Positions 1 to 58,460 of a stretch of DNA of 58,460 bases are shown piece after piece. The notes below the pieces were generated by a model. It did no database searches. It was not told the origin of the DNA and worked only from the letters and a program-made list of their open reading frames with translations. The DNA lies in the NCBI GenBank assembly GCA_964581285.1, contig CAZONT010000001.1, positions 1,450 through 59,909 of the forward strand, given 5' to 3'. The DNA comes from an uncultured Planctomycetaceae bacterium. GTDB taxonomy: Bacteria > Planctomycetota > Phycisphaerae > UBA1845 > UTPLA1. The stretch's first letter is position 1; every line of letters starts with the position of its first letter. Both the position numbers and the translations under genes were made by a program.

Positions 1-2
1 GA

Positions 3-317
3 ATGATGATTGCCTATAACCCGCTCAAGGGGGCGGAGGTGCTGACGATTCTTCTGGCGGCGGGATTCATGATCAGCGGTCTGTTCCGCGTCGTGGCCGG
101 TCTTTCGATGGACACGCCGCATCGTGGCTGGGTGTTTCTCAACGGATTGATCACGCTGGCGCTCGGCGTGCTGATCTGGCGGCAGTGGCCGGTCAGCGGA
201 CTCTGGGTCATTGGCATGTTCATTGGAATCGATTTGTTGTTTGCCGGATGGACGTGCTTGATGCTCGGCTTGGCGGTGCGCCGGCCGGCGAAGGCGGCGG
301 CCGCGGCCGCGGGGTGA
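3..317 (+). CDS. HdeD/DUF308-family small membrane protein, C-terminal part (5' end outside window)
   Basis: ORF open to the left edge. Consecutive hydrophobic helices with a DUF308-type repeat (..GLITLALGVLIWRQWPVSGLWVIGMFIGIDLLFAGW..). High GC3. Confidence 0.6.
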   Translation: MMIAYNPLKGAEVLTILLAAGFMISGLFRVVAGLSMDTPHRGWVFLNGLITLALGVLIWRQWPVSGLWVIGMFIGIDLLFAGWTCLMLGLAVRRPAKAAAAAAG

Positions 318-327
318 TGCGAACGGC

Positions 328-1614
328 CTACTCGAAGCGCAGGGCGTCGATGGGGTCGAGGCGGCTGGCGCGCCAGGCCGGGTAGAAGCCGAAGAAGACG
401 CCGACGAGCAGAGCGAAGATGACCGATACCGTCACCGACCACGGGGTGACGATCAATTCCCAGCCCTTGTCCTGATTGATTGATTCGAGCGCTCGCGATG
501 CGCCGACGCCGATGAGGACGCCCACCAAGCCACCGGTACAGCAGAGCAAGATCGCCTCGATCAGGAATTGGCCGAGGATGGTGACGGGATTGGCACCGAT
601 CGCCATGCGGAGGCCGATCTCGCGGGTTCGCTCGGTGACGGAGACGAGCATGATGTTCATGATTCCGACGCCTCCGACGACGAGCGAGACGGAGGCGATC
701 ACCAGGAGCAGTCGGCTAAACACCTCGGTGGTTTCTTCCTGAAGCTGGGCGTTCTCCGAAAGATCGAAGATGCGGAAGTCGTCCGGGTCGGTCGGGTTGA
801 GGCGGTGACGTTCGCGGAGCAACTGGCGGACCTGTTCGCGAACGACGGGCATGGGGATGCCGGCCTTTGCGGCGGCCAGCATGGTGCCGGATTTTTCCTG
901 GCCGGCGACCTTGGTCTGGAAGGTGCGGAAGGGGAAGACGATGCAGTCGTCGTAGTCGCGGCCGTCGGAGCTGCGGCCCTTCGCGGCGAGCACGCCGACG
1001 ATCTTGAACGGGACGCGATTCACGCGGATGGTTTCGCCGACGGGGTTGATCGAGCCGAAGAGCTCGCGGGCGGTCGTGCGGCCAATGCAGCAGACCTTGG
1101 CGAGGGCGTCGTCGTCTTCCTGGGTGTAGAGGCGGCCCTCGGCGGCGCGCCAGCGGCGGATGTCGAAGAAGTTGGCGAAGACACCCATGACCGACGATTG
1201 GTAGTTGGCGTAGGGCGATGCGATTTGCATCATCATGCGGTTGGAGGGAGTCGCGGCGCGGACGTAGGTGCACTGCTGCATGATGGCGAGTGCATCGTCG
1301 GTGGTCATGGTCGCGCTGACACCTGCGCCGCCCTGGACGCCCTGTCGCTGGATGCCCCAAGATCCGATGAACATCCAATCGTCGCCCATGGCGGCGATTT
1401 CGCGCTGGACCTTCTGCTTGGTTCCTTCACCCATCGCGACCATCGTGATGACGGAGGCGATGCCGATGATGATGCCGAGTGCGGCGAGAGTGGTGCGGAC
1501 CTTGTTCTTGGCGAGACTCGACGAGGCCTCGCCGAGCGTGGCGAAGAGGGCGGTCAGCGGCCGGTTGCGCGGCAGCGTTCGTCGGGTTTTGATCGCTTCT
1601 GCCGGCCGATGCAC
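328..1614 (-). CDS. MacB/FtsX-type ABC transporter permease (periplasmic core domain + FtsX bundle); no ATPase partner adjacent
   Basis: 428-aa ORF. N-terminus LAKNKVRTTLAALGIIIGIASVI and C-terminus TREIGLRMAIGA..LGQFLIEAILL are MacB_PCD/FtsX signatures. GTG start. Confidence 0.8.
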   Translation of the reverse strand: MHRPAEAIKTRRTLPRNRPLTALFATLGEASSSLAKNKVRTTLAALGIIIGIASVITMVAMGEGTKQKVQREIAAMGDDWMFIGSWGIQRQGVQGGAGVSATMTTDDALAIMQQCTYVRAATPSNRMMMQIASPYANYQSSVMGVFANFFDIRRWRAAEGRLYTQEDDDALAKVCCIGRTTARELFGSINPVGETIRVNRVPFKIVGVLAAKGRSSDGRDYDDCIVFPFRTFQTKVAGQEKSGTMLAAAKAGIPMPVVREQVRQLLRERHRLNPTDPDDFRIFDLSENAQLQEETTEVFSRLLLVIASVSLVVGGVGIMNIMLVSVTERTREIGLRMAIGANPVTILGQFLIEAILLCCTGGLVGVLIGVGASRALESINQDKGWELIVTPWSVTVSVIFALLVGVFFGFYPAWRASRLDPIDALRFE

Positions 1615-1641
1615 GTCATTCTCCGCCGTAACGGACGCGTC

Positions 1642-2121
1642 CTAGTAGTTAAGTCCGTTCTTCCGCACGTGAACGTAGGGCGGTTTCGTTTCGTCGGACT
1701 CGCCCTCGAGGACTTCGCCAACGTAGAGCCAGTGGTCGCCGACGTCATGCTTGGCGCGGACGCGGCAGGACAACACGCCGATTCCGTCGGCGAGGGAGAC
1801 GCCGGCCGCGGAGTCGCGGACGGCCAAGCCGGTGAAGGCGTCCTGGCCGGGCTCGAAGCCCTTGCCGAAGTGTCGGAACATTGCGGTCGCGTCGGTCCCG
1901 ACCTGGTTCAGGACAAAGTGCTTTGACTCGTCTATCAGGGCTTCGATCGGGCGGCCCTTCTTGACCGCAACGGAGATGGAGAGCGGGTCGAAGCTGGTTT
2001 GCTGAACCCAGGATGCGAGCATGCCGGTGCGCTGGCTGCCGTTTCTTGCCGTCAGGATGAAGACGCCGCTGGGGATGCGGCCGACGGCCTTCGCGGTGCG
2101 TTGTTTGTCGGGGGCTTCCAT
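1642..2121 (-). CDS. Flavin reductase-like FMN-binding split-barrel protein
   Basis: Last 159 codons of the 365-aa track ORF (..IPSGVFILTARNGSQRTGMLASWVQQTSFDPLSISVAV..) look like the flavin_reduct family. The upstream 206 codons are Pro/Ala/Arg-rich shadow sequence, so the ATG at 2121 is used. Confidence 0.7.
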   Translation of the reverse strand: MEAPDKQRTAKAVGRIPSGVFILTARNGSQRTGMLASWVQQTSFDPLSISVAVKKGRPIEALIDESKHFVLNQVGTDATAMFRHFGKGFEPGQDAFTGLAVRDSAAGVSLADGIGVLSCRVRAKHDVGDHWLYVGEVLEGESDETKPPYVHVRKNGLNY

Positions 2122-2216
2122 CTTTGCAACTCGAATTAGTGGAATTGTAGGTGGCCGTGCGCGAATTGCCAAACCGCGGATGATGGCGGGGTTTTGCGCG
2201 GCCGCAGATAATCGCT

Positions 2217-3812
2217 TTGGTGACATACGTCGTCGAGGCGAATGAATTGGAGCGTCCGTTGGAGCAGCCGGCACTGCGACCGCTGCGTTACGCGTGGCTG
2301 GGTGTGGCGGTGCTGGCGGTGCTAATTCGCGCTCCGCTCGTCTTGCAGCCGGCGTGCATCGATCGCAATGGCGTGCAGTTTGTCGAGTTTGCGCGGCAGA
2401 TTGGCGACGGGCCGGTGAAGGCAATGCAGGAAACGCGACGGCAGCCGGGATTTGCGGCGTTGCTGCTGTTGACGCATAGACTGGTCGGCGGGGTCTTCGG
2501 TGGCGATACGCCCGAGGGGTGGCAGCGGTGTGGTGAGCTGCTTGCGCTGGTCGGCGGGGTTTGCGTTTGCCTCGGGTTGTACGCGCTCGCGGCGCGTTTG
2601 TTCGAGCCGGCGGTGGCGATAGCAGCGGGGGTTCTGGCGAGCTTGTGGCCGCAGGGGGCGGGGCTTTCGGCACAGGTGCTGTCGGACATGCCGCATCTGG
2701 CGTTGTATCTCGCGGCGCTGCTGGCAGCATATTCCGCACTGCGATCCGGCAGCGGCGTACGGCTTGGGCTTGCGGGGGTGCTCGTCGGCGCCTGCTACTT
2801 GGTGCGGCAGGAGGCGATCGGGCTGATTCTGGCGGCCGGGTTCTGCTGGCTCGGGTGGGCCGCCGGTCTGAATTGGCGCCGGCGATGCGTGGGACTGGCC
2901 ATGCTACTGGGCGGATTTGCGCTGGGCGCGGCGCCGCACTCTCTGATGATCGGGGAGTTGGTGCCGAACAAGAATCCGGCGGACTTTCTGAACTGGCTTA
3001 ACGAGGCCGCGACCAGGCCGGAGTCGCACCCGTTGATGCTGGCGTATTCGGCGACATGGTGGAAGACGCCGGGACAACTGGTCGAGTGGTGGGCGAAGAG
3101 CGGGCGCTATGCGATCGCGGGCTTGTTCGTGGTTGGCGTGTTTCTGAAGTCGGGGCCGCCGGCTGAGTCGCAGGGCCGCCGATTGGTGGTCGCGGCTGCG
3201 CTCGTTCATATCGCGCTCGTTGTGGTGCGGGCGGAAATCTACGGGGACACAAGCGACCGGTATGTTGTGATTCCGGCGGCGCTGGCGATTCCGTGGGCGG
3301 GTGCGGGCTGGGTGTACTTGATGCGATTCGCGCGGGAGCGCATCGCGGCGGAGGGCGTTCGACAGGTTGCGGTGGGGCTGGTAATGCTCGCACCGATCGT
3401 GCCGATGGTCGTGTACCTGGTGCGGCCGGTGTATGGCGGCAAGGAGGCGCTACGCGAGGCGGGGTGCTGGCTGCGCGAGCACGCGGACCGGCGGGATCGC
3501 GTTCTTGGGCACCGGAACCTCGAGCAGGTGATGTACTATGCGGACCGCGTCTATCCGCACGGCGCGTGGGTGAAGTGCGAACGGGCTGACGGCGTGAAGC
3601 GGCTTGCGGCGATCGTCGCGGCAAAACGACTGCGCTGGTACGTGGACGTCGAGGGATCGCATCGCGAGGAACTCGACGAGTCGGCGCATTTTTCGGCGCT
3701 GGAGTCGGGGGCGCTTGCGGGGGCTCGGGCGGTATTCTCGGCCGGCATGGCGGGGCGGCGCGTGATTGTCTTTGAGATCGAAGCGCCGGGCGGATCGGAA
3801 CGGGTGCGATGA
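2217..3812 (+). CDS. Polytopic GT-C-fold glycosyltransferase, ArnT/PMT-like (paralog A)
   Basis: 531 aa with many TM helices followed by a ~130-aa soluble C-terminal domain. Early loop motif CIDRNGVQFVEFAR. Clear paralog of 5090..6574 (shared VLSDMPHLALYLAA). TTG/GTG start. ATGA overlap with the next gene. Confidence 0.65.
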   Translation: MVTYVVEANELERPLEQPALRPLRYAWLGVAVLAVLIRAPLVLQPACIDRNGVQFVEFARQIGDGPVKAMQETRRQPGFAALLLLTHRLVGGVFGGDTPEGWQRCGELLALVGGVCVCLGLYALAARLFEPAVAIAAGVLASLWPQGAGLSAQVLSDMPHLALYLAALLAAYSALRSGSGVRLGLAGVLVGACYLVRQEAIGLILAAGFCWLGWAAGLNWRRRCVGLAMLLGGFALGAAPHSLMIGELVPNKNPADFLNWLNEAATRPESHPLMLAYSATWWKTPGQLVEWWAKSGRYAIAGLFVVGVFLKSGPPAESQGRRLVVAAALVHIALVVVRAEIYGDTSDRYVVIPAALAIPWAGAGWVYLMRFARERIAAEGVRQVAVGLVMLAPIVPMVVYLVRPVYGGKEALREAGCWLREHADRRDRVLGHRNLEQVMYYADRVYPHGAWVKCERADGVKRLAAIVAAKRLRWYVDVEGSHREELDESAHFSALESGALAGARAVFSAGMAGRRVIVFEIEAPGGSERVR

Positions 3813-5080
3813 AGAACCGCGGCCGGCGACTGCTCTGGATCGTGATCGGCTGCGGGTTGATGGCGTATGCCGTGGTCGATGTTGCGAAGTTCCAAGAGGC
3901 AATGCGGGAACGCAAACCGACGCTGAAGCGGTGGCTGCCGCAGGCGGCTGAAGCGGGGCAGGACGCGCGGCTATACGAGCGGCATCCGGATTACCTGTAT
4001 CCGCCTTTCTTTCTCGTTGTGTTGAAGCCATTGACGCGGGTCTCGCCGGCGACGGCGGCGGTCATCTGGCAGCTTGCGAAGTATGCGAGCATCGTCGCGA
4101 TCTTCGCGTCGGCGTGGGGCGTGCTCTTGCGGGCGGGGCCGGTGCCGGATTGGGTGAGACTGGCGACGATCATCGTCGCGTTTCGGTTTGTCCACTCCGA
4201 CCTGCGGCACGGGAATGTGAACCTGTTCATTGCGGCACTGGTGACCGGGGCGGCGTTGCTGTTTGTTACGAATCGTCGGTTCGCGGCGGGGGCGGCCGTG
4301 GGCCTGGCCGCGTGCATCAAGGTGACGCCGGCGCTGTGGCTGGCATACCTGGCGTACAAGCGGGAGTGGCGCGGGCTGCTGGGAGCCGCGGCAGCGATCG
4401 TCGTCGCGCTCGAACTCGTGCCGGGTGCGGTCATCGGCTGGTCGCTTAATCACGAATTGCTGCACGCGTGGTTTTCGCACTGCATTCGATCATTTGCGGA
4501 GGAAGGCCGGATTGACTCGGTGGGCATGAATCAGTCTCTGGCGGCGGTTACGAATCGGCTGTTCGGCTGGTCGGGACTGGCGGCCGACGAACATAGCGTC
4601 GTGCTCGTGCAATTGGCTGATGCGACGATTCGCTGGATTCAAAGCGGAGCGGCGATCGCGCTGCTTGGGGTTGCGGCATGGTCGTGCCGCGGTCGATTGG
4701 CGGTGCGTGAGTCGGCATTGGTGTTTGCGGTCGAATGGTCGTTGGTTGCACCCGTTACTTTGGCGTTGTCCGGGTACACTTGGACCGGGCATTTTTGTTT
4801 GCTTGTGCTTCCACTGACGACACTGTTTGCGTTCCTGGCATCATCACGGACCGATGGTGCGGCTGTCGCGCGGTGGGTCGTTCTGACCGGGACGATTGCT
4901 GCGTGCGGGATCTTCGTACTTGCCACTGACCTGCTGACGGCTCCGATCCGCGAGTGGGCGACGCAGATTGGATTGCCGCTACTGGGCGCGATGTGCGTGC
5001 TGGCCGCATTGGTGGCGGTTCGGGCTGCGCTGCGAGCCAACGAACGGGGCGATGGCGGGCGCGCGGCGTCATCGACATAA
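3809..5080 (+). CDS. GT87/DUF2029-family polyprenol-phosphate-sugar-dependent glycosyltransferase (PimE-like mannosyltransferase family)
   Basis: 423 aa, about 10 TM helices. Motifs ..DLRHGNVNLFIAALV.. and ..ACIKVTPALWLAYLAYK.. are typical of DUF2029/GT87. Confidence 0.7.
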   Translation: MKNRGRRLLWIVIGCGLMAYAVVDVAKFQEAMRERKPTLKRWLPQAAEAGQDARLYERHPDYLYPPFFLVVLKPLTRVSPATAAVIWQLAKYASIVAIFASAWGVLLRAGPVPDWVRLATIIVAFRFVHSDLRHGNVNLFIAALVTGAALLFVTNRRFAAGAAVGLAACIKVTPALWLAYLAYKREWRGLLGAAAAIVVALELVPGAVIGWSLNHELLHAWFSHCIRSFAEEGRIDSVGMNQSLAAVTNRLFGWSGLAADEHSVVLVQLADATIRWIQSGAAIALLGVAAWSCRGRLAVRESALVFAVEWSLVAPVTLALSGYTWTGHFCLLVLPLTTLFAFLASSRTDGAAVARWVVLTGTIAACGIFVLATDLLTAPIREWATQIGLPLLGAMCVLAALVAVRAALRANERGDGGRAASST

Positions 5081-5089
5081 TCGCGAGCC

Positions 5090-6574
5090 ATGAACGGCAA
5101 CGGACACACCGGCCCGCCAGCGAGCGTCTCGACCTCGGTTCGCACCGGCGGCTGGCTGATGCTGATTCTCGTCATCGCGGCGGGACTGCGAATCATGCAG
5201 GCGGCACGGCTGGAGTGCATCAGCCGCGATGGTGCGTTTTTCGTGCGGTTCGCGCGGGAGCTGGCGATCGATCCGCGGTTGTACATGCGGGAGGAGAGCA
5301 AGCAGCCGGGGTATTCGTTCGCATTGCTGTGGATGGAGCGATCGGTCGGGTGGCTGTTGTCGGGGGATACGGTGCTGGCATGGGAGCGGAGCGGGCAGCT
5401 CGTCGCGCTGGCCGCCGGGATTGCGGTCGTGCCGCTGGTGTACCTGCTCGGGCGGCGAGTGTTCGATGCGCGGATCGGGTTGATCGCGGCGGGGCTGGCG
5501 GCCGTCTGGTCGCAGGCGGTTGATCTGTCGGCCGATGTGTTGTCGGACATGCCGCATCTGGCGCTGTACCTGGCGGCGATGCTCGCAGTTTTGGCGCTGC
5601 TGAAGTCGGGGCGGCTGGCGTGGGCTTTGCTGGCGGGAGTCTGCGCCGGCGCGGCTTACCTGTTTCGGCTGGAGGCGCTGGGATTGCCGATTGCGTCGAC
5701 GGCCGTGCTGTATTGGAAGCCGGGGGCGGCGCGGCGACAGCGCGTCGTTGCTTCGATCGTTCTTCTGGTGAGTTTCGGAGCGACGGTTGCGCCGTACGTG
5801 GCCGTAACCGGGACGCTGACGCACAAGAAGAGCATTCCGCAACTCCTGGAGTCGCCGGCGGAGGCGGCGGCAATGGGACGCGAGTTGGAAGTTGCGGGCG
5901 AGGCGGTCAAATCGTTTCTCGAATGCGGGCGGTATGTGCTGCCGGGGCTTGCGATCGCCGGCGTCTTGATGGGCGCGGGGGCGGCGCGACGCGACGCGAG
6001 AGACTACGTCATCGTGCTGGCGGCGCTTCACGTGGCGGCGGTGTACCTGCGCGGACGGAGCTTTGGAGAGATCAGCACGCGGTACATGATCGTGCCGGTG
6101 GCGCTGAGTCTGCCGTGGGCGGCGCTGGGCGTGTTGGAAATCGGACGGCGGGTGCTTGCGCATTATGTACTTCGAATGGTGACGGGAGCGGCGCTTGTCA
6201 TCCTGTTGATTGGTCCGCTGCGGCATGCGCCGCAGCACGGAAAGCTTCCGCAGCGGATCGCGGGCGAGTGGATTCGGTCGAACGCGGCGACCGATGCGCG
6301 GATTCTGGTTGCGCCGAAGCTGTCGGCGGTGGCGTTTTACGCCGATCGGCGCGATGTCTGGCCCGCGTCAACGGCTGAACATCCGGCCGCCCGGCTTGCA
6401 AGCATCGATGCGGCGTCGCCAGCGTGGTTCGTCGATCAACCGGAGCGGCCGGAGGGCGACGATGAGAACGGGCTGCTGCTGGGGCTGTGCCGCGCGCGGG
6501 TCGGCGGCGGCGTGCCGAGTTTTGAGGATGGCAAGGATCGCGAGCGCGTGGCGGTGTCTGCGTGGCGGAAGTGA
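5090..6574 (+). CDS. Polytopic GT-C-fold glycosyltransferase, ArnT/PMT-like (paralog B)
   Basis: 494 aa with the same architecture as 2217..3812. Shared motifs ISRDGAFFVRFAR and DVLSDMPHLALYLAAML, including a 21-nt identical stretch tcggacatgccgcatctggcg. Confidence 0.65.
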   Translation: MNGNGHTGPPASVSTSVRTGGWLMLILVIAAGLRIMQAARLECISRDGAFFVRFARELAIDPRLYMREESKQPGYSFALLWMERSVGWLLSGDTVLAWERSGQLVALAAGIAVVPLVYLLGRRVFDARIGLIAAGLAAVWSQAVDLSADVLSDMPHLALYLAAMLAVLALLKSGRLAWALLAGVCAGAAYLFRLEALGLPIASTAVLYWKPGAARRQRVVASIVLLVSFGATVAPYVAVTGTLTHKKSIPQLLESPAEAAAMGRELEVAGEAVKSFLECGRYVLPGLAIAGVLMGAGAARRDARDYVIVLAALHVAAVYLRGRSFGEISTRYMIVPVALSLPWAALGVLEIGRRVLAHYVLRMVTGAALVILLIGPLRHAPQHGKLPQRIAGEWIRSNAATDARILVAPKLSAVAFYADRRDVWPASTAEHPAARLASIDAASPAWFVDQPERPEGDDENGLLLGLCRARVGGGVPSFEDGKDRERVAVSAWRK

Positions 6575-7111
6575 TCAGCCGTCGCGGCGGGTCCAGACGT
6601 AGGGGATGTCGTTGTCGTGCGGGTCGGCCCGGAATTCGTCGGGCGACTTGTAGTTGTAACACTCGGTCGTCACGTTTACGACCATGCACTCGCAGTCGGA
6701 GACGCACATCCAGCCGTGATAGACGCCGGGGGGGATGCGAACCAGTCCGGGAACGTGTTCGGAGAGGTAAACCTCGTTGACCTCGCCGCGGGTCGGCGAT
6801 TGCTCGCGGCCGTCGTAGAGGCCGATCTTGATTGCGCCGCGAACGCAGTAGAAGTGGTCGGTCTGGAGGCGATGGAAATGCCATGCCTTGACGATGCCGG
6901 GATAGGTGGTCGTGAAATAGACCTGGCCGAACTTCTGGAACCAGGGGTCGTCGGCGCGCATGATTTCGCCGAGTCGTCCGCGCTCGTCGGGGAGCACGCG
7001 GGCGCGCCTGACGGCAACGCCGTCAATGAGCCCCTTGCGGCCACGGACCATGAGTGATTCGTCTGCGAAAACGACCTTGAGCGTTGGCAGCGTTCCTTTG
7101 TCCAGCGGCAT
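6575..7111 (-). CDS. dTDP-4-dehydrorhamnose 3,5-epimerase-like cupin (RmlC-related)
   Basis: 178 aa from the ATG at 7111. ..DERGRLGEIMR..VKAWHFHRLQTDHFYCVRGAIKIGLYDGREQSPTRGEV..IPPGVYHGWMCV.. follows the RmlC-family pattern. The upstream part of the 271-aa track ORF is Arg-rich and was rejected. Confidence 0.7.
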   Translation of the reverse strand: MPLDKGTLPTLKVVFADESLMVRGRKGLIDGVAVRRARVLPDERGRLGEIMRADDPWFQKFGQVYFTTTYPGIVKAWHFHRLQTDHFYCVRGAIKIGLYDGREQSPTRGEVNEVYLSEHVPGLVRIPPGVYHGWMCVSDCECMVVNVTTECYNYKSPDEFRADPHDNDIPYVWTRRDG

Positions 7112-7375
7112 GGGTTGAGGACTCCGCGAAGAAGCGATTATCAGCGAATATGGGCCCGCGACATTACGAAGTTGCGCGTGTTGCGTCAACGCGCGCGAGC
7201 TTGACATGCCCCGGCGACGGTCGGAAAATGGGGTTTTCCTCTTCGCACCGTGCGGCGCCCGGCACGCGAAATCAACCGACCCGCGTTGAGCTTCCTCCCT
7301 GCGGGCATCGCCGGGGAGATCACCGCCAGGGCGAATCGGCAGCGTTCCCGACACATTCGCTGATACGGGTCGGAC

Positions 7376-9823
7376 ATGAAGTTGGATCACATCGAGCGAA
7401 AACCTGACGCGTCCACCATCGACTCGCTGAAGGCCGGCAGGTCAGGGTCCGTTGCGAAGACCGAGAGTCGTTCGGTGCGCGAAATTGATGCGCTGCCGAC
7501 CGTCGACGTCATGATTGTCTGCTACAACTCGGAGCGCTGGCTCGACGGGTTCGTGGATGGGCTGTCGCGGCTGAATTACCCGGCCGATCGGCTGCGGCTT
7601 GTATGCATCGACAACGGCTCGAAGGACCGAACCGTCGAGCGGCTGCGGGCGGCGGCGTCGAAACTTCCGTTCGGAGCCGAGATTGTCGCCGGGGAGCAAA
7701 ATCGCGGGTTCGCCGGCGGGTATGGCGAAGCGTTCCGGCGGGGGGCAGCGGAATACTACTTCGTCGTCAACGTAGACACGGTCGTTGAGTCGGATGCGGT
7801 GCGGCGGTTGATTGCGGCGCTGAAGTCGGATGCGACCATCGGGATCGCCGAGGCGAAGCAGGCGCCGAACGAGCATCCGAAGTACTACGACCCGATCACC
7901 GGCGAGACGAGCTGGTGCAGCGGCGCGTGCATGATGGTCCGGGCCGAAGCGCTGCGGCAGGTGGGGGGATTCTACGAGCCATTTTTCATGTACGCGGAGG
8001 ATGTCGACCTCTCGTGGAGGATGTGGCTGCACGGCTGGCGGTGCGTCTATGTGCCGGATGCGGTGGTGCAACATTTCACGGAAGAACTCGATCCGGGCCG
8101 GAATCCGCAATGGCAGCATTACTTCAGCATGCGGAACGGCGCGCTGATGCGCGTGATGTACGGAAGCCCGGCGGACATTCTCGTTCACTTCGCGGCGATG
8201 TTGCGGATCTCGATACTGTCGCGCGCGCCAATGTGGCATCGCCGGCTCGTGCTGAAGGCAATTGTGGGGTCGCTGCGGCGACTGACGAAGGCGTGGAAGG
8301 AACGGCGAAGCCGGGCGGCGCGCGGTGGGCATCCGTGGGTTTTCTTCAACGGCTGGCTGTACGGCCGACATGCGCGCGATTTGTCGCTCAAACACGATAC
8401 AACGGACCTCTTCGGCGCGCTGGGCACGGCCGAGCGAACGATCGACCGGCCCGTTTCGACGACGGACCACATCGTCGCGCGGGAGCGGGTCCGTGTCGGG
8501 AGAATCGACCGCCGGGCGATCCAGATGTTTGACACGGCGGAGGTTGTGTTCCACGTCGATGTCCCGTCGCCGACGGACCTGTGCGGCGCATTTGCGGCAC
8601 CGGAGGATGCGTGGAAGCCCGATTCGGCCGCGGTCTTCACCGTGCGACAGGATGACGAGGTCATCTGTCGCGAAGAGTTGCAACCGCGTCGGGACCGGGC
8701 GCCGGGCTGGCGGCCGTTTCAGGTTGGGTTGAGTCGATCACGACAGGGTCGGCCTTCGCGGATTTCGCTTCGGTTCGAGCAGATCCACGAACTCGAGTGG
8801 GGCCTGATCGGCGACTTGCGTTTGAAACACCGCGCGTCACCCATGACACCGGAGACGGCCGGCGGAGCGGGACGCGATACGCCGCGGGTGTCGATCGTCA
8901 TACCGACGCACAATCGATGCGACCGGGTCGGGCGCGTGATACGCCGGATCATGACCCAGGAGGCGCCGCGCGAGTTGTACGAAGTGATCGTGGTCGACAG
9001 CAATTCGTCGGACGATACGCCGGCCGTCCTGCGGCGGCTCGAGGCGGAGTATGACTCGCTCAAGGCCCGGCGGTGCGAGCGACCGGGCGCGGCGGCGGCA
9101 CGGAATCTTGGACTCACGGAAGCGCGCGGGGAGCTGATCATCCTGCTGGATGATGACATCCTCGTGGGGTCGGACTTCCTGCGGAAGTACCTCGCGGCGT
9201 ATCGGTGGAACGGCAATCGGGTGCTGCTCGGCCAGATCGTCGCGCCCTGGGAGGACAGCGTCGATCCGTTTCATCGCTATCTCATGCAGGCGCAGGACGT
9301 CAATCGGTACGACTTCGCGGACCCGTCCGACGTGCCTGCGAGTTACTTCTACACGGCGTGCGTGGGCATTCCCCGGGCGGCGCTACGCGGGCTTCGGTTT
9401 GACGACAGCTTCATGGTATATGGCGTCGAGGACATTGAGTTCGGCTACCGGCTGCTGAGGGACGGCGTGCGGATGACCTACGTGCCGGAGATCGAGGTCT
9501 GGCATGAGTACTATCCGCACTACAGCGGCTTTCGGTCGAAGAAGTACAAGGCCGGGTATTCGCTCGGGTATTTCCTGGAGCAGCACCCCGGGCTGGCGAC
9601 GCAGTTCACGTTCGAGCGACGGGTTCGATGGTTCGCGACGATCGTGCGGGCGACTCAGTGGCTTCTGTCGCCGCTGGCGGGTCTGTCGTACCTGCTTGAA
9701 CGGATTCGCTATCGCAGCGGGCCGGTCGGACGGCTGCTTTACCGGTGGATGTATTTTGACCTGCGGTTGCGGATGTACGCCGGCATGCGCCGGTTTCGGC
9801 GTGGAGCGACACCGCCCCTCTGA
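7376..9823 (+). CDS. Bifunctional glycosyltransferase with two GT2 domains (N-terminal rhamnosyltransferase-like GT2, central linker domain, C-terminal GT2)
   Basis: 815 aa. Domain 1: VDVMIVCYNSERWL..IDNGSKD..NRGFAGG..FFMYAEDVDLSWR. Domain 2: VSIVIPTHNRCDR..VVDSNSSDDT..ILLDDD..VEDIEFGYR. Confidence 0.8.
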   Translation: MKLDHIERKPDASTIDSLKAGRSGSVAKTESRSVREIDALPTVDVMIVCYNSERWLDGFVDGLSRLNYPADRLRLVCIDNGSKDRTVERLRAAASKLPFGAEIVAGEQNRGFAGGYGEAFRRGAAEYYFVVNVDTVVESDAVRRLIAALKSDATIGIAEAKQAPNEHPKYYDPITGETSWCSGACMMVRAEALRQVGGFYEPFFMYAEDVDLSWRMWLHGWRCVYVPDAVVQHFTEELDPGRNPQWQHYFSMRNGALMRVMYGSPADILVHFAAMLRISILSRAPMWHRRLVLKAIVGSLRRLTKAWKERRSRAARGGHPWVFFNGWLYGRHARDLSLKHDTTDLFGALGTAERTIDRPVSTTDHIVARERVRVGRIDRRAIQMFDTAEVVFHVDVPSPTDLCGAFAAPEDAWKPDSAAVFTVRQDDEVICREELQPRRDRAPGWRPFQVGLSRSRQGRPSRISLRFEQIHELEWGLIGDLRLKHRASPMTPETAGGAGRDTPRVSIVIPTHNRCDRVGRVIRRIMTQEAPRELYEVIVVDSNSSDDTPAVLRRLEAEYDSLKARRCERPGAAAARNLGLTEARGELIILLDDDILVGSDFLRKYLAAYRWNGNRVLLGQIVAPWEDSVDPFHRYLMQAQDVNRYDFADPSDVPASYFYTACVGIPRAALRGLRFDDSFMVYGVEDIEFGYRLLRDGVRMTYVPEIEVWHEYYPHYSGFRSKKYKAGYSLGYFLEQHPGLATQFTFERRVRWFATIVRATQWLLSPLAGLSYLLERIRYRSGPVGRLLYRWMYFDLRLRMYAGMRRFRRGATPPL

Positions 9824-9828
9824 AAGCC

Positions 9829-10425
9829 ATGAACGAACCGGCCGTACCACAAACTGCGTCCGCTACACCTGAACGGCGCGACCCTCGTGCGACCGCGCTG
9901 GATGTTTTTTACGGCGCAGCGGTGCTGGTGCTGTGTATTTGCATCTGGCAGGCGAGTCGGCCGAGCTGGTTTCCGCCGTCGTATCGACAGGAGAGCCGGC
10001 CGCTGCTGACGGCGGTCCAGGAACTGCGCGACGGGCTCGATTCCAATTCGCGGGTATGGATCGTCTGCCAGGACGACGAGGAGCATGATTTGAACTGGCG
10101 GCGGATTGCCTACGGGTTGATTCCGCGGCGCGTACTGTATCTTCCGCGAAACATCCGGCCGCCAGACGAGGTGTCGCCGCGCGTCGTCGACCCGGAGCAG
10201 GGCTCGCGCGGATCGCTCCACAGTGATTCGATCGCGTTCAGCGATGCCGAGAATCTTCGACGGTACTTGCGAAACATGCAGGTCACGCACATGGTTGTTG
10301 TGAACGACGATCCGACGTTTGCGACACTCACCGGCTTCGATCGTCCCGCCGGTCGCATGTACCTTGTGCGGTTCGATCCAGTCACGGGTCAACTTGCGGA
10401 GCTACGAAGTGTCCCGCGACCTTGA
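9829..10425 (+). CDS. Hypothetical membrane-anchored protein (one N-terminal TM, ~140-aa extracytoplasmic domain)
   Basis: 198-aa ORF 5 nt after the previous stop. TM helix VFYGAAVLVLCICIW. High GC3. No family recognised. Confidence 0.5.
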   Translation: MNEPAVPQTASATPERRDPRATALDVFYGAAVLVLCICIWQASRPSWFPPSYRQESRPLLTAVQELRDGLDSNSRVWIVCQDDEEHDLNWRRIAYGLIPRRVLYLPRNIRPPDEVSPRVVDPEQGSRGSLHSDSIAFSDAENLRRYLRNMQVTHMVVVNDDPTFATLTGFDRPAGRMYLVRFDPVTGQLAELRSVPRP

Positions 10426-10465
10426 GGCATTTCGTACGTTCCTCGCATCTCCTGCGGCGGCCGTC

Positions 10466-11926
10466 ATGGGGGTCGTGGTGGGGGAGATCGTCGTTTACTT
10501 TCTGGCGGGGCGGGTGGTGGCCGCGCTGTTGACGCGTCGGGGTCGCGCGTTGGGGCGGGATTGGTACACCGCCGCTTACGTCGCGGTCGGTGGGTTGGCA
10601 GTGAACTTCGTTGCGTTCCTGGTGCTGTTTGCGGGGGTTCATTCGCTGCGAGGCGCTTACCTGATCGCGCTGCTGCCATTCGTGGCGGCGGCGATTTTTC
10701 GGCGGCGCGAGGTGTTCAACTTTCGGGTCGGATGGGCGCTGCTTGTTCTGGTGCTGATGGTTTTCGCGTTTCGCGTTCCCGGAGCGACGCTGTTGCAGGC
10801 CGAGCCGCAGATGTGGGACGAGTTCACGCATTGGGCCGGGCGTGCGCGGCAGATACTGCTGCTGGACCGGCTGCCGGTGGCGGGTGAGCCGCTTTCGGGG
10901 GTCGCGCCGCACTATGGATTATTTGCGACGATGCTGGCTGTGGGCTCCTACGTGCCATTCGGCCGCGAGGTTGTCGGGGCCGGGATCGCCTGGAGCCTGA
11001 TCTTTTCGATTCTGATGGCCGTTCACAGCTATGAGTTCCTGCGGCGGCACGGTGTTTCGCGGCTCTTTGCGGGGCCGGCGTGCACGTGGTTTCTGGCGTG
11101 GCTGATGCGCGGCCAGAGTTTGCTGTCGACGAGCATGTACGCGGATATTTTTGTCGCGGTCGGAGGCACGCTGGCAGTCCTGCACCTGTGCGACTTCGGG
11201 CTGCCGCCGGCGGGGGAGGCGCGGCGGGCGGAGGACGGACTGCTGGCGGCATGCGGGCTTGGGATTCTCGTGTTTACGAAGACGACGGGCGATGTGATCG
11301 CAGCGGGAGCGATTGGTTATGCCGGCGCGGCCGTGGTGATCGGCGCGATTTGGAGACGTTCGCCGCGCGCGATTCCGGCCGGGTGGCTGGCGATCATGCT
11401 GGCAGTCGTTCCGGCGGTTGGCATTCGCGCGGCGTGGATGGGATATGGCCATTTACACAATCCAACGGCGGAGCAGTTGCTGCTGGAACGGGGCGGGCGG
11501 GCCACGGATGTCATTCACGCTCCCGAGGTTCCGTGGGCGAAGATGATTGGCATCACGTTTGACGGCATCGCGCACGAGGAGCCGTACTCGGTGCTGCTGG
11601 CGGCGTTGCCGGGCTGCATTCTGCTGGATTTCTTCCTGCGCGCGGCGAGCGGCCGGCGACCGCGATCGGCGCGGCTGAGCATGCTGGTCGGCTGGATGCC
11701 GCTGGTCGTGGTCATGTTTGCGATTGTGCTGAATGTGACGTTCGGGCCGTCGCGCGCAAATCTGGACGGCGGGCGGTATCTGGCGGCGGTGCTGCCGGTG
11801 CTGTTGTGTTACCTGGTGTCGGTCGGTGCGCGCTTTGCTGAGTGGGCCGTTTCCTTCGATAGCGGCGTTCTGTACACTCGGGATGCGGCGACGAGCCCGG
11901 TCGATTCGGGGCCGAAGACCGCCTGA
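10466..11926 (+). CDS. Polytopic membrane protein, possible unclassified GT-C-type glycosyltransferase/polymerase
   Basis: 486 aa from the first ATG after the upstream stop, with at least 10 hydrophobic helices. Acidic loop motif PQMWDEFTHWAGRAR after early helices is reminiscent of the GT-C DE loop. Function uncertain. Confidence 0.5.
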   Translation: MGVVVGEIVVYFLAGRVVAALLTRRGRALGRDWYTAAYVAVGGLAVNFVAFLVLFAGVHSLRGAYLIALLPFVAAAIFRRREVFNFRVGWALLVLVLMVFAFRVPGATLLQAEPQMWDEFTHWAGRARQILLLDRLPVAGEPLSGVAPHYGLFATMLAVGSYVPFGREVVGAGIAWSLIFSILMAVHSYEFLRRHGVSRLFAGPACTWFLAWLMRGQSLLSTSMYADIFVAVGGTLAVLHLCDFGLPPAGEARRAEDGLLAACGLGILVFTKTTGDVIAAGAIGYAGAAVVIGAIWRRSPRAIPAGWLAIMLAVVPAVGIRAAWMGYGHLHNPTAEQLLLERGGRATDVIHAPEVPWAKMIGITFDGIAHEEPYSVLLAALPGCILLDFFLRAASGRRPRSARLSMLVGWMPLVVVMFAIVLNVTFGPSRANLDGGRYLAAVLPVLLCYLVSVGARFAEWAVSFDSGVLYTRDAATSPVDSGPKTA

Positions 11927-12008
11927 TTTCAACCCTTCTGAGTCGAACTGGTTTGCCAGGCCCGTGCTCGAATCGCGATCCACGAGAGAGTCAGCCCCGA
12001 CAATCCGC

Positions 12009-13178
12009 GTGCCGCGGCGGGTGGCCGTGTTCACGGGGCATTTTTATCCGCATGTGGGCGGCGTCGAGCGATTCAGTCTTGAGCTGTGGCGGCGGATGGC
12101 GGCGCGCGGCTGGGACGTGCGACTGCTGACGAGCAACACGCATGGGGCGGCGGCGTCGGAGCGGGTTGAGGGGATCCACGTCGTTCGATTGCCGGTGTTC
12201 AAGGTAGTGAGCAACCGACTGCCGGTGTTGCTGCCGTCGCGAGCGCTGTGGCGGGCGGTTCGAGAATTGCGCGAATGGTCGCCAGACGTGATCGTCACGA
12301 ACACGCGGTTTTTCAGCACGAGCGTGCTGGGGGTCGCGCTTGCGGAGCGATGGAACGTGCCGTGCCTGCACATCGATCACGGGTCGGATCACATTCGAGT
12401 CGGATCGCCGGTTGCCAATCGCGTGGCGGAGATGATCGATCACTCGATCGGGAGCTGGGTCGTACGGCGGGCGACGCGGTGTGTAGGCGTTTCGGGGGCT
12501 GTCGCGCGATTCGTCGAACATCTCGGGCGTTCGGGGGCGGGCGTTCTGTATAACGGCGTCGATACGGCAGCGTTCTCGCCGGGGGACACAGCGGGCCGCG
12601 AGCGGCTGGGCTTGTCCCGCGACGATTTCCTGGTGCTGTTCGTCGGGCGACTCATCGAGGACAAGGGCGTGATGCATCTGCTCGATGCAATGGATCGGCT
12701 GAATGGGGCGACGCGGGCGCAACTCGTGGTTGCCGGGGACGGTCCACTCATGCCGGCCATCCGGGCGCGGACGGCGGGGCGGGCGAACGTGCACCTGCTG
12801 GGATTTGTGTCGCCGCAGGAGGTGGGTCGGCTGATGTGCGCGTGCGACGTGTTTGTGCACCCGTCGAACTATCCGGAGGGATTGCCGACTTCGATTCTTG
12901 AAGCGGGGGCGGCGGGTGCAGCGATCGTGGCGACGCCGATGGGGGGAACGGAGGAGATCGTGCCGACACCGGCACATGGGCTGATTGTGCCGCCGGCGGA
13001 TCCGCCGCGGCTGGCCGAGGCGATTTCGCGGTTGGAGCGGGACCGGGCATTGCGGGCTTCGCTCGGGCGGACAGTCCGCGAGCATGTGCAAAGGACGTTT
13101 GACTGGGAACGCATCGCCGACGCGGCGGAGGCGGAGTTGAACGCGCTGATCCCGTCGGCGGCAGAGGTTCGCCGATGA
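12009..13178 (+). CDS. GT4-family (GT-B fold, Glycos_transf_1) glycosyltransferase
   Basis: ..RVAVFTGHFYPHVGGVERF.. N-terminus and ..FVHPSNYPEGLPTSILEAGAAGAAIVAT.. EX7E-type C-terminal motif. GTG at 12009 chosen, since the longer track ORF overlaps the upstream gene. Confidence 0.8.
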   Translation: MPRRVAVFTGHFYPHVGGVERFSLELWRRMAARGWDVRLLTSNTHGAAASERVEGIHVVRLPVFKVVSNRLPVLLPSRALWRAVRELREWSPDVIVTNTRFFSTSVLGVALAERWNVPCLHIDHGSDHIRVGSPVANRVAEMIDHSIGSWVVRRATRCVGVSGAVARFVEHLGRSGAGVLYNGVDTAAFSPGDTAGRERLGLSRDDFLVLFVGRLIEDKGVMHLLDAMDRLNGATRAQLVVAGDGPLMPAIRARTAGRANVHLLGFVSPQEVGRLMCACDVFVHPSNYPEGLPTSILEAGAAGAAIVATPMGGTEEIVPTPAHGLIVPPADPPRLAEAISRLERDRALRASLGRTVREHVQRTFDWERIADAAEAELNALIPSAAEVRR

Positions 13179-14203
13179 GCAGGGTTTACCGCGTGGCGAT
13201 CATCGGGGCCGGCAACATTACGAGCTTGCGGCACATTCCGGCACTGCGCGGAAGCGGGCGGACGGAAATTGTGGGTGTGGTCGATCGGCACGAGGATCGC
13301 GCGCGGCGTGTGGCGGAACGCTTTCGGTTGCCGCATTTTGGGACCGACATTGCTGCGGGCTGGATGAACGACGTGGAGGCGGTGTCGGTTGGCGTGCCGC
13401 CGTTTGCGCATGCGGCGGTGGCGTCGGCGTTGCTTGGGGCGGGAAAGCATGTGTTGCTTGAGAAGCCGATGGCGCTGACGGTCGACGAGGCGGAGGGGCT
13501 GGTGCGACTGGCGAAAGCAAACAGTCGCATCCTCGCGCTGGTGCACAATTTTCAGTTCGCGCGATCGGCGATCAAGCTCGAGCAACTGATCCGGGACGGG
13601 AAACTGGGTGATGTCCGTGGAATCCTCTGTTTCCAACTCAGCACGACGGAACGCCGGCTGCCGGTATGGGCTGAGGAGCTGCCGCTCGGACTATTTTACG
13701 ACGAAGCGCCGCATCTGCTGTACCTATTGCGGGCGTTTGGAGGCGATGTCAGCGTTCGGTCGGTCTCGGCGACGCCGTCTCTGATCGGGCGTACGACGCC
13801 GGCCGTGATCACGGCGCATCTGTCGGCCGGTTCCGTCCCGGCTGTGCTCTACAACAATTTCGAGGCGCCGGTTTCGGAGTGGCACTTCGCGGTGCTGGGC
13901 ACAAAGCAGATGGGCGTCGTCGACGTGTTTCGCGACGTGCTGGTGCGGCTGCCGAACGACAACCAGCATCTTGCGATGGATGTCATGCGGACGTCGGTCG
14001 CGGGAATTCGCACGCACCTGGCAGGCGTTTTCACGTCGGGCCTGGCGATGCTTCGTGGCAAGCTGCTGTATGGGAACGATGAGGTCGTCCGGCGGTTTCT
14101 CGACGCGATCGAGACGGGGCGGGCGCCGGCCGATATCTCCGCCGAGGACGGACTGGCCGTGCTGCGGTTGCAACACGAGATCGTCCGGCTCGCGGGCCGT
14201 TGA
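13175..14203 (+). CDS. Gfo/Idh/MocA-family NAD(P)-dependent sugar oxidoreductase
   Basis: Rossmann N-terminus YRVAIIGAGNITSLRHIPAL and ..VLLEKPMALTVDEAEGL.. motif. ATGA overlap with the GT4 stop. Confidence 0.85.
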   Translation: MSRVYRVAIIGAGNITSLRHIPALRGSGRTEIVGVVDRHEDRARRVAERFRLPHFGTDIAAGWMNDVEAVSVGVPPFAHAAVASALLGAGKHVLLEKPMALTVDEAEGLVRLAKANSRILALVHNFQFARSAIKLEQLIRDGKLGDVRGILCFQLSTTERRLPVWAEELPLGLFYDEAPHLLYLLRAFGGDVSVRSVSATPSLIGRTTPAVITAHLSAGSVPAVLYNNFEAPVSEWHFAVLGTKQMGVVDVFRDVLVRLPNDNQHLAMDVMRTSVAGIRTHLAGVFTSGLAMLRGKLLYGNDEVVRRFLDAIETGRAPADISAEDGLAVLRLQHEIVRLAGR

Positions 14204-14261
14204 TGCGGCGGGTGAGGGGCGTGTTGCATCGGTGTGGTCGGGAAAGTCTAATGATTTGCTG

Positions 14262-14942
14262 ATGCAGCGAATCGCGTACGTCATTCCGGCATTTAATGAG
14301 GGGCGCGTCATTGGCGACGTGGTCGCCACGCTGCGGCGCGAGGCGCCGGCGGGGCTCGTGATCGTTGTTGACGACGCGTCGAACGATGGAACGCGCGAGG
14401 CGGCTGGTGCGGCGGGGGCGATTGTGCTGCGGCATACGATCAATCGCGGGCAGGGGGCGGCGCTGCAGACGGGGTTCGACGCGGCGATCCGGCTGGGAGC
14501 GGATGTCGTTATTACATTCGATGCAGACGGGCAGCACCGGGCGGACAACGTCCGGCGATTACTCGACGCGCTCGAGACATCCGGGGCGGATGTGGCGCTC
14601 GGCTCGCGGTTTCGGGGCGAGGAATCGGAGATGCCGGCCGGGCGGAAGACGCTTCTGAAGTTCGGTTTGCTTTTTACGCGCGTCGTTTCGCGGATTCGTG
14701 TGAGCGATACGCATAATGGGCTGCGGGCGTTTCGTGCATCGGCGCTGGCGAAGATTCGGATCAGTGAGGATCGCATGGCGCATGCTTCGGAGCTGCTCGA
14801 TTTGATTGCGGCAGGTGGGCTCAAGTACGTCGAAGTGCCGTGCTCGATTCGGTATACCGACTACAGCATGCAGAAGGGGCAGCGGTGGACCGGCGCGCCG
14901 CGGATTGTGTTTGACTTCCTGCTCGGGAAGTTGTTCCGATGA
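14262..14942 (+). CDS. GT2 polyprenol-phosphate glycosyltransferase (GtrB/ArnC/Ppm1-like)
   Basis: 226 aa from the ATG at 14262. ..IAYVIPAFNEGRVIG..VVDDASNDGT..INRGQGAALQTG..ITFDADGQH... The upstream part of the track ORF overlaps the oxidoreductase and is Arg-rich. Confidence 0.8.
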   Translation: MQRIAYVIPAFNEGRVIGDVVATLRREAPAGLVIVVDDASNDGTREAAGAAGAIVLRHTINRGQGAALQTGFDAAIRLGADVVITFDADGQHRADNVRRLLDALETSGADVALGSRFRGEESEMPAGRKTLLKFGLLFTRVVSRIRVSDTHNGLRAFRASALAKIRISEDRMAHASELLDLIAAGGLKYVEVPCSIRYTDYSMQKGQRWTGAPRIVFDFLLGKLFR

Positions 14943-15346
14943 ACCATTCGCCAGGCCCGGGAATCACGTTATTCCAGATCGTCACGATTGGCGTGCTCGT
15001 CGTGCTCGTGGCGTACAGTCTGCGGGCGTGGCTGGTGCTCGGACGGCGGCGGATGGCGCTTGCCTGTCTGCTCTTTCTGAGCGCCGGCATCGCCATCGCG
15101 TTTCCGAAAACGACGCAATTCATTGCCAATCGGCTTGGAATCGATCGCGGCGCTGACCTCGTCGCGTACATGACGACGTTTGCCGCGATCGGGTGCTACT
15201 TTTTGACGCTCTACAGCCATCGCCGGCTGAGGATGCAGATTACGGAATTAACGAGGCAGCTTGCGCTTTCGCAGCTTCCGCCGCGCGAATCGCTGCCACC
15301 GGAGTGGCGTCAGACGGCCGCTGTGGCGGCCGATGAGTCGCGATAG
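14939..15346 (+). CDS. DUF2304-family small membrane protein
   Basis: 135 aa, 4 TM helices. ..IAIAFPKTTQFIANRLGIDRGADLVAYMTTF.. matches the DUF2304 core (GxxRGADL). ATGA overlap with the GT2 stop. 3' end overlaps wzt convergently by 37 nt. Confidence 0.65.
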   Translation: MNHSPGPGITLFQIVTIGVLVVLVAYSLRAWLVLGRRRMALACLLFLSAGIAIAFPKTTQFIANRLGIDRGADLVAYMTTFAAIGCYFLTLYSHRRLRMQITELTRQLALSQLPPRESLPPEWRQTAAVAADESR

Positions 15347-16071
15347 GCGGGGACGATCTCGCTCGGCTCGCCATCCATCGCCACGACACCGCCTTTGATC
15401 CATACGCAGCGATTGCAGTATTCCTCGATCAGCGCCATCTGGTGCGAGACGAGGACGACGATGCGCGAACGGTTGAGCAGGGCCCGCATCCGGGCACGGG
15501 CCTTTTCGACCCAGTGGATATCGCCGACGCTGAAGACTTCATCGAGCAGAAGAATCTCCGGGTCGATTTCGGTGGCGACGCTGAACGCGAGGCGCTGCTG
15601 CATGCCGGAGGAGTAATACTTCACGGGGGTGTCGGCGAATTCGTGCAGTTCGGCGAAGTCGAAGATCGGGCCGACCTTGCGGATCATCTCGCGCTTGGGG
15701 AAGCCCATGATGGCGCCGGTCAGGAAGATGTTTTCGCGGCCGCTGAGTTCACCGTTGAAGCCGATGCCGACCTCAAGCAGCGGGACGAGGAAGCCGTGGC
15801 GACGGACGCGGCCGGACGTGGGGGGGTAAATGCGCGAGATGACCTTGAGCATCGATGACTTGCCGGCGCCGTTGTCGCCGATGAGGCCGACGCGCTGGCC
15901 GGGGGTGATGTTGAGACTGACGTTTCTGAGGGCGGTCACTTCGGTGTAGGGCTTGGCGTAGCGGCGGCGGGCGAGGGCGTTGACGACGGCCTCCTTGATC
16001 GAGCGACCGCGCGTGGAATAGACGCGAAACCGAAGTGTGACATCCTCAACGGCGATGAAGTTCTCGGGCAT
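15310..16071 (-). CDS. wzt: Polysaccharide ABC exporter ATP-binding protein (Wzt/TagH/KpsT type, short form without C-terminal carbohydrate-binding domain)
   Basis: Walker A GDNGAGKSS, signature YSSGMQQRL, Walker B ILLLDE. 253 aa. Confidence 0.85.
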   Translation of the reverse strand: MPENFIAVEDVTLRFRVYSTRGRSIKEAVVNALARRRYAKPYTEVTALRNVSLNITPGQRVGLIGDNGAGKSSMLKVISRIYPPTSGRVRRHGFLVPLLEVGIGFNGELSGRENIFLTGAIMGFPKREMIRKVGPIFDFAELHEFADTPVKYYSSGMQQRLAFSVATEIDPEILLLDEVFSVGDIHWVEKARARMRALLNRSRIVVLVSHQMALIEEYCNRCVWIKGGVVAMDGEPSEIVPAYRDSSAATAAV

Positions 16072-16079
16072 GGGTGGTA

Positions 16080-16862
16080 TCAGAGCGCGAAGATCAGCTC
16101 GTCCTCATTCCGCCAGAAGACCGTCAGACCGAACGCGAGGACGACGAGCGACGTTACCACGGCGGTCGCCAGTTCCGACGGCGTGGGGAGCGTGCCGTGG
16201 TAGATCGGCCGATGGAACATCTCGATGATGCTGAACATGGGGTTGATCTTAAAGAAGTAAACGTACTTGTGGGGCATCTGGTCCAGCGGATAAATGACGG
16301 GCGTCAGATAGAACCAGGCGCTCAGGAAGACCGAAATCAGGTGCTGCATGTCGCGGAAATAGACCGTGACTTTGGCAGCCAACGCTCCCAGCCCGACAGC
16401 CATGCTTACGACGCACAGGAAGGACAACGGCAGGATCGCGAGGGCCGGCGTGAGTTTCAGGCCGACGATGGGGCCGACTGTGAGGAGCAGGACGAATAAG
16501 GACAGGACAAAGGTGATCAGATTCTGGAGAACGAAACTGATCGGGAAGATCAACTTCGGGAAGTATTGACGCCGGAGCATTGTCTCGGCGTTGACGATGG
16601 ACATGGCACAGCCGTCGATGGACGAGGCGAAGAAGCTCCACGGCAGGACGCCGGAGAGAACGTAGAGGGGGAACCGACCGGTTGCCGGAAACAGGAGCGA
16701 GAAGACCGCGCTGATAACCAGCATTTGCAGGAGTGGGTTCAGCAGGGACCAGAAGAAACCCAGCGCGGATCGGCGGTATTTGACCTTGAGATCCTGCGCG
16801 ACGAAGTTCTTGATGACTTCGCGGAACTGCCAGAGTTCGCTGATTCGGCCGACCGGCCCCAT
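16080..16862 (-). CDS. wzm: Polysaccharide ABC exporter permease (ABC-2 type, Wzm)
   Basis: ..LWQFREVIKNFVAQDLKVKYRRSALGFFWSLLNPLL.. ABC-2 N-terminal motif plus 6 TM helices. ATG at 16862 preferred over the in-frame TTG at 16892. Stop lies 8 nt before the wzt start. Confidence 0.85.
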   Translation of the reverse strand: MGPVGRISELWQFREVIKNFVAQDLKVKYRRSALGFFWSLLNPLLQMLVISAVFSLLFPATGRFPLYVLSGVLPWSFFASSIDGCAMSIVNAETMLRRQYFPKLIFPISFVLQNLITFVLSLFVLLLTVGPIVGLKLTPALAILPLSFLCVVSMAVGLGALAAKVTVYFRDMQHLISVFLSAWFYLTPVIYPLDQMPHKYVYFFKINPMFSIIEMFHRPIYHGTLPTPSELATAVVTSLVVLAFGLTVFWRNEDELIFAL

Positions 16863-17044
16863 GGAGTGTCTTCGCGAAACGTCGGCGGACAAGCTCAGCC
16901 ACGCGGCGAAGCTCGGCCGGTCATGCGAGTATCGAGACAGCGCCGCGAAGCGTCAAGACGTGGGGCGGACTTCGATCGATGTCGGGCGGCGTCGGCGGGC
17001 GTTAAGCTACTGCGCAGCTCGGGGGGCTACGAACGGAGTAACAG

Positions 17045-17197
17045 ATGGATACGCTTCTGACGGTGGTCAACGCGATCTGTGAGGGGACGTCCGAGGCGGT
17101 CGGCGCGATTCCCGTCTATGGGCCGATCTTTTCGCAGTATGTCCAGTGGTTGTGTTTCTTCCTGCTGTCATTCCTCGGCGCGAATGCGCAAGTCTGA
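17045..17197 (+). CDS. Candidate 50-aa small hydrophobic protein (not in ORF track)
   Basis: ATG preceded by GGAG at -10..-7. MDTLLTVVNAICEGTSEAVGAIPVYGPIFSQYVQWLCFFLLSFLGANAQV. GC3 high like neighbouring genes. It fits the gap between wzm and the RluA-like gene. Confidence 0.35.
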   Translation: MDTLLTVVNAICEGTSEAVGAIPVYGPIFSQYVQWLCFFLLSFLGANAQV

Positions 17198-17226
17198 TGA
17201 CCCGCGGCCGGCCGGCAGGCAGAATG

Positions 17227-18069
17227 TCACGCTCGCGGGGGCGGGAGGCGTCCGTACTTTCCGAGTTGCTGAATCGTCGCGCGGAAGTCGCGCGGCGGTT
17301 CGGCCTGGAACTGGAGAGGAATGCCCGTCGCCGGGTGCAGCAGTTCGATGCTCGCGACGTGGAGACTCAGGCGGGCCAGGAGGGGATTCTCGACGCCGCG
17401 GCGATTGGGGCGATAGCCGGCCTTGAATGAAGAGAGCATCAGCTCGCGACCTCCGCCGTAGAGGTCGTCGACTGCCAGCGGCATGCCGATCGCCTGGAGG
17501 TGGGCGCGGAGTTGGTGACGAAGGATCGGCCGGGCGACGCATTCGATGACGGCGTGGCCGGCAAAGGCCTCGACCAGTCGCCAGTCGGTTCGGGACGGTT
17601 CGCCCCGTTCCGTATCAATGCGGACACGTCCCCATGGCTGGCGGGGAATTCGGAGGGGTTGCTCGATGCTGCCGGAGGCGGCGGGCAGCGTCGCACGGAC
17701 GATGGCGAGCCAGCGCACGGTCATGCGCCCATCGCGAATCTGCTCCTGCAGGGCCGGGACCCAGCGGTCGCGACGGACGATGGCGACGAGACCGCTTGCA
17801 CCATCGTCGACGGGAAAGACAACCGCGGCGGGCGGCTCCAACTCGAGCTGTTCAAGCAGACCGGGCTCCACGTCGTCGGATCGCAGGGAGAGCCGGGCCG
17901 GCTTGTCGACGATTAAAAGTTCGTCGTCGGCGAAAACCTGGCGGAGTGCGATGGGTCGAGGTCCGACGCGCGGGCCTTCGAGAACGGCGGGCGCTCCGTC
18001 CAGGTCGGACGGGGTCAGCTCCTCGATGATTTCGTCTCCATCTTCGTCGAATGAACGACGCCGACCCAT
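17227..18069 (-). CDS. RluA-family pseudouridine synthase-like protein (divergent catalytic motif, no S4 domain)
   Basis: LLIVDKPARLSL, ..VVFPVDDGASGLVAIV.. (canonical HRLDxxTSG position) and ..RPILRHQLRAHLQAIGMPLAVDDLYGG.. align with RluA motifs. Confidence 0.65.
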   Translation of the reverse strand: MGRRRSFDEDGDEIIEELTPSDLDGAPAVLEGPRVGPRPIALRQVFADDELLIVDKPARLSLRSDDVEPGLLEQLELEPPAAVVFPVDDGASGLVAIVRRDRWVPALQEQIRDGRMTVRWLAIVRATLPAASGSIEQPLRIPRQPWGRVRIDTERGEPSRTDWRLVEAFAGHAVIECVARPILRHQLRAHLQAIGMPLAVDDLYGGGRELMLSSFKAGYRPNRRGVENPLLARLSLHVASIELLHPATGIPLQFQAEPPRDFRATIQQLGKYGRLPPPRA

Positions 18070-18101
18070 TTTCGCACCCTCGCAGTTCGTCGCGCTGCCG
18101 G

Positions 18102-19070
18102 CTATGGCAATGATCCAAGCAGATCGTCGCGCCCCGGCAGGCCGGCGACGATGTATACATCCAGCAGTTCGTTTGTCCTCACGGCCGGTTCGACCTCGAT
18201 TGAATAGACCAGCCGCTTTTTCGGGTCGTCGCCAATAGCGGTCACGCGACCGATCGTCATCGGGGCGGCGAGGCCCGGCGTGTCCGGGGCCGAGATGACA
18301 AGGTCACCCACGCGGATGCGATTGGGGTCCGGGATGGCGTCGCCCGTGGCGGCCACGAATCGTTGAGGAACGTCTTCGATGACCATCGTGCCGTGCCCGC
18401 GGCCGCGGAGGGTTGCGGGATAGTCGATGGTGTGGACGCGGCCGGATTCGATTCGGGCGACCCGGACGGCCGTACGGGCATCCAGATCGGACAGCAGGGC
18501 CATTCTCGCCATGTAGGGCTGCACGAACTCGATTCGCCCGATGAGGGCTTCGCGCGAGAGGACGTGAAAGCCGCGTTCGACGCCTTCGTAGCCGCCGGCC
18601 TCGACGAACATGCGAGAGACGACCCAATCCTGCCAGCGAACGCCGCGCGTGGCGCCACGCGACAGCAGGGCCGACTCGCGTGCCGCGACCACGTCCCTCG
18701 CCACGACGCGGGCCGGAATGAGCCGGATGCTCGGGACGATAAATTGATCGCGAAGGCCGCGGAGGTCGGCGTTCTCACGCCGGAGCCGGTCCAGCAAGCC
18801 GTTCTGAAATACGAGCTGGCGCTCCAGTTCGGCGATTTGCGTGGTCGGCGTCGCAGCATCCCCCGTCGGGAGCGCCGGAGCGATGCGGCTCATCGAGCGC
18901 AGCGTCTTTGCGCCGGCGGCCTGCATCACGGCCTGCGCGGGAACGAGAAGCTGGGTCAGGCCTTTCAGCCAGTCAGTCCAGCTACTCGGCGCGAGCAAGG
19001 CCGCGGCCGAGAGCACCATCAGGGCGGCGAAGACACGCGGCTTGTTGATCGCGGCGGTGAACCTCGGCAT
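18102..19070 (-). CDS. mreC: Rod-shape-determining protein MreC-like
   Basis: N-terminal anchor VFAALMVLSAAALLA, coiled coil IAELERQLVFQNGLLDRLRRENADLRGL, C-terminal ..GDLVISAPDTPGLAAPMTIGRV... ATG at 19070. Confidence 0.65.
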   Translation of the reverse strand: MPRFTAAINKPRVFAALMVLSAAALLAPSSWTDWLKGLTQLLVPAQAVMQAAGAKTLRSMSRIAPALPTGDAATPTTQIAELERQLVFQNGLLDRLRRENADLRGLRDQFIVPSIRLIPARVVARDVVAARESALLSRGATRGVRWQDWVVSRMFVEAGGYEGVERGFHVLSREALIGRIEFVQPYMARMALLSDLDARTAVRVARIESGRVHTIDYPATLRGRGHGTMVIEDVPQRFVAATGDAIPDPNRIRVGDLVISAPDTPGLAAPMTIGRVTAIGDDPKKRLVYSIEVEPAVRTNELLDVYIVAGLPGRDDLLGSLP

Positions 19071-19180
19071 GCAGCCATCGTATACCAATCGAGGGGCTGT
19101 TTCACTGAATCACGCTTCGTCGTATGGTATCGGCCGCGGCCCGACCGATGGCGTTGCGGGCCGTGACGGAAGAGACGCGG

Positions 19181-20413
19181 ATGGCCGAACTGATCGTCTT
19201 TGAGGACGCGGGCTGGCGGGATTTGCTGCCGCTGACCTACTGGCGCGGGGTGTTTGACCTGCGCTGCGGGGTTGACAGTCTGCTCGACAAGATCGAGCGC
19301 GCGAGCGGGGCGGGGGCGGAGTTGCGCGCGCGGCCGGAGCTGGCTGCGGTGCTGCGGGCGCGCCAGCCGCGGACGGTCAATTCGGTTGAGACGCTCAAGT
19401 CCTGCCTGTTCGTGAACGGGCGAGTGCTGCTTCGATCGGCGATCGACCTGCCGCTTGGAACCGCGGCTTGGCGCGGCGACACGCTTTTGGCGGCGCACGT
19501 GCAGTCGGCGTTTGCGAATAAGCTGACGGCCGAAGTAGTGATCGATAGGGCGAAGACGCGAGAGGTGCTGAAGGGCGTCGCTACGGAGCAGCTCCCGCCG
19601 GAGTCGTTCGAATTGATCGACTACCCATGGCAGCTCATCCAGCACAACGAGGGTGAACTGCGGCGGCAGCTGGCGGCGGTTCGGCCGCAACGGGTCGGCC
19701 GGGTCATGGATGGGGCTCATCTGATCAACGAGGGTGCGATCCACATTGGACACGGCGCGACGATCAAAGCCGGAGCGGTTCTTGATGCGGAAGGCGGGCC
19801 GGTTTTTGTCGCGGACAACGTGATGGTCTCGCCGAACGCGACGTTGCAGGGACCGTGTTTTGTCGGGCCGCACTCGCTGGTGCAGCCGGCGGCGATCATT
19901 CGCGAGTCGTGCAGCATCGGGGCGTGGTGCAAGGTCGGCGGCGAAATCGAGGGCACCATCTTTCACGGGTATTCGAACAAGCAACACCACGGATTTCTGG
20001 GGCATTCGTATGTCGGCGAGTGGGTGAACCTCGGGGCGGGGACGGTCAACAGCGACCTCAAGAACACGTACGGCAAAGTTCGCGTTGCGATCAACGGCCG
20101 GGCGATCGACACGGGGCAGATGTTTGTCGGGGCATTCATTGGCGATCATGCCAAGACGGGCATTAATGTTGTCCTACCGACCGGCTGCGTGATCGGATTT
20201 GGGGCGAATGTCTTCTTGAGTCGTCACGCGCCGAAGTTCGTGCCGTCTTTTGCCTGGCTGACTGACGAGCGGCAGGCGGAGTATGAGCCGCAACGCGCGT
20301 GGGCTGTCGCGCGGACCGTCATGGCGCGGCGGAAGGTGACGCCGTCGGCCGAAGATGAGGGGTTGTTCCTCGCCATCCCGGCGCTTGCCCGACGAATTGA
20401 GTCGATAGCGTAG
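19181..20413 (+). CDS. Putative sugar nucleotidyltransferase with C-terminal left-handed beta-helix (alternative GlmU-like)
   Basis: MAELIVFEDAGWRDLLPLTYWRGVFDLRCG N-terminus (NTP_transf_4-like). Hexapeptide repeats ..IGAWCKVGGEIEGTIFHGYSNKQHHGFLGHSYVGEWVNLGAGT... Confidence 0.7.
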   Translation: MAELIVFEDAGWRDLLPLTYWRGVFDLRCGVDSLLDKIERASGAGAELRARPELAAVLRARQPRTVNSVETLKSCLFVNGRVLLRSAIDLPLGTAAWRGDTLLAAHVQSAFANKLTAEVVIDRAKTREVLKGVATEQLPPESFELIDYPWQLIQHNEGELRRQLAAVRPQRVGRVMDGAHLINEGAIHIGHGATIKAGAVLDAEGGPVFVADNVMVSPNATLQGPCFVGPHSLVQPAAIIRESCSIGAWCKVGGEIEGTIFHGYSNKQHHGFLGHSYVGEWVNLGAGTVNSDLKNTYGKVRVAINGRAIDTGQMFVGAFIGDHAKTGINVVLPTGCVIGFGANVFLSRHAPKFVPSFAWLTDERQAEYEPQRAWAVARTVMARRKVTPSAEDEGLFLAIPALARRIESIA

Positions 20414-20418
20414 GGGTC

Positions 20419-21741
20419 CTACTCGCCGGTTGGCTCCGTGGGGTGCGGCGAAGACTGGTCCGACGCGGGGGCCGCATGCGGGGCCGGGGCCGGGTGAGGC
20501 GCGGGTGCGCCGCCGGATTCGGCGCCGCGCGAAGCCGACGCGACTGCCGGGCTGCCGCCGCCTTCCTTTACAAAAATGTAGTAGAGCTTGCCTTCGCTGT
20601 AGGTGAAGCCGGCCTGCTTTCCGGCTTCGTCGCCGACGCCGGTGAAGATGTCGCAGCGGCCGGCGGCGCGAATAGCGGAGCCGCGATCCTGGTCGAGGGC
20701 GAATCCGTTGTACTGGCGCGGATTCGAGCCGCCCTCGCCGGGCATGGAGGCGACCTGGATGAATGAGAGGCAGGCGCGGGGGAAGACGTCCTTGTCGGTT
20801 GCGATGCTGTAGGTGGGCGTCACCTTTTCGTTCAGGCACCCGAACGGCCCGCCGGGGGCCGGCTGGAAGAAGACGTACCGCGGATTGCGCCAGCAATAAG
20901 TGTCGATGTCTTCGGGGTGCTGGTGGAAGTACTCGATCATCGCATTGAGCGAGAGACTTTCCTTGGGAATCTTCCCGTCGGCGACGAGTTCCTTCGCGAT
21001 CGACTTGTACTCGTGGCCGTTGTTCGCGGCGTAGCCGATTTCGTAGATGCTGCGGTCGGCCATGCGAATCTGGCCGGAGCCCTGGACGGTGACGACGTAG
21101 GTCTGGAATCGATCGCCGAGCCAGACGAGTTCCTGGCCGGCCAGTCCGCCGCCGGATTCGATTTGCTCGCGTGTCTTCCACGGACCGCCGGCGGGATTTC
21201 CTTCGACGTCCTTGGCGAATCCCTTTGGCATTTTGTAGATCGGCGCGTTGAGAGTTGCAGTGCGGGTCTTGCTGCCGTCGAAAATGGGCGTGTAGTAGCC
21301 GGTGTAGAGGACGGTGCCGCGATCGTCGCAGCCGACCGACTGGTAGACGTCGAACTTGTCGCGGATGATCTGGTTCAGCTCTTCGGGGCTCTTGGCCTGG
21401 CTGAGCACTTCGCGGAAGAGGATCAGACTCGCGACGGCGCGGTCATGCGAGATGTCGCCGTAGGGGAAATAGCGCTGGGATGATTTCTTCGAAAGATAGT
21501 GGAGACTGCGGTCGATTGCTTCGCGCAGCTTGGTCGATTGCGAAGAGTAGAAGGCGGCGCCGAAGTCGGGGTACATCGAGGGATCGATCTTTCGCAGCGC
21601 CAGTGCGCCGGGCGGCAGGGGCTTGTCGTAATCCTTGCCGGCATCGGGCAGGGCGATCGGAATGGGCTCCGGTTTGGGGCAGCCGGCGATCAGTGCGACG
21701 AGCGCGAGTCCAGCAAATGTTCGGCGGTGAGCCTTCGACAT
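20419..21741 (-). CDS. mltA: Membrane-bound lytic murein transglycosylase A (MltA) lipoprotein with Pro/Ala/His-rich C-terminal tail
   Basis: Lipobox LALVALIAGC. MltA core ..YVVTVQGSGQIRMADRS.. and 3D domain ..FALDQDRGSAIRAAGRCDIFTGVGDEAG... ATG at 21741. Confidence 0.8.
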   Translation of the reverse strand: MSKAHRRTFAGLALVALIAGCPKPEPIPIALPDAGKDYDKPLPPGALALRKIDPSMYPDFGAAFYSSQSTKLREAIDRSLHYLSKKSSQRYFPYGDISHDRAVASLILFREVLSQAKSPEELNQIIRDKFDVYQSVGCDDRGTVLYTGYYTPIFDGSKTRTATLNAPIYKMPKGFAKDVEGNPAGGPWKTREQIESGGGLAGQELVWLGDRFQTYVVTVQGSGQIRMADRSIYEIGYAANNGHEYKSIAKELVADGKIPKESLSLNAMIEYFHQHPEDIDTYCWRNPRYVFFQPAPGGPFGCLNEKVTPTYSIATDKDVFPRACLSFIQVASMPGEGGSNPRQYNGFALDQDRGSAIRAAGRCDIFTGVGDEAGKQAGFTYSEGKLYYIFVKEGGGSPAVASASRGAESGGAPAPHPAPAPHAAPASDQSSPHPTEPTGE

Positions 21742-21819
21742 GATCCGACTCCTTTCGGATGACCCCGCGACGGACTCGTGAAGTGCGACGCGGGCTAACA
21801 ATCCTTTGGCGGGGAGTCT

Positions 21820-21862
21820 AACAAAAGAGCAGCGGCAGGCAACTCGGGTCACCTGCCGCTGC
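21820..21862 (-). terminator. Rho-independent terminator after the LTXXQ-protein gene
   Basis: Perfect 11-bp stem gcagcggcagg/cctgccgctgc (21829-21839 / 21852-21862) with a 12-nt loop, followed on the minus strand by UCUUUUGUU. Confidence 0.55.
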
Positions 21863-21899
21863 GGAAATGGCTTTGGTTTCCGGGAGGGATCCTGATCGT

Positions 21900-22532
21900 C
21901 TAGCCGCGACCGCCGCCGCCGCCCCCACGACCGCCCGGGCCGCCCCATTGCGGGGGCGTAATGCCGCGCTCCTTCATGCGTCCTTCGAGGGCCTGGCGGT
22001 AGGCCATGCGGCGAGCCCGCTCATCGGGGTTTCGCGACTCGGAGCGCGACTTGCGCTCTTCGCGGGAGGCATTGCCGCCTCCGAAGAGGTTGCGCATGCG
22101 TTCGCGAGCCTTTTCGCGGTCCTGCTCGGACATCTCGGTGCGGCGCTTCTCAAATTCCTTCATGCGCTCCTGCATTTCGTCGATTTCCTTGTCCAGAATT
22201 TCTTTCTTCTTTTCTGCGGAGGCCTTGAAGTACTCGTCCATTTCTTTGCGCTCGCGCTCCTCGCGCATCGCGCGCATGTTTTCCATGATCTGGCGGCGCT
22301 GATCGTCGGTGAGGTCTTCGCGCTCCATGACCTGTCGCATAGTCTCGAAACCGCGCTGCGGCGACTGGATTTCCTTGAGACTGGCGACCTGAAACTCCTT
22401 CGGAACTTCGACTTGTGGTTTCTCGGGTTCCGATTTCGACCGAGTCAGCCCCCAGACGGCCGCTCCGGCGCCGGTCATGCAGGCAACTGCGACAATGATC
22501 ATCTTTCGTGAACTCAAAAATGACGTTTCCAT
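21900..22532 (-). CDS. Secreted/anchored Lys/Glu-rich coiled-coil protein with LTXXQ motif (Spy/CpxP-like?)
   Basis: N-terminal hydrophobic segment IIVAVACMTGAGAAVWG. ..REDLTDDQRRQIMENMRAMREE... Gly/Arg tail. ATG at 22532. Confidence 0.5.
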   Translation of the reverse strand: METSFLSSRKMIIVAVACMTGAGAAVWGLTRSKSEPEKPQVEVPKEFQVASLKEIQSPQRGFETMRQVMEREDLTDDQRRQIMENMRAMREERERKEMDEYFKASAEKKKEILDKEIDEMQERMKEFEKRRTEMSEQDREKARERMRNLFGGGNASREERKSRSESRNPDERARRMAYRQALEGRMKERGITPPQWGGPGGRGGGGGGRG

Positions 22533-22545
22533 AGTTGGACCTCGC

Positions 22546-23136
22546 TCAGCGATTCTCAAAGTCGGTCACGTGACCGTCATAGTACAGGTATCGCCGGGCG
22601 CCTTCCTGGCCCGGGATGCCGTGGAAGTTGTTGTAGTCGCGCATGATCCAGATCGTCGATTCCTGGAGCTGGTCGCCGCTGCCCTGCTGGATGCGCTGCA
22701 CGACGTCTTTCATGGTTCGGCCGCCGAGGCGCGGCTGGGTTCGGTATTCGTAGCTGGATCGCTCGGACTCGAAGTAGCTCTTGCCGTTGTTTGGATCGTC
22801 GCGCGGCTCGCCGCCGAGGTCGTCGGGGCACTTGAAGGCCTTCTCATTCCCGACATGGTTTGCGAGGACGTCGGAGATGTAGATCGGCTCGGTGACATCG
22901 TCGACCGGCGCCGTTCCCATCGAGGGCATGAAGGAGGCGTAGGGGAAGATGTCGCCGCTGTCGCGCATGTAGGAGGAGAGTCCGAGTCCCATCTCGCGCA
23001 GATTGCTCGAACAGGCCGTGCGACGTGCGCGGGCCCGTGCGCCGGAGAGGGCGGGCATGAGAATGGCTACGAGCGATCCGATGATCGCCACGACCACCAG
23101 CAATTCGATCAGCGTGAAGCCGCGCTTGGCCGGCAT
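22546..23136 (-). CDS. DUF1559 / prepilin-type N-terminal cleavage-methylation domain protein (pseudopilin-like)
   Basis: [33 protein letters not shown] at 23136 with GAGGG SD. A perfect TATAAT on the minus strand at 23173-23178. Confidence 0.8.
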
Positions 23137-23352
23137 AGAACCCTCATTGGATCGATCAGACGGGCGATCTGTATTATAACGGCCGAATCCCACTGCACTC
23201 ACAGCGGCGCCGACAGGATCTGCTTGAGAGTATACGTTCGCGACTCCAACCAGGCCGCACTTCGCTCGGTCTCGTGGCAATGGGGGATGGCGACGCCAAG
23301 GAGGCCCAACGACCGAGGTGGTGAAATATTGGGCTTGCGCCGGCGGAGAACA

Positions 23353-24855
23353 TCATCGCAGGCGGGGATCAGGGGGGCCGGCGGGCTTGGGGGCGGCGGC
23401 GGGGCCGGGACTACTGAGCGTTAAGTCTTTTCGAACAAATCGTTTATGAAGTTCGTTGTATTCCTTGTCGACGTCTGAAAAGGCCCGTTCTGCATCTGCG
23501 ACTTTTTGGCCGAATTGCTGCTCCAGCTTTTCTCGCCTGGTCGCCTTCAGCGTTGTCGGCCCGGCCACGATTTTTACGAGCCGTCCGGCCGCGGTGACGT
23601 AACTGTCGATGTGCGGGCCGAAGAGCCCCTCGCGCTCGCGCAAGCGGAAGAAGGCCTTGCCGGGTGTCGGCGTCTTGGTGGCCACCTGGCCCGTGAAGTC
23701 GACCGTCTCGACACGCAGTCCTCGAATCGCGTGGTCGAACTCGTGAAAGGCGAAGAGGCGTCGCTTTGCAAGGTCGCCGGCCATTTGCGGCAGCACGCGC
23801 AGCAGCGCGCGGGGCACGTAGGTTGGCGGCGCGGCGATCGGGTCGTTGGGCGTACTCGGCGCCGCGAGGCCGTAACGCTGCGAGGTGATGATCTGGCCGG
23901 ATTCCTTGGCGCCTTCCTCGATCGAGAGATTGATGTCGGCGCGGCGTCCGGAGACTGAAGGTGTGTAGATCAATGTTACGAATTTCCAGCGCTCGATGGA
24001 GAGATCATCAGTGACGAACATTTCGTTGAAGCTGCGGCGGATGACGCCGTTGGGCTCGAAAATCCAGCCCTGCTCGCGGACGCGCAGGCCTTCGAGCTTG
24101 AGATACTGGTCGCTGCCGTTGCGGCCCTTTCGGACGCCGGTGACGATCTCGCCGAACTCGCTGGCGATCTGTTCGAAGCCGATCAACTGATCGCCGCGAT
24201 AGACGCCGAACCAGGAGTCCTGCGGTTTGATGTCGCGGAGGTCCTTCGACGAGATCGAGTTCAACCAATCGGTGCCATCGAGGAGTGCGCGACGGATTTG
24301 AGCATCGCTTCGATCGGTTTCCAGCACCTGGAACGAATCGACCACGGCCTGGTAGAGCGGGAGCACCTTGTTGCCGACGACGTCGGGGCCTGAATAGACG
24401 ATGATGTAGTATTGTTTCGCCCGATTTTGGATGATCGTGGCGTAGAAGACCATTCGCTGTCCGTCGAGTTCGAATTTCGCGGAGAGGAAACCGCCCGGCT
24501 TGCCTGCGATCACGCGGGTGCCGGAGTCCTTGCCGATGACGGCGTTCTTGCGTTCGAGCATCAGCGCTTTGGACAACTCGTCGAGCGTGGCCTGAACGGA
24601 GAACGCCTCCAAGGTTCGACTGACTCGAACGCTGAACTCAAAGCTGACTCCCATTCCCATTTGCCGCGCCATTCGCAGGACGGTCAGGCCGACGCGCTGC
24701 GACTTGCGTTCGCGGGTGATCTGCCAGTTCTTCGGGGGGCGGATGCTGAAGCCGAAGGTGCCGTCGCGGTAGGGCTCGCCGAGCAAGGTCTCTGGATTAA
24801 TCGACTGAAAGGCCGGCGTTGCGGCCAGCCACAAGCTGAGGATCGAGGAAATCAT
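23353..24855 (-). CDS. Hypothetical secreted protein (500 aa)
   Basis: Short signal-like N-terminus MISSILSLWLAATPAFQ. N-terminal ..FGFSIRPPKNWQI.. resembles the PsbP/DcrB-like fold signature. High GC3. No family assigned. Confidence 0.55.
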   Translation of the reverse strand: MISSILSLWLAATPAFQSINPETLLGEPYRDGTFGFSIRPPKNWQITRERKSQRVGLTVLRMARQMGMGVSFEFSVRVSRTLEAFSVQATLDELSKALMLERKNAVIGKDSGTRVIAGKPGGFLSAKFELDGQRMVFYATIIQNRAKQYYIIVYSGPDVVGNKVLPLYQAVVDSFQVLETDRSDAQIRRALLDGTDWLNSISSKDLRDIKPQDSWFGVYRGDQLIGFEQIASEFGEIVTGVRKGRNGSDQYLKLEGLRVREQGWIFEPNGVIRRSFNEMFVTDDLSIERWKFVTLIYTPSVSGRRADINLSIEEGAKESGQIITSQRYGLAAPSTPNDPIAAPPTYVPRALLRVLPQMAGDLAKRRLFAFHEFDHAIRGLRVETVDFTGQVATKTPTPGKAFFRLREREGLFGPHIDSYVTAAGRLVKIVAGPTTLKATRREKLEQQFGQKVADAERAFSDVDKEYNELHKRFVRKDLTLSSPGPAAAPKPAGPPDPRLR

Positions 24856-25032
24856 CGAATGTAATTATCCTGCTTCGACTGCATGATCGCCAGAGGCATC
24901 GTCGGCGGAACCGGTTAGGACCGATCGGCCGCACAACTCACAGAACAGGCCGAGGGGCCGCGTGTTTGCCGCCTTTCGCTCCGGGCTGTGGTCGGTGACG
25001 GCGTCCGACCGCCGCGAAACGAGGCAGAATCC

Positions 25033-25061
25033 ATTGACAAAACAGCTCATGATTCCTAACC
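25033..25061 (+). promoter_or_regulatory. Candidate sigma70-type promoter for the SH3b-protein gene
   Basis: Perfect -35 TTGACA (25033-25038), 17-nt spacer, weak -10 TAACCT (25056-25061). GGAGAA SD 7 nt before the ATG at 25123. Confidence 0.3.
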
Positions 25062-25122
25062 TACGCGCGCGGGCGGAAACTCATCATCGCTTTGAGGAGC
25101 AATCTCGCGCGGAGAATGGAAC

Positions 25123-26649
25123 ATGCACGGACGGACCCGGGTATTCATCGGATGGATCGGATCAATTCTCTTAGTCACTTCGGCACTGGCCCAGACAACA
25201 TCGCCACCTGAAACCCCCACCGCACCCGCGGCGGGCGGAGTCGCTCCAGCGGAGCCGGCGAACACGACGCCTGCGGAACCTGCGGCGACCGACAAGCCGG
25301 CGGAGCCCGCGGCGACGGGCAGCGATACGGCCAAGTATCCCTACGAGGGCGAGGTATCGGGCGACAATGTTTACGTCCGAAGCGGGGCGGGCGTTAACTG
25401 GTACCCGACTACCAAGCTCGGGCGCGGCACCATGGTTCGCGTCATGGGGGCGCAGTCCGGATGGTTGCGGATCGTTCCGCCGCCGGGCAGCTTCAGCTAC
25501 ATCGACGCGTCGGCGGTCGAACGAACGGCTGGAACCGACAAGGCGGTCACGAAAGTTGACGGCGTCTATGTCAAGGCCGGCGGTGACCTGAGCGCGCGCA
25601 AGACCGCGGCGCAACAGATTCTGCCGAAGGGGACCGAGGTCACAATCCTTGGCGAGACCGAGGGCTTCCTGAAGATCGTTCCGCCGAGTGGTTCGTACCT
25701 GTACATCAGCGATCAGTTCGTGCAGGCGGTCGGGCCCGAGGGGCCGAAGTTTGCAAGGACAGATTCGGCGAATCGTCCGACTTCGCCGGCGAAGGCAAAG
25801 CCGACCGAATCTTCGCCGGACGGATCATCCGTCGTTGCGTCGGGGACGACGGCCGGAGAGGAGAGTTCGCACACATCCGCGTCGCCATCGACGGCTGCTC
25901 CCAGTGCGCCGGCCGGCAAGCATCGCACGATGCTTGAGTCGGTCGAGGCGGACTTGCGGACGCGACTCGCATCGGACCAGACCGGCGGCTACCAGGAATT
26001 GATCGATCGGTACAAGCCGCTCGCCGAGCAAGACGAGGACCGCGTCGCGCAGGCCGTGGCGAAGGCGCGGCTCGATCAACTTCAATCGCGGGCGGAGTTG
26101 GAACAGATTGTCGCGGACGCACGAAACAAGACGCAGTCAACCGATTCGTTTGTCGAGAAGCTCGGCGAAGATCGTCGACGGATTCAGGATGCCAAGCTGC
26201 CGGCCGAGAAGCGATTCTGGGATTTCAAGGGCGAGCTGCGGCGCAGTCTTGCCTTCAACGAGCTGCCTAACCGCTACCGATTGGCCGATCCGGAGTCGAA
26301 CCGGACGATCGCCTACATTGACGTACCCATTTCGTCCGGGATCGACGCGGCACAGTTTCTGAGCCGGTATGTCGGCATCCGGATTTCGAGCCAGTATTTC
26401 AGCACGGCGGCGAAGGTGACTATCGCGGTCGCAAGCGAGATGGTCGCGTTGCCGTCACCGGTTCCGGGCCAGGGGCAGCCCGGGGTTACGGGCCCGGTGT
26501 CTTTCAACGGCGGTGTTCAGCCGTCGGTTTCGCCGTCCAACCCTCCGCCGACTACCATTACTCCGCCGCCTGCAGCGTCTCCCCGGCCGGCACCCCCGGT
26601 CACCAGCGGCAACGTTGAGTACGTCGAGGCGACGGCACCCGGTCGGTAG
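25123..26649 (+). CDS. Secreted protein with two bacterial SH3-like repeats, coiled-coil middle and Pro-rich tail
   Basis: Signal peptide IGSILLVTSALAQ. Repeats GDNVYVRSGAGVNWYPTTKLGRGTMVRVMG..GWLRIVPP and DGVYVKAGGDLS..GTEVTILGETEGFLKIVPP. Confidence 0.6.
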   Translation: MHGRTRVFIGWIGSILLVTSALAQTTSPPETPTAPAAGGVAPAEPANTTPAEPAATDKPAEPAATGSDTAKYPYEGEVSGDNVYVRSGAGVNWYPTTKLGRGTMVRVMGAQSGWLRIVPPPGSFSYIDASAVERTAGTDKAVTKVDGVYVKAGGDLSARKTAAQQILPKGTEVTILGETEGFLKIVPPSGSYLYISDQFVQAVGPEGPKFARTDSANRPTSPAKAKPTESSPDGSSVVASGTTAGEESSHTSASPSTAAPSAPAGKHRTMLESVEADLRTRLASDQTGGYQELIDRYKPLAEQDEDRVAQAVAKARLDQLQSRAELEQIVADARNKTQSTDSFVEKLGEDRRRIQDAKLPAEKRFWDFKGELRRSLAFNELPNRYRLADPESNRTIAYIDVPISSGIDAAQFLSRYVGIRISSQYFSTAAKVTIAVASEMVALPSPVPGQGQPGVTGPVSFNGGVQPSVSPSNPPPTTITPPPAASPRPAPPVTSGNVEYVEATAPGR

Positions 26650-26732
26650 CCGGCCCCGACGTAAGGGGGGCGCCCGTTGACCGGCGCAGCGCCCAGGGTC
26701 GAACGAAGCGACAATGGCGGCCGGAGGTCTGC

Positions 26733-27245
26733 ATGAAGAGCTTTCTGGTCGTCGCCGCAGACGGCAAACGATACGGACCGGCCGACGTGCCGACGCTGTT
26801 GCGTTGGATCCAAGAGGGGCGGCTGGTAGCGGGGACCGTGCTGGTCGATACGGAGAGCGGTGCGCAACAGAGCGCGTCGTCGGTGGGCGAGTTGCGCATG
26901 GCGTTCTTCGAGGCGTCGCCCGCACGACCGGCAGCGATCGATGCACTCCAGGCGACTCGGACGGCGTATCAACCTGCCGCTCCGGCCACGACGCCGCGGG
27001 CCGTTCCTGTCTCTCCGCTGGGAGTCGAGGTCAGCACGAAGAGCAAGGTCGTCGCCGGGTTGCTTGGGATTTTTCTGGGTGCGTGCGGGGCGCACCGGTT
27101 CTACCTGGGTTTTCCCGGCATCGGGATCATCATGATCCTGTCAAATTTCGCGTGTGGGATCGGCGTGATCTGGGGATTTGTCGAGGGGATCCTCTGCCTG
27201 GCGGGTGTGATGCGCGACAGCGAGGGTCGCCCGCTTCGCGATTGA
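26733..27245 (+). CDS. GYF_2-like N-terminal domain + C-terminal TM2 domain membrane protein
   Basis: ..DGKRYGPADVPTLLRWIQEGRLVAGTVLVD.. (GYF_2/DUF4339-like). ..AGLLGIFLGACGAHRFYLGFPGIGIIMIL..GVIWGFVEGILCL.. (TM2). Confidence 0.7.
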   Translation: MKSFLVVAADGKRYGPADVPTLLRWIQEGRLVAGTVLVDTESGAQQSASSVGELRMAFFEASPARPAAIDALQATRTAYQPAAPATTPRAVPVSPLGVEVSTKSKVVAGLLGIFLGACGAHRFYLGFPGIGIIMILSNFACGIGVIWGFVEGILCLAGVMRDSEGRPLRD

Positions 27246-27249
27246 TCCG

Positions 27250-29880
27250 TTACTTGCGACACTTATCGGCGAGCTCGAGCAGTCGCTCCTTCCACGGCGA
27301 TCCGCCGAGGTCGGGATGCCAGGCCCGCTCTGAATCGATGCCTCGTACGACCTCGTCACTGCGGCCGGCGTCGAGCTGCCATCGCAGCCAGTAGTAGCGC
27401 GCTTCCCAGTAGCAATCCGGCGACGTGTCACGCAGGGTGCGGTCTTCGAGCAGGCGGGCCCAGGCCTTTTCGGCGTCGCTGCGCTGGGCCGGCGTGGCCG
27501 TGTTCGAACGGGCAACCTGTTCGAGCGCTGTCGCACGATAACGGAGGTAGGCGTTGTTGCCGGGATGGGAATCGGTCAAGTCCGTGAGCAGCGGTAGAGC
27601 TTCGCTTCCGCGGCCGGCGTTGACGAGCATCCGGGCCATGCTGAACCGCACAATCGACACGTCGGCGGCCCGGGAGGGATCGGCCGTGATTGCGTCGAGG
27701 AGGCGTTGGACGATCGGCAGACTCTCGACGGCGAGGCGCCGTGCTTCGTCCGCGCGGCCGGCCAGCGAGCGCTGATCGACTTCGGCTTCCAATTCGGCCG
27801 CGGCAGCCACCAATCCGGCACCCGGCTCCATCGACTTTGCGTGATCCAGCAGGGCACGCGATGTCGCGTCGCCCGCGTCGTACTGTTTGAGTTCGCGGTG
27901 ACAGCGCAGGCGGATTGAAATTACCCGAACGACAATTCCGGGGGGGAGGCCTGTCAGATCAAGCGTTGCCAGACGCTTCAGGGCGTCGGCGTGTTGGCGG
28001 AGGCGGGGGCCGGCCATCAGCTCGGCAGAATTAATCGTTGCCTGGGCGAGAAGTTCTCGCTGCTCGGGTGACGAAGCGGCGGGCCGGAGCTGTTCCGCCA
28101 GATCGTCCCATTCGCGGACGAGCGCGCCGACGGTACGAGCGGCGTCGGCGGTCGAAAGTGTGGCGTCGCGCTGTTGCCATGCTGCCTGCCGGCAGCGGGC
28201 CGCGCCGAAGCGAGCCGCCCAGTATCGCGACGACGTCTTGGGGATTCGGGCGTAAGTCGCCTGGGCCTCATCGGCGCGGCCGGCACGCTCGAAGGCCGCA
28301 CCGGCCCGCAACACGAGTTCCTCGCTTGCGTTCGAGTCTTTTGTCTGGGCTGCGGCCTTGAGACTGATGGTCGCCAGTTCCAGTTCGTCCTCGCGGAGGG
28401 CCGAGGCCGCCACGATCGCACGCCAGGCATCGACCGCGTCCTCGACTGCGCGGCGGGCCAGGCCGGCATCCGACGCCTTGTCCGCCAGTTCGGCGAAAGC
28501 GAGCGCTGCCGGCCGCAGTTGGCCGGTTCTCCTCAGGCATTGAGCAAGCTCGAATCGTGCGGCGTCGCGCTCGGACGGGCTGGCAGCGTCCGGACGGTCG
28601 ATGAAGGCCTGCAACATGGTGGCGGCGCGGGCGTAGTCGCCGGTTGCGGCGAGCCGCCGTCCGAGCGCCAGCCGCTCGGTGGGAGACAGCGTCGCCGGGT
28701 TCGCATCGGCGGGGACGACCTGATTGAGGTAGACGTCGATGACGGCGGACCACGTTCCGCCGCGAGCGCGCTGAGCCATCAACGAGTCGAAGGCCTGCTG
28801 ACGCAGGGCGGCGGCCTGGGGTTCGTCGGACCCCTGCGATTGCAACAAGCGGTTGTACGCGGCCAGGACCGGCGCGAGCTGGAGATAGAAGCCGCCGGCG
28901 GCGGGCAGCTTCGAATCGGCTGTTTCGGCTGCGAGTTCGTCGAAGCTGCGGGCGGCTGCGGCAAAGTCACCGCGTTTCGTTGCCGTACGGCCGAGCTCGT
29001 ACTTCGCACGGGTTCGCAGTTCGCCGCTGGCGTTCGATCGGGTGATGCCCTCAAAGACGGCCAGGGCATCGTCGAGCCGGCTTGATTCACGAAACGCTAT
29101 TCCCGCACCGACGGCCGAACTCAGACGATCGTTCTGGTCGGTGCTTTCGCGTCCCACGCCGTCGAATCGTCGCAGGGCTTCGTTCAGGTCTTCGGCCCGC
29201 CAGGATTCTTTGGGTGAAGTTATCGTCGCGCGATAGACGAGGGCCCATGCGAGATTCAGCGAGCAGCGGCGGGCCACGGGGCCGACGGCGTCGGCGATGC
29301 CTTCCATCAGCAGCGGGTCTTCGTCCCGGGCCAGCAGCGTCGTGAACTCCTTGAGCGACGCATCGGCCTGACGATATTCGCGGATCGCGAGCGAAAGGCG
29401 CTGACCCAAGCGGGGCAGGGGCTGTCGAAGGCCGCTGAGGCGCTCGAATTCGTCCAGGTCGGCAGCGCACTGCTTCCGCAGAATCACGTCGGCCAACTCG
29501 ACGCGCCAACTTGCGATTGCAAACCGACGGCGACCACCGGCGGACCAGGCGGGGTCGTCCTGGACGGACAGGGACTGGCGGTAGGCGGCGACGGATTTCG
29601 AGAGGTCGGCTTCGCGGCGACCCGCATCGGAGTCCGCCTCGGCGGCGCGGGCAAAGGCACGCGCCACGAGAACTTGGTGGGCCGGCGTACCCTGCCGGAC
29701 AACTTCTTCGACGAGTTCGGGCATTCCCTCAGCGACCAGGGCTTCGGCCAGGGCGGCGTCGGCTCCCGGTAGCGCATCGCCGGCCGGACGATCTTGCGCC
29801 TCGGCCAAGGCGCACGTTGAGAACATGCACAGGCAAGCCACCGTTAGCCGTATGTTGTTTGGAAACCGGACGAGTGCCAC
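27250..29880 (-). CDS. Large secreted all-helical TPR-like repeat protein (876 aa)
   Basis: Signal peptide LCMFSTCALAEAQ. Ala/Leu/Arg-rich helical-hairpin periodicity throughout. Last gene of the exbBD operon. Confidence 0.6.
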   Translation of the reverse strand: MALVRFPNNIRLTVACLCMFSTCALAEAQDRPAGDALPGADAALAEALVAEGMPELVEEVVRQGTPAHQVLVARAFARAAEADSDAGRREADLSKSVAAYRQSLSVQDDPAWSAGGRRRFAIASWRVELADVILRKQCAADLDEFERLSGLRQPLPRLGQRLSLAIREYRQADASLKEFTTLLARDEDPLLMEGIADAVGPVARRCSLNLAWALVYRATITSPKESWRAEDLNEALRRFDGVGRESTDQNDRLSSAVGAGIAFRESSRLDDALAVFEGITRSNASGELRTRAKYELGRTATKRGDFAAAARSFDELAAETADSKLPAAGGFYLQLAPVLAAYNRLLQSQGSDEPQAAALRQQAFDSLMAQRARGGTWSAVIDVYLNQVVPADANPATLSPTERLALGRRLAATGDYARAATMLQAFIDRPDAASPSERDAARFELAQCLRRTGQLRPAALAFAELADKASDAGLARRAVEDAVDAWRAIVAASALREDELELATISLKAAAQTKDSNASEELVLRAGAAFERAGRADEAQATYARIPKTSSRYWAARFGAARCRQAAWQQRDATLSTADAARTVGALVREWDDLAEQLRPAASSPEQRELLAQATINSAELMAGPRLRQHADALKRLATLDLTGLPPGIVVRVISIRLRCHRELKQYDAGDATSRALLDHAKSMEPGAGLVAAAAELEAEVDQRSLAGRADEARRLAVESLPIVQRLLDAITADPSRAADVSIVRFSMARMLVNAGRGSEALPLLTDLTDSHPGNNAYLRYRATALEQVARSNTATPAQRSDAEKAWARLLEDRTLRDTSPDCYWEARYYWLRWQLDAGRSDEVVRGIDSERAWHPDLGGSPWKERLLELADKCRK

Positions 29881-29934
29881 CCGAACTCCTTTCGGGCCTG
29901 ATGTACGGACCGCGATCCATCGCGTCTGCCGAGA

Positions 29935-30411
29935 TTATGATCGGCTTGTGGTCGTTGTTCCAGCGACTTCTACGGCGCCAACCGCGAATTGCACGTTTCG
30001 GAACCCGGCGCGGACACAGGCGTCCAGCGTTGAAATCACGAACTGATACCGCACAGCGGGGGCTGCGGCGATGACGATGCGGCCCTGGGGATCAGCCCCC
30101 TGGCTAAGCTTTCGCTTGAGGAAGTCGCTGAGGGCATCGAATGAGTCGCTGGTCATGCCCTGGCCAGTCACCTCAATGCGGCAGCGGTCGGTGGACGTGC
30201 CCGGTGAGAGCGCAATGCGGACGCCGGGTGCAAAGGAAGGGGGGCCGGCGGCAGGTCCTGCGTCGGATGGGAGCCGGGTTGGCAGGACGCCTTCGCTTAT
30301 CGCAAAGCTCGTGCCCATCATGAAGAAGATCAGGATTACCATCACGACGTCAACGAGAGGCGCCAGATTAGGCGTCCCGCTTCGGGGCTGGAATCTCCTG
30401 AACGAGTACAC
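29935..30411 (-). CDS. exbD: ExbD/TolR-family biopolymer transport protein (paralog 2)
   Basis: ..NLAPLVDVVMVILIFFMM.. TM motif plus periplasmic domain. Starts immediately after the previous stop (0-nt gap). Confidence 0.85.
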   Translation of the reverse strand: MYSFRRFQPRSGTPNLAPLVDVVMVILIFFMMGTSFAISEGVLPTRLPSDAGPAAGPPSFAPGVRIALSPGTSTDRCRIEVTGQGMTSDSFDALSDFLKRKLSQGADPQGRIVIAAAPAVRYQFVISTLDACVRAGFRNVQFAVGAVEVAGTTTTSRS

Positions 30412-30849
30412 CTATTGGGCCTCCGGATCGCGGCCGCCCGCGGTTGCGAATGTCACATGGCCGATCCTGGCCCGGCTGCAAAGGAGCAGAATCGGCTCGA
30501 CGTGGCGGTATTCCAGTTGGCGGTCGGCACGGATGTAGCAGGAGACGGCCGGGTCACGAGCGGCCTCGCGATTCAGTCGTTCGCCCAAGTCGGCAATGGA
30601 TAGCGACTGCTCGCCAACGCGATATTCGGGAACGCCGGCCGCGCCGGCGACGTTGACGATGACGCGTCGCTCGGGTGATTTTGCCGCTTCGTGCTTTGCC
30701 GCGCTGGACTGCGGCAGGTCGACCCGCACGCGCTCGCGCTGGGCGAGCCGACCGGTCAGCATGAAGAAGATGATGAGACACATCATCACGTCGACGAGCG
30801 GTGCGAGGTTCAGATCGAACTCGACGGCCCCGCTTCGGCGGAAACGCAT
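30412..30849 (-). CDS. exbD: ExbD/TolR-family biopolymer transport protein (paralog 1)
   Basis: ..DLNLAPLVDVMMCLIIFFML.. plus periplasmic domain. Confidence 0.85.
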   Translation of the reverse strand: MRFRRSGAVEFDLNLAPLVDVMMCLIIFFMLTGRLAQRERVRVDLPQSSAAKHEAAKSPERRVIVNVAGAAGVPEYRVGEQSLSIADLGERLNREAARDPAVSCYIRADRQLEYRHVEPILLLCSRARIGHVTFATAGGRDPEAQ

Positions 30850-30864
30850 GATGGCTGCCCAATC

Positions 30865-31710
30865 CTATCCAATTCGCTCGGTCTTCTTGGGGGCGATGAA
30901 GACGCCCGAGCGCGGCGCAGCATCGGGTTCGACGCGCGGCGGCTTGATTGGCGTCAGACCCGAAGTGCTCGAGATTACCTGGAAGTGCTCGATGAGCTCG
31001 ATGGACTTCGCGGTCGCCTGGGTACTCAGGGAGTCAATGCGGTTGCGGCAGACGCCGTAGAAGCCGAGGGCGAGCACCGCCAGTGCCAGCCCCAGAAACG
31101 TGTTGACCAGTGCGAGTGAAATGCCGCCGGCAAGGTCTTCGGGCTTATAGGTGCCGTGAGTCTCCTGCATCTTGCCGAAGGCGCGGATCATGCCGAGGAC
31201 AGTGCCGAGCAGACCCATGAGCGGACCGAGATTCCCGAGGATGTGGAGGTATTCGGCGCGGCGCTGGAGGCGATTGTTCCAGGCGGAGGCCGCCTCCTCC
31301 GTCGCCTGGCGCATGGCTGCGAAGCCGAGCTTGCCCTGCCGCAGGCCGGCAAGGAGGGACTGGGCGAACATGGTGCGGCTCGTTTGCAACCGCGCGACGC
31401 ACTCCTTGAAGCGGCGGCTTTCGATGAGCTCACGGGCTTCGTCGATCTCGGCGTCCGGCAACATGGTCTTGCGGCGGACGGTCCGAAACTGTTCGACGAT
31501 GATCGCCACGGCGGCGATCGACATGACGGCGATGACAAGGCCGGGCAGTTCGGCGCCGCGCAGCAGGATCTGGAAGAAGCTCGGAGCTGCAGTGTTCCCG
31601 GTCGCGGCCTGTGCGAAGGCCGACTCGACCGCCGTCCCCACGATCAACACCATGATCCCCGCTGCGAAGTCGCGGGATATGCGAAGCGACATGCCGTCTT
31701 TCCGAAACAC
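30865..31710 (-). CDS. exbB: MotA/TolQ/ExbB proton-channel protein with N-terminal signal-like extension
   Basis: ..HILGNLGPLMGLLGTVLGMIRAF..GGISLALVNTFLGLALAV... GTG at 31710 or ATG at 31692. Confidence 0.85.
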   Translation of the reverse strand: MFRKDGMSLRISRDFAAGIMVLIVGTAVESAFAQAATGNTAAPSFFQILLRGAELPGLVIAVMSIAAVAIIVEQFRTVRRKTMLPDAEIDEARELIESRRFKECVARLQTSRTMFAQSLLAGLRQGKLGFAAMRQATEEAASAWNNRLQRRAEYLHILGNLGPLMGLLGTVLGMIRAFGKMQETHGTYKPEDLAGGISLALVNTFLGLALAVLALGFYGVCRNRIDSLSTQATAKSIELIEHFQVISSTSGLTPIKPPRVEPDAAPRSGVFIAPKKTERIG

Positions 31711-31716
31711 GATGCG

Positions 31717-32775
31717 CTACTCGTTTGCGCGGCTTTCAGCGATGTGTTTATACGTGCCGCCGCCAACCTCTGCAATCCGGCGGAGGATGGGGTTGGCGGA
31801 TTCGCCGCCGTCAAATGCGAAGAGAATCGTGTGGACGATCGGTGCGACGGCTTTGGCGCGATGTTGTTGCACCGCCTCGAGCACCTGCGAGTTCTGCTCT
31901 CCGAAGTCGCCGTCCGAAAGCAGGAACAGGACATCTGCATGCAGCGACAACCCCTGCCGTAACGCGTCGAGCGGTTGGGTCCGGCCGCCGGGCGACATGG
32001 CGCGGATCGCGTCAAACGCGCGGCGCTTGTTTTCGGCGGTTGCCGGCAGCAGCGTCGGCGAAAGCGACTGGGCTGGTCCTTCGGAAAACCAGATTACGTC
32101 GAAGCTCTGATGATCGTGCAACGAGCCGATCGCGCGAAGCAATTCGCGTTGAAGAAGGTGAAAGGTGTCGTGCATGGAGCCGGAGCGGTCGAGGACGTAG
32201 ACATACGACGAGGCCTGTTGCCCGGCGCCGACGCCCCACAGGCATCCGACTGCGCCGCCTGACGCCAGTTCGCGTTGTGCCGTGGGCGTACCGCCATTCG
32301 CTGCGCCGCCTCCGCCCGATCCAATGCCGATGATGTCGCTGCGACCCGCGAGTGTTCCCGCGCCGCCGATCGGTCCTTCCGCGCCGGCGACGATGGCCGG
32401 CACAGGCGTGCCGGGGGAGGCAGAGGCGGGCTCCGTGACTTCGCGGAGTCGGGTCATGGAGCGGAGATCGGGGATTTCGGTTTTCCGTGTTGCGATGTCC
32501 GGCGAGGCGGCGTCAGTCGCCGATTCGGTGATGACGCCGACTTCGAACTCGATCGTCCGCTCGGCCGGCGTCGTGCGGCCGCGGAGCATGAGCATTGCAG
32601 CAACGAGCAGAGCAGCGTGAAGCAGTACGCTGGTCACGACGGAAGGCACGCTGGCGACACTCGTGGGGGCCGTGTGGCCGCGCGACCGCAATGCGACTTC
32701 GGCCAGAGCCGCGGCATCCGGACTTGTCTCAGGAGTCGCGGCGGATGCGACGGAGCTTGCAGGGGCCCGCGACAT
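31717..32775 (-). CDS. Membrane-anchored von Willebrand factor A (vWA) protein with TonB/TolA-like SxxxH anchor helix
   Basis: Single TM VVTSVLLHAALLVAAMLML (S-x3-H), ~140-aa Pro/Ala/Gly-rich linker, then a vWA domain with MIDAS residues DRSGS..GGRTQ..LLSDGD. Gene starts 0 nt after the folD stop. Confidence 0.75.
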   Translation of the reverse strand: MSRAPASSVASAATPETSPDAAALAEVALRSRGHTAPTSVASVPSVVTSVLLHAALLVAAMLMLRGRTTPAERTIEFEVGVITESATDAASPDIATRKTEIPDLRSMTRLREVTEPASASPGTPVPAIVAGAEGPIGGAGTLAGRSDIIGIGSGGGGAANGGTPTAQRELASGGAVGCLWGVGAGQQASSYVYVLDRSGSMHDTFHLLQRELLRAIGSLHDHQSFDVIWFSEGPAQSLSPTLLPATAENKRRAFDAIRAMSPGGRTQPLDALRQGLSLHADVLFLLSDGDFGEQNSQVLEAVQQHRAKAVAPIVHTILFAFDGGESANPILRRIAEVGGGTYKHIAESRANE

Positions 32776-33639
32776 TCAGGTCCGAACCTCCCGCGCGGCT
32801 TTTGCGACGTTTGCCATCAGCATGGCGACGGTCAGCGGGCCCACTCCGCCCGGTACCGGCGTGATCCAGCTCGCCACGGACGCCGCTTCGGTGTAGCGCA
32901 CGTCGCCGACGGTTGAGGGGCGGCCGTCCGGACCGCCGATCCGGTTGGTTCCGACGTCGATCACGATCGCGTCGGGCTTGATGTGCTCCGCGCCGATGAG
33001 GCCCGGTCGACCGATGGCAACGGCCAAAACGTCCGCCTGACGCGTCTGCGCTGCGAGATCGCGGGTGCGACTGTGACAGTGCGTCACGGTGGCGTTTGCC
33101 GCCAGCAACATCGCTGCGAGTGGCTTGCCGACGATGTTGCTTCGGCCGACGACGACGGCGTGCTTGCCAGTGAGATCGATGCCTGTTGAACGAATGCACT
33201 CGAAGGCCGCGGCGGCGGTGCAGGGCGGCAACGCATCGCGGCCCATGACGAGGCGTCCGAGGTTGGCCGGGGAGACGCCTTCCACGTCTTTCTCGGGTGC
33301 GATTCGCTGCTGGAGGTCGGCGGGGTCGATAGCGGCCGGCGTCGGCTCGAATACCAGAATGCCGCTGATGTCGGCGTCGTTGTTGAGGGCATCGATCATG
33401 GCGATCGCATGCGCGATGGTCGCGTCGGCCGGTAGTTTCAGTAATCGATGGTCAATACCCAGGCGCGACGCCTCGCGCGCCTGGGCGGCGGCGTAGGAAT
33501 GAGCAGCGGGGTCGTCGCCGATCAGGAGCGCGGCGAGCACGACCGACGATTGCCGGCTCGTCAGTTCGGCCACGTCGCGCATGATGCGCTGCCGGAGATC
33601 GTCTGCGAGTCGCTTGCCATCGATGATCCGAGCAGCCAT
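32776..33639 (-). CDS. folD: Bifunctional 5,10-methylene-tetrahydrofolate dehydrogenase/cyclohydrolase
   Basis: MAARIIDGKRLADDLR.., ..VVGRSNIVGKPLAMLL.., ..ITPVPGGVGPLTVAML.. canonical FolD motifs. Confidence 0.9.
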   Translation of the reverse strand: MAARIIDGKRLADDLRQRIMRDVAELTSRQSSVVLAALLIGDDPAAHSYAAAQAREASRLGIDHRLLKLPADATIAHAIAMIDALNNDADISGILVFEPTPAAIDPADLQQRIAPEKDVEGVSPANLGRLVMGRDALPPCTAAAAFECIRSTGIDLTGKHAVVVGRSNIVGKPLAAMLLAANATVTHCHSRTRDLAAQTRQADVLAVAIGRPGLIGAEHIKPDAIVIDVGTNRIGGPDGRPSTVGDVRYTEAASVASWITPVPGGVGPLTVAMLMANVAKAAREVRT

Positions 33640-33644
33640 GGCGG

Positions 33645-34676
33645 TTACTTGGGTTTCGTTGTTGATGTCAAAGAGTCGGCGTAACGCTTGAGCGTCGCCG
33701 CCAGTCGATCATCGGTGATATCGAACGTTCGTTCAAATATCTCGCTGCGCTCCCGGGCGGTGAGTCCGCCGCGTCGAAGTGCGCGGATGCAGTCTCCCAT
33801 CGACTTTGCCTTTTCCTTGACGGCCCAATGTGTGAGCAGCCAGGCCTGCGCGTAGGCCGTTGCGGATGCGGGCTGGCCGGGTTTGAAGACGCCATCGTCG
33901 GACAGGAGCCGGCGCCATGGCAGCAGTTGCCCGGCTTTCGCGGCGATGAGGTAGTCGTTGAGCCGAAGTTCGTTGATGCCGAGCGTGCCAAGGGAGAGCG
34001 GATCGATCGGAACCTCGAACTGGCTCGCCAACCCCTCGCCGAGCCATGCCGGTTGCGTCGCCGTTCTAGGCAAGACGCCAAATGCCGAAAGCGCGGCGTG
34101 GGCGACTTCGTGTTGGACGGTCGTGCAGAAGATCTGCTCTTCGAGTTGATCGAGTTTCGCAAATGCTTCTTCGCCCTGTTTCAGGATTGCAGCGCGTCGG
34201 GCGGATTCGCCGGCGTCGGCTGTGCTGCCCAGTGCCCGGATCGGGTTAACGAGTCGGCTGATTTCCGATCTTTTTTCGGGAATCACGCCGACTCTCGTGA
34301 AGTCGAGCAGGACAACTCTTTCGGCGTCCGGGTCGTAGAAGCCATAGAGGTCTGTTGTGGCCGTGAAGCCCACGCCGTTCGCGTAGTTTTGAAAGCCGCT
34401 TGGATCGTCGAAGACGGAAACCATAATGGGATCACGTGGCCGGGTGGTTGCGACTTCGAGCCGGTTCGCCAGAGAGTACACAGCTCCGTACGTTGCCTCC
34501 ATTCGGTTGAGCAAACTGCCCGGGCCTTGCCGGTTTGCGAGGGTCGCTTCCTTCGGCACGATGACGAAATGCGGAGTCTGTGGATAGAGACTCCGCTCTT
34601 CCCCCCCGGTTTGGGCAGATGCGAGGAGGGCTGCGAACAACAGGCACGCCGAAGTCGGAAGAATCTTGCGCGGCAT
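33645..34676 (-). CDS. DUF1570-family secreted protein (HExxH-containing, putative metallopeptidase-like)
   Basis: Signal peptide CLLFAALLASAQ. ..TTVQHEVAHAAL.. Planctomycete-typical family. Assignment from memory of the family, not a search. Confidence 0.55.
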   Translation of the reverse strand: MPRKILPTSACLLFAALLASAQTGGEERSLYPQTPHFVIVPKEATLANRQGPGSLLNRMEATYGAVYSLANRLEVATTRPRDPIMVSVFDDPSGFQNYANGVGFTATTDLYGFYDPDAERVVLLDFTRVGVIPEKRSEISRLVNPIRALGSTADAGESARRAAILKQGEEAFAKLDQLEEQIFCTTVQHEVAHAALSAFGVLPRTATQPAWLGEGLASQFEVPIDPLSLGTLGINELRLNDYLIAAKAGQLLPWRRLLSDDGVFKPGQPASATAYAQAWLLTHWAVKEKAKSMGDCIRALRRGGLTARERSEIFERTFDITDDRLAATLKRYADSLTSTTKPK

Positions 34677-34742
34677 GACGAAGCACCGGCCGCTCGCTGA
34701 CCTGCGAGCGATGATGAGATGATATTCAGGCGAGCGCGGAGA

Positions 34743-35657
34743 TTACACCGGGGCCGGCTGGGGCTCGCGGCTCAGCTTGAACCTGGGCGCGTTCTTGTCG
34801 CCCTTGTAGGCGGTCAGGTCGACTTTCTTCTCGCTCAGCAGAGATTGAAGGTACTTCTGGGCTTCCGGAAAGACCGTCTCGGGATCGGCAAGCGAGTGAT
34901 TCCACAACTTGGGCCAGTCGAACATCAGGAATCCGTCATAGGCCAGACCCTTGAGCAGGGCGACCTGCAGGGGAACATCCGCGTCGCCTTTGCCCGGTGG
35001 CTCGATCGATTCGACGCCGTTGGACGCGAGCTTGCCGTCGGTGAGTCGGACCATGCCGATCATTCCGCCGAGGCGCTTGATCGAGATGCTCGGCGTCTCG
35101 CCGCGCGTGAGTGCGGCAAATTGCGACCAGCACGCCCGGACGGACGGCGACTCGGCTGCATCAACGAGGAACCAGATGGCCTGGCTGTCGACGAAATCGC
35201 CGCTGTTTTCGATCAGAAGGGTGACGCGATGTTCGAGGGCCGTCGGCACCAACTCGCGCACGGCCGTCGCAATGCGATTCAGCACGACCTCGCGCGATTC
35301 GTAGCCGAGGAACGCGCGCTTTGGGATTTCCGAACCGAAGACGCGGACGTATGGGCATCCGACCTTGCCGGCCAGCTCGATGTACTGGCGAGCTTCGGCC
35401 TGGTTGTCCGCGACGCGGCGGCGGTCGCGGTAGTGAAACGCGGCGGAGCTACTGAGGCACACAAGTTCGATGCCGGCCTCGGTGAACATGGCCCGCGTCG
35501 ATGCGGGGTTCGCTGTCAATTCCGGGCAGAGTGTCAGATCCATCTGGCCGCGGAGGCCACGCAATTCGACGCCGTGATAGCCCATTGCCTTCGCGTTGTT
35601 GACGAGGGTCGGCAAATCCCAGTTGGGGCAGCCGACGCTGGAAAAGCCAATCTTCAT
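34743..35657 (-). CDS. Sugar phosphate isomerase/epimerase (xylose isomerase-like TIM barrel)
   Basis: MKIGFSSVGCPNWDLPTLVNNAKAMGYHGVELRGL.. typical AP_endonuc_2 N-terminus. 304 aa. Confidence 0.8.
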   Translation of the reverse strand: MKIGFSSVGCPNWDLPTLVNNAKAMGYHGVELRGLRGQMDLTLCPELTANPASTRAMFTEAGIELVCLSSSAAFHYRDRRRVADNQAEARQYIELAGKVGCPYVRVFGSEIPKRAFLGYESREVVLNRIATAVRELVPTALEHRVTLLIENSGDFVDSQAIWFLVDAAESPSVRACWSQFAALTRGETPSISIKRLGGMIGMVRLTDGKLASNGVESIEPPGKGDADVPLQVALLKGLAYDGFLMFDWPKLWNHSLADPETVFPEAQKYLQSLLSEKKVDLTAYKGDKNAPRFKLSREPQPAPV

Positions 35658-35752
35658 GCCGCGGCTCCGGTGTCAAATCGTCGAGTCTTCGTGAATTATT
35701 TCACAAGATAGCGTCTGAGCCGTGCAGGCGTCAATGCGGTGAAACATGCGGG

Positions 35753-38700
35753 TCACAACTCTCGCCCGTGCCACATGCGATAGAGAGCCGGCAGGACGAC
35801 GAGCGTCAACACCGTGCTGGAAACGATGCCGCCGACAACGACCGTAGCCAGCGGGCGCTGCACCTCGGCGCCCGTTCCGGTCGCCAGCGCCATCGGCACG
35901 AACCCCAGGGCCGCAACGAGCGCGGTCATCAAGACCGGGCGGAGTCGCGTGAGCGAGCCGTTGATGATCGCTCCATCCACGTCCTGTCCCTGTTCGCGCA
36001 GATGGTTGATGAACGTAATCATCACAAGTCCATTGAGAACGGCGACGCCGGACAGGGCGATGAAGCCGACCGCCGCCGAGATCGAAAACGGCATGTCGCG
36101 CAACCACAGCGAAACGATGCCTCCCGTGAGGGCGAGGGGGACGCCGGTGAAGACCAACAACGCATACTTCATTGAATGAAAGGTGCCGAAGAGCAGAACA
36201 AAGATCAGGAAGAGGCAGATCGGCACGACGACGAGCAAACGTCGCCGGGCGGCGATCAGATTCTCGAACTGGCCGCCCCAGGAGATCCAGGCGCCCGGCG
36301 TCAGCTTGACCTCCGCGTCGATCCTCCGCTGCGCCTCGGCGACGAACGAGCCGATATCCCGATCGCGAACGTTGCACTGTACTACGACGCGTCGCTTGCC
36401 ATCCTCCCGACTGATTTGGTTCGGACCCTCCTCGATTCGAATCGTGGCGACTTCGCTCAGAGGGATAAACCTGCCGCGAACGCGGGCGTCAACTTCGTTG
36501 TTCCCGGATTGATGCCGCGCGTCGCCGGGCTCGCGCCGGGGCAACGGGATTGGGAGATTGCGGATCGCCTCGGGGTTCTTTCGAACGTTTTCGGGAAGAC
36601 GTACGACCACGTGAAAGCGACGATCGCCCTGGAAGACCAGTCCCGCCTCGCGGCCGCCGATCGCGATTGCGACGACGTCTTGAACGTCGGCCACGTTCAG
36701 GCCGTACCGCGCGAGCGCCGCGCGATCGATCTCGACGCTCAACACGGGCAGTCCGCTCGTTTGCTCGACCTTGACGTCCGCCGAACCGCGAACGTCTTTG
36801 AGAATGCGGGCGATCGCGCCGGCGGGCGGCTCCATCTGTTCGACGTCGTCTCCGAATACCTTCACCGCAACGTCGCCGCGAACGCCGGCGATCAGCTCGT
36901 TGAAGCGCATCTGAATCGGCTGCGTGAACTCATAATTGTTTCCGGGCAGTGCCTGGACCGCGGACTCGATCCGCCGGACGAGGTCGAGCTTTGACTCGGA
37001 TGGATTCGGCCACTCGGGCCGCGGCTTGAGGATCACAAACGTGTCGGAGACGTTCGGCGGCATCGGATCGGATGCCATTTCGGCCGTTCCGGTCTTCGAG
37101 AACGCGAATGCCACCTCCGGGAAACGGGAGACGGCTTTCTCGACTTCGAACTGCATGTGCGACGACTGCGTCAGCGATGTGCTTGGAATACGGATTGCGT
37201 GCAGCGCGATATCTCGCTCGTCAAGGGTCGGAACGAACTCGTCCCCGAGCGTGAAGAAGAGGCCGAGCGATGCCGCAAACGCCACGACCGCCAACACGAA
37301 TACCGTCTTCGGGATTCGAATTGCGAGGCGCACCGTCGGCTGGTAGGCCTGTTTGACCCATCGGACGAGGAAATTCTCGCGCTCCCGTACTCGCCCCGTA
37401 ATCCCGATCGCGACCATCGCGGGGATAAACGTCAGCGAGAGGATGAAGGCGGCCGCGAGGGCGAAAATCACCGTCATGGCCATCGGGTGGAACATCTTTC
37501 CCTCGATGCCGGTGAGGGCGAGGATCGGGAAGTAGACGATGATGATGATTGCTTCGCCGAACGCGGTCGCGCTGCGAACCTCCTTACTCGCAGCCAGCAC
37601 GACTTCGAGGCGCTCGGCGAGCGTGAGCTTCCGGCCCAGTTCGTGTTGGCGTTCGGCGAGCAAGCGCAGACAGTTTTCAACAATGATGACCGCCCCATCG
37701 ACGATGAGGCCAAAGTCGATGGCCCCCAGACTCATCAGATTTCCGCTGACGCGTGTCTGCACCATCCCAATCGCCGTCAGCAGCATGGAGAGCGGAATCG
37801 CAAGTGCGGTGATTGCCGCGGCGCGGATGTTTCCAAGCATCAGAAACAGGATCACGATGACGAGAATCGCCCCTTCGGCCAGGTTCGTGCTGACGGTCTG
37901 GATCGTCGCATCCACGAGCTTCGTTCGATTCAGCACGGTCTTGGCATGAATGTCGGGCGGCAGTCCCCTGTTGATCTCCCGCAGCTTCGCATCGACGGCC
38001 GCCGAGACCGTCCGGCTGTTGGCACCAATCAGCATGAACGCAGTGCCAACGACGACCTCGTTCCCGTTCTCGCTGGCGCTGCCCGTTCGAAGCTCCCTTC
38101 CAATCCGAACGTCCGCCACGTTGCGGACGTAGATCGGCGTTCCGTCCTCGACACCGAGTACGATGTTTGCGATCTCGTCGTGGCCCCGAATCCTCCCCGG
38201 GGCTCGGACGACGTACGCCTCTCCCTCGTGCTCGATGTAGCCGGCTCCGACGCTGGCATTGTTCCGCTCCAGGGCGTCGATGACATCCTGAAACGTCAGT
38301 CCATAGGAGATCAGCTTCATCGCGTCGGGCTCGACGTGATACTGCTTGACGTATCCGCCGATCGCGTCGACGCCGGCCACATCCTTCACGCCCTTGAGTT
38401 GCGGGCGGATGATCCAGTCCTGCACGGTCCGCAGATAGGCCGCCTTCTCCAGCGGAGTCGTCAACCGCTCGCCCTCCGGCGTGAGGTATGCCCCATCGGG
38501 TTGCCAGCCGGCCCGGCCATCGACGATCGTCGCGCCCTTACCGTCCGGGTGAACGTACTCGACCGTCCACATGTAGACCTCGCCCAAACCAGTCGAGATC
38601 GCACCCATCTTCGGCTCGGCCCCGGGCGGAAGGTTCTCGCGGGCCTCCTGCAGACGCTCGTTGACCTGCTGCCGCGCAAAATAGATGCTCACGTCATCGT

Positions 38701-38992
38701 CGAAGATGGCCGTCACCTGCGAAAAGCCGTTGCGCGAGAGCGATCGGGTGGATTGCAATCCGGGAATGCCGGCCAAGGCGGTTTCAATCGGGAAGGTAAT
38801 CTGCTTCTCGACCTCGAGCGGCGACAGGGCCGGATAGACGGTATTGATCTGAACCTGGTTGTTTGTGATGTCCGGCACTGCATCGATCGGCAATCGCCGG
38901 AGCGAATAGGCCCCGCCGATCGCCGCGACGATGGTCAACAGCACCACGAGATAGCGGTGTTGGATTGAGAATTGAAGGACGCGTTCAAGCAT
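35753..38992 (-). CDS. czcA: Heavy-metal efflux RND pump, CzcA/CusA family
   Basis: 1079 aa with 12-TM RND architecture. N-terminus MLERVLQFSIQHRYLVVLL.. and conserved HME-RND blocks. Confidence 0.9.
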   Translation of the reverse strand: MLERVLQFSIQHRYLVVLLTIVAAIGGAYSLRRLPIDAVPDITNNQVQINTVYPALSPLEVEKQITFPIETALAGIPGLQSTRSLSRNGFSQVTAIFDDDVSIYFARQQVNERLQEARENLPPGAEPKMGAISTGLGEVYMWTVEYVHPDGKGATIVDGRAGWQPDGAYLTPEGERLTTPLEKAAYLRTVQDWIIRPQLKGVKDVAGVDAIGGYVKQYHVEPDAMKLISYGLTFQDVIDALERNNASVGAGYIEHEGEAYVVRAPGRIRGHDEIANIVLGVEDGTPIYVRNVADVRIGRELRTGSASENGNEVVVGTAFMLIGANSRTVSAAVDAKLREINRGLPPDIHAKTVLNRTKLVDATIQTVSTNLAEGAILVIVILFLMLGNIRAAAITALAIPLSMLLTAIGMVQTRVSGNLMSLGAIDFGLIVDGAVIIVENCLRLLAERQHELGRKLTLAERLEVVLAASKEVRSATAFGEAIIIIVYFPILALTGIEGKMFHPMAMTVIFALAAAFILSLTFIPAMVAIGITGRVRERENFLVRWVKQAYQPTVRLAIRIPKTVFVLAVVAFAASLGLFFTLGDEFVPTLDERDIALHAIRIPSTSLTQSSHMQFEVEKAVSRFPEVAFAFSKTGTAEMASDPMPPNVSDTFVILKPRPEWPNPSESKLDLVRRIESAVQALPGNNYEFTQPIQMRFNELIAGVRGDVAVKVFGDDVEQMEPPAGAIARILKDVRGSADVKVEQTSGLPVLSVEIDRAALARYGLNVADVQDVVAIAIGGREAGLVFQGDRRFHVVVRLPENVRKNPEAIRNLPIPLPRREPGDARHQSGNNEVDARVRGRFIPLSEVATIRIEEGPNQISREDGKRRVVVQCNVRDRDIGSFVAEAQRRIDAEVKLTPGAWISWGGQFENLIAARRRLLVVVPICLFLIFVLLFGTFHSMKYALLVFTGVPLALTGGIVSLWLRDMPFSISAAVGFIALSGVAVLNGLVMITFINHLREQGQDVDGAIINGSLTRLRPVLMTALVAALGFVPMALATGTGAEVQRPLATVVVGGIVSSTVLTLVVLPALYRMWHGREL

Positions 38993-39021
38993 GGGCTTGA
39001 CCCTCTTCGGAAAGGTTGGAA

Positions 39022-40293
39022 TCAGTGCACATGCTCTGCCGCCGCCTTGCCGAACTCGGCCTTCAAGATGAACGAGCCGCTCGCCACATATTCATCGCCC
39101 GCGTTCAAGCCCGAGAGGATTTCGACTTGCCGGTCGCTCCTTCGACCGATCGTCACCGCGCGCTTTTCGAAGCCGTCGCGTACTCTGACGAACACCACCG
39201 GCTGATTGTCGATTGTCTGTAACGCCGAATCGGGCACGACGATCGGCGCATCGGCCGTCGAAACCGCGACATCGGCGAAGACGAACATGCCCGGCAGCCA
39301 GCGTCGGTCCGGGTTGGAGAGGACGACGCGGGCCTGCCCGGTTCGCGTGGCTTCGTCAATCCGAGGGCTTACATACTCGACCCGGCCGCGTTGAGCCGAC
39401 GCCTTCCCTGCAGCGCGGATGTCGACCGAAATGCCAACGGTGACATGGGGGACGTCCTGCTGATACACGGTCACCTGGACCCATACGACGGACAGGTCCG
39501 CCAGGACGAAACACGTTTTTTCAGGGTTGACCACCTCGCCGAGCGTCAGGTGCTTCTCGATCACGGTGCCGGCGAACGGCGCACGGATCTCATAGCGTGA
39601 AAAGTCGGTGTCCTTCTCGCGATGCAGCGTCGCGACCTGGTCCTCCGAGAGGCCGAGGGCGTGGAGTTTTGCCTCCGCCGTGCGGTGCTCGATGTCCATC
39701 TCCGCGAGCGTTTGCCTGGCCCGAAGCAGCTCCTCCTCCGGCGCAATCTTCTGCGAGAAGAGTTTCTCAATCCGTTTCAGATTCGCCTCGGCCAACTCGT
39801 GCCGCGACGACGCCGCGAGGTCTGACGCCTTTGCGTCGGCCAATTCCCGGCTGTCGAGGATTGCCAGGACCTCGCCGGGCGTAACGGTGTCGCCGAGGTT
39901 CTTGCGCACCTCACGCACCATTCCGGTTACGCGGGGCACGATGTGCGCGACGCGGTCCGCGTCCAGCTGCACTTCGCCTGGAAGCGTGGCGGTTTGTTCG
40001 ATCTTTCCGGGACCGGCCGTCGCGATCTCGATGCCGTGCGTCTTGATCGCTTCGGGAGAGAGGTGGACCAAGCCGTCCTCGTGCTCCTTGTGCTCGCTGC
40101 GCTCGTGCTCCTGATCGCCAGGCGCATGCACATGATCTGCACTCTCGCCGTGTTCGTCTTTCGCGGAAGCAGCCGGCCGAGTACCCCGTTCCTTCATCCA
40201 TTGCCGCATGCCGAGCGCGCCCGCCGCACCTCCGAACAGGAGCGCGACTGTTACGACGGCAAGCGATCTACTCCTGGCGACTGTCAATGACAC
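39022..40293 (-). CDS. czcB: Efflux RND periplasmic adaptor (CzcB/CusB-type MFP) with His/Glu-rich N-terminal tract
   Basis: Anchor LAVVTVALLFGG. DEHGESADHVHAPGDQEHERSEHKEHEDGLVH. HlyD-like lipoyl and barrel motifs. Confidence 0.85.
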   Translation of the reverse strand: MSLTVARSRSLAVVTVALLFGGAAGALGMRQWMKERGTRPAASAKDEHGESADHVHAPGDQEHERSEHKEHEDGLVHLSPEAIKTHGIEIATAGPGKIEQTATLPGEVQLDADRVAHIVPRVTGMVREVRKNLGDTVTPGEVLAILDSRELADAKASDLAASSRHELAEANLKRIEKLFSQKIAPEEELLRARQTLAEMDIEHRTAEAKLHALGLSEDQVATLHREKDTDFSRYEIRAPFAGTVIEKHLTLGEVVNPEKTCFVLADLSVVWVQVTVYQQDVPHVTVGISVDIRAAGKASAQRGRVEYVSPRIDEATRTGQARVVLSNPDRRWLPGMFVFADVAVSTADAPIVVPDSALQTIDNQPVVFVRVRDGFEKRAVTIGRRSDRQVEILSGLNAGDEYVASGSFILKAEFGKAAAEHVH

Positions 40294-40305
40294 GGAATCA
40301 CTCCT

Positions 40306-40515
40306 TCAGAACCCGTACGCCGCGAACGCGGATCGGGCGACGCTCGCTGCAAAGTCAACATATTGGGTGGCGGCCTGCGCGATCGCTGACAGGCCGGCCT
40401 CCACGACTGTCTGCTGCGCTTTCGGTGTGCAGCCCGTGAAGCATGCCGGAAGGAGCAGTGGTGCCACGAGGAAAAATGTTCGCCTCGCGATGGGCCCTCT
40501 ATCGCGTCGCATCAT
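40306..40515 (-). CDS. Candidate 69-aa small lipoprotein wedged between czcC and czcB
   Basis: ATGA overlap with the czcC stop and 12 nt before the czcB start. Arg-rich n-region, hydrophobic core and lipobox-like LLPAC/FTGC. High GC3. Confidence 0.45.
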   Translation of the reverse strand: MMRRDRGPIARRTFFLVAPLLLPACFTGCTPKAQQTVVEAGLSAIAQAATQYVDFAASVARSAFAAYGF

Positions 40516-42077
40516 TGCTCTACTCCGCGATTGATCTCCGAGCTATCGACGTGGTCGTTGCTCGGCTGCGAGGTCGGCGCTAAGTGCGTTCGCGCCGCGG
40601 CGGCGACCAGGGCGGCGTACGGCCGGGCCGTGACGCGCTCGAGTTCGGCGATTGCGATGGCGCGATCGCGATCAGCTGAGATTGCATCTCGGCGAGTCGA
40701 CAGCAGCACCCGCTGCGCGTCGAGCAGCACTATGACGGACGCCCGACCGACTTCATACGACCTTTGCGACAGATCGAGATTCGATTCGGCCTGTGGCAGC
40801 AGCTTTTCGCGGAAGTAGCTTGAAACGCTGCTGGTTGTCTGGGCCTGGTCGACGACCTCCCGGACGCGCTGCACGGCGGCGCGTTCGAGTGCATCCAGTT
40901 CCGCGACGGCTTGCTGATATGTGAAGCGGGCTTTGGCGATCTGCGCCTGATTCTGATCGAAAATCGGGAGTGTCAGATTGAAAGCCGGCCCGAAGATGTT
41001 CGTAATCTCCTGCGAGCGCTCCTGCTGGCGCTGGGAGCGGGATTGAATCTCCGGCGCGGTCAACTGCCCCGCAGCGACCGACGCCCGTGCCGTGTCACCG
41101 AGGACGCGCCGTCCCGGAAGCGACCTGGACTCGTTGCGCTCGTCGTAGAAGCCGATGGCGACGTCGGGGAACACTTTCAGATACTCAAGCCGAACCCGGG
41201 CGAGACTTGCTTCGACGGCTTCGCGAGCCGTGCGAATATCGGGTCGATTCGCCAGGGCGACTTCTTCGATCAGCCCCGATGCGGGAAGCGAAGCAAGATC
41301 TGAACCCAGCGGAGTCGTCAGTGACAGCGCCTCCACCGGATCTGTCAGGCCGAGAGCTGTTCCCAATCGGCGTCGGGAGGAGCGCGCTTCGAGTCGCGCG
41401 CGCCGTGTTTCAAGCTCGGCGCTATAGACCGTGCCCTTGGCGAGGTTTACGTCCAGTTCTCCGACGGCGCCGGCCTTCTGCCGGGCCTCGGCGACGCTCA
41501 GGAGTCGGGCCGTCAGTTCGCGGTTTTCCTCGGCGATTCGAAGCGTCTGATCGGCCGCAACGCAATTGAAATATGCTGTCTTTGTTTCGGTTGCCAGATC
41601 AACAGCCCGGCGCGCGACGTTCAGGATGGCCGCATCCAAAGAGTGCTCCGCCGCTCTCTTTCGGACCGGTATCTGCCACAGATCGACGATGTTCTGGGCG
41701 AACGTTGCTTGAATATTGCTCAACCCGCCGCCATCGGGAAACGCAATCGACATGGCCAGCGTCGGATTCGAGAAGAGCGTCGATTGAACGAGGTCCGCCC
41801 GTGCGATCCCAATGTCATAGAACTCAGCGAGCAGGCCGGGGTTGTTGAGCAGGCAGACTTGAACGGCCTCTTCGACCGTCAGGCCGTTGCCAAGTATCGC
41901 TGCCGGATCGAAGGTTTCGCCGGCGGTTGCGTCCGGTTGGGTGGTCGTCGCGGCGCCGGTCGCCTCCGAAATCGTGCGCGACGCTCGCTGGTAGTCATCG
42001 TGCGGACGGACCGCGGCGCAGCCCGTCAGCGCGGCCGCTGCAATGCAGATAGCCCATGGACGGAGAACGACGTGCAT
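40512..42077 (-). CDS. czcC: TolC-family outer membrane efflux protein (CzcC-like)
   Basis: Lipoprotein signal ICIAAAALTGC. Two OEP repeats. ATG at 42077 preferred (in-frame GTG at 42092 also possible). Confidence 0.85.
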   Translation of the reverse strand: MHVVLRPWAICIAAAALTGCAAVRPHDDYQRASRTISEATGAATTTQPDATAGETFDPAAILGNGLTVEEAVQVCLLNNPGLLAEFYDIGIARADLVQSTLFSNPTLAMSIAFPDGGGLSNIQATFAQNIVDLWQIPVRKRAAEHSLDAAILNVARRAVDLATETKTAYFNCVAADQTLRIAEENRELTARLLSVAEARQKAGAVGELDVNLAKGTVYSAELETRRARLEARSSRRRLGTALGLTDPVEALSLTTPLGSDLASLPASGLIEEVALANRPDIRTAREAVEASLARVRLEYLKVFPDVAIGFYDERNESRSLPGRRVLGDTARASVAAGQLTAPEIQSRSQRQQERSQEITNIFGPAFNLTLPIFDQNQAQIAKARFTYQQAVAELDALERAAVQRVREVVDQAQTTSSVSSYFREKLLPQAESNLDLSQRSYEVGRASVIVLLDAQRVLLSTRRDAISADRDRAIAIAELERVTARPYAALVAAAARTHLAPTSQPSNDHVDSSEINRGVEQ

Positions 42078-42169
42078 GAAACTCGACTCCACAGACCGAC
42101 GAGGCGCAAACAGCGACGAACGGCACCGCTCGTCGCCGGCCGATGATCAGGAATTGATGTGGAGTTGGA

Positions 42170-42526
42170 TCAAATGAGAAGAGGAAGCGCTAACGCGTTT
42201 GGGAGACATGGCGCGCCGAGCCCCGGCAGATCCTGACATGTGCCGAGGGATAGGTTCGAAACGGCGGCGATGGGTGTGGCCGTCGAAAAACAATCGGCGT
42301 CGTTCCAAGTCAGGCCGCCCGAAGCGCGCCATGACGCTTGTGCGGGCGCGATGGACGAGGTGTAAAAGCACGGATGATCAGTGCAATCGCCGTCCGGATG
42401 GTGCTCGACCGGATCAGGTCCTGAATCGAGGCACGATGGGTGCATCAGGTCGTTCGCGCAGACGGCCGGGCACGCGATCATCAGAACGATCAATGCCGCC
42501 GAGACGCATGGATTGCCGCGCATCAC
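42170..42526 (-). CDS. Small secreted Cys/His-rich protein in the CzcI position upstream of czcC
   Basis: 118 aa. Signal peptide AALIVLMIACPAVCA. Mature part has 6 Cys and 4 His (..HPSCLD..VEHHPDGDCTDHPCF..DADCF..GTCQD..APCLP..). Confidence 0.5.
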   Translation of the reverse strand: MMRGNPCVSAALIVLMIACPAVCANDLMHPSCLDSGPDPVEHHPDGDCTDHPCFYTSSIAPAQASWRASGGLTWNDADCFSTATPIAAVSNLSLGTCQDLPGLGAPCLPNALALPLLI

Positions 42527-42608
42527 CCAACACTAATCCAATGGAAATGCACTGTCTAGCGTGAGGGCGCAAGACTTGTGTTGGCGTTGGTCGAAGCCGG
42601 CGCGGCTC

Positions 42609-43955
42609 TCAACCGGCACGTTTGCAGGCGTCGCGAATGAGCTTCAGGGCCTCATCAACCACATCGGCGGTGATGTCGAGGACCGGGCGCAGGCGAAGCG
42701 ATTGTTCGCCGGAGCGAAGCACCAGAACGCCGGACTCGTAGAGGCGTCGCCAAGCCTTGTCGCGCGAGTCTTTGCTCGGGAGCGTGAATGCCATCATGAG
42801 GCCGCGGCCCCGGACCTCCGTGAATGTTCCGGTTTCGTCGCTGATTCGGCGCAGGCCTTCGAGCAGACGGCGACCCATCGTCGCCGCGTTTTCGGCGAGC
42901 CGCTGCTTTTCGTAGATTCGGAGGTAGTGGGTCGAACGGACCATGTCGCAGAGGTTTCCGCCCCAGGTAGAGTTGATGCGGCCGGGCGTACGAAAGCAGT
43001 TTTCCTTGACCTCATCCAGCCGCGGCCCGGCCATGACGCCGCAGACCTGCGACTTTTTTCCAAAGGCGATCAGGTCGGGCAGGACGCCAAAGTGCTCGCA
43101 GCACCAGTTGCGGCCGGTAATGCCCATGCCGGCTTGAACTTCGTCAAAGATAAGGAGGAGTTCGTATTCGTCGCACAGGCGGCGGAGGGTCTTGAACCAC
43201 TCGCCGCGGAAGTGGCGGTCACCGCCTTCGCCCTGAATCGTTTCGATGATGATGGCAGCGACGTCGTGGGCCTTGCGGTTGAGGATGGCGCGGATTTGCG
43301 TTTCCGAGTCTCGCTCAGCCCTTTCAGCGGCTGCGGGCCGCTCGGACTCCGGGAGTGAGAAGTCAATGGCGGGCGCCGACACGCGCGGCCAGTCGAACTT
43401 CGCGAAGAGGGCCGTCTTGTTCGGGTCCGTATTCGTGAGACTCATCGTGTAGCCGCTGCGGCCGTGGAAGGCCCGCTCGAAGTGCAGGATTTCGGTGCCG
43501 CGCTCGCCGCGTCCGGCCGCCAGGTTCTTGCGGACCTTCCAGTCCATCGCGGCCTTGAGCGTGTTCTCAACGGCAAGGGCGCCGCCCTCGATGAAGAAGT
43601 AGCGCTCGAGCGGGGGCAGGCCGACGACGCGGGCAAACGTGTTGACGAACGTCGCGTACTGGGTTGAGTACACATCCGAATTGGCGACTTTGGTTCTTGC
43701 GGCGATCAGCAGATCGGCCTGCACCTCGGGCTGGTCGAAGTAGGGGTGGTTGAACCCCACGGGCATGGAGGCGAAGAAGCTATAGAGGTCGATCATCTCG
43801 CGCCCAGTGGCGGCGTCGACGATTCGGGCTCCGTGGCTCCGCTCGAGATCGACGACGATCTTGAAGCCATCGACCAGAATGTGCTTTTCCAGTTCAGCCA
43901 CGGCGACGGCGGCGTCGACTCCCGCGGGTAACTTTGAGGTCATTGTCGTATGCAT
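42609..43955 (-). CDS. lat: L-lysine 6-transaminase (class-III PLP aminotransferase, Lat)
   Basis: ..ILHFERAFHGRSGYTMSLTNTDPNKTALFAKFDWPRV.. and ..LLIFDEVQAGMGITG.. match my recollection of mycobacterial Lat. ATG at 43955 with GGGAG SD preferred over TTG at 43982. Confidence 0.8.
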   Translation of the reverse strand: MHTTMTSKLPAGVDAAVAVAELEKHILVDGFKIVVDLERSHGARIVDAATGREMIDLYSFFASMPVGFNHPYFDQPEVQADLLIAARTKVANSDVYSTQYATFVNTFARVVGLPPLERYFFIEGGALAVENTLKAAMDWKVRKNLAAGRGERGTEILHFERAFHGRSGYTMSLTNTDPNKTALFAKFDWPRVSAPAIDFSLPESERPAAAERAERDSETQIRAILNRKAHDVAAIIIETIQGEGGDRHFRGEWFKTLRRLCDEYELLLIFDEVQAGMGITGRNWCCEHFGVLPDLIAFGKKSQVCGVMAGPRLDEVKENCFRTPGRINSTWGGNLCDMVRSTHYLRIYEKQRLAENAATMGRRLLEGLRRISDETGTFTEVRGRGLMMAFTLPSKDSRDKAWRRLYESGVLVLRSGEQSLRLRPVLDITADVVDEALKLIRDACKRAG

Positions 43956-44101
43956 GTCAGGACTCCCTGCTGATCTATTCAATCAATCATCCGAACCACA
44001 ACGCAAAAAGAGAGAACTTGCCGAACGCGGGCGCGCCGGACCGATGGCTAGAGCGGCCGCCGGTCGACGATGCCCACGGCGGTTGCGATGATGCGATGGG
44101 G

Positions 44102-44242
44102 TCAGTTATTGAAGATTTCGCTGAAGAAGGCAGGGCGAAGGGGGCTGCCGTAACGGCGACTGGAGGCGTCGCTGGGCAGGTGGAGGCAGCCGTGGCTGCC
44201 GGCCGGCGCGATCCGTTCGATGGTGTGAGATTCCCGGCTCAT
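44102..44242 (-). CDS. Candidate 46-aa small ORF between lspA and lat (not in ORF track)
   Basis: ATG 30 nt after the lspA stop with GGGTGA upstream. MSRESHTIERIAPAGSHGCLHLPSDASSRRYGSPLRPAFFSEIFNN. GC3 about 80%. No homology recognised. Confidence 0.25.
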   Translation of the reverse strand: MSRESHTIERIAPAGSHGCLHLPSDASSRRYGSPLRPAFFSEIFNN

Positions 44243-44272
44243 GTATCACCCACTCGTGGTGAATTGTAGCAT

Positions 44273-45028
44273 TCAGCCGGCGCGAGCGTCAAACGGCTCG
44301 ATGGATTGCGGCGCCGGAGGTGGTTCTTCTCGGCGTTCGAGCCAGAAGTTCAGCAGTAAAATAACGACACCGACGACCAGTAATGCGTCGGCCACGTTAA
44401 AGATCCAGGGCCAGAGCTTGATGCCGCCGATCTGCATTTCGAAGCGGATGAAATCGCGGACCACGGGGCGGATGCCGGTCGTGACGTTTGGCCCGAGCGA
44501 GTACCAGTGCGGGTTCTTCTCGGTCGGATAATCGCCGATCTTGACGCGATCGGGCTGTTGCTCCAGCAAGACGCCCACCTGGTGCTGCCGGGTCCGCGGG
44601 CTATCCCATACGAAGGCGGTCACCATCGTGCGGTCGTAGAGATTGCCGATTGCCCCGGCCAGGACCAGGCCGAGGGCGACGTGCATCGAGCGGTGGCGCG
44701 GGGTCGAATGGACGAAGAGATAGACGACAAACATCAGCGCGAGCACCGACGCTCCGACGAACAGTGGTGCGTAGCCCCGGCCGATGCCGAACAGGGCGCC
44801 GGGGTTCAGCGAAAGCTGGAAGTTGAGCCAGCCGGGAATGATGACCTTGGAGGATTGCGGATCGAGCGTCGCGAACGCCCAGTGCTTCGACCACAGGTCG
44901 AGGGCGAGACCGAAGACCGCCACCGGCCAGAACCGAAAGTGACTGGCCACGCTGCGGATCGCGCTGGCCTTCGAGCCGGCAACGGTCTGGGCCGGCGTAA
45001 ATGTCTCAGTTTGGGGGATCGAGGTCAT
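44273..45028 (-). CDS. lspA: Lipoprotein signal peptidase (signal peptidase II) with ~50-aa insertion
   Basis: ..LSLNPGALFGIG.., ..GAIGNLYDR.., ..VRDFIRF..WPWIFNVADALLVVGVV... ATG at 45028 with AGGAA SD (GTG at 45058 also in frame). Confidence 0.8.
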   Translation of the reverse strand: MTSIPQTETFTPAQTVAGSKASAIRSVASHFRFWPVAVFGLALDLWSKHWAFATLDPQSSKVIIPGWLNFQLSLNPGALFGIGRGYAPLFVGASVLALMFVVYLFVHSTPRHRSMHVALGLVLAGAIGNLYDRTMVTAFVWDSPRTRQHQVGVLLEQQPDRVKIGDYPTEKNPHWYSLGPNVTTGIRPVVRDFIRFEMQIGGIKLWPWIFNVADALLVVGVVILLLNFWLERREEPPPAPQSIEPFDARAG

Positions 45029-45057
45029 GCAGTTCCTAAGATCGGAAGGAAGCCCCA

Positions 45058-45279
45058 CTACTCTTCACGGGCACTCTTGTACTCTTCCAGCCAGGCCATC
45101 TGGATCGCTTCAAGCTTGGCCTCATTCGACGAATGCGGATCGTCGCCGAAGTCGGCCAGGGCGACAACCCACTCGCGCAGGTCGGTGAAGCGCACCGTGA
45201 GAGGATCGAGATCAGGTTGCTTTTCGTGCAGCAGGATGCCGATGTCCTCGCTGTCGGTCCACTTGAGTTTTCGCGGCAT
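45058..45279 (-). CDS. iscX: Fe-S cluster assembly protein IscX
   Basis: 73 aa. LKWTDSEDIGILLHEKQPDLDPLTVRFTDLREWVVALADFGDDPHSSNEAKLEAIQMAWLEE is near-collinear with E. coli IscX. Confidence 0.85.
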   Translation of the reverse strand: MPRKLKWTDSEDIGILLHEKQPDLDPLTVRFTDLREWVVALADFGDDPHSSNEAKLEAIQMAWLEEYKSAREE

Positions 45280-45308
45280 GAGCTTTGCTCCCGATCGCGA
45301 ATGCGAGA

Positions 45309-45755
45309 TCAGTCGTGCTTGGTGGTCATCGAGTCGGCGCCGTGCGGCTCGCGAGCCAGGTTTCGGTTGACGGTCGGAACCTCGATCACGATGTTCTTGC
45401 TGCCATCCGGCACGCACTGGCAGCCGAGCCGGGAGCTGGGCTTGAGCGCGTAGGCCTCGTCGAGTTCGTCGTCCTCGGACTCGGTCGCGGGATTACAGGT
45501 ATCGAGCCCTTCCTTGACGTATACGTGGCAGGTGCTGCACGCGCAGACGCCGCCGCAGGCGTGATCCAGCTCGATGCCGTTGCCCATGCAGATGTCGAGG
45601 ATACTGCCGGGCAGGCCGTGATCGCCGAACGGCAGCTTGGCCGGGTCGATTTCCAGGACGTGCTGTTTCTTCTGCTCGTCGATGATCGTGATCGTGTATT
45701 TCTTTGTCGGCAGTGCCGGTTCGGCGTCGGTGATGTATGGATTCTGACCGCCCAC
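45309..45755 (-). CDS. fdx: ISC-type [2Fe-2S] ferredoxin
   Basis: ..GIELDHACGGVCACSTCHVYV..SRLGCQC.. adrenodoxin-type Cys ligands. Confidence 0.9.
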   Translation of the reverse strand: MGGQNPYITDAEPALPTKKYTITIIDEQKKQHVLEIDPAKLPFGDHGLPGSILDICMGNGIELDHACGGVCACSTCHVYVKEGLDTCNPATESEDDELDEAYALKPSSRLGCQCVPDGSKNIVIEVPTVNRNLAREPHGADSMTTKHD

Positions 45756-45763
45756 GCTTGTAC

Positions 45764-47674
45764 CTACCTTTCCACCGTCGCCTGCGCTTCGCGCAGGGAT
45801 TCCGTAATGGCCATTTCCGCGAGTCGGACCGTCATCTTGTCGAATCGGTCCAGGGATTCGTGCAGTTTATCCGCGTCGCCGCTGGTTTCGCTCAGTCTGT
45901 GCAGGACGCGCATCGACTCCTCGATTGCGACTCGCTCCTCTTTCGGTAACCGGTCGCCGACCCGATCAAGCATCTGCCGGGTCTTGTTCAGATCGAACTC
46001 GACCTGGTTTCGCAGGTCGATCAGGCGGTGCGCTGTCATGTCTTCGCGGGCGTGCTGGACGCTCTCCAACTCGATGCGGCGGACTTCGTCGCGCGTCAGC
46101 CCGTGGGCCGGGACAACCTGAATGCTCGCCGTCCGGCCGCTACGCTGCTCCGCGGCCGTCACGTTCAGAATTCCGTTTGCATCGATCAGGAATGTCACTT
46201 CGATTTTCGGAATGCCAGCCGGCATCGGGGGAATACCCGACAACACGAACTCGCCGAGACTGCGGCAGTCGGCGGCCAGCTCGCGCTCGCCCTGCAGAAC
46301 GTTGATCTTTACGTTGGCCTGGCCGTCCGTGAACGTGGTGAACATTTCCCGCGCCTGGCAGGGGATGCGGGTGTTTCGCATGATGAGCTTGCCCATCGCG
46401 CCGCCCATCGTCTCGATGCCGAGCGAGAGCGGAGTCACGTCGAGCAGGAGCAGGTCGCGGCGGCCGCCGGCGAGAATCTGGGCCTGAACGGCCGCGCCCA
46501 TCGCCACGACTTCGTCGGGGTTCAGGGCGGTGTAGGGTGTGCACTCGAAGAACTCGCCAACGCGCTGGCGGACGAGCGGGATTCGACTACAGCCGCCGAC
46601 CATCACGACACGTTCGATGTCGGCCGGGCTGAGTCTTGCGTCGGCGAGTGCCTGGCGGCAGGCGATGATCGTTCGCTCTACGAGGGGGTCGATCAACGAT
46701 TCAAACTCGCCGCGGCGGATGAGGCGGCGGTAGAGGCGGCCGGCGCCGAGGTCGAGCTCGACCGTGGCTTCGTCACGATCCGACAGTCGGACTTTCATCT
46801 GCTCCGACAGAAGCCGCAGCGCCTGCCGCGTCGCGGGCGACATGATCTCGAGCTCGAACTTGTCCCGGACTTCGCGCTGCACGAGGTCCATGATCGCGCG
46901 ATCGAAGTCGTCGCCGCCGAGGTGCGTGTCGCCGTGCGTGCTCAGCGCCTCAAAAACGCCCTCGTGAAGGCGGAGCATGGTGACGTCAAACGTGCCGCCG
47001 CCGAGGTCGAAGACGGCGATCGTCGATGCAGGCGTCGAGTCAGCCGATACGGCCGGGGTAGCGCATTTGCTCTTGTCGCCGATCGGGAGCGACGTGGATT
47101 GCCCCTTCGGTTCGCCGCGCTGACCGATACCGTACGCGAGGGCCGCCGCGGTCGGCTCATTCACGATCCGGACGACCTCGAGCCCGGCGATCTGTCCGGC
47201 GTCGCGCGTGGCCTGTCGCTGTGAGTCGTCGAAATAGGCCGGTACGGTGATCACTGCCTTGCGGATCGGCTTGCCGAGTTGGATCTCCGCACGCTGGCGC
47301 AGGTCGCGGAGGATCATCGCGGAGATTTCCTGCGGCGTTACCTTGCGGCCATTGACCTCGATGACGACCTGATCGCGTGTTCCGGGAAGCACGTGATAGG
47401 ACAGATAGGGCAGCTCGCGAGAGAGTACGTCCGCCCCGATGCCCATCAGCCGCTTAACGGAGTAGATGGTGCATTCGGGGTTTTCGACGGCGTGGTTCCG
47501 TGCCTCCCAGCCGGTCGTGATTCTTCCGTCGGGTGAGAAACCGATCACCGAGGGCACCCGGCCGTCGCCATTGGCGTCGCGCAATACGCGCGGGCCGCGC
47601 TCGTCGCATACGGCCACGAGCGAGAAGGTCGTGCCGAGGTCGATGCCAACGATGGTTTCGCCGTTTTCCGCCAT
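45764..47674 (-). CDS. hscA: Fe-S cluster assembly Hsp70 chaperone HscA
   Basis: IVGIDLGTTFSLVA.., ..DLGGGTFDV.., full Hsp70 architecture in isc context. Confidence 0.9.
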   Translation of the reverse strand: MAENGETIVGIDLGTTFSLVAVCDERGPRVLRDANGDGRVPSVIGFSPDGRITTGWEARNHAVENPECTIYSVKRLMGIGADVLSRELPYLSYHVLPGTRDQVVIEVNGRKVTPQEISAMILRDLRQRAEIQLGKPIRKAVITVPAYFDDSQRQATRDAGQIAGLEVVRIVNEPTAAALAYGIGQRGEPKGQSTSLPIGDKSKCATPAVSADSTPASTIAVFDLGGGTFDVTMLRLHEGVFEALSTHGDTHLGGDDFDRAIMDLVQREVRDKFELEIMSPATRQALRLLSEQMKVRLSDRDEATVELDLGAGRLYRRLIRRGEFESLIDPLVERTIIACRQALADARLSPADIERVVMVGGCSRIPLVRQRVGEFFECTPYTALNPDEVVAMGAAVQAQILAGGRRDLLLLDVTPLSLGIETMGGAMGKLIMRNTRIPCQAREMFTTFTDGQANVKINVLQGERELAADCRSLGEFVLSGIPPMPAGIPKIEVTFLIDANGILNVTAAEQRSGRTASIQVVPAHGLTRDEVRRIELESVQHAREDMTAHRLIDLRNQVEFDLNKTRQMLDRVGDRLPKEERVAIEESMRVLHRLSETSGDADKLHESLDRFDKMTVRLAEMAITESLREAQATVER

Positions 47675-48285
47675 CAGAGCTGTGCCAGCAGGTTGTTGAA
47701 GTACTTCATCGAATTCAGTTGCAGACGCAGGTCGTCGCGGACGGACTCGCCGCCGTCGTCGAGGAGGCGGCTCAGATCAGCGAGTCTTTGGAGAGCCGAA
47801 TCCTTCTGTCGCGAGACTTGCTCGCGGAAGCGCGTCAGGGTTGCCGCGTCGCCGCTGCTCTTCGCCTCCTCGATTTCTTCGCGCATAATCATGACCTGTC
47901 CGAGCAGCTCCGGCGGGACGCGCTTGTCGTCCGCCGCCGATTTCCCGCCCGATGATTCAAGCAGGTACTCGGCCCGCAGGATCGGATCCTTCAGCGTCTC
48001 GTAGGCCCGGTTGATCGTCGCCGCCATTCGCAGCATGAGCGATTGCGTTGTGGCGTCGGCCGTGGCGAAGGCATCCGGATGAGTGTTTCGCGTGATGGCG
48101 AGATAGGTCTTCTGCAACGCCGTCGCGTCGATGTCGTAGAGTCGTTTGAGGCCGAAGAGTTCGAAGTAGTCTGCTCCGGCGACGTGTTCGAGCAGCGTGT
48201 GGCAATCAGCGCATGCCAGCGGGGTCTGCGCCAGCATCTCGCACGTGCTGCATTTCGCTGGAAAAGAGCCGACTTGTGTCACCAC
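47674..48285 (-). CDS. hscB: Fe-S cluster co-chaperone HscB with N-terminal CxxC-x9-CxxC module
   Basis: CSTCEMLAQTPLACADCH then J-domain DYFELFGL..YLAITRNTHPD and a C-terminal helical domain. 1-nt overlap with the hscA start. GTG start. Confidence 0.85.
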   Translation of the reverse strand: MVTQVGSFPAKCSTCEMLAQTPLACADCHTLLEHVAGADYFELFGLKRLYDIDATALQKTYLAITRNTHPDAFATADATTQSLMLRMAATINRAYETLKDPILRAEYLLESSGGKSAADDKRVPPELLGQVMIMREEIEEAKSSGDAATLTRFREQVSRQKDSALQRLADLSRLLDDGGESVRDDLRLQLNSMKYFNNLLAQL

Positions 48286-48296
48286 GCGTTTGCCTC

Positions 48297-48340
48297 AAAA
48301 AAATCGGCAAGGTCGCGGCCGGATGTCCGGGACCTTGCCG
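48297..48340 (-). terminator. Intrinsic terminator/attenuator hairpin between iscA and hscB
   Basis: 10-bp stem 48305-48314/48331-48340 (cggcaaggtc/gaccttgccg) plus an inner ccgg/ccgg pairing, followed on the minus strand by AUUUUUUUG (48297-48304). Confidence 0.5.
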
Positions 48341-48394
48341 TCGTCCGACTTTGCCGCCGAGCGGCCGCCGGGCGCACCGACCGAAAGCGCCGTG

Positions 48395-48724
48395 TCAGGC
48401 GCTGAAGCTGCTGCCGCAGCCACAGGTGTGGGTCGCGTTCGGATTGTTGAACACGAACCCGCGTCCCATGACCTCGTCCTTGAAATCCACTGCTACGCCG
48501 TTGAGGTAGAGATAGCTCTTCGAGTCGCAGATCAGCTTGACGCCGTGCTGCTCGAAGGTCTCGTCGTTCTCACCGACCGAGTCGGTCAGGTCGAGCGAGT
48601 ATGAAAAACCGCTGCAACCGCCGCCCTTCACGCCCACTCGCAGGTATGTGTTCTCGGGCAGGTTCTGCTGCTTGATGATGCTGAGCACTTCCTGCGCCGC
48701 TCGTTCCGTCAATTGCACTGCCAT
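48395..48724 (-). CDS. iscA: Iron-sulfur cluster insertion protein IscA/ErpA (HesB family)
   Basis: ..LRVGVKGGGCSGFSY.. and C-terminal CGCGSSF. AAGGAG SD. Confidence 0.9.
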   Translation of the reverse strand: MAVQLTERAAQEVLSIIKQQNLPENTYLRVGVKGGGCSGFSYSLDLTDSVGENDETFEQHGVKLICDSKSYLYLNGVAVDFKDEVMGRGFVFNNPNATHTCGCGSSFSA

Positions 48725-48812
48725 GACTCAACGCTCCTTGTCTTTCTCTCGAAATGCGGTCGCGGCTTTCCGTGGCCGCCCGCGTCCTGTCGGATTCTAG
48801 TGCGATCCCGTC

Positions 48813-49226
48813 TCAGCTTGAAGCCCCGGCCGTCTCGGGCTGGCGCTCCTCGCTCTTCTTCTTATAGTCGGCGATGGCCGCGCGGATCGCGTCTTCGGCC
48901 AGCACGCTGCAGTGAATCTTCACCGGCGGCAGGGCCAGCTCCCGCACGATGTCGGTGTTCTTGATCTGCAGGGCTTCATCGACGCTCTTGCCCTTGACCC
49001 ACTCGGTCGCGAGCGAGCTTGAGGCGATGGCGCTGCCGCAGCCGAACGTCTTGAACTTGGCGTCGACAATTCGCCCGTTCTCGTCGCACTTGATCTGCAG
49101 CTTCATCACGTCGCCGCACTCCGGCGCGCCGACGATCCCCGTACCCACGGTGGGATCGCCCTTGTCGAACGAGCCGACGTTTCGCGGGTGCTGATAGTGT
49201 TCGATGATCTTGTCGCTGTATGACAT
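48813..49226 (-). CDS. iscU: Fe-S cluster scaffold IscU
   Basis: MSYSDKIIEHYQHPRNVG..GAPECGDVMKL..FGCGSAIASSS..LPPVKIHCSVLAEDA. Confidence 0.95.
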   Translation of the reverse strand: MSYSDKIIEHYQHPRNVGSFDKGDPTVGTGIVGAPECGDVMKLQIKCDENGRIVDAKFKTFGCGSAIASSSLATEWVKGKSVDEALQIKNTDIVRELALPPVKIHCSVLAEDAIRAAIADYKKKSEERQPETAGASS

Positions 49227-49294
49227 TCTTCTAGCTCCTGAACGGCCCCAAACCGGCCGTTAACGTATCCCACAAACTCGAAAGCGGGCGAACC

Positions 49295-50509
49295 TCAATG
49301 GGCCGCCCACTGCACTTTGCTCAGATCGATCCCTTCCTGGGCCATTTCGTAGAGCGGGCTCATCTCGCGCAGCCGCTTCACGGCTGTCACGACCCGCTCG
49401 ACAACGTAGTCCACTTCCTCGGCCGTCGTAAATCGGCCGAGCGAGAAGCGGATGCTGCTGTGGGCGAGGTCGTCGCCCAGCCCGAGGGCCTTCAACACAT
49501 AGCTTGGCTCCAGCGACGCGCTGGTGCACGCCGACCCGGAACTAACCGCCACATCCGAGAAGCCCATCATCAGCGACTCGCCTTCGACGTAAAGGAAGCT
49601 CACGTTCAGGTTGTTCGGCGTCCGCTCGGTCGGGTGGCCGTTCAGATAGATCTCGTCGAGCTGGCTGAACAGGCCGTCCTTCATGCGATCCCGCAGGCCG
49701 GCGACCTTCCTGGTCTCGGCGTCCATGTTGTCGAAGCAGAGCTCGGCCGCCTTGCCCATGCCGACGATGCCCGGCACGTTCAGCGTTCCGCTGCGCATGC
49801 CTCGCTCGTGGCCACCGCCGTGAAGGACCGGTTCGCAACGGACGCGCGGCCGCTTCCGCCGCACGTAAAGCGCACCGACGCCCTTGGGTCCATAGATCTT
49901 GTGGCCGGAACAGGAAAGCAGGTCTATCCCCATCGCCTCGACGTCGATCGGCACTTTGCCGAATGTCTGGCAAGCATCGGTGTGGAACAGGACGCCTTTT
50001 TCCTTACAGAGCTTGCCGATGTCGGCGAGGGGCTGGAGCGTTCCAATTTCGTTGTTGCCGTGCATGATCGAGACGAGGATGGTCTTGTCGGTCATGGCCT
50101 CGCGGATCTGCTCGGCGCTGACGCGGCCGTCCTTGTCGACCGGCAGAAACGTCACCTGGCAGCCCATCTGCTCGAGGTACTTAGCCGGGTCGATGACCGC
50201 CTTGTGCTCGGTCACCTGGGTAATGATGTGGTTGCCCTGCTCGCGATACATGGCAGCGACGCCTTTGATCGCGATGTTGTTGCTTTCAGTCGCCCCGCTG
50301 GTCCAGACGATCTCCTTCGGCGATGCGTTGATGCCCTTGGCGACCTGGTCGCGGGCGTTTTCGACGCCTTCCTCGGCCACCCAGCCGAACTCGTGGTTGC
50401 GGCTGGCGGCGTTTCCAAACTTCTCGCGGAAGTAGGGCAGCATCGCATCGACCACGCGCGGATCGACCGGCGTGGTCGCGTTGTTATCCAGATAGATGGG
50501 CAACTTCAT
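49295..50509 (-). CDS. iscS: Cysteine desulfurase IscS
   Basis: [19 protein letters not shown].., ..[15 protein letters not shown].., ..SSGSACTS... ATG at 50509 overlaps the iscR stop (ATGA). Confidence 0.95.
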
Positions 50510-50994
50510 GTCTTCAACTCCACTCTTGCCGTACCCAGCGGAATCATGTCTGAGTGCTCGTGACAGCCGCACTCGCACGCTTCCACCGCAATTTCAGTCA
50601 GCGTCACGTCCTTCAAAAACTGTTCCAGTCGATCGTGCACGCGCCGCACCGGCCGCGAGATCGGGCACACGCTCAGCAACTCGCACGAAGCCTCGCCGTT
50701 TTCACCCGCAGGCTCGACGCAGCTCACGAACTCCACCGGTCCCTCGATTGCGAGGATGACCGTGTGTAGAGAGACCTCTTCCGGACGGACGGCCAGCACG
50801 TACCCGCCCTTGGAGCCACGGACCGATCGGACGATGCCCTTGTGGGCGAGCAACTTCATGACGTTCATCAGCAGCGAGACCGGAATGTGGTACCGCGCCG
50901 CGATGGCTCTCGCGTTGGCCACCCGATTGCCGTTCGCCACCAAGTGGCTGAGTGCGATCAGGGCGTAGTCCGTTTTCTTGGTCAGCGCGAGCAT
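50506..50994 (-). CDS. iscR: Rrf2-family Fe-S regulator IscR with extra C-terminal CxCxCHxH tail
   Basis: [15 protein letters not shown].. wHTH. Cluster-ligand region [30 protein letters not shown]. Tail [10 protein letters not shown]. Confidence 0.85.
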
Positions 50995-51016
50995 GCTGGC
51001 ATCCTGCCGTCGGGGT

Positions 51017-51045
51017 AATTTAGCACCTTGCAGGTACTATATCAA
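51017..51045 (-). promoter_or_regulatory. Candidate iscR promoter with embedded palindrome (possible IscR operator)
   Basis: Minus strand: TTGATA (51045-51040), 17 nt, TAAATT (51022-51017). The spacer is the imperfect palindrome tagcacc-ttgca-ggtacta (51021-51039). AGGA SD 7 nt before the ATG at 50994. Local AT-rich island. Confidence 0.45.
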
Positions 51046-51127
51046 GGGTCTTTCTCGGGGATTCCGAGCTGGAATTCGTTCGGATGTGCTGCCCTAACTT
51101 TCTGCAAAGTCTGGTTTTATGATTCTG

Positions 51128-51649
51128 TCAGGCTGCAGGCGCTATGTCTTCGCCGAACCGTTTCCCGAGCGATCGAAGACACTGCTCCATTGTTGATGCG
51201 TATCCAAAAATGAATCGGGCCATAAATCGGAAAATCGGATTGTAAATCTCGCCATTCTCGGTGATCCGCAGGTGCGTTCCCTCGCCGTCCGGCGTCAGTT
51301 CCCAGATCCAGGAACCGCCAAACGGCAGCCCTTCGTCTGCGATCCGAGTTCGCAGGCGGCGCGGCGGCGCGAACTCTTCGGTCGCGAATGTCATCGTGCC
51401 GTTGCGGCCCTTCTCGCGCCACATCGGCATGCCGTTCCGATCGGGCAGCCGCTCGACGCCCGTCAAATCGCCCCGCCAGCTCGGTAGCTCTTCGACCCGG
51501 GTGATCGCCAACCAAATCGCCTCCGGCTTCTGCTTATACCGTGCCGTTCGCGTCGCCACGTGGCCCCGGGGAAGCATCGCCCCGACGATTGCCACGACCG
51601 CGATCAGCACCACCACTGTGCCCAGGATGATCAGCGTCCACTTCAGCAT
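51128..51649 (-). CDS. SRPBCC (START/polyketide-cyclase-like) protein with N-terminal TM helix
   Basis: 173 aa. TM LIILGTVVVLIAVVAIVGA. ..PEAIWLAITRVEELPSW.. ..GGSWIWELTPDGEGTHLRITENGE.. SRPBCC-like pattern. Confidence 0.6.
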   Translation of the reverse strand: MLKWTLIILGTVVVLIAVVAIVGAMLPRGHVATRTARYKQKPEAIWLAITRVEELPSWRGDLTGVERLPDRNGMPMWREKGRNGTMTFATEEFAPPRRLRTRIADEGLPFGGSWIWELTPDGEGTHLRITENGEIYNPIFRFMARFIFGYASTMEQCLRSLGKRFGEDIAPAA

Positions 51650-52163
51650 GAGTAACTCCCTTCAGGACCGGCCGTACCCTTCGCGTCCGCCCGCCCGATC
51701 GCAGCCGGTAGAGGACCTTGGAATGCATCTCAACCTGGGCCGCCCCCGCCAGCATTGCCAGGCCCCGCAGCGCTTCGGTGCGCTCGGCCGGCGTCAACCG
51801 GGCGATCAGCGACCGGACCCGCGCGATGTCGAGCACCGATTGCGCCTGCTTGATTCGGACACCCGCCGGCGACAGGCGCAGATTCACGCGGCGGCCGTCG
51901 GTCTTGTCCCGAACCCGCAGGACGTAGCCGCCGCGCACGAGGCGTTCGATCGAGATGGACATCGTTGATGCCGTCACGCCGCTGTGCGCCGCGAGGTCCG
52001 ATAGGGTCGTTGGCTCAACCGAGTCGAGATGGTCGAGGATGCTTGCCTGATGCGCGCTCAGCACCTGCCGCGTCTTCGAGTCGCGGACGTGCCGTGTATG
52101 GCAGGCGTGAAAGATTCGTGGGTAGTGCTCCATCAGTTGGCGGGCGGCTTCCCGAACGATCAT
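51534..52163 (-). CDS. MarR-family transcriptional regulator (with ~55-aa Arg/Gly-rich tail overlapping the next gene)
   Basis: ..LSAHQASILDHL..TLSDLAAHSGVTASTMSISIERLVRGGYVLRVRDKTDGRRVNLRLSPAG.. winged-helix MarR core. Confidence 0.8.
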   Translation of the reverse strand: MIVREAARQLMEHYPRIFHACHTRHVRDSKTRQVLSAHQASILDHLDSVEPTTLSDLAAHSGVTASTMSISIERLVRGGYVLRVRDKTDGRRVNLRLSPAGVRIKQAQSVLDIARVRSLIARLTPAERTEALRGLAMLAGAAQVEMHSKVLYRLRSGGRTRRVRPVLKGVTHAEVDADHPGHSGGADRGRGNRRGDASPGPRGDANGTV

Positions 52164-52601
52164 GCGTCGCAGCCTACCCGAAAGTAGTTTGTTTTGTCAA
52201 ATCAAATTAATTGAGCGAGCGATGCGCTGTTGCGTCGACGCCGCGTCCGCGTTGCCAGAAGGCAACATTCGCTACACTCCCACCGCCCCGCTTTTCCCGG
52301 TCCGACCTAACGAATTCGCTGAATTCACCGCCGTATCGCGGAACCCGACGGCGACTGGCTCGCCGGAAGCTGCTCGGCACACCAATTGCCCAGTTTCGGT
52401 CAGAACAGCCGTACCGCGGAGCGACAGCCGTGCATGCTCGAACCCTCACACTCGTTTTGGGACTTCTCGGCGCCGTTGTCCTGGCGTTTGCACTGGTTCC
52501 CTGAGTCCTGGTCACCTCATGCGGGGGTATGATGACTTGGAGGCCCACCGTTGCTCCGAGCACGCTCGGTTGCCGGTCGAGGCCCGGATCTTCGAGGCTC
52601 C

Positions 52602-53204
52602 ATGAGCGGCTCCAACGACGACCCGCCGGCGAAGGACGTCGCGCGCGATGACCCGCGCGCGTTCGAGAAGCTGTACGTGCAGTTCAACGTGCGGCTGCGC
52701 CTGGCGGCATGGCGAATCTGCCGGCGCGGGGACTGGGTCGATGACCTGACCAACGAGTCCTGGAGGCGGGCGTTTGAGTCTCGGGCAACCTTCGACAGCT
52801 CGCGGCCGTTTTTGGTGTGGCTCACAGGTATTATGCGAAATGTGTATCGCGAGCAGGCACGGACCCGACTTCGGGTTGTCGATCCGAATGTCCCCGACGA
52901 ACTCGACCGGCTCGACCCGGCTACGCTTGCGGATGAGGCGGAGTTGCTCGCCGCGATCGACGACTGCGTAAAGCGGCTGCCGGCCGAGGATCGGGACATT
53001 GTCCGGGCGCGATTCTTCGAGGCTTTGCCGCTGCGAGCCGTGGCAGAGAAGGTGCGAATTCCGGAGGCAACGCTGCGGGAGACGCGGCTGCCGCTGATCT
53101 GCGACAGACTCAGAAAGTGCTTGCAGACAAAGGGTTTAGAGAATTCTCGGATTTTTTCTGCGCAAGGGGGCCTCGAAACGCAATTCATTACGGAAAGCGA
53201 GTAG
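52602..53204 (+). CDS. ECF-type RNA polymerase sigma factor
   Basis: Region 2 ..DPRAFEKLYVQFNVRLRLAAWRI..DDLTNESWRRAF.. and region 4 ..EDRDIVRARFFEALPLRAVAEKVRIPEATLRE... ATG at 52602. Confidence 0.8.
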   Translation: MSGSNDDPPAKDVARDDPRAFEKLYVQFNVRLRLAAWRICRRGDWVDDLTNESWRRAFESRATFDSSRPFLVWLTGIMRNVYREQARTRLRVVDPNVPDELDRLDPATLADEAELLAAIDDCVKRLPAEDRDIVRARFFEALPLRAVAEKVRIPEATLRETRLPLICDRLRKCLQTKGLENSRIFSAQGGLETQFITESE

Positions 53205-53209
53205 TCCGA

Positions 53210-53629
53210 GTGAACCGAGACCCGATCGACAATCTGCTGAGTGAGCTGGGTGAAGCCCGGTCGGCTGGTGTTTTCCAAGTGGAAAACTCCGTCGAGCCGA
53301 GCGTCTTTCCCTGGCAGACGCAGCAGCCGTCAATGAAGGTCCGGTCGGTGCGCTGGCTGCGGGTGGCGATGCCGCTCGCCGCTGCCGCGACTCTGGCATT
53401 CGCGTTCGTCGGCTCGGGATTCCGCCGGAATGCCGGCAACGTCAATCCCGATCCGAAGTCGATCGCCACCACGCTGGTCGCTCAGGGCTCGTCCGATCCG
53501 GACGATTGCAACGGCGACGGGCGAATTAACGGTGCCGACATCGACTGTTTTGTTCGCCAACACACGGCGCTAAATGGATCTTCGGAACTGCAGACCGGAG
53601 ATTTCACCCGCCGTTTGCTGGGGATCTGA
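53210..53629 (+). CDS. Putative anti-sigma factor: cytoplasmic N-terminus, one TM, extracytoplasmic dockerin/EF-hand-like Ca-binding loop
   Basis: GTG 6 nt after the sigma stop. TM WLRVAMPLAAAATLAFAFVGSGF. ..DPDDCNGDGRINGADIDCFV... Confidence 0.5.
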   Translation: MNRDPIDNLLSELGEARSAGVFQVENSVEPSVFPWQTQQPSMKVRSVRWLRVAMPLAAAATLAFAFVGSGFRRNAGNVNPDPKSIATTLVAQGSSDPDDCNGDGRINGADIDCFVRQHTALNGSSELQTGDFTRRLLGI

Positions 53630-53649
53630 GACGTCAGATCCGCCTTTGC

Positions 53650-53708
53650 AATGCGAGGCATGGTCACGATTTACCGGATCGTGGATGTGCCTCGCATTTT
53701 CTTTTTTT
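53650..53708 (+). terminator. Rho-independent terminator after the sigma/anti-sigma pair
   Basis: 11-bp stem aatgcgaggca/tgcctcgcatt (53650-53660 / 53688-53698) with inner cacgat/atcgtg pairing, followed by TTTTCTTTTTTT. Confidence 0.65.
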
Positions 53709-53741
53709 ACGCGCCGTCCGGTCGGTTTCAACTCCGGCAAT

Positions 53742-55802
53742 TCAGGGAACCGGGATGTTCAAGCGATCGAGGAACTGTTCGCCTCGCGTAATCGAGACGA
53801 TCCGGCTCGTCGCAATGACCTGACCGCTATTCCCGAGGACGCGCACGAAGTAGTCGCCCGTTCGAATTCCGTCGAGCACGTCGAATTCGTATCGTCCGCG
53901 TGAACCCGTCGTACCGCTTGCCACCAACTCGCTCTCGGCCGCCGCGACGAGTTCGACGGTGCGGTTCGGCAGGGGTGATTCCCAGCGATTCAGCATCCCA
54001 TCGCCATTGACGTCGCCGAACACCGTCCCGGAAAGACCGGCCCGGAAGAAGAAAATGCTCTTCTGCAAGTTGGTCAATCGTGTGTTACGACGGATCACAT
54101 CCGCGAGCGTTGTGTTTTCGATGCGCGCGAGTGTGGTTCCGGAGAGGGTGCGCTGATACCAGAAACGATCGCCGGCCCGCAGGCGCTTGAACTGGTCGCG
54201 CACGACGGCCTTCAGCGTTGGTCCGACGCTGGCGCCCTGCACATGCCCTTCCGCAAGCAGGCCAACCCAGAGGTCGACGTCGTCGACCGATGTGAACAAC
54301 GAAGCGAGCTTGGACTGCGCGTCGACGCTGGGGCTTATCTCGGCGAAGCTCCGCGCGCGCGGGATGCCGTAGCTGACGCGGACTGAGTTGTAGTCCGCCA
54401 ATCCGTGATCCCGGCCGCGCTGAATATTCAGACTCGCGAGGTCCAGCCCGCCTGATCCGGGAGGCCCGAACAGAAAGTTCCGCACGCTGTTGACGATCTG
54501 GTTATCCAGCTCGGAGGCCGGATCGGAGGCCAGATACTTCAAGATCGGATCAATACCGACGGCCTGAATCTGCGCGGGATTGAAGAAGGCCTGGCTGAGC
54601 GGGATTTCGTCTGCGACTTCGTTCCCGTCGTTATCGAGAAACTCCACGTCATCGCCCAGCAGACTGTGGCCGAATCGAAATGCCGCCGTGGAAAACTCGT
54701 TAACGAGATTGGGATTCGTCGTGGGGTCATATCCGGAATAGGCCGGCATTGCGTCGCGCCCAAGCATGGCCGGCAACCACTCATTGAAGGTGATGGATTC
54801 GATCTCGGCGATAACCGTTGCCCGTGCTCGCTGGTAGATTTCGGTATCCGACAGTGAGGGCGTTGCCGCGGCGAATCGCCCGGCCCAGTAATTGTGGTTA
54901 CGGACAAACAGCGTGTGCAGCGAAACGAGCTCGATGTTCTCGTTGGCGCGCACGTCGCCGGCGGCAAACATCTGGTCGTCCGGGAAGAGATGGGCGTCGT
55001 TCGCCATCGGCAGTGTACCGTCGGGGAAGTATGTCGAGTTGTTGAGCGGGAGCATGTTGCCGGGGCTGGTCTTCATTCGTCCGCCGGAGAGCGTCCTGAG
55101 TTTCTGCGCCGTGACCGCGTCGGAGCCATAGACCATCGAGCCATCCAGCCATGCGGTGACGACGTTGACCTGCTGGCGCGGATTGTCAGCGCCGAGGCCG
55201 GTCGCGATGTCGAAGATCGAACGTGTCGTCGGAATGACTTGCGTTCCGGTGTTGAACGGATCGAACGAGGGGTCGCCCAACGGCACGGGGATCAGCATGA
55301 CCTCGGCACCGCCCGTCGGGGTCAGGCCGATGTCGTGGTCGATGAACTGCCCCCAGGCATAAATCATCGCGGAGAGCAGGCGATCGCTGATGGCGTCGTT
55401 GTCACCCTGGTCGGCGATGACGTTGCTGATCTGCCGGGCACCGGGACGATAGTTACCGCCGACCGCAGAGATGCCGTCCGCATATTCCGGCGAAGCCGCC
55501 CGGCGAAGGCGCACGCCGGTGCTGCCCCACGTCATGTTGGCAGCGTTGTTTCCGGTTCCGTCAAAGCTGCGATAGGTCGGCACGGTCGACGCGTCTGCGG
55601 CCTGTGCGGGCGACGCTGTGGTGCGGTCTTGCACTTGACCGGCCTGCTCCCGTTCGGGGGCGACCGGTGCTTTGAGAAGATCCGACACGTCGGCCCCGCA
55701 GCCGGCCATGATGAGAATGACTAGTCCGGACGCGTGCGTGTGCATCCACCGCGGATTGCGTCGGCACAATCCCAGCTTGCTTTGAATCGCATTTGATTTC
55801 AT
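53742..55802 (-). CDS. Animal-haem-peroxidase-family (peroxidase-cyclooxygenase superfamily) protein, probable lipoprotein, with C-terminal SdrD-B-like Ca-binding beta-sandwich
   Basis: ..YRSFDGTGNN.., distal-His motif AWGQFIDHDIGLT, ..RFGHSLL... Lipobox ILIMAGC. C-terminus GTVFGDVNGDGMLN..TTGSRGRYEFDVL..GDYFVRV. Confidence 0.85.
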   Translation of the reverse strand: MKSNAIQSKLGLCRRNPRWMHTHASGLVILIMAGCGADVSDLLKAPVAPEREQAGQVQDRTTASPAQAADASTVPTYRSFDGTGNNAANMTWGSTGVRLRRAASPEYADGISAVGGNYRPGARQISNVIADQGDNDAISDRLLSAMIYAWGQFIDHDIGLTPTGGAEVMLIPVPLGDPSFDPFNTGTQVIPTTRSIFDIATGLGADNPRQQVNVVTAWLDGSMVYGSDAVTAQKLRTLSGGRMKTSPGNMLPLNNSTYFPDGTLPMANDAHLFPDDQMFAAGDVRANENIELVSLHTLFVRNHNYWAGRFAAATPSLSDTEIYQRARATVIAEIESITFNEWLPAMLGRDAMPAYSGYDPTTNPNLVNEFSTAAFRFGHSLLGDDVEFLDNDGNEVADEIPLSQAFFNPAQIQAVGIDPILKYLASDPASELDNQIVNSVRNFLFGPPGSGGLDLASLNIQRGRDHGLADYNSVRVSYGIPRARSFAEISPSVDAQSKLASLFTSVDDVDLWVGLLAEGHVQGASVGPTLKAVVRDQFKRLRAGDRFWYQRTLSGTTLARIENTTLADVIRRNTRLTNLQKSIFFFRAGLSGTVFGDVNGDGMLNRWESPLPNRTVELVAAAESELVASGTTGSRGRYEFDVLDGIRTGDYFVRVLGNSGQVIATSRIVSITRGEQFLDRLNIPVP

Positions 55803-56233
55803 GGCCCGCTCCTTCTCCGTTCGGCGTCATCTCTCGCGCGTCGCTGCACTCCGGCTGCGCGCGGAATACCTGTCGTGATCGATAAGGGCTTCTCGCATCG
55901 ACTCACTTGGCTGGATCAACCTGCCCGACGGGCGCGTTCATCAACCGGACCTAATGGCCGGATTGGATGCGCCGCGTCCAGTCGCACAGTTCTTGTGTCC
56001 ACGTGCCCGGCTCGATGAGTTCGGACACGCGCGTCGTGGTGACCCTTCCCTCGTGCGGCGTTTCTTCCCCGTAGTTGAAACGCCGCGCTTTGGAGAAATC
56101 TACGAGCGCGGCGGAAATCTCATCAGGCGCGGGAATAATTTGAACGTGGGTGCGTTCAGCGAAGGGGCGATCGAAATGCGCACCGCAGGGGGGCTTGATT
56201 GATCCGTTGTTTCGGGGGCGGGACGGAGTCGCA

Positions 56234-56842
56234 ATGGATTCCGCTGAGAGCCCATGGGCTCGCATCCGACGCGGAGATCGCAGCGCTCTTGCAGGAGCCT
56301 TCGATGAGCACGGCGCGACATTGCGTCGATTGATCGCCGCGAGTTTGAATCCGCGATTGCGGGGGCGTGTCGATACGGACGACATCTTGCAGGAGGCCTT
56401 CGTGCAGGCGTCGCAACGCTGCAAGTATTTCGACGGCGACGGACCGCAATCGCTCTATATCTGGTTGCGACTCATCGTTATTCAGACGACGGCCGACGCG
56501 CACCGCCGCCACCTGGCGGCTCGGAAGCGCAACGCGGCTCGCGAGTGTCAGCCATCCACCGGTACGCAGACGAGCGGGTCGCGCCAGACGCCGGCGATCA
56601 TCGACAGTTCGGACTCCCCGGAGCAACTGATCGAACGATTGGAACTTGCGGCACAACTTCGGAATGCGCTGGCGGGGCTGGGTGCGACCGATCGGCAGGT
56701 CCTGCGGCTGCGGCATTTCGCAGGACTGACAAATTTCGAAGTCGCAAGTGCGCTTGGAATCAAGCCGAAGGCGGCGAGCATCCGCTATGTCCGGGCATTG
56801 GGCCGGCTGAAAATGGCGATCGTGGCGCCGCGCGCTCACTGA
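56234..56842 (+). CDS. ECF-type RNA polymerase sigma factor (no adjacent anti-sigma gene)
   Basis: ..RGDRSALAGAFDEHGATLRRLIAASL..DDILQEAFVQA.. and ..TDRQVLRLRHFAGLTNFEVASALGIKPKAASIRYVRALGRL... ATG at 56234. Confidence 0.8.
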   Translation: MDSAESPWARIRRGDRSALAGAFDEHGATLRRLIAASLNPRLRGRVDTDDILQEAFVQASQRCKYFDGDGPQSLYIWLRLIVIQTTADAHRRHLAARKRNAARECQPSTGTQTSGSRQTPAIIDSSDSPEQLIERLELAAQLRNALAGLGATDRQVLRLRHFAGLTNFEVASALGIKPKAASIRYVRALGRLKMAIVAPRAH

Positions 56843-57296
56843 CGGGCCGAGAACCTGAGTTTGCGGTGCGTGACGCCGCCGTTGCCGTGCCGAGAATCCG
56901 AGTTCCGCGCCGTTCGGGAAAAAAGTCAAGGCGATGAATCGGTTCGCGGCGTCGTGGCCGGGAAGTCGCTTACGAGAATGCGTCCTCTTCCTCCCATGCA
57001 ACCGGGCGCAAAGATAATCGGACATTCCATGAAGTGAATCTTTGTCCTCCGGATCATCGAATTGTATCTGTTGACTCGGGAGCACTGGGCTCAGCGAGCA
57101 GACAAGAGATTGTTATGGGGCCGTCCGGCGACAAGCTTGGCGGTTTCGCTTTGCTCGAACTGCTCGAAACGGACGTTTGTCCCGATGCCATGCGTCCGTC
57201 GAGCGGTGACTACGAGGCGCGAATTGCGACCCGTTAGTGGAGGTGGCTTCCCATGCCGGTGCTTCGGCCCCCACAAGTAAGTCCGGAGCGCGCCTA

Positions 57297-58460
57297 ATGG
57301 GTCTTCGATCCAGTTCTGTCTTCATCGTTGGGTGTCTGGCGGTGGGCACATCGGTTTTGGGGGCGGAAGTCCCGTGGCCTGCCGAGGCGTTGGGCACCGC
57401 CGTCAATCTGACGAGCGTCGAGGGTTCCGGAACCAACGACTTTTACGTGAACATGAGCAGCGCGTTCTGGAATCCGGCGACGCGGCGGCTCTGGGTCTGT
57501 CGAAACGGCGGCCCGGACGGCTCAAAGTTCTGGGCCCTTCGAGAAGACGGCAACGGCGGCTTCGAAGTGGATGTCCAAGGCGGCCTCCGCGGCGAGTGGG
57601 CAAACTTCGGCGACCTCGAGGCGGTTACGCAGGCCAATTACAATGAGGCCGTTCTCTTCCTGTTGGTTGAAGGCGAAGAGCGCATCAAAGAGTGCAGCGT
57701 CTCCACCTATGGCACGGCCGTCATCAATAACAATTGGAATACGTCATCCTATCTTCCGCTCAGCGGAGGTTCCGGCGCCGAGGGACTCTGCTTTGTTCCG
57801 GATTCGTTTCTGAGCGCGGCCGGATTTGTCGATCAGAGCGGCAATCCATACGTCAGCCACAACGGCATGGGCGGCCTCATGTTCGTCGCCCACCAGAATG
57901 GTGGACGCATCTACGCCTTTGATCTCAATCGTTCGAACGGCACCTTTACCTATGTTGGCGCATACAAAACCAATTTTTCTGAAAGTTGCGAGCTTGCGTT
58001 CGACCGCTCCGACGGGCGGATGTACATCTTGCATGGCGCGGATCACAACACGGTCGAGGTCACGAACCTGGCCTCAACGGTGGTCGGCGGCGAGCGGCAG
58101 TTTACCGAGCTGGTCACCTATGGCCGACCCACGGGAAGCCCGGGAAGCTGGAACCTTGAGGGCTTCGCCATCATGCCCAATACCGACTGCGCAAACGGTC
58201 AGCGAAGCGTGTTCCTGGCCGTCGACGACGGGGGCGCAAACTCCCTGTTCTGGTTCAAACAATTCACATGCTCCTGCAGTGCGGGAGATCCAAACATTTC
58301 CGTGCATCCAACTCCCGCGACGATTTGCACGGGTTTGGCGAATCAATTCTGCGTGACGACGACCGGGACCGGGACGCTGTCTTACCAGTGGCAGAAGGAT
58401 GGCGCGAATGTCTCCGGGGCGACGGCGTCGTGTTATTCCGCCACGCAGGCCGGTTCGTAT
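57297..58460 (+). CDS. Secreted protein, 5' part only: beta-propeller-like (SdiA-regulated/phytase-like?) domain followed by an Ig-like repeat; continues beyond the window
   Basis: Not in the ORF track. I translated 388 codons by hand with no stop, in frame to 58460. GGAG SD 8 nt upstream. Signal peptide MGLRSSSVFIVGCLAVGTSVLGAEV. ..GAEGLCFVP.., ..NLEGFAIMP.., then ..TLSYQWQKDGANVSGATASCYSATQAGSY (Ig-type). Confidence 0.6.
   Translation, partial: MGLRSSSVFIVGCLAVGTSVLGAEVPWPAEALGTAVNLTSVEGSGTNDFYVNMSSAFWNPATRRLWVCRNGGPDGSKFWALREDGNGGFEVDVQGGLRGEWANFGDLEAVTQANYNEAVLFLLVEGEERIKECSVSTYGTAVINNNWNTSSYLPLSGGSGAEGLCFVPDSFLSAAGFVDQSGNPYVSHNGMGGLMFVAHQNGGRIYAFDLNRSNGTFTYVGAYKTNFSESCELAFDRSDGRMYILHGADHNTVEVTNLASTVVGGERQFTELVTYGRPTGSPGSWNLEGFAIMPNTDCANGQRSVFLAVDDGGANSLFWFKQFTCSCSAGDPNISVHPTPATICTGLANQFCVTTTGTGTLSYQWQKDGANVSGATASCYSATQAGSY

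Follow-up and report, generated by a model that had tools for sequence, protein, structure and literature searches.

The 58,460-nt stretch of DNA analysed here (the window) contains a locus for a cell-surface polysaccharide; the bacterium belongs to the Planctomycetota, probably to the class Phycisphaerae. A preliminary description had proposed a 13-gene glycan locus with named families; all 13 genes were found where it had placed them, and the Pfam matches, which lie above the gathering thresholds, agree with its assignments, some gene boundaries being corrected on the basis of homologues (Table 1). The start of GT-C(A) falls within 2217-2304, and that of the GT4 gene is either ATG 11883 or GTG 12009. 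Several ATGA overlaps had also been reported, and three were read directly, at the junctions GT-C(A)/GT87 (3809-3812), GT4/oxidoreductase (13175-13178) and PpgS/GacI-like GT2/DUF2304 (14939-14942). The DUF2304 and wzt genes are convergent and overlap by 37 nt. Since 12 of the 13 genes are syntenic in a related MAG (L003), with 76-99% amino-acid identity, they are real genes and not chance ORFs. Their chromosomal slot is fixed, between macB and a flavin reductase gene at one end and a pseudouridine synthase gene, mreC, glmU and mltA at the other.

Table 1. Genes of the locus, with positions in the window and the match or feature on which each assignment rests.
Product	Position	Strand	Match or feature
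GT-C(A), PMT_2-family polytopic glycosyltransferase	2217..3812	+	PMT_2 40.5 bits (cut-off 26.1)
GT87-family polytopic glycosyltransferase	3809..5080	+	PF09594 103.5 bits
GT-C(B), second PMT_2-family enzyme	5090..6574	+	PMT_2 48.9 bits
Stand-alone sugar-nucleotide epimerase/isomerase-like cupin, 178 aa (corrected)	6575..7111	-	dTDP_sugar_isom 50.9 bits
Cytoplasmic two-domain GT2, 815 aa	7376..9823	+	two GT2 stretches, ~30-250 and ~500-720
Single-pass anchored protein, 198 aa, one TM helix	9829..10425	+	no family
Orphan 13-TM polytopic protein, predicted GT-C fold, 505 aa, GTG start (corrected)	10409..11926	+	predicted structure; no family
GT4 cytoplasmic glycosyltransferase	12009..13178	+	Glycos_transf_1 112 bits, Glyco_transf_4 82 bits
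GFO/IDH/MocA NAD-dependent sugar oxidoreductase	13175..14203	+	PF01408 97 bits
PpgS/GacI-like GT2, 226 aa (corrected)	14262..14942	+	NF058614 PpgS 188.6 bits (cut-off 370)
DUF2304 small membrane protein, GacJ/Rv3632 family	14939..15346	+	PF10066 43.9 bits
Wzt ATP-binding subunit, 253 aa	15310..16071	-	ABC_tran 74 bits, residues 48-180
Wzm ABC-2 permease	16080..16862	-	ABC2_membrane 62 bits

GT-C(A) has about nine hydrophobic segments. Other Phycisphaerae carry its orthologue, a PMT_2 gene, ahead of GT87, with 50% identity in locus L010 and 44% in L011. In the closest relative, L003, locus comparison did not find GT-C(A). GT-C(B) is a paralogue of GT-C(A) (~35% identity); it is 79% identical to its counterpart in L003, to which GT-C(A) aligns at 35%. 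L010 and L011 show no separate GT-C(B) orthologue, because GT-C(B) is only 35% identical to the single PMT_2 gene of each, which is the GT-C(A) orthologue. The GT87 protein, whose named homologues come from Phycisphaerae MAGs, scores 55.7 bits against PRK13375 (cut-off 413). Characterised GT87 members are mannosyltransferases that depend on polyprenyl-phosphate-mannose.

The cupin is both RmlC-like and WbuC/CapF-C-like, and an RmlC equivalog was ruled out by its score against TIGR01221 (34 bits, cut-off 155.75). Few proteins of the locus are as well conserved (94% identity in L003), and in comparisons with more distant loci it ranks first (85% in L010, 79% in L014). No TM segment was found in the two-domain GT2, a candidate polymerase of the exported chain. 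The GT4 protein is 91% identical in L003, and the top NCBIfam match of the oxidoreductase is UDP-GlcNAc 3-dehydrogenase (83 bits, cut-off 450). In the second GT2, the PpgS match spans the whole 226-position profile and no TM helix was found. Together with the DUF2304 protein it corresponds to the polyprenyl-phosphate-sugar synthase pairs PpgS/Rv3632 and GacI/GacJ, in which the DUF2304 proteins GacJ and Rv3632 stimulate GacI and PpgS, respectively (10.1101/180810). By analogy, this GT2 is a candidate polyprenyl-phosphate-sugar synthase, and the DUF2304 protein its candidate activator or anchor. The earlier view of a GtrB/Ppm1-like GT2 as the maker of polyprenyl-phosphate sugars agrees with this, the pair being of a documented synthase/activator type.

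Both exporter subunits have polysaccharide exporters as their best matches. Wzt is closest to galactan Wzt/RfbE (212 bits, cut-off 400), then to TagH (162 bits), and Wzm to galactan Wzm (63 bits, cut-off 380) and KpsM (58 bits). Wzm has 974 homologues at E<=1e-20; the best 120 are mostly 43-78% identical, and where a source is named it is usually a Phycisphaerae MAG. ABC_tran is the only domain detected in Wzt, and a C-terminal carbohydrate-binding domain would not fit. A Pfam scan of the larger ORFs of the window (about 50) gave no WecA/WbaP-type, WaaL-type or GtrA/Wzx-type protein, so that no initiating phosphoglycosyltransferase, no ligase and no flippase for a lipid-linked sugar was found within the window. 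The lack of an initiating enzyme, a ligase and a carbohydrate-binding domain on Wzt had already been pointed out as notable; the absences stand, and they are ordinary ones. Indeed, WecA and WaaL genes commonly lie elsewhere in the genome, and terminators are lacking where Wzt has no carbohydrate-binding domain, as in the Klebsiella O2a mode.

The two genes between the two-domain GT2 and the GT4 encode a pair that belongs to no family: the 198-aa protein had no Pfam, NCBIfam or PDB sequence match, and the polytopic protein no Pfam or NCBIfam match. The latter has 6 homologues among 5.8 billion clusters and 10 matches at E<1e-3 among 1.84 billion cluster representatives. Its gene starts (GTG 10409) ahead of the stop of the 198-aa gene, with a 17-nt overlap, and this arrangement recurs in 6/6 loci; the 198-aa protein is an obligate, translationally coupled partner of the polytopic protein. 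It is weakly and collinearly similar to the C-terminal domains of longer single-chain relatives, and the polytopic protein has no periplasmic domain of its own; judged by this sequence likeness, the partner may be its detached periplasmic domain.

According to its AF2 model (pLDDT 84.2, pTM 0.88), the orphan polytopic protein has a GT-C fold. The Foldseek matches are led by ArnT, AftA, EmbB/C, Pmt1/2, AglB, ALG3 and AftB; 14 of the best 15 are GT-C chains, 13 of them at probability 0.97-1.00, and the remaining one is the O-antigen ligase WaaL at rank 9 (TM 0.22, probability 0.69). It is very improbable that this likeness is a generic resemblance between multi-helix proteins and that the protein is in fact a transporter, or a flippase such as the one missing for the lipid-linked sugar. 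Such a reading would suit the TM-scores, only 0.36-0.48 for the six best matches and below 0.5 with high rmsd, as well as the fact that sequence profiles did not connect the protein with GT-C(A) or GT-C(B) and that no flippase gene was found in the locus; however, transporters appear only at probability <=0.2 behind the GT-C chains, one distant sequence relative carries a PMT_2 match, and the invariant motifs WDEFTHW, MYAD and FTKTTGD place acidic and aromatic residues on predicted periplasmic loops, as in GT-C active sites. The claim that the locus encodes four GT-C enzymes was put to profile and structure comparison and came through, with PMT_2 matches for GT-C(A) and GT-C(B), a strong GT87 match, and structural comparison for the orphan protein.

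Fold aside, the orphan protein and its partner might not be a polyprenyl-monophosphate-sugar transferase but a WaaL/OST-like enzyme, the missing ligase or an en-bloc transferase that would pass the exported polyprenyl-diphosphate-linked chain to its final acceptor. The lack of a ligase in the window and the presence of the oligosaccharyltransferase AglB and WaaL among the structural matches speak for this. The pair is also linked to the two-domain GT2 polymerase in 4/6 loci (GT2 homologues 52% identical lie directly upstream of the pair in L009 and within the cluster holding it in L001), but it occurs without that GT2 in L002 and L008. Moreover, the best structural matches, ArnT, AftA and Emb, use polyprenyl-monophosphate sugars, WaaL matches poorly, and distant relatives of the orphan protein (in a Lachnospiraceae MAG and a Rhodospirillales MAG) adjoin GtrB-type genes, either a GT2-GtrA fusion or a GT2. 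We consider a ligase role improbable.

Building a chain inside, exporting it and decorating it outside is the best reading of the locus, with a probability of roughly 0.55. First, a phosphoglycosyltransferase encoded outside the window would provide a polyprenyl-diphosphate primer. The GT4 and the two-domain GT2 would extend it in the cytoplasm, with a nucleotide sugar tailored by the cupin and the oxidoreductase, and Wzm-Wzt would export the growing chain. Because Wzt has no carbohydrate-binding domain, export would be coupled to synthesis and a terminator unneeded. In parallel, the PpgS/GacI-like GT2 would load polyprenyl phosphate with a sugar, possibly a HexNAc, and the DUF2304 protein would hold and activate this enzyme; some flippase not among the locus genes would flip the lipid-linked sugar, and a synthase whose gene lies elsewhere would supply mannose donors. 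Finally, GT-C enzymes at the periplasmic face would move lipid-linked sugars onto the exported polymer, the candidates being the two PMT_2 paralogues, the GT87 protein and the orphan protein with its 198-aa partner. The established part comprises each protein's family or fold, the coupling of genes and their conservation as modules; we infer the order of the steps, the donor sugars and a single acceptor common to all four GT-Cs. The donors are not assignable, since all equivalog-level NCBIfam scores fall below their cut-offs. The build-export-extend scheme put forward earlier therefore keeps its place as the best reading, and the families fit it; that all four GT-Cs act outside on the exported polymer is less certain.

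The locus is conserved at its flanks, GT-C(A)-GT87-cupin on one side and wzt-wzm on the other, and its centre is replaceable, being swapped for other genes in L010, L013 and L015. GCA_015654675.1 keeps both flanks (macB, the flavin reductase gene, GT-C(A), GT87 and cupin to the one side; wzt, wzm, the pseudouridine synthase gene, mreC, glmU and mltA to the other) around a different centre. Here too, two polytopic proteins lie next to wzt, and one of them has a sub-threshold PMT_2 match; L015 is arranged in the same way. GCA_020639075.1 has cupin, wzm, wzt and a PMT_2-like 743-aa protein, in that order. Co-conservation, proposed earlier as a check, thus holds for modules and not for the full 13-gene set: GT-C(A) is missing in L003, the centre varies, and GT-C(A)-GT87 stands apart in L011. 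The near-full set, without GT-C(A), is confined to the close relative, which says little about function.

The locus could alternatively comprise at least two independent pathways, with only the central genes and wzm-wzt making the exported polymer, and GT-C(A)-GT87, perhaps with GT-C(B), modifying a different housekeeping acceptor; protein O-mannosylation, a lipomannan-like glycolipid and lipid A/peptidoglycan decoration are candidates. The PMT_2 family indeed takes in both protein and lipid A glycosyltransferases. In L011, GT-C(A)-GT87 neighbours macB and no wzm-wzt lies within 10 kb, and in L012 GT87 occurs by itself, so this pair may serve another acceptor; conversely, L014 has wzm-wzt-cupin without GT87, and the closest relative does without GT-C(A). 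However, the L011 view is a 10-kb flank and wzm-wzt could lie elsewhere there, in three genomes (the window, L003 and L010/L013; GT87 identity 64-87%) a common slot is bracketed by the GT-C(A)-GT87 pair and wzm-wzt, and in other Phycisphaerae wzm-wzt repeatedly adjoins this cupin and further PMT_2-like polytopic proteins. Separate pathways are thus a serious though unlikely alternative to a single one running from synthesis inside to decoration outside.

This single-pathway logic has parallels. In mycobacterial arabinogalactan assembly, Wzm-Wzt is Rv3781/Rv3783, PpgS (Rv3631) and Rv3632 serve GalN decoration, and the GT-C enzymes are AftA-D, Emb and Rv3779; the GT87 enzymes PimE and Rv2181 act on mycobacterial mannans. 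As there, several GT-Cs would act on an ABC-exported polymer here, and the synthase has a DUF2304 partner. The best NCBIfam matches of wzt, wzm, GT2 and GT87 are mycobacterial proteins (galactan Wzt/Wzm, PpgS, PimE-like), but with scores far below the equivalog cut-offs (212/400, 63/380, 188/370 and 56/413); moreover, GlfT, DprE and UbiA-type genes are absent from this locus, its polymerase is a two-domain GT2 and its host is a diderm planctomycete. In streptococci, the side chain of the rhamnose polysaccharide involves GacI/GacJ/GacK/GacL with the RgpC/D ABC exporter (10.1101/180810). There too a TM-less GT2 with a DUF2304 activator makes the lipid-linked sugar, which a GT-C puts on an ABC-exported polymer, whereas our locus has multiple GT-Cs, no GacK-type flippase and no rhamnan genes (rmlABD, RgpA/B/F).

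The preliminary description had set the locus closer to the mycobacterial than to the Gram-negative O-antigen logic. The mycobacterial best matches agree with this, but the contrast was overstated, since ABC-transporter-dependent O-antigens with three-component periplasmic glycosylation by GT-C enzymes are published for Klebsiella O2 (gmlABC) and Citrobacter youngae O1/O2 (GT136) (PMC11127046). These share with our locus a cytoplasmic chain exported by Wzm-Wzt, a GT2 lipid-phosphate-sugar synthase, GT-C transferase(s) after export, and a single locus in a diderm bacterium. They differ in having one GT-C gene where this locus has four GT-C-type genes of three sequence families, in using GtrB where it has a TM-less PpgS/GacI-type synthase with a DUF2304 partner, and in their flippase gene, as no GtrA, SMR or MATE gene occurs here; the host, too, is different, a planctomycete. 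For the orphan protein, the closest solved structures are ArnT (GT83) and AftA (GT85), with TM-scores of only 0.45-0.48: the predicted multi-helix GT-C fold, and a conserved acidic residue within a long outer loop with juxtamembrane helices, are alike, whereas sequence similarity is undetectable and an obligate upstream single-pass partner accompanies a protein devoid of the periplasmic C-terminal domain. Altogether, the inside-export-outside logic is already established in Gram-negative O-antigens, streptococci and mycobacteria, and the new part of this locus is limited to a very rare two-gene version of a GT-C enzyme.

All 13 genes that the preliminary description placed in this envelope-glycan locus were found between 2.2 and 16.9 kb (see table), and the locus is genuine and comes from an understudied phylum. 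The window has a GC content of about 64% and carries marker families of Planctomycetota, namely a planctomycete-type ECF sigma factor as well as DUF1570. Exact-match look-ups with proteins encoded in the window retrieved nothing, and its source organism was deduced from relatives. Three gene boundaries were reset from the longest ORFs with the help of homologues, giving 178 aa for the cupin, 226 aa for the second GT2 and a GTG start at 10409 for the polytopic protein. The high GC content also produces long spurious antisense ORFs, such as that at 1642-2739, where only the last ~160 codons correspond to a flavin reductase. The genes are closely coupled, with ATGA overlaps at 3809, 13175 and 14939, a 17-nt overlap joining the 198-aa gene to the polytopic gene, an 8-nt gap between the adjacent wzt and wzm, and a 37-nt overlap between the convergent DUF2304 and wzt genes. 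Between wzm and a pseudouridine synthase gene lies a 50-codon ORF (17045-17197, +) for a hydrophobic peptide, MDTLLTVVNAICEG...FFLLSFLGANAQV. Across the window, GC skew is positive (0.05-0.23) over positions 1-36000 regardless of gene strand and then about zero, and a 686-aa protein (53742-55802, −) combines an animal-haem-peroxidase domain (513 bits) with a C-terminal SdrD_B-like domain, which is unusual in a bacterium.

Genes of the glycan locus, with window coordinates and family matches
Gene or product	Position	Strand	Family match
GT-C(A)	2217-3812	+	PMT_2, 40.5 bits
GT87	3809-5080	+	PF09594, 103.5 bits
GT-C(B)	5090-6574	+	PMT_2, 48.9 bits
Cupin	6575-7111	−	dTDP_sugar_isom, 50.9 bits
Two-domain GT2, 815 aa	7376-9823	+	Two GT2 stretches
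Single-pass protein, 198 aa	9829-10425	+	No family
Polytopic protein	10409-11926	+	No family
GT4	to 13178	+	Glycos_transf_1, Glyco_transf_4
GFO/IDH/MocA oxidoreductase	13175-14203	+	PF01408, 97 bits
GT2	14262-14942	+	Glycos_transf_2
DUF2304	14939-15346	+	PF10066, 43.9 bits
wzt	15310-16071	−	ABC_tran (PF00005), 74 bits
wzm	16080-16862	−	ABC2_membrane (PF01061), 62 bits

The exporter is a permease and nucleotide-binding pair of the Wzm/Wzt type, whose top NCBIfam matches are polysaccharide exporters, and the locus that holds it also encodes two cytoplasmic glycosyltransferases, the two-domain GT2 and the GT4, both devoid of TM segments. Wzt comprises 253 aa, and ABC_tran (residues 48-180) is the sole domain detected; a C-terminal carbohydrate-binding domain would not fit. 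Pfam revealed no WbdD-like terminator, whether kinase or methyltransferase, in the locus, so that neither feature of the O9a subtype, a Wzt carbohydrate-binding domain and such a terminator, is present. Export without either of them is consistent with the coupled mode of the O2a type; in Klebsiella O2a, too, the absence of a terminator accompanies a Wzt without a carbohydrate-binding domain. A Pfam scan of the larger ORFs of the 58-kb window likewise found no initiating phosphoglycosyltransferase (WecA/WbaP) and no O-antigen ligase family. Enterobacterial systems usually have the genes for the initiating transferase and the ligase at another place in the genome, and because this is often so for WecA/WbaP, the locus may still belong to an ABC-dependent pathway. 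We judge the absences singled out in the preliminary description to be normal and not anomalous.

The second GT2, which has no TM helix, aligns with the entire PpgS (Rv3631) model, under the equivalog cut-off (188.6 bits against 370). Its gene overlaps that of DUF2304, a small membrane protein, directly downstream, and this order of a TM-less GT2 followed by DUF2304 is the one that defines the GacI/GacJ and PpgS/Rv3632 pairs, in which the DUF2304 proteins GacJ and Rv3632 bind and stimulate GacI and PpgS, respectively (10.1101/180810). Judged by sequence, the two genes form a clear member of this known type of synthase pair and encode a candidate polyprenyl-phosphate-sugar synthase. The analogy with mycobacteria drawn earlier holds in its pattern, which the best NCBIfam matches follow, but not at the level of equivalogs, since all scores for the mycobacterial galactan exporter, PpgS and PimE models fall under the cut-offs (score/cut-off 212.5/400, 63.3/380, 188.6/370 and 55.7/413).

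Taken together, the best reading is that of cytoplasmic synthesis, coupled export by Wzm-Wzt and periplasmic sugar addition by GT-C enzymes, to which we assign a probability of about 0.55. The GT4 and the two-domain GT2 would build a chain in the cytoplasm on a primer made elsewhere, Wzm-Wzt without a carbohydrate-binding domain would export it in a manner coupled to synthesis, and the GT-C enzymes would add sugars in the periplasm, using donors from the GT2/DUF2304 pair and from a mannose donor synthase encoded elsewhere. A rather unlikely alternative, though the most serious one, is that two independent pathways are merely neighbours here. The comparison with other genomes bears on this point from both sides. 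Locus L011 has macB, GT-C(A) and GT87 with no exporter within 10 kb, and L012 has GT87 alone; on the other side, the exporter recurs beside PMT_2-like enzymes. For GT-C(A)-GT87, a common acceptor is not proven.

The same comparison provides a view of how the locus varies. The closest relative, the Planctomycetota MAG locus L003, contains the whole locus at 76-99% identity, minus GT-C(A). There, GT87 follows the flavin reductase gene after ~110 nt (L003 3232-3344), and the segment corresponding to window 2217-3812 is cleanly absent. In more distant genomes the PMT_2 gene that precedes GT87 is the GT-C(A) orthologue (50% and 44% identity, versus 35% for GT-C(B)), and it is kept in the distant Phycisphaerae loci L010 and L011; its absence from L003 thus suggests a recent loss or a presence/absence variation between strains. 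GCA_015654675.1, whose loci L010 and L013 lie on one contig, shares with the window both the left flank (macB, flavin reductase, GT-C(A), GT87, cupin) and the right flank (wzt, wzm, pseudouridine synthase gene, mreC, glmU, mltA). Its centre is unlike that of the window: it encodes different GT4-type enzymes together with a methyltransferase, DUF362 and an FAD oxidoreductase, and next to wzt stand two polytopic proteins, of which one has a sub-threshold PMT_2 match; L015 carries the same version. Downstream of the cupin, wzm and wzt genes, GCA_020639075.1 (L014) encodes a protein whose CBM60-like match is weak and sub-threshold, a methyltransferase and a PMT_2-like protein of 743 aa. Since the flanks are conserved and the centres differ across the compared loci, we consider the locus modular, its centre being exchangeable as is the case in O-antigen loci. 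Other Phycisphaerae thus have different large polytopic proteins directly beside wzt (578, 632 and 743 aa; L013 11634-15285, L015 11634-15264 and L014 14740-16971): two match PMT_2 below the threshold, at 22-23 bits, and the CBM-like C-terminus of one is shared by a neighbouring single-pass protein of 657 aa. An alternative-type GlmU (19124-20413, +; 365 bits to TIGR03991, above the cut-off) is encoded 2 kb off the locus, beside mreC and mltA, and this arrangement is also found in L003, L013 and L015.

The cupin deserves a separate comment. It scored 34 bits against TIGR01221, the RmlC equivalog model, for a cut-off of 155.75, and Pfam found no rmlA, rmlB or rmlD in the window; by these scores, the protein is assigned to the cupin family only and not to the RmlC equivalog. 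Without an RmlC equivalog score or rmlABD, the use of the cupin as an indication of rhamnose was dropped. Its identity is 94% with L003, 85% with L010 and 79% with L014, and in the two latter comparisons no other protein of the locus is as conserved, GT87 or Wzm reaching only 55-72%. In L014 the cupin gene travels with wzm-wzt.

We then turn to the orphan polytopic protein of 505 aa, which has no match in Pfam, NCBIfam or PDB sequences and is extremely rare, being represented by 6 clusters among 5.8 billion. Searched exhaustively with HMMER, 1.84 billion representatives yielded 4 matches below 1e-30 and 10 below 1e-3, and one weak match carries a PMT_2 domain. A first AlphaFold model from 6 sequences was unusable (pLDDT 51); the model obtained from a 13-sequence alignment is all-helical, with a pLDDT of 84.2 and a pTM of 0.88. 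In a Foldseek comparison with the PDB, 14 of its 15 top matches are GT-C enzymes, the best being ArnT (E=7e-4, TM-score 0.48), followed by AftA, EmbB, EmbC, Pmt1/Pmt2, AglB, ALG3 and AftB. From these structural matches we assign the orphan protein a predicted GT-C fold, at moderate TM-scores. Therefore, all four polytopic proteins taken earlier for GT-C enzymes can be retained as such, the two PMT_2 proteins and GT87 by above-threshold family matches and the fourth by predicted structure. That the orphan protein lies outside the GT-C superfamily appears very improbable: its profile gave a negative result against GT-C(B) in hhalign, but transporters appear in the Foldseek list only with probabilities of at most 0.2. 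PDB sequence searches with the orphan profile, GT-C(B) and GT87 gave no match. The WaaL ligase ranks ninth in the same list (probability 0.69), and this bears on another idea, that the orphan protein and its partner act as a ligase or an en-bloc transferase, which we regard as unlikely given a list otherwise headed by GT-C enzymes. According to the positive-inside rule, the orphan protein has 13 helices and its invariant motifs WDEFTHW, MYAD and FTKTTGD lie on the predicted periplasmic side. GT-C enzymes have a catalytic acidic residue in an extracytoplasmic loop close to the N-terminal helices; a candidate for it is D137, within WDEFTHW, which is kept in 13/13 aligned relatives and falls in the loop 129-188, also predicted to be periplasmic. 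Distant relatives of 629-644 aa share WDEFTHW (L006 9796-13458; L004 9650-12501), and in a Lachnospiraceae MAG such relatives adjoin a methyltransferase and a GT2-GtrA fusion, in a Rhodospirillales MAG a GT2 and LptF/G. The vicinity of a GT2-GtrA fusion or a GT2 fits the use of a lipid-phosphate-sugar donor.

GT-C enzymes usually have a periplasmic domain, which the orphan protein lacks. Directly upstream of its gene, a single-pass protein of 183-203 aa is encoded, with the same 17-nt overlap, in 6/6 loci that have the orphan gene (window, L003, L001, L002, L008 and L009); the 198-aa protein of the window has no detectable family. Distant orphan relatives (624-682 aa) bear a soluble C-terminal tail extending 130-190 residues past the last helix, and these tails have motifs collinear with those of the 198-aa protein, with weak statistics. 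Indeed, hhalign aligned the expected regions with E=0.034 and a probability of 1.5%, hmmsearch gave no significant similarity between the protein and the tails, and shuffle-controlled Smith-Waterman comparison gave collinear alignments with z=3-5.6 for a few pairs out of 30. A resemblance to the C-terminal domains of the PMT_2 enzymes of the window is unsupported, because hhalign of the 198-aa profile against GT-C(A) and GT-C(B) was negative. Given these weak statistics, a split GT-C is a hypothesis and not a result. We tentatively suggest that the 198-aa and 505-aa proteins might constitute an undescribed, very rare GT-C family, whose periplasmic acceptor-binding domain would be split into a coupled, anchored upstream subunit and would still be fused C-terminally in single-chain relatives of ~630 aa, the pair being a mobile module in an O-antigen-like hypervariable Phycisphaerae locus. 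In the window, L003 and L009 the gene next upstream of the pair is that of the two-domain GT2, and in L001 this GT2 belongs to the cluster that holds the pair. Large YfhO-like polytopic proteins of 612-1141 aa accompany the pair in L001 (11500-13380, −), L008 (2818-4656) and L002 (5981-9406); of these, the L002 protein alone passes the Pfam threshold for YfhO (54 bits).

What is the significance of such a locus? Hardly any envelope glycan has been characterised from Planctomycetota, least of all from Phycisphaerae, and our literature search found no publication on a locus of this kind. The picture is that of a conserved chromosomal slot that houses an exporter, a synthase pair for a lipid-linked sugar and several transferases of the outer face, and its variable centre suggests a serotype-like surface diversity in Phycisphaerae. 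With the three-component periplasmic glycosylation system the locus shares the GT-C transferase; however, the flippase gene of that system is missing, as no lipid-sugar flippase (GtrA, SMR, MATE or Wzx) was found by Pfam in the locus or the scanned window ORFs. ABC-dependent O-antigens decorated by GT-C enzymes have been published for Klebsiella O2 and Citrobacter youngae O1/O2 (PMC11127046), and the same overall logic has already been described for streptococcal rhamnose polysaccharides and for mycobacterial arabinogalactan. By comparison with these enterobacterial, streptococcal and mycobacterial systems, which it matches, the overall mechanism appears to involve no new principle. The new part is one potentially new and rare two-gene GT-C family, a candidate that would extend the GT-C catalogue by one family and by a split architecture.

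Follow-up and report, generated by a model that had tools for sequence, protein, structure and literature searches.

A planctomycete operon in which a MIDAS vWA domain probably replaces the usual head of a TonB/TolA-class force transducer

What does a Ton- or Tol-like motor operon act upon when it comes without TonB or TolA? The question is raised by five same-strand genes of a Phycisphaerae-type planctomycete, arranged in the order vWA-exbB-exbD-exbD-TPR within a 58-kb window (the whole stretch of DNA analysed, 58,460 nucleotides; Table 1). Their coordinates in the ORF list leave gaps of 6, 15, 0 and 54 nt from the vWA to the TPR gene, as an earlier note made from the sequence had it; its folD (0 nt) and DUF1570 neighbours were likewise recovered by ORF and Pfam analysis, and the sequence motifs that it cited were found verbatim. 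Pfam scans, which covered about 50 further ORFs, also agree with its statement that TonB_C, TolA, a TonB-dependent receptor, TolB and Pal are missing from the window, and detected no OmpA there; the sole outer-membrane gene in the window is a TolC-type OEP within an RND efflux operon. The same gene set is found again in dozens of genomes, so the operon is more than a chance arrangement. Here, I propose that it probably encodes a force-transduction system of the TonB/TolA class, driven by the proton motive force (PMF), in which a MIDAS vWA domain stands in for the usual TonB_C/TolA head.

Table 1. Features of the operon and its immediate upstream neighbours (positions are those of the window)
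Feature	Position	Strand	Description	Basis
vWA force-transducer gene	31717..32775	minus	352 aa	ORF; Pfam VWA_3/VWA_2
Transmembrane anchor helix	32578..32649	minus	aa 43-66, VPSVVTSVLLHAALLVAAMLMLRG	AF2 helix, pLDDT up to 96; translation
SxxxH motif S49-V-L-L-H53	32617..32631	minus	TonB/TolA motor-docking signature	translation, conservation
Linker	32245..32577	minus	aa 67-177; 111 residues, G/A/T/P-rich	AF2, composition
vWA domain	31726..32244	minus	aa 178-350	AF2 pLDDT >90
ExbB/TolQ-type pentameric motor subunit gene	30865..31710	minus	281 aa	Pfam MotA_ExbB 2.8e-26
ExbD/TolR paralog 1 gene	30412..30849	minus	145 aa	Pfam ExbD 6.8e-23
ExbD/TolR paralog 2 gene	29935..30411	minus	158 aa	Pfam ExbD 7.4e-18
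Exported TPR superhelix gene	27250..29880	minus	876 aa	Pfam TPR_16/TPR_6; AF2
folD	32776-33639		0 nt from vWA start	Pfam
DUF1570 gene	33645-34676		5 nt upstream of folD	Pfam

The vWA protein is built on the plan of TonB: a cytoplasmic N-terminus leads into a single transmembrane helix, which a disordered linker connects to the C-terminal vWA domain. Its anchor helix contains a His and no Asp, and is therefore regarded as a TonB-type anchor rather than a trans-pore helix. S49 and H53 are invariant in alignment A4 (44 sequences, 24-44% identity); of the four-residue SHLS motif only this S and H are retained, A60 and L64 occupying the L and S positions, which keep L and S/T in only about one third of family members. 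The linker, with pLDDT <50 over aa 78-173 and disorder over most of aa 67-173, holds a candidate post-helix 'motor box' strand, TIEFEVGVITE, the conservation of which is limited to the close (type 1) subfamily, and a conserved pre-vWA motif, GG.VG.LWGVG (alignments A1/A2). The distance from the end of the helix to the MIDAS Asp has a family median of 115 residues. In the head, matched by VWA_3 (7.6e-10) and VWA_2 (2.8e-06) over aa 192-343, the MIDAS site is complete: D196-R-S198-G-S200 (nt 32176-32190), T266 and D288, of which D196, T266 and D288 are invariant in A4 and S198 and S200 in the closer alignments A1 and A2. Top Foldseek matches were ITIH1/4, CMG2/ANTXR2, alpha2delta-1 and CLCA1, the fold being nearest to the MIDAS ligand binders ITIH, CMG2 and alpha2delta. 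A search for a hidden TonB_C- or TolA-like fold by Pfam, AF2 model and Foldseek returned none, which, along with the SxxxH anchor, the linker and the intact MIDAS head, favours the earlier reading that a vWA protein occupies the slot of tonB or tolA.

The motor proper is recognisable but not canonical. ExbB keeps both pore-lining Thr residues in 67 of the 68 family members, yet the equivalent of Glu176, which ExbB and TolQ conserve, is a Leu in the window protein when aligned to the E. coli TolQ/ExbB structures, and is missing from ExbB across the family. Both ExbD paralogs retain the transmembrane Asp (LAPLVDVMM in paralog 1, matching ExbD 'PFIDV' and TolR 'PLLDV'; LAPLVDVVM in paralog 2), which aligns with ExbD D25 and TolR D23; P-x-x-D is present at both ExbD positions in most loci, and the position-specific tblastn identities across loci indicate that the two paralogs are distinct orthologous groups. 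With the Ton system (ExbB-ExbD-TonB, especially tonB-exbB-exbD1-exbD2 operons) the locus shares the motor families, the ExbD Asp, the ExbB Thr ring, a transducer gene placed first, and an SxxxH anchor at the N-terminus with a periplasm-spanning linker behind it; it departs from Ton in its MIDAS vWA head, in the missing Glu176 equivalent and in having no TonB-dependent transporter nearby. Lacking a TonB_C domain, it is not expected to engage in TonB-box beta-strand pairing.

As to the last gene, its product was expected to be secreted and all-helical, and so it appears: the AF2 model (pLDDT 85.9) is all-alpha, with helical residues 39-875, behind a signal-peptide-like leader (aa 1-26, nt 29803-29880) ending ALA|E. 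TPR_16 and TPR_6 exceed their Pfam cut-offs, and its fold matches are generic TPR solenoids only.

Conservation ties these genes together. Among 59 related loci with enough downstream sequence, ExbB is present in 56 and at least two ExbD genes in 52; an ORF of 640-1070 aa directly follows the last ExbD in 45/48 loci, and a TPR gene of roughly 900 aa usually comes next. Homologues of the vWA protein number 62, mainly from Phycisphaerae, and co-linearity is strict across 24-90% identity. Unbiased clustering of the loci singles out vWA, ExbB, ExbD and TPR as the only four families common to both layouts, of which type 2 carries two transducers; the TPR protein forms a single homologous cluster over 50 loci of both layouts, and no outer-membrane partner is encoded within the conserved core. 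SxxxH occurs in 79/82 family anchor helices vs 3/653 other membrane helices or TM-like segments of the same loci, and the two loci whose vWA protein lacks it (L039 and L057) are also without ExbBD. The conserved pairing of SxxxH-vWA genes with exbB-exbD-exbD-TPR favours the proposal that a PMF motor powers the vWA head, a reading that anchor, MIDAS head and synteny together support well.

Neither this composition nor its interpretation is new. The earlier note knew of no described system of this kind, a remark now out of date: Williams-Jones et al. (Mol Biol Evol 2025; PMC12204202) give, in silico and as a first description, exactly the same composition and the same interpretation, reporting, for Planctomycetes and the PVC group, vWA transducers encoded beside a TolQR-like motor, with the type locus in Tichowtungia aerotolerans. 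Their AF3 model of the complex has the conserved His sitting where TonB and TolA dock on the motor; by their account, no deletion phenotype has been reported. Common to both accounts are the Ser/His inner-membrane helix, a disordered linker of ~100 residues, the C-terminal vWA domain, and the adjoining tolQ-like, two heterologous tolR-like and uncharacterised TPR genes. The window differs in gene order (TPR-tolQ-tolR-tolR, then vWA, in that paper), in having one transducer vs two in Tichowtungia, and in retaining only S and H of SHLS; the family-wide loss of the Glu176 equivalent goes beyond the description in the part of the paper considered. A second family in the same source (TolQ-only/trans-pore-helix) also sets a membrane-tethered vWA protein beside a TolQ-like gene, but it has no tolR/exbD and its vWA helix carries a proton-binding Asp, whereas here two ExbD genes accompany a vWA helix that bears a His and no Asp.

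What the machine does is less certain. A possible, if doubtful, role is to power the uptake of large polysaccharide or glycoprotein substrates through the outer membrane, as a PVC counterpart of TonB-dependent 'selfish' uptake. Dextran and GFP reach the periplasm of planctomycetes by a CCCP-sensitive route described as unknown (PMC5394234), although the organisms of the dextran study are Planctomycetia rather than Phycisphaerae; for labelled chondroitin sulphate, which planctomycetes also take up, 'an analogous but unknown mechanism' is invoked (PMC5520146). Planctomycetes lie outside the set of phyla for which TonB was detected in earlier analyses, and the Ton catalogue of PMC12204202 does not include them; that paper gives the PVC layout as TPR-tolQ-tolR-tolR-vWA. 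A tentative link leads to Akkermansia (Verrucomicrobia), where mul1A (Amuc_0544), a gene of mucin transport, is two genes from Amuc_0546; the latter is given as a 'biopolymer' transporter, and a resemblance of MUL1 to Sus has been stated. Against import, the 79 loci show no conserved outer-membrane channel, glycan-binding protein or CAZyme beside the operon.

More doubtful is a functional replacement of Tol-Pal (TolQ-TolR-TolA-TolB-Pal-CpoB), in which the vWA head would hold on to a partner associated with the outer membrane or cell wall, tethering or invaginating the outer membrane, with the TPR protein as a CpoB-like coordinator. Pal is reportedly absent from planctomycetes, for which no Tol-Pal locus has been catalogued; motor and anchored transducer resemble those of Tol-Pal, and the TPR gene closes the operon as cpoB closes tol-pal. 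The neighbourhood, with folD adjacent in 18/35 type-1 loci and MreC and MltA genes in the window, is of the housekeeping kind and suggests a core rather than an accessory function. However, the TolA C-terminal domain is absent, as are TolB, Pal and OmpA-like genes from both window and conserved core, while CpoB, at roughly 260 aa, is less than a third as long as the TPR protein, and the weak sub-threshold match of the TPR protein to the YbgF model (TIGR02795, 40.8 bits; cut-off 90.1) amounts to ordinary TPR similarity.

Surface adhesion or gliding, a role suggested for the vWA transducer family in PMC12204202, appears unlikely. The Myxococcus Agl-Glt machinery, which ultimately acts on the vWA adhesin CglB, combines a TolQR-class motor and its non-identical TolR-like subunits with a load-bearing MIDAS vWA binder, all of which recur here. 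Yet CglB is a separate outer-membrane lipoprotein coupled through TonB-like Glt proteins, whereas the vWA domain of the window is fused to a TonB-like inner-membrane anchor, and Glt-like genes are not conserved around the 79 loci.

It is similarly improbable that the vWA protein is uncoupled from the motor, with ExbB-ExbD-ExbD serving a canonical TonB or TolA from another locus and nothing but proximity linking the vWA and TPR genes to the motor. In other bacteria tonB is frequently unlinked from exbBD, and the Bat operons (BatA/BatB-BatC, the aerotolerance operon of Bacteroides and Leptospira) contain a membrane-anchored vWA protein plus TPR proteins; a weak BatC match (NF047507, 1.2e-3) was also obtained. 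Bat operons, however, carry a MoxR-type ATPase and DUF58 and no ExbBD, and Pfam scans found neither MoxR nor DUF58 genes in the window; moreover, the near-universality and specificity of SxxxH in vWA anchors, the lack of ExbBD beside vWA genes without it, and the strict co-linearity all argue for coupling. An anti-phage defence system of the Zorya kind, built round a MotAB-like motor of the same 5:2 superfamily, is effectively excluded by PADLOC, negative for 4/5 proteins with a marginal 15-bit JukB match for ExbB as its sole return, and by a conserved housekeeping setting rather than a defence island.

To sum up, the favoured reading remains a PMF-driven transducer with a vWA head. ExbB would form a pentameric, stator-like ring, with the two ExbD paralogs as a heterodimer in its pore bearing the proton-binding Asp; the transmembrane helix of the vWA protein would dock outside the ring via S49/H53, its short post-helix strand probably being fed to the ExbD periplasmic domains. 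Proton flow would then pull on the 111-residue flexible linker, and the head, whose metal site would bind a carboxylate on its partner, would pass the pull to something in the outer envelope, with the exported TPR superhelix as a fixed partner, be it scaffold, regulator or ligand. The locus adds a member to an already described system, for which import of large substrates may be ranked, tentatively, slightly ahead of Tol-like outer-membrane tethering or division, and both ahead of adhesion or gliding.

The vWA-ExbB-ExbD-ExbD-TPR operon of the window is a real feature, attested by its open reading frames, by Pfam and by its recurrence in related loci, and the locus had been described in the earlier note accurately in all checkable details (ORFs, gaps, Pfam assignments and neighbours). 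Its five genes (listed below) are separated by 6, 15, 0 and 54 nt, in a window whose G+C content is 61-67%. The vWA gene starts 0 nt from the end of folD, with a DUF1570 gene 5' of the latter (window 32776-34676); the folD stop and the vWA start being contiguous, transcriptional read-through from folD is possible. The next gene past the TPR gene encodes a TM2-domain membrane protein (window 26733-27245, plus strand) and is convergent, the two stop codons lying 4 nt apart, so that the operon ends at 27250. No hairpin of terminator type was detected between these two genes. A terminator scan of the window returned 10 terminator-like sites against 6.4 +/- 2.4 in shuffled sequences, none of them between the five genes, and the promoter and terminator scan was uninformative.

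Genes of the operon, with coordinates counted within the window
Feature	Length (aa)	Position	Strand	Evidence
vWA protein	352	31717-32775	-	ORF; Pfam VWA_3/VWA_2
ExbB	281	30865-31710	-	ORF; Pfam MotA_ExbB (PF01618), 2.8e-26, 92.2 bits
ExbD1	145	30412-30849	-	ORF; Pfam ExbD (PF02472), 6.8e-23
ExbD2	158	29935-30411	-	ORF; Pfam ExbD (PF02472), 7.4e-18
TPR protein	876	27250-29880	-	ORF; Pfam TPR families

The vWA protein is predicted to follow a plan like that of TonB, namely an N-terminal transmembrane helix, a disordered linker and a C-terminal head. In an AF2 single-chain model built with 53 homologues, its only transmembrane helix is confidently placed at aa 43-66 (VPSVVTSVLLHAALLVAAMLMLRG); it carries S49xxxH53 and not a single Asp. 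The trans-pore-helix type was rejected for this protein because the helix lacks Asp and two ExbD genes are present. The linker comprises 111 residues, is rich in Gly, Ala, Thr and Pro, and has a pLDDT below 50 over most of residues 67-173. It is followed by a confident vWA domain (aa 178-350, pLDDT above 90) bearing a full MIDAS site (D196-x-S198-x-S200, T266 and D288). Foldseek matches this model to vWA domains with E-values down to 6e-12, the nearest solved relatives being ITIH1/4, CMG2/ANTXR2, the alpha2delta subunit and CLCA1, all of which bind ligands via the metal site; no resemblance of the model to TonB_C or TolA domain III was found. Residues S49, H53, D196, T266 and D288 are invariant in an alignment of 44 diverse sequences sharing 24-44% identity with the window protein, and SxxxH occurs in 79 of the 82 membrane-like segments of vWA ORFs as against 3 of 653 in all other ORFs of the same loci, counted as a control. 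As a side observation, the family member P0090 has a cytoplasmic CxxC...CxxC zinc-ribbon (residues 1-32) ahead of its SxxxH helix, to which it owes its JGI name 'phage FluMu protein Com'; in SxxxH-vWA transducers the cytoplasmic N-terminal module may vary between members and possibly serves regulation.

A TonB or TolA domain hidden in the vWA or TPR protein was sought by Pfam and NCBIfam (E up to 0.1), AF2 and Foldseek, and none was found; for TonB_C (PF03544) in particular, all five operon proteins stayed without a match up to an E-value of 0.1. The scan for envelope-system genes was extended to about 50 further ORFs, that is, the rest of the 58 kb, and these contain no TonB_C, TolA, TonB-dependent receptor, TolB or Pal/OmpA, as the earlier note had claimed from the sequence. 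Likewise, TolA domain III, TolB and Pal were found neither in the window nor in the conserved core of the 79 retained related loci (L001-L079). Neither the MoxR AAA+ ATPase nor DUF58, as in BatA-type vWA/MoxR systems, occurs among the window ORFs. An anti-phage defence system was excluded by PADLOC and by gene context, the sole PADLOC match being a 15-bit JukB for ExbB.

The other ORFs of the window also include glycosyltransferases and an ABC-2 exporter. Near the operon (window 18102-23280) lie envelope genes encoding MreC, a lytic transglycosylase that resembles MltA and bears a 3D domain, and a pseudopilin-like protein (N_methyl and DUF1559). An RND efflux operon on the minus strand (35753-42092) encodes an AcrB-family pump of 1079 aa, an HlyD_D23 membrane-fusion protein and a TolC-type OEP, the sole outer-membrane protein gene recognised in the window. 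Further minus-strand features are a complete ISC iron-sulfur operon (45309-50994; Rrf2/IscR, IscS, IscU, IscA, HscB, HscA and a 2Fe-2S ferredoxin) and a 686-aa protein (53742-55802) in which an animal-haem-peroxidase domain (E 1e-153) is fused to an SdrD B-like domain.

The motor proteins are nearest to TolQ/TolR and ExbB/ExbD in NCBIfam, yet far under every equivalog cut-off. Both ExbD1 and ExbD2 retain the transmembrane Asp that aligns with D25 of ExbD and D23 of TolR, as do both ExbD positions in most related loci. In these loci the first ExbD gene best matches window ExbD1 and the second ExbD2, thereby forming two separate orthologous groups; this position-specific orthology argues for an old duplication and a putative heterodimer. 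The pore-lining Thr residues of ExbB are retained ('GLLGTVLG' and 'LVNTFLG' align to the ExbB/TolQ Thr sites, equivalent to ExbB T148/T181), and the TM3 Glu of E. coli ExbB (E176) and TolQ (E173) is replaced by Leu in window ExbB ('GGISLALV'; 'GGISLALVNTFLG'). Across the vWA-linked ExbB homologues (L001-L078) this position is L, I or V in 59 of 68 and Glu in one. The loss of the Glu176 equivalent across the family suggests that the motor is a distinct branch, neither a canonical ExbB nor a canonical TolQ.

The TPR protein begins with a signal-peptide-like leader (aa 1-26) ending in ALA|E and is modelled by AF2 (pLDDT 85.9) as a single long helical repeat array spanning residues 39-875. A PDB sequence search gave no match, and by fold only generic long TPR solenoids were recovered (TM about 0.2), none conferring a specific identity. 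A CpoB/YbgF identity was rejected, TIGR02795 scoring 40.8 bits against a cut-off of 90.1 and covering only aa 266-340 of 876; this match is ordinary TPR similarity. BatC and PorW were likewise rejected, their NCBIfam matches falling under the respective cut-offs. In both of the gene layouts described below, across which the large TPR protein is homologous, TPR homologues of at least 800 aa align with the window protein from end to end.

The scan for related loci, taking one genome per species, confirmed 465 relatives; the 79 loci retained from these come almost entirely from Phycisphaerae/Planctomycetota MAGs. Complete Phycisphaerae genomes with the operon include CP030884.1, JACKHI010000001.1 and that of Phycisphaera mikurensis. 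In 59 loci the sequence runs on for 4.5 kb or more past the vWA gene, and of these 56 have ExbB and 52 two or more ExbD genes; where at least 3.2 kb are available beyond the last ExbD, an ORF of 640-1070 aa follows it directly in 45 of 48 loci. The synteny of SxxxH-vWA genes with exbB-exbD-exbD-TPR is thereby upheld. In L039 and L057 the vWA protein is devoid of SxxxH and the locus of ExbBD. Unbiased clustering of all ORFs from the 79 loci left only the vWA protein, ExbB, ExbD and the big TPR protein common to the whole set, and returned no conserved outer-membrane partner common to both layouts. Beyond these loci, 1.84 billion cluster representatives were searched exhaustively, and 1900 proteins matched with E-values up to 1e-10; of the 150 best, 145 were newly returned, and 88 of these 145 have SxxxH in a hydrophobic segment.

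Type 1, to which the window, L001-L035, L041 and L046 belong, has the vWA gene directly before exbB. In 18 type-1 loci (L001, L004-L006, L009, L010, L012, L013, L015-L020, L026, L031, L034 and L035) folD lies 5' of the vWA gene, and in 9-10 of these DUF1570 precedes folD. In 15 loci, but not in the window, folD and vWA are separated by a divergently oriented TPR gene of about 400 aa. In 13-15 type-1 loci the large TPR gene is followed on its own strand by two more genes (for example L005:13358-14209 and L005:14286-16790): the first, of about 300 aa, has in L005 a leader of lipoprotein type and a membrane helix at its C-terminus, and the second, of about 850 aa, is secreted. Neither has a Pfam match or a homologue in the window, and the pair is possibly an accessory part of the system. 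In type 2, which comprises most of L036-L079 (for example L053:260-7534, L075:7608-14415 and L036:1640-11312), an extra gene of 350-420 aa stands between vWA and exbB (31 loci); it is TPR_21-like in L053 and lacks a Pfam match in L075. Type 2 often has two tandem SxxxH-vWA genes, as does the published Tichowtungia locus (PMC12204202, available text).

That paper, an in-silico study by Williams-Jones et al. (2025), is the only one on this system returned by a literature search. In its available text, vWA proteins tethered to the inner membrane are described from Proteobacteria, Planctomycetes, Verrucomicrobia, Bacteroidetes and Rhodothermaeota; they consist of an SHLS helix, a disordered linker that contains a motor box, and a C-terminal vWA domain. 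An AF3 model of other members puts the conserved His at the site where TonB and TolA dock. The likeness to the window operon is close: SxxxH in the sole transmembrane helix, a disordered linker of about 100 residues, a vWA fold instead of TonB_C/TolA-III and, also in the 79 loci, an adjoining tolQ-like gene, a heterologous pair of tolR-like genes and a TPR gene. Of the SHLS motif, the window protein has the S and the H, with A60 and L64 at the L and S positions, which are kept in about one third of the vWA family. A candidate 'motor box' strand after the helix ('IEFEVGVI', consensus 'EFxAxxV') is kept in type 1 only and forms no strand in the AF2 monomer model. The earlier note knew of no described system of this composition, but the same in-silico proposal had been published; the reading of a PMF motor feeding a vWA head, supported at the level of architecture by domain plans, residues and synteny, is therefore an independent rediscovery. 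No mention of the family-wide loss of the ExbB Glu176 equivalent was found in the available text, in which the authors call the function unknown and say that deletion phenotypes have yet to be reported. The window locus is a further member of the kind of system described in 2025.

As for the probable mechanism, protons would flow through an ExbB5-ExbD1/ExbD2 motor, the His-bearing helix would carry the vWA protein on the motor ring, the protein would be pulled via its linker, and the MIDAS site would, under load, grip a partner by an acidic side chain. What the operon itself shows is the protein families and the residues; the coupling and the target are inferred. MIDAS bonds bear load elsewhere, in integrins for example. 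Catch bonds of the Mdn1 MIDAS domain are named in the title and abstract of PMC8837202.

The possible roles are ranked guesses on thin evidence, import being placed slightly ahead of Tol-like tethering. Tentatively, the system might drive the import of large substrates: in planctomycetes, dextran and GFP reach the periplasm by an unknown, CCCP-sensitive route (PMC5394234), labelled polysaccharide is taken up by an unknown mechanism (PMC5520146), and no Ton system is catalogued for them in the available text of PMC12204202. A far more specific version, which I regard as unlikely, would make vWA-ExbB-ExbD-ExbD-TPR the hitherto missing module that energises outer-membrane import in PVC bacteria. 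In Phycisphaerae it would correspond to the mucin-utilisation locus MUL1 of Akkermansia, and it would power the CCCP-sensitive and TonB-independent route by which whole polysaccharides and proteins enter the planctomycetal periplasm, a MIDAS catch-bond head standing in for TonB-box pairing. The link to Akkermansia, whose mul1A phenotype is reported to be a loss of mucin use and uptake, is a lead, not a result, and a profile search for an extension of the family to Verrucomicrobia/Akkermansia gave Phycisphaerae-type proteins only. A slightly weaker guess is a Tol-like tethering role, for which speak the reported lack of Pal in planctomycetes, the housekeeping neighbourhood of the operon and the cpoB position of its TPR gene. 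Gliding or adhesion, suggested in the available text of PMC12204202, receives no support from the neighbouring genes of the 79 loci.

Since the idea is already published, the worth of the window lies in offering a clean, compact member, with a single transducer and no extra genes. This minimal form of the system would be a good experimental template, in which mutagenesis could target well-defined residues: H53, D196/S198/S200/T266/D288 of the MIDAS site, the Asp of each ExbD and the unusual ExbB Leu.

Ton and Tol were long the only known routes by which a single anchored arm conveys inner-membrane proton energy to the Gram-negative outer envelope. A metal-dependent vWA binder is a third type of head, and with it come another kind of grip and, probably, other targets. 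With Pal reportedly missing and Ton uncatalogued in planctomycetes, the operon may be the chief or even the sole link of this class that they possess, and it bears on how these bacteria import macromolecules without TonB-dependent transporters and handle their outer membrane without Tol-Pal.

Follow-up and report, generated by a model that had tools for sequence, protein, structure and literature searches.

The vWA gene cluster and its reading frames

On its minus strand, the window (the whole analysed stretch of 58,460 nucleotides) carries a run of genes in the order vWA-exbB-exbD1-exbD2-TPR, separated by gaps of 6, 15, 0 and 54 nt (Table 1). The first of these encodes a 352-aa protein, for which a homolog search yields about 56 close relatives. 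A second, word-indexed search with a 90-sequence profile returns essentially the same Phycisphaerae set, every entry of which is labelled "hypothetical". DNA of the locus is also found in bioreactor metagenomes.

Table 1. Genes and features of the vWA locus (positions are those of the window)
Feature	Coordinates	Strand	Basis
SxxxH-anchored vWA gene (putative vWA-type force transducer), 352 aa	31717..32775	-	ORF, Pfam VWA_3/VWA_2, homologs, AlphaFold2 (AF2)
N-terminal tail, aa 1-45, predicted cytoplasmic	32641..32775	-	Sequence, codon-position substitutions
Single transmembrane (TM) helix, aa 46-64, VVTSVLLHAALLVAAMLML	32584..32640	-	Hydropathy, AF2 helix
Linker, aa 65-178	32242..32583	-	Composition, pLDDT, consensus islands
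Candidate D-box/"motor box" strand, aa 74-82 (IEFEVGVIT; core F76-T82)	32530..32556	-	Pattern and register
vWA domain, aa 179-350, complete MIDAS	31726..32241	-	Pfam, alignments, AF2, Foldseek
folD, upstream neighbour of the vWA gene	32776..33639	-	Pfam and NCBIfam FolD
ExbB/TolQ-like motor subunit, 281 aa	30865..31710	-	Pfam MotA_ExbB 2.8e-26
ExbD/TolR-like subunit 1, 145 aa, TM Asp (PLVDV)	30412..30849	-	Pfam ExbD 6.8e-23
ExbD/TolR-like subunit 2, 158 aa, TM Asp (PLVDV)	29935..30411	-	Pfam ExbD 7.4e-18; 7ajq_F alignment
TPR protein, 876 aa, N-terminal signal-peptide-like segment	27250..29880	-	TPR_16/TPR_6 matches

The start codon of the vWA gene (ATG, 32773-32775) abuts the TGA stop codon of folD, and a GGGAGG sequence is located 11 nt upstream of the ATG. 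The source gene call (P0003) is shorter, with 292 aa and a start at M61, which is inside the helix, and so lacks the N-terminal tail and most of the TM segment. When codons 1-60 are compared with those of an 88%-identical ortholog (L006), there are 7, 2 and 14 substitutions at codon positions 1, 2 and 3, respectively, and this excess at the third position indicates that the TM helix is translated. At least here, then, the automatic gene call cuts away the helix that gives the functional clue, and database labels for such proteins are "hypothetical" or "VWA domain-containing". Antisense ORFs on the plus strand (30071-32620) were favoured by a crude GC3-based gene picker, and were rejected because Pfam domains and conserved homologs are found only for the minus-strand products.

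The folD gene is probably co-transcribed with the vWA gene, but the two are neighbours in no more than a subset of the related loci, and folD does not belong to the conserved module. A scan of positions 26600-35800 for consensus promoters and terminators gave a result not above that of shuffled sequences.

The ExbB-like gene is in the same frame as the vWA gene and begins 6 nt past its stop codon. Its product aligns to both TolQ (8odt/9kpz) and ExbB (5sv0/7ajq), with TolQ being the best PDB match. It retains Thr at the positions that correspond to TolQ T145 and T178, and has Leu at the position of TolQ E173/ExbB E176. ExbD subunit 1 aligns to the ExbD chain 7ajq_F (2e-9) with its Asp in register, and subunit 2, encoded directly after it, is a divergent paralog. 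The 876-aa TPR protein has matches to YbgF and BatC TPR models, including the Leptospira BatC model, all of which are below threshold; it is the best candidate for a periplasmic partner or scaffold of the vWA protein.

Anchor, linker and vWA domain of the 352-aa protein

The vWA protein has one strongly hydrophobic segment (aa 46-64; Kyte-Doolittle peak of 2.4), and AF2 models a helix over aa 43-66. Within it, S49 (codon 32629-32631) and H53 (codon 32617-32619) are read from the sequence in an i/i+4 spacing. In an alignment of 51 homologs (A1; 24-91% identity), no TM column other than those of S49 and H53 is conserved at 90% or above. The pair is kept in distant homologs as well. The family recovered by an exhaustive search comprises 1900 clusters at E≤1e-10, and among 113 full-length-like representatives (300-450 aa), 89 (79%) have SxxxH in an uncharged N-terminal stretch, as opposed to 7% when the same TM compositions are shuffled. 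At the Leu and Ser positions of SHLS, this protein and its own subclade have A60 and L64; most members of the close family have L/F and T there. The helix contains no Asp.

The S49/H53 pair thus looks like a motor-binding motif of the TonB/TolA type, and we regard it as a putative one. A profile built from alignment A2 (108 N-terminal modules), searched against all PDB sequences at E≤10, gave only chance matches, and no TonB or TolA. At this length, the N-terminal segment is beyond the reach of homology searches by sequence, so that this result is no evidence against the assignment; for the same reason, the likeness of the anchor to those of TonB and TolA may reflect either homology or convergence.

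Beyond the helix, residues F76-T82 have the pattern hydrophobic-polar-hydrophobic-polar-hydrophobic-hydrophobic-polar, at an offset of 12 from position S+16, and the D-box of E. coli TonB (ISVTMVT) has an offset of 13 by the same measure. The core pattern occurs at an offset of 9-17 in 39 of 45 close-family members (87%), compared with 5.9% of shuffled sequences. AF2, run on a single isolated chain, does not model a strand at this segment. We propose F76-T82 as a candidate docking site for the ExbD periplasmic domains. A D-box-like motif in the TonB register, which went unseen in an earlier, sequence-only reading of the locus, adds support to a TonB-like interpretation of the N-terminal region.

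The linker is composed of 18% Gly, 15% Ala, 10% Thr, 8% Ser and 7% Pro, and is devoid of (PX)n repeats. It is predicted to be disordered, since pLDDT values are below 50 for aa 78-173. At its border, the conserved motif LWGVG (aa 179-183) directly precedes the vWA fold in the A1 consensus. The fold itself is well defined, with a Pfam VWA_3 match at aa 192-343 (E=7.6e-10) and pLDDT values above 90 for aa 190-320, and Foldseek returns MIDAS-type vWA domains, e.g., that of ITIH1 (6fpy, 4e-12). The MIDAS residues are D196, S198 and S200 (DRSGS; 32176-32190), T266 (GGRTQ) and D288 (LSDGD). All are invariant in A1, and in the wide alignment (A3) they vary little, if at all.

These results bear out most of the sequence-only reading, which had described a lone TM helix with Ser and His at i/i+4, had proposed that conservation of these two residues be checked among orthologs, and had recognized a complete vWA domain with MIDAS. 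Its description of a spacer of ~140 residues rich in Pro, Ala, Gly and Thr needs amendment. The spacer is real, and rich in Gly, Ala and Thr, but it extends over about 115-125 residues (aa 65 to about 178-190) and, with so little Pro and no PX repeats, is not Pro-rich in the sense of TonB.

Linkage to motor genes and relation to known systems

The earlier reading would have been refuted had orthologs never been linked to exbBD, and this linkage is found. An ExbB gene and two ExbD genes accompany the vWA gene in 29 of 29 close-family loci (those with enough flanking sequence), and a TPR gene lies downstream as the last gene of the module in nearly all of them. Among distant Planctomycetota loci that bear the motif, 13 of 20 contain vWA, TPR, ExbB, ExbD and ExbD genes in a rearranged order. 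These distant carriers are Planctomycetia MAGs, and in their loci shorter TPR proteins with signal peptides are encoded between vWA and ExbB. Motor linkage is found for none of six motif-less relatives (0/6 versus 13/20; Fisher p=0.015, for loci that are not phylogenetically independent). Anammox-type and some other relatives keep SxxxH and have no motor genes within 8 kb.

The architecture and synteny described here correspond to those of the "vWA force transducers", a class defined in PVC bacteria by computation only (PMC12204202; Mol Biol Evol 2025). The inference that we draw for this locus is not original, as the same one was published in that study. Judged from its sequence features, the 352-aa protein is a new Phycisphaerae member of the class; the Phycisphaerae are not mentioned in the main text of the study or in the supplementary material searched. 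Shared with the published members are the TM Ser and His of SHLS, a disordered Domain II (~100 residues), the C-terminal vWA domain, and the neighbouring tolQ-like gene, two heterologous tolR-like genes and TPR gene. In the published class, the His of SHLS is described as essential and, in predicted complexes, touches the periphery of the motor, and Domain II is either proline-rich or disordered. The published members have a predicted motor-box strand; the counterpart here is the D-box-like pattern at F76-T82, for which the single-chain AF2 model has no strand. The gene order is different, since the published vWA genes are downstream of TPR-tolQ-tolR-tolR, while here the vWA gene leads the module and a TPR gene of far greater size (876 aa) closes it. 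Tichowtungia has two transducer genes, whereas one is present here, and the Leu and Ser/Thr of SHLS have been lost in the subclade. In the supplement to the same study, Planctomycetes are reported to be without pal.

With the TonB-ExbB-ExbD system, the locus shares the S-x3-H signal-anchor, a D-box-like pattern ~12-13 residues beyond the helix, a long linker and linkage to exbB and exbD. It differs at the C-terminus, where a MIDAS vWA domain is found and no TonB_C match is detected (Pfam, NCBIfam). It is through TonB_C that TonB attaches to Ton boxes, using strand addition. The linker of the vWA protein is disordered and rich in Gly and Ala, unlike the Pro-rich PPII rod of TonB, and there are two distinct ExbD paralogs. 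No TonB-dependent transporter is present among the approximately 40 ORFs of the window that were scanned (a set excluding a few short ORFs and the 3' end). Similarities with TolA of the Tol-Pal system are the SxxxH anchor, the tolQ/tolR-like motor and a TPR protein reminiscent, by a weak match, of CpoB/YbgF; TolA domain III, tolB, pal and ybgC are absent from the same set of ORFs. True membership in the TonB or TolA families was therefore rejected, there being no TonB_C, no (PX)n spacer, no TolA domain III and no tolB-pal among the ORFs scanned.

Outside of these systems, the integrin I-domains, ITIH1 and the anthrax-toxin-receptor vWA have the same fold with a complete MIDAS, and the best Foldseek matches are of this type. 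These domains are eukaryotic, function extracellularly in adhesion or as receptors, and have no proton-motor tether. In the Agl-Glt gliding machinery of Myxococcus, a single force-transmitting envelope machine unites a motor of the TolQR type with TonB-like transducers, TPR proteins and an adhesin that has a vWA domain. There, however, the vWA domain belongs to a separate outer-membrane lipoprotein (CglB), whereas here it is fused to the transducer, and the Agl-Glt transducers GltG and GltJ have C-terminal domains of the TonB type.

A proposed proton-driven envelope machine and its alternatives

We consider it probable that the products of vWA-exbB-exbD1-exbD2-TPR constitute an envelope machine driven by the proton motive force, in which the vWA protein would play the part of TonB or TolA. 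Five copies of ExbB, with the two ExbD paralogs paired as a heterodimer, would make up an inner-membrane rotary motor of 5:2 stoichiometry, and the TM helix of the vWA protein would attach by its S49/H53 face to the outer surface of the ExbB ring. Just outside of the membrane, the candidate strand F76-T82 would be captured by the periplasmic domains of both ExbDs. The working motor would then put the flexible linker (about 110 residues) under tension, and the pull would reach the partner of the vWA domain at the outer membrane or cell wall. At this end, the MIDAS metal would bind an acidic side chain of the partner, in place of the beta-strand augmentation used by the C-terminal domains of TonB and TolA. 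The linker is Gly-rich and floppy, with no stiff polyproline rod, so that force transmission may differ from that in TonB. The fusion of an energy-transducing N-terminal module to a metal-dependent adhesion domain, which the sequence-only reading had put forward, is supported by the S/H pair, the D-box-like motif and the gene linkage. The outcomes by which that reading said it would be refuted were each checked, directly or by approximation, and none of them refuted it. Weighing against the machine are the Leu at the TolQ E173/ExbB E176 position, A60 and L64 at the SHLS positions, the three Arg that follow the helix in the subclade, the AF2 model with no strand at F76-T82, and the relatives that keep SxxxH with no motor genes within 8 kb. 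The cellular role of such a machine could be outer-membrane tethering, in a phylum for which Pal is reported to be missing, energised uptake, or surface adhesion or motility.

The alternatives differ from this machine in what the motor does, in whether it is involved, or in the side of the membrane on which the vWA domain resides. One possibility, which we judge unlikely, is that the protein is coupled to the motor as a stationary tether or assembly factor, and uses its vWA domain to place the motor or the TPR protein at a site on the wall or outer membrane. A floppy rather than rigid linker would suit this arrangement, and vWA domains are often stable adhesion modules. The conservation of both SxxxH and the D-box suggests instead a full TonB-like work cycle, although on this point sequence alone is neutral.

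It is quite improbable that we are dealing with a conventional vWA protein on a membrane anchor, of the BatA/BatB aerotolerance type or similar, with an incidental SxxxH and unrelated exbBD genes (e.g., an orphan Ton motor). Many vWA proteins do have a lone TM helix at the N-terminus, the TPR protein has its weak, sub-threshold match to the Leptospira BatC model, and motor genes are absent near some of the SxxxH-bearing relatives. An incidental motif is nevertheless difficult to reconcile with S and H being the sole conserved TM positions, or with a D-box-like motif at the TonB register. Moreover, the linkage to exbB and two exbD genes outlasts rearrangement of the gene order across classes and is absent from the motif-less relatives. 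The BatA/BatB group is marked by a BatA_N-type N-terminal domain and a MoxR-DUF58-BatA-BatB-BatC operon; the protein gives no BatA_N match, and neither MoxR nor DUF58 is encoded nearby among the ORFs scanned. Membership in the BatA/BatB group was rejected on these tested features.

Equally little credence is given, or slightly less, to an N-out/C-in orientation, in which a cytoplasmic vWA domain, like those of the NorD, CbbO and CoxE-type partners of AAA+ proteins, would regulate the motor from inside. Cytoplasmic vWA proteins do exist, and NorQD is among the fold matches. In the subclade of this protein, three Arg directly follow the helix versus one in the 15 residues before it; thus, the positive-inside rule by itself does not put the vWA domain in the periplasm, and because the K/R count is ambiguous for the subclade it was not used as decisive. 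For the close family, the mean K+R count is higher before the helix than after it (2.24 versus 1.51), with 20 sequences having more before and 7 having more after. In two loci of other lineages (L048 and L053), paralogs carry a CxxC..CxxC zinc ribbon at the N-terminus, a structure typical of cytoplasmic segments, which points to a cytoplasmic N-terminus. In addition, a tail of 45 aa leads into a hydrophobic segment that has the form of a long signal-anchor, Ser and His are located in the N-proximal part of the helix, as they are in TonB with its N-in orientation, the co-encoded TPR protein appears to be secreted, and the module has no AAA+/MoxR gene. A periplasmic vWA domain, the topology on which the sequence-only reading depended, is favoured by these features, though not proven, with the charge distribution of the subclade being the one ambiguous element.

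Finally, we attach almost no probability to a trans-pore-helix vWA, with the helix inside a TolQ-like pentamer in place of TolR/ExbD: a second class in PMC12204202 likewise pairs a TM-tethered vWA with a TolQ-like gene, but in that class the helix has a TolR-like Asp, with no SHLS and no tolR/exbD neighbours, whereas the helix here lacks Asp, has the S/H pair and is encoded adjacent to two Asp-bearing ExbD genes, and membership was rejected on these features.

Returning to the proton-driven transducer, a broader and doubtful extension is that the module is a main envelope-spanning transducer of the Planctomycetota, a phylum reported to lack Pal; TonB_C, TolA and TonB-dependent receptors are absent from the ORFs scanned in the window. 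The motor would then be joined to the outer layers by a metal-mediated bond between MIDAS and an acidic residue, with a mechanical strength like that in integrins, in place of beta-strand augmentation. The processes so powered might be the tethering of the outer membrane while cells divide, or the import of macromolecules into the periplasm. The subfamilies, among them the tandem transducers with zinc ribbons predicted to be cytoplasmic and the anammox members with no motor genes nearby, may have arisen as such a system diversified in function. If the proposed machine is correct, a 5:2 motor of the Ton/Tol type can be wired to another output, a metal-dependent adhesion module, and proton-powered processes at the outer membrane would range beyond nutrient import and the mobilisation of Pal. 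It would also provide a candidate force transducer for the PVC bacteria, whose envelopes are atypical.

Domain architecture and start codon of the vWA protein

The ORF set out in the sequence-only reading, with the same coordinates, encodes a tail, a hydrophobic helix, a linker and a vWA domain (table). As that reading had it, Ser and His are spaced i/i+4 (S49 and H53, by direct reading of the sequence) in the one predicted membrane helix, and the vWA domain has a complete MIDAS (D196, S198, S200, T266 and D288). The top structural matches of the domain are the MIDAS-type vWA domains of ITIH1, anthrax-toxin receptors, CaV alpha2-delta and CLCA1. The proposed Pro/Gly-rich spacer of ∼140 residues holds only in part: a Gly/Ala-rich stretch does follow the helix, but it spans ∼115-125 residues and is disordered (AlphaFold2 pLDDT <50 across aa 78-173), not a TonB-like Pro-rich rod.

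The recorded protein of the source contig, P0003, begins within the helix and is thus missing the tail and most of the helix (aa 46-60), S49 and H53 among them. Three lines of evidence support the longer start at 32775: conservation among homologs, a GGGAGG 11 nt upstream of the ATG (which abuts the folD stop codon), and codon-position substitution bias. Compared with an 88%-identical ortholog (L006), codons 1-60 have 7/2/14 substitutions at codon positions 1/2/3, and the remainder of the gene has a like third-position excess (26/6/70), so the tail and helix are coding. Automatic annotation can conceal the motor-binding anchor of this family. Separately, a simple GC3-based gene picker favoured ORFs antisense to the ExbD, ExbB and vWA genes; no domain or homolog supports these ORFs, and they are artefacts of high GC.

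Features of the window and of related loci from other genomes (L-numbers)
Feature	Location	Strand	Details
vWA protein gene	31717-32775	minus	ORF, 352 aa
N-terminal tail	∼45 residues		Ala/Ser/Pro-rich
Hydrophobic helix	aa 46-64		VVTSVLLHAALLVAAMLML; sole hydropathy peak; AlphaFold2 helix 43-66
Low-complexity linker	aa 65 to ∼178		Gly 18%, Ala 15%, Thr 10%, Ser 8%, Pro 7%
vWA domain	aa 179-350		Pfam VWA_3 E=7.6e-10; confident fold, pLDDT >90
P0003 start region	32595-32775	minus	292 aa; begins at M61
ExbB/TolQ-like protein	30865-31710	minus	Pfam MotA_ExbB 2.8e-26
Two different ExbD/TolR-like proteins		minus	ExbD-type matches 6.8e-23, 7.4e-18
TPR protein		minus	876 aa; signal-peptide-like N-terminus
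Antisense ORFs	30071-32620	plus	≤312 aa; high GC3
DUF1570 protein	33645-34676	minus	signal peptide; HEVAH (HExxH) motif
CusCBA-like tripartite RND efflux set	35753-42092	minus	RND pump 1079 aa; membrane-fusion protein 423 aa, His/Glu-rich N-terminal region; outer-membrane factor 526 aa
Haem peroxidase protein	53742-55802	minus	686 aa; full-length animal haem peroxidase domain (E=1e-153), then SdrD B-like domain
Housekeeping region	45309-50578	minus	
Housekeeping region	18102-21948		
Tandem SxxxH-vWA paralogs, L048	5012-7615		upstream of TPR-ExbB-ExbD-ExbD
Tandem SxxxH-vWA paralogs, L053	6137-8525		upstream of TPR-ExbB-ExbD-ExbD
Secreted protein, L064	3605-5059		∼350-400 aa
Secreted protein, L069	6747-7946		∼350-400 aa
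Secreted protein, L079	6288-7532		∼350-400 aa

The anchor motif and the D-box-like segment

The Ser and His compared with TonB and TolA in the sequence-only reading proved to be conserved among orthologs. The ∼56 close relatives returned by a word-indexed homolog search all come from Phycisphaerae-type MAGs and are named “hypothetical” without exception. Across an alignment of 51 sequences (24-91% identity to the window protein), S49 and H53 are the only helix columns with conservation of at least 90%. When 1.84 billion cluster representatives were searched exhaustively with HMMER, 5875 matched at E≤1e-3, of which 1900 reached E≤1e-10. The top 145 representatives include 113 proteins of full-length-like size (300-450 aa); 89 of these have SxxxH in an uncharged N-terminal stretch, typically as (P/S)W..S...H; shuffles of the same helices give this spacing in 7%. 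Most of the close family reads S-x3-H-x6-(L/F)-x3-T, which approximates the TonB/TolA register S-x3-H-x6-L-x3-S (SHLS).

The ExbD dimer captures a short TonB strand, the D-box QPISVTMVTPAD, just outside the membrane, with the pattern hydrophobic-polar-hydrophobic-polar-hydrophobic-hydrophobic-polar (Loll et al. 2024, PMC10907165); the equivalent element of TolA and TonB has been named the “motor box” (PMC12204202). Counted from position S+16, a D-box-like pattern occurs in the window protein at offset 12 (F76-E-V-G-V-I-T82). The E. coli TonB segment, which we take to be ISVTMVT and which fits the residue numbers of the D-box paper, lies at offset 13. Of 45 close-family members, 39 (87%) have the six-residue core pattern at an offset of 9-17 (mode 13), compared with 5.9% when the same segments are shuffled. 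The wider family has it in only 18% (4.5% of shuffles), and in other subfamilies another motif follows the helix. AlphaFold2 modelled no strand at F76-T82 in the isolated chain, and the likeness is therefore a sequence-level match only.

Motor genes and their linkage across related loci

Four genes lie downstream of the vWA gene on the same strand (gaps of 6, 15, 0 and 54 nt), encoding the ExbB-like, the two ExbD-like and the TPR proteins. The ExbB-like protein aligns best to TolQ structures and has Thr at the positions that correspond to TolQ T145 and T178, and both ExbD-like proteins retain the transmembrane Asp, within PLVDV. At the conserved TM3 Glu position (TolQ E173/ExbB E176) the ExbB-like protein has Leu, with both ring threonines retained, and it has an additional N-terminal hydrophobic segment (aa 14-33), as in long-form ExbB proteins. 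A scan of ∼40 of the window's ORFs, a few short ones aside, revealed no TonB_C, TolA, TolB, Pal or TonB-dependent receptor.

Linkage to exbBD was examined in 80 related loci from a one-genome-per-species collection and three further sets obtained by exact protein look-ups, all Planctomycetota MAGs save one motif-less Anaerolineales match; their six-frame ORFs were searched with the window's proteins. ExbB lies directly downstream, accompanied by two ExbD genes, in every one of the 29 close-family loci whose downstream flank is 3 kb or longer, and nearly all of these also carry the TPR gene; folD is adjacent only sometimes, as is DUF1570, which is found next to the module in several related loci but not all. 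For distant relatives (25-35% identity), ExbB lies within 3 kb downstream in 13 of 20 motif-bearing and 0 of 6 motif-less loci (Fisher p=0.015, for loci that are phylogenetically non-independent). Here the order differs: vWA, signal-peptide TPR (∼370 aa), ExbB, ExbD, ExbD. The persistence of this set of four gene types through rearrangement speaks for function and against mere inherited synteny.

Several variants of the locus were seen. L048 and L053 have two tandem SxxxH-vWA paralogs apiece, all of which begin with a CxxC..CxxC zinc-ribbon segment (Pfam Zn-ribbon matches are weak). In L064, L069 and L079 a secreted protein is encoded directly upstream of the SxxxH-vWA gene; it is conserved in one Planctomycetia lineage, has no Pfam match, and may be a further module component. 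Anammox-type and related loci (L051, L054, L055, L059-L062; L055 and L059 are Candidatus Kuenenia stuttgartiensis MAGs) keep the SxxxH helix and vWA domain. No ExbB/ExbD genes occur within 8 kb either side in L055 and L059-L061, the flanks of L051, L054 and L062 being too short; the motor for these homologs, if any, is encoded elsewhere.

Elsewhere in the window, the gene two places upstream of the vWA gene encodes the DUF1570 protein, possibly a secreted metallopeptidase. The RND pump and fusion protein adjoin the vWA module in L001 too. The haem peroxidase family is unusual for a planctomycete chromosome. The housekeeping regions, which include an isc-type Fe-S set (IscS-like, HscB, HscA, ferredoxin), LspA, MreC, MltA and a DUF1559 pseudopilin-like protein typical of Planctomycetota, mark this stretch as ordinary chromosome rather than a mobile element.

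Topology, comparison with known systems and proposed mechanism

The vWA domain is likely periplasmic (N-in/C-out), a point that the sequence-only reading had posed as a question. This orientation is favoured by the long signal-anchor behind a 45-aa tail, by the position of S/H at the N-proximal helix end, as in TonB, by the predicted secretion of the co-encoded TPR partner, and by the family-wide K+R count (2.24 before the helix vs 1.51 after). The zinc ribbons of L048 and L053 point to a cytoplasmic N-terminus, and thus to a periplasmic vWA domain. Against these, the charge count is ambiguous for the window subclade because three Arg residues follow the helix.

[quoted passage not shown] AlphaFold3 models in that work place the conserved His on the motor; no deletion phenotypes are reported for the class, and its function is stated as unknown. 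Our literature search found no later paper on vWA force transducers. The window protein has the Ser/His helix, the disordered domain II, the C-terminal vWA fold and the gene neighbourhood of this class, with the D-box-like segment as a candidate motor box. It adds a member to a class that was proposed in silico and is not itself new. It differs in that the vWA gene comes first and the large TPR gene last, in having one transducer gene (the tandem L048/L053 paralogs recall the ‘two transducers’ of Tichowtungia), and in its subclade's loss of two SHLS positions, Leu and Ser/Thr, where it has A60 and L64. It also comes from Phycisphaerae, of which the text and searched supplements of PMC12204202 make no mention. 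Membership of TonB or TolA is rejected on the defining C-terminal domain, of BatA/BatB on operon and domains, and of the second vWA class of PMC12204202 on its Asp-helix.

A TonB/TolA-like anchor joined to a vWA domain, the domain swap originally proposed, is thus an interpretation well supported by comparative evidence (motif conservation, D-box-like pattern and motor-gene linkage). In the proposed mechanism, an ExbB5-ExbD1/ExbD2 motor would hold the transducer helix on its periphery via S49/H53, and the ExbD periplasmic domains would clamp the D-box-like strand. Proton-driven motion would then pull through the flexible linker on a ligand that the MIDAS site would hold at the wall or outer membrane; the obvious candidate for a partner is the TPR protein. 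Candidate outputs are Tol-Pal-like tethering, energised uptake, and adhesion or motility; Planctomycetes are reported to be without pal (supplement of PMC12204202). The finding would not surprise a specialist who knows PMC12204202.
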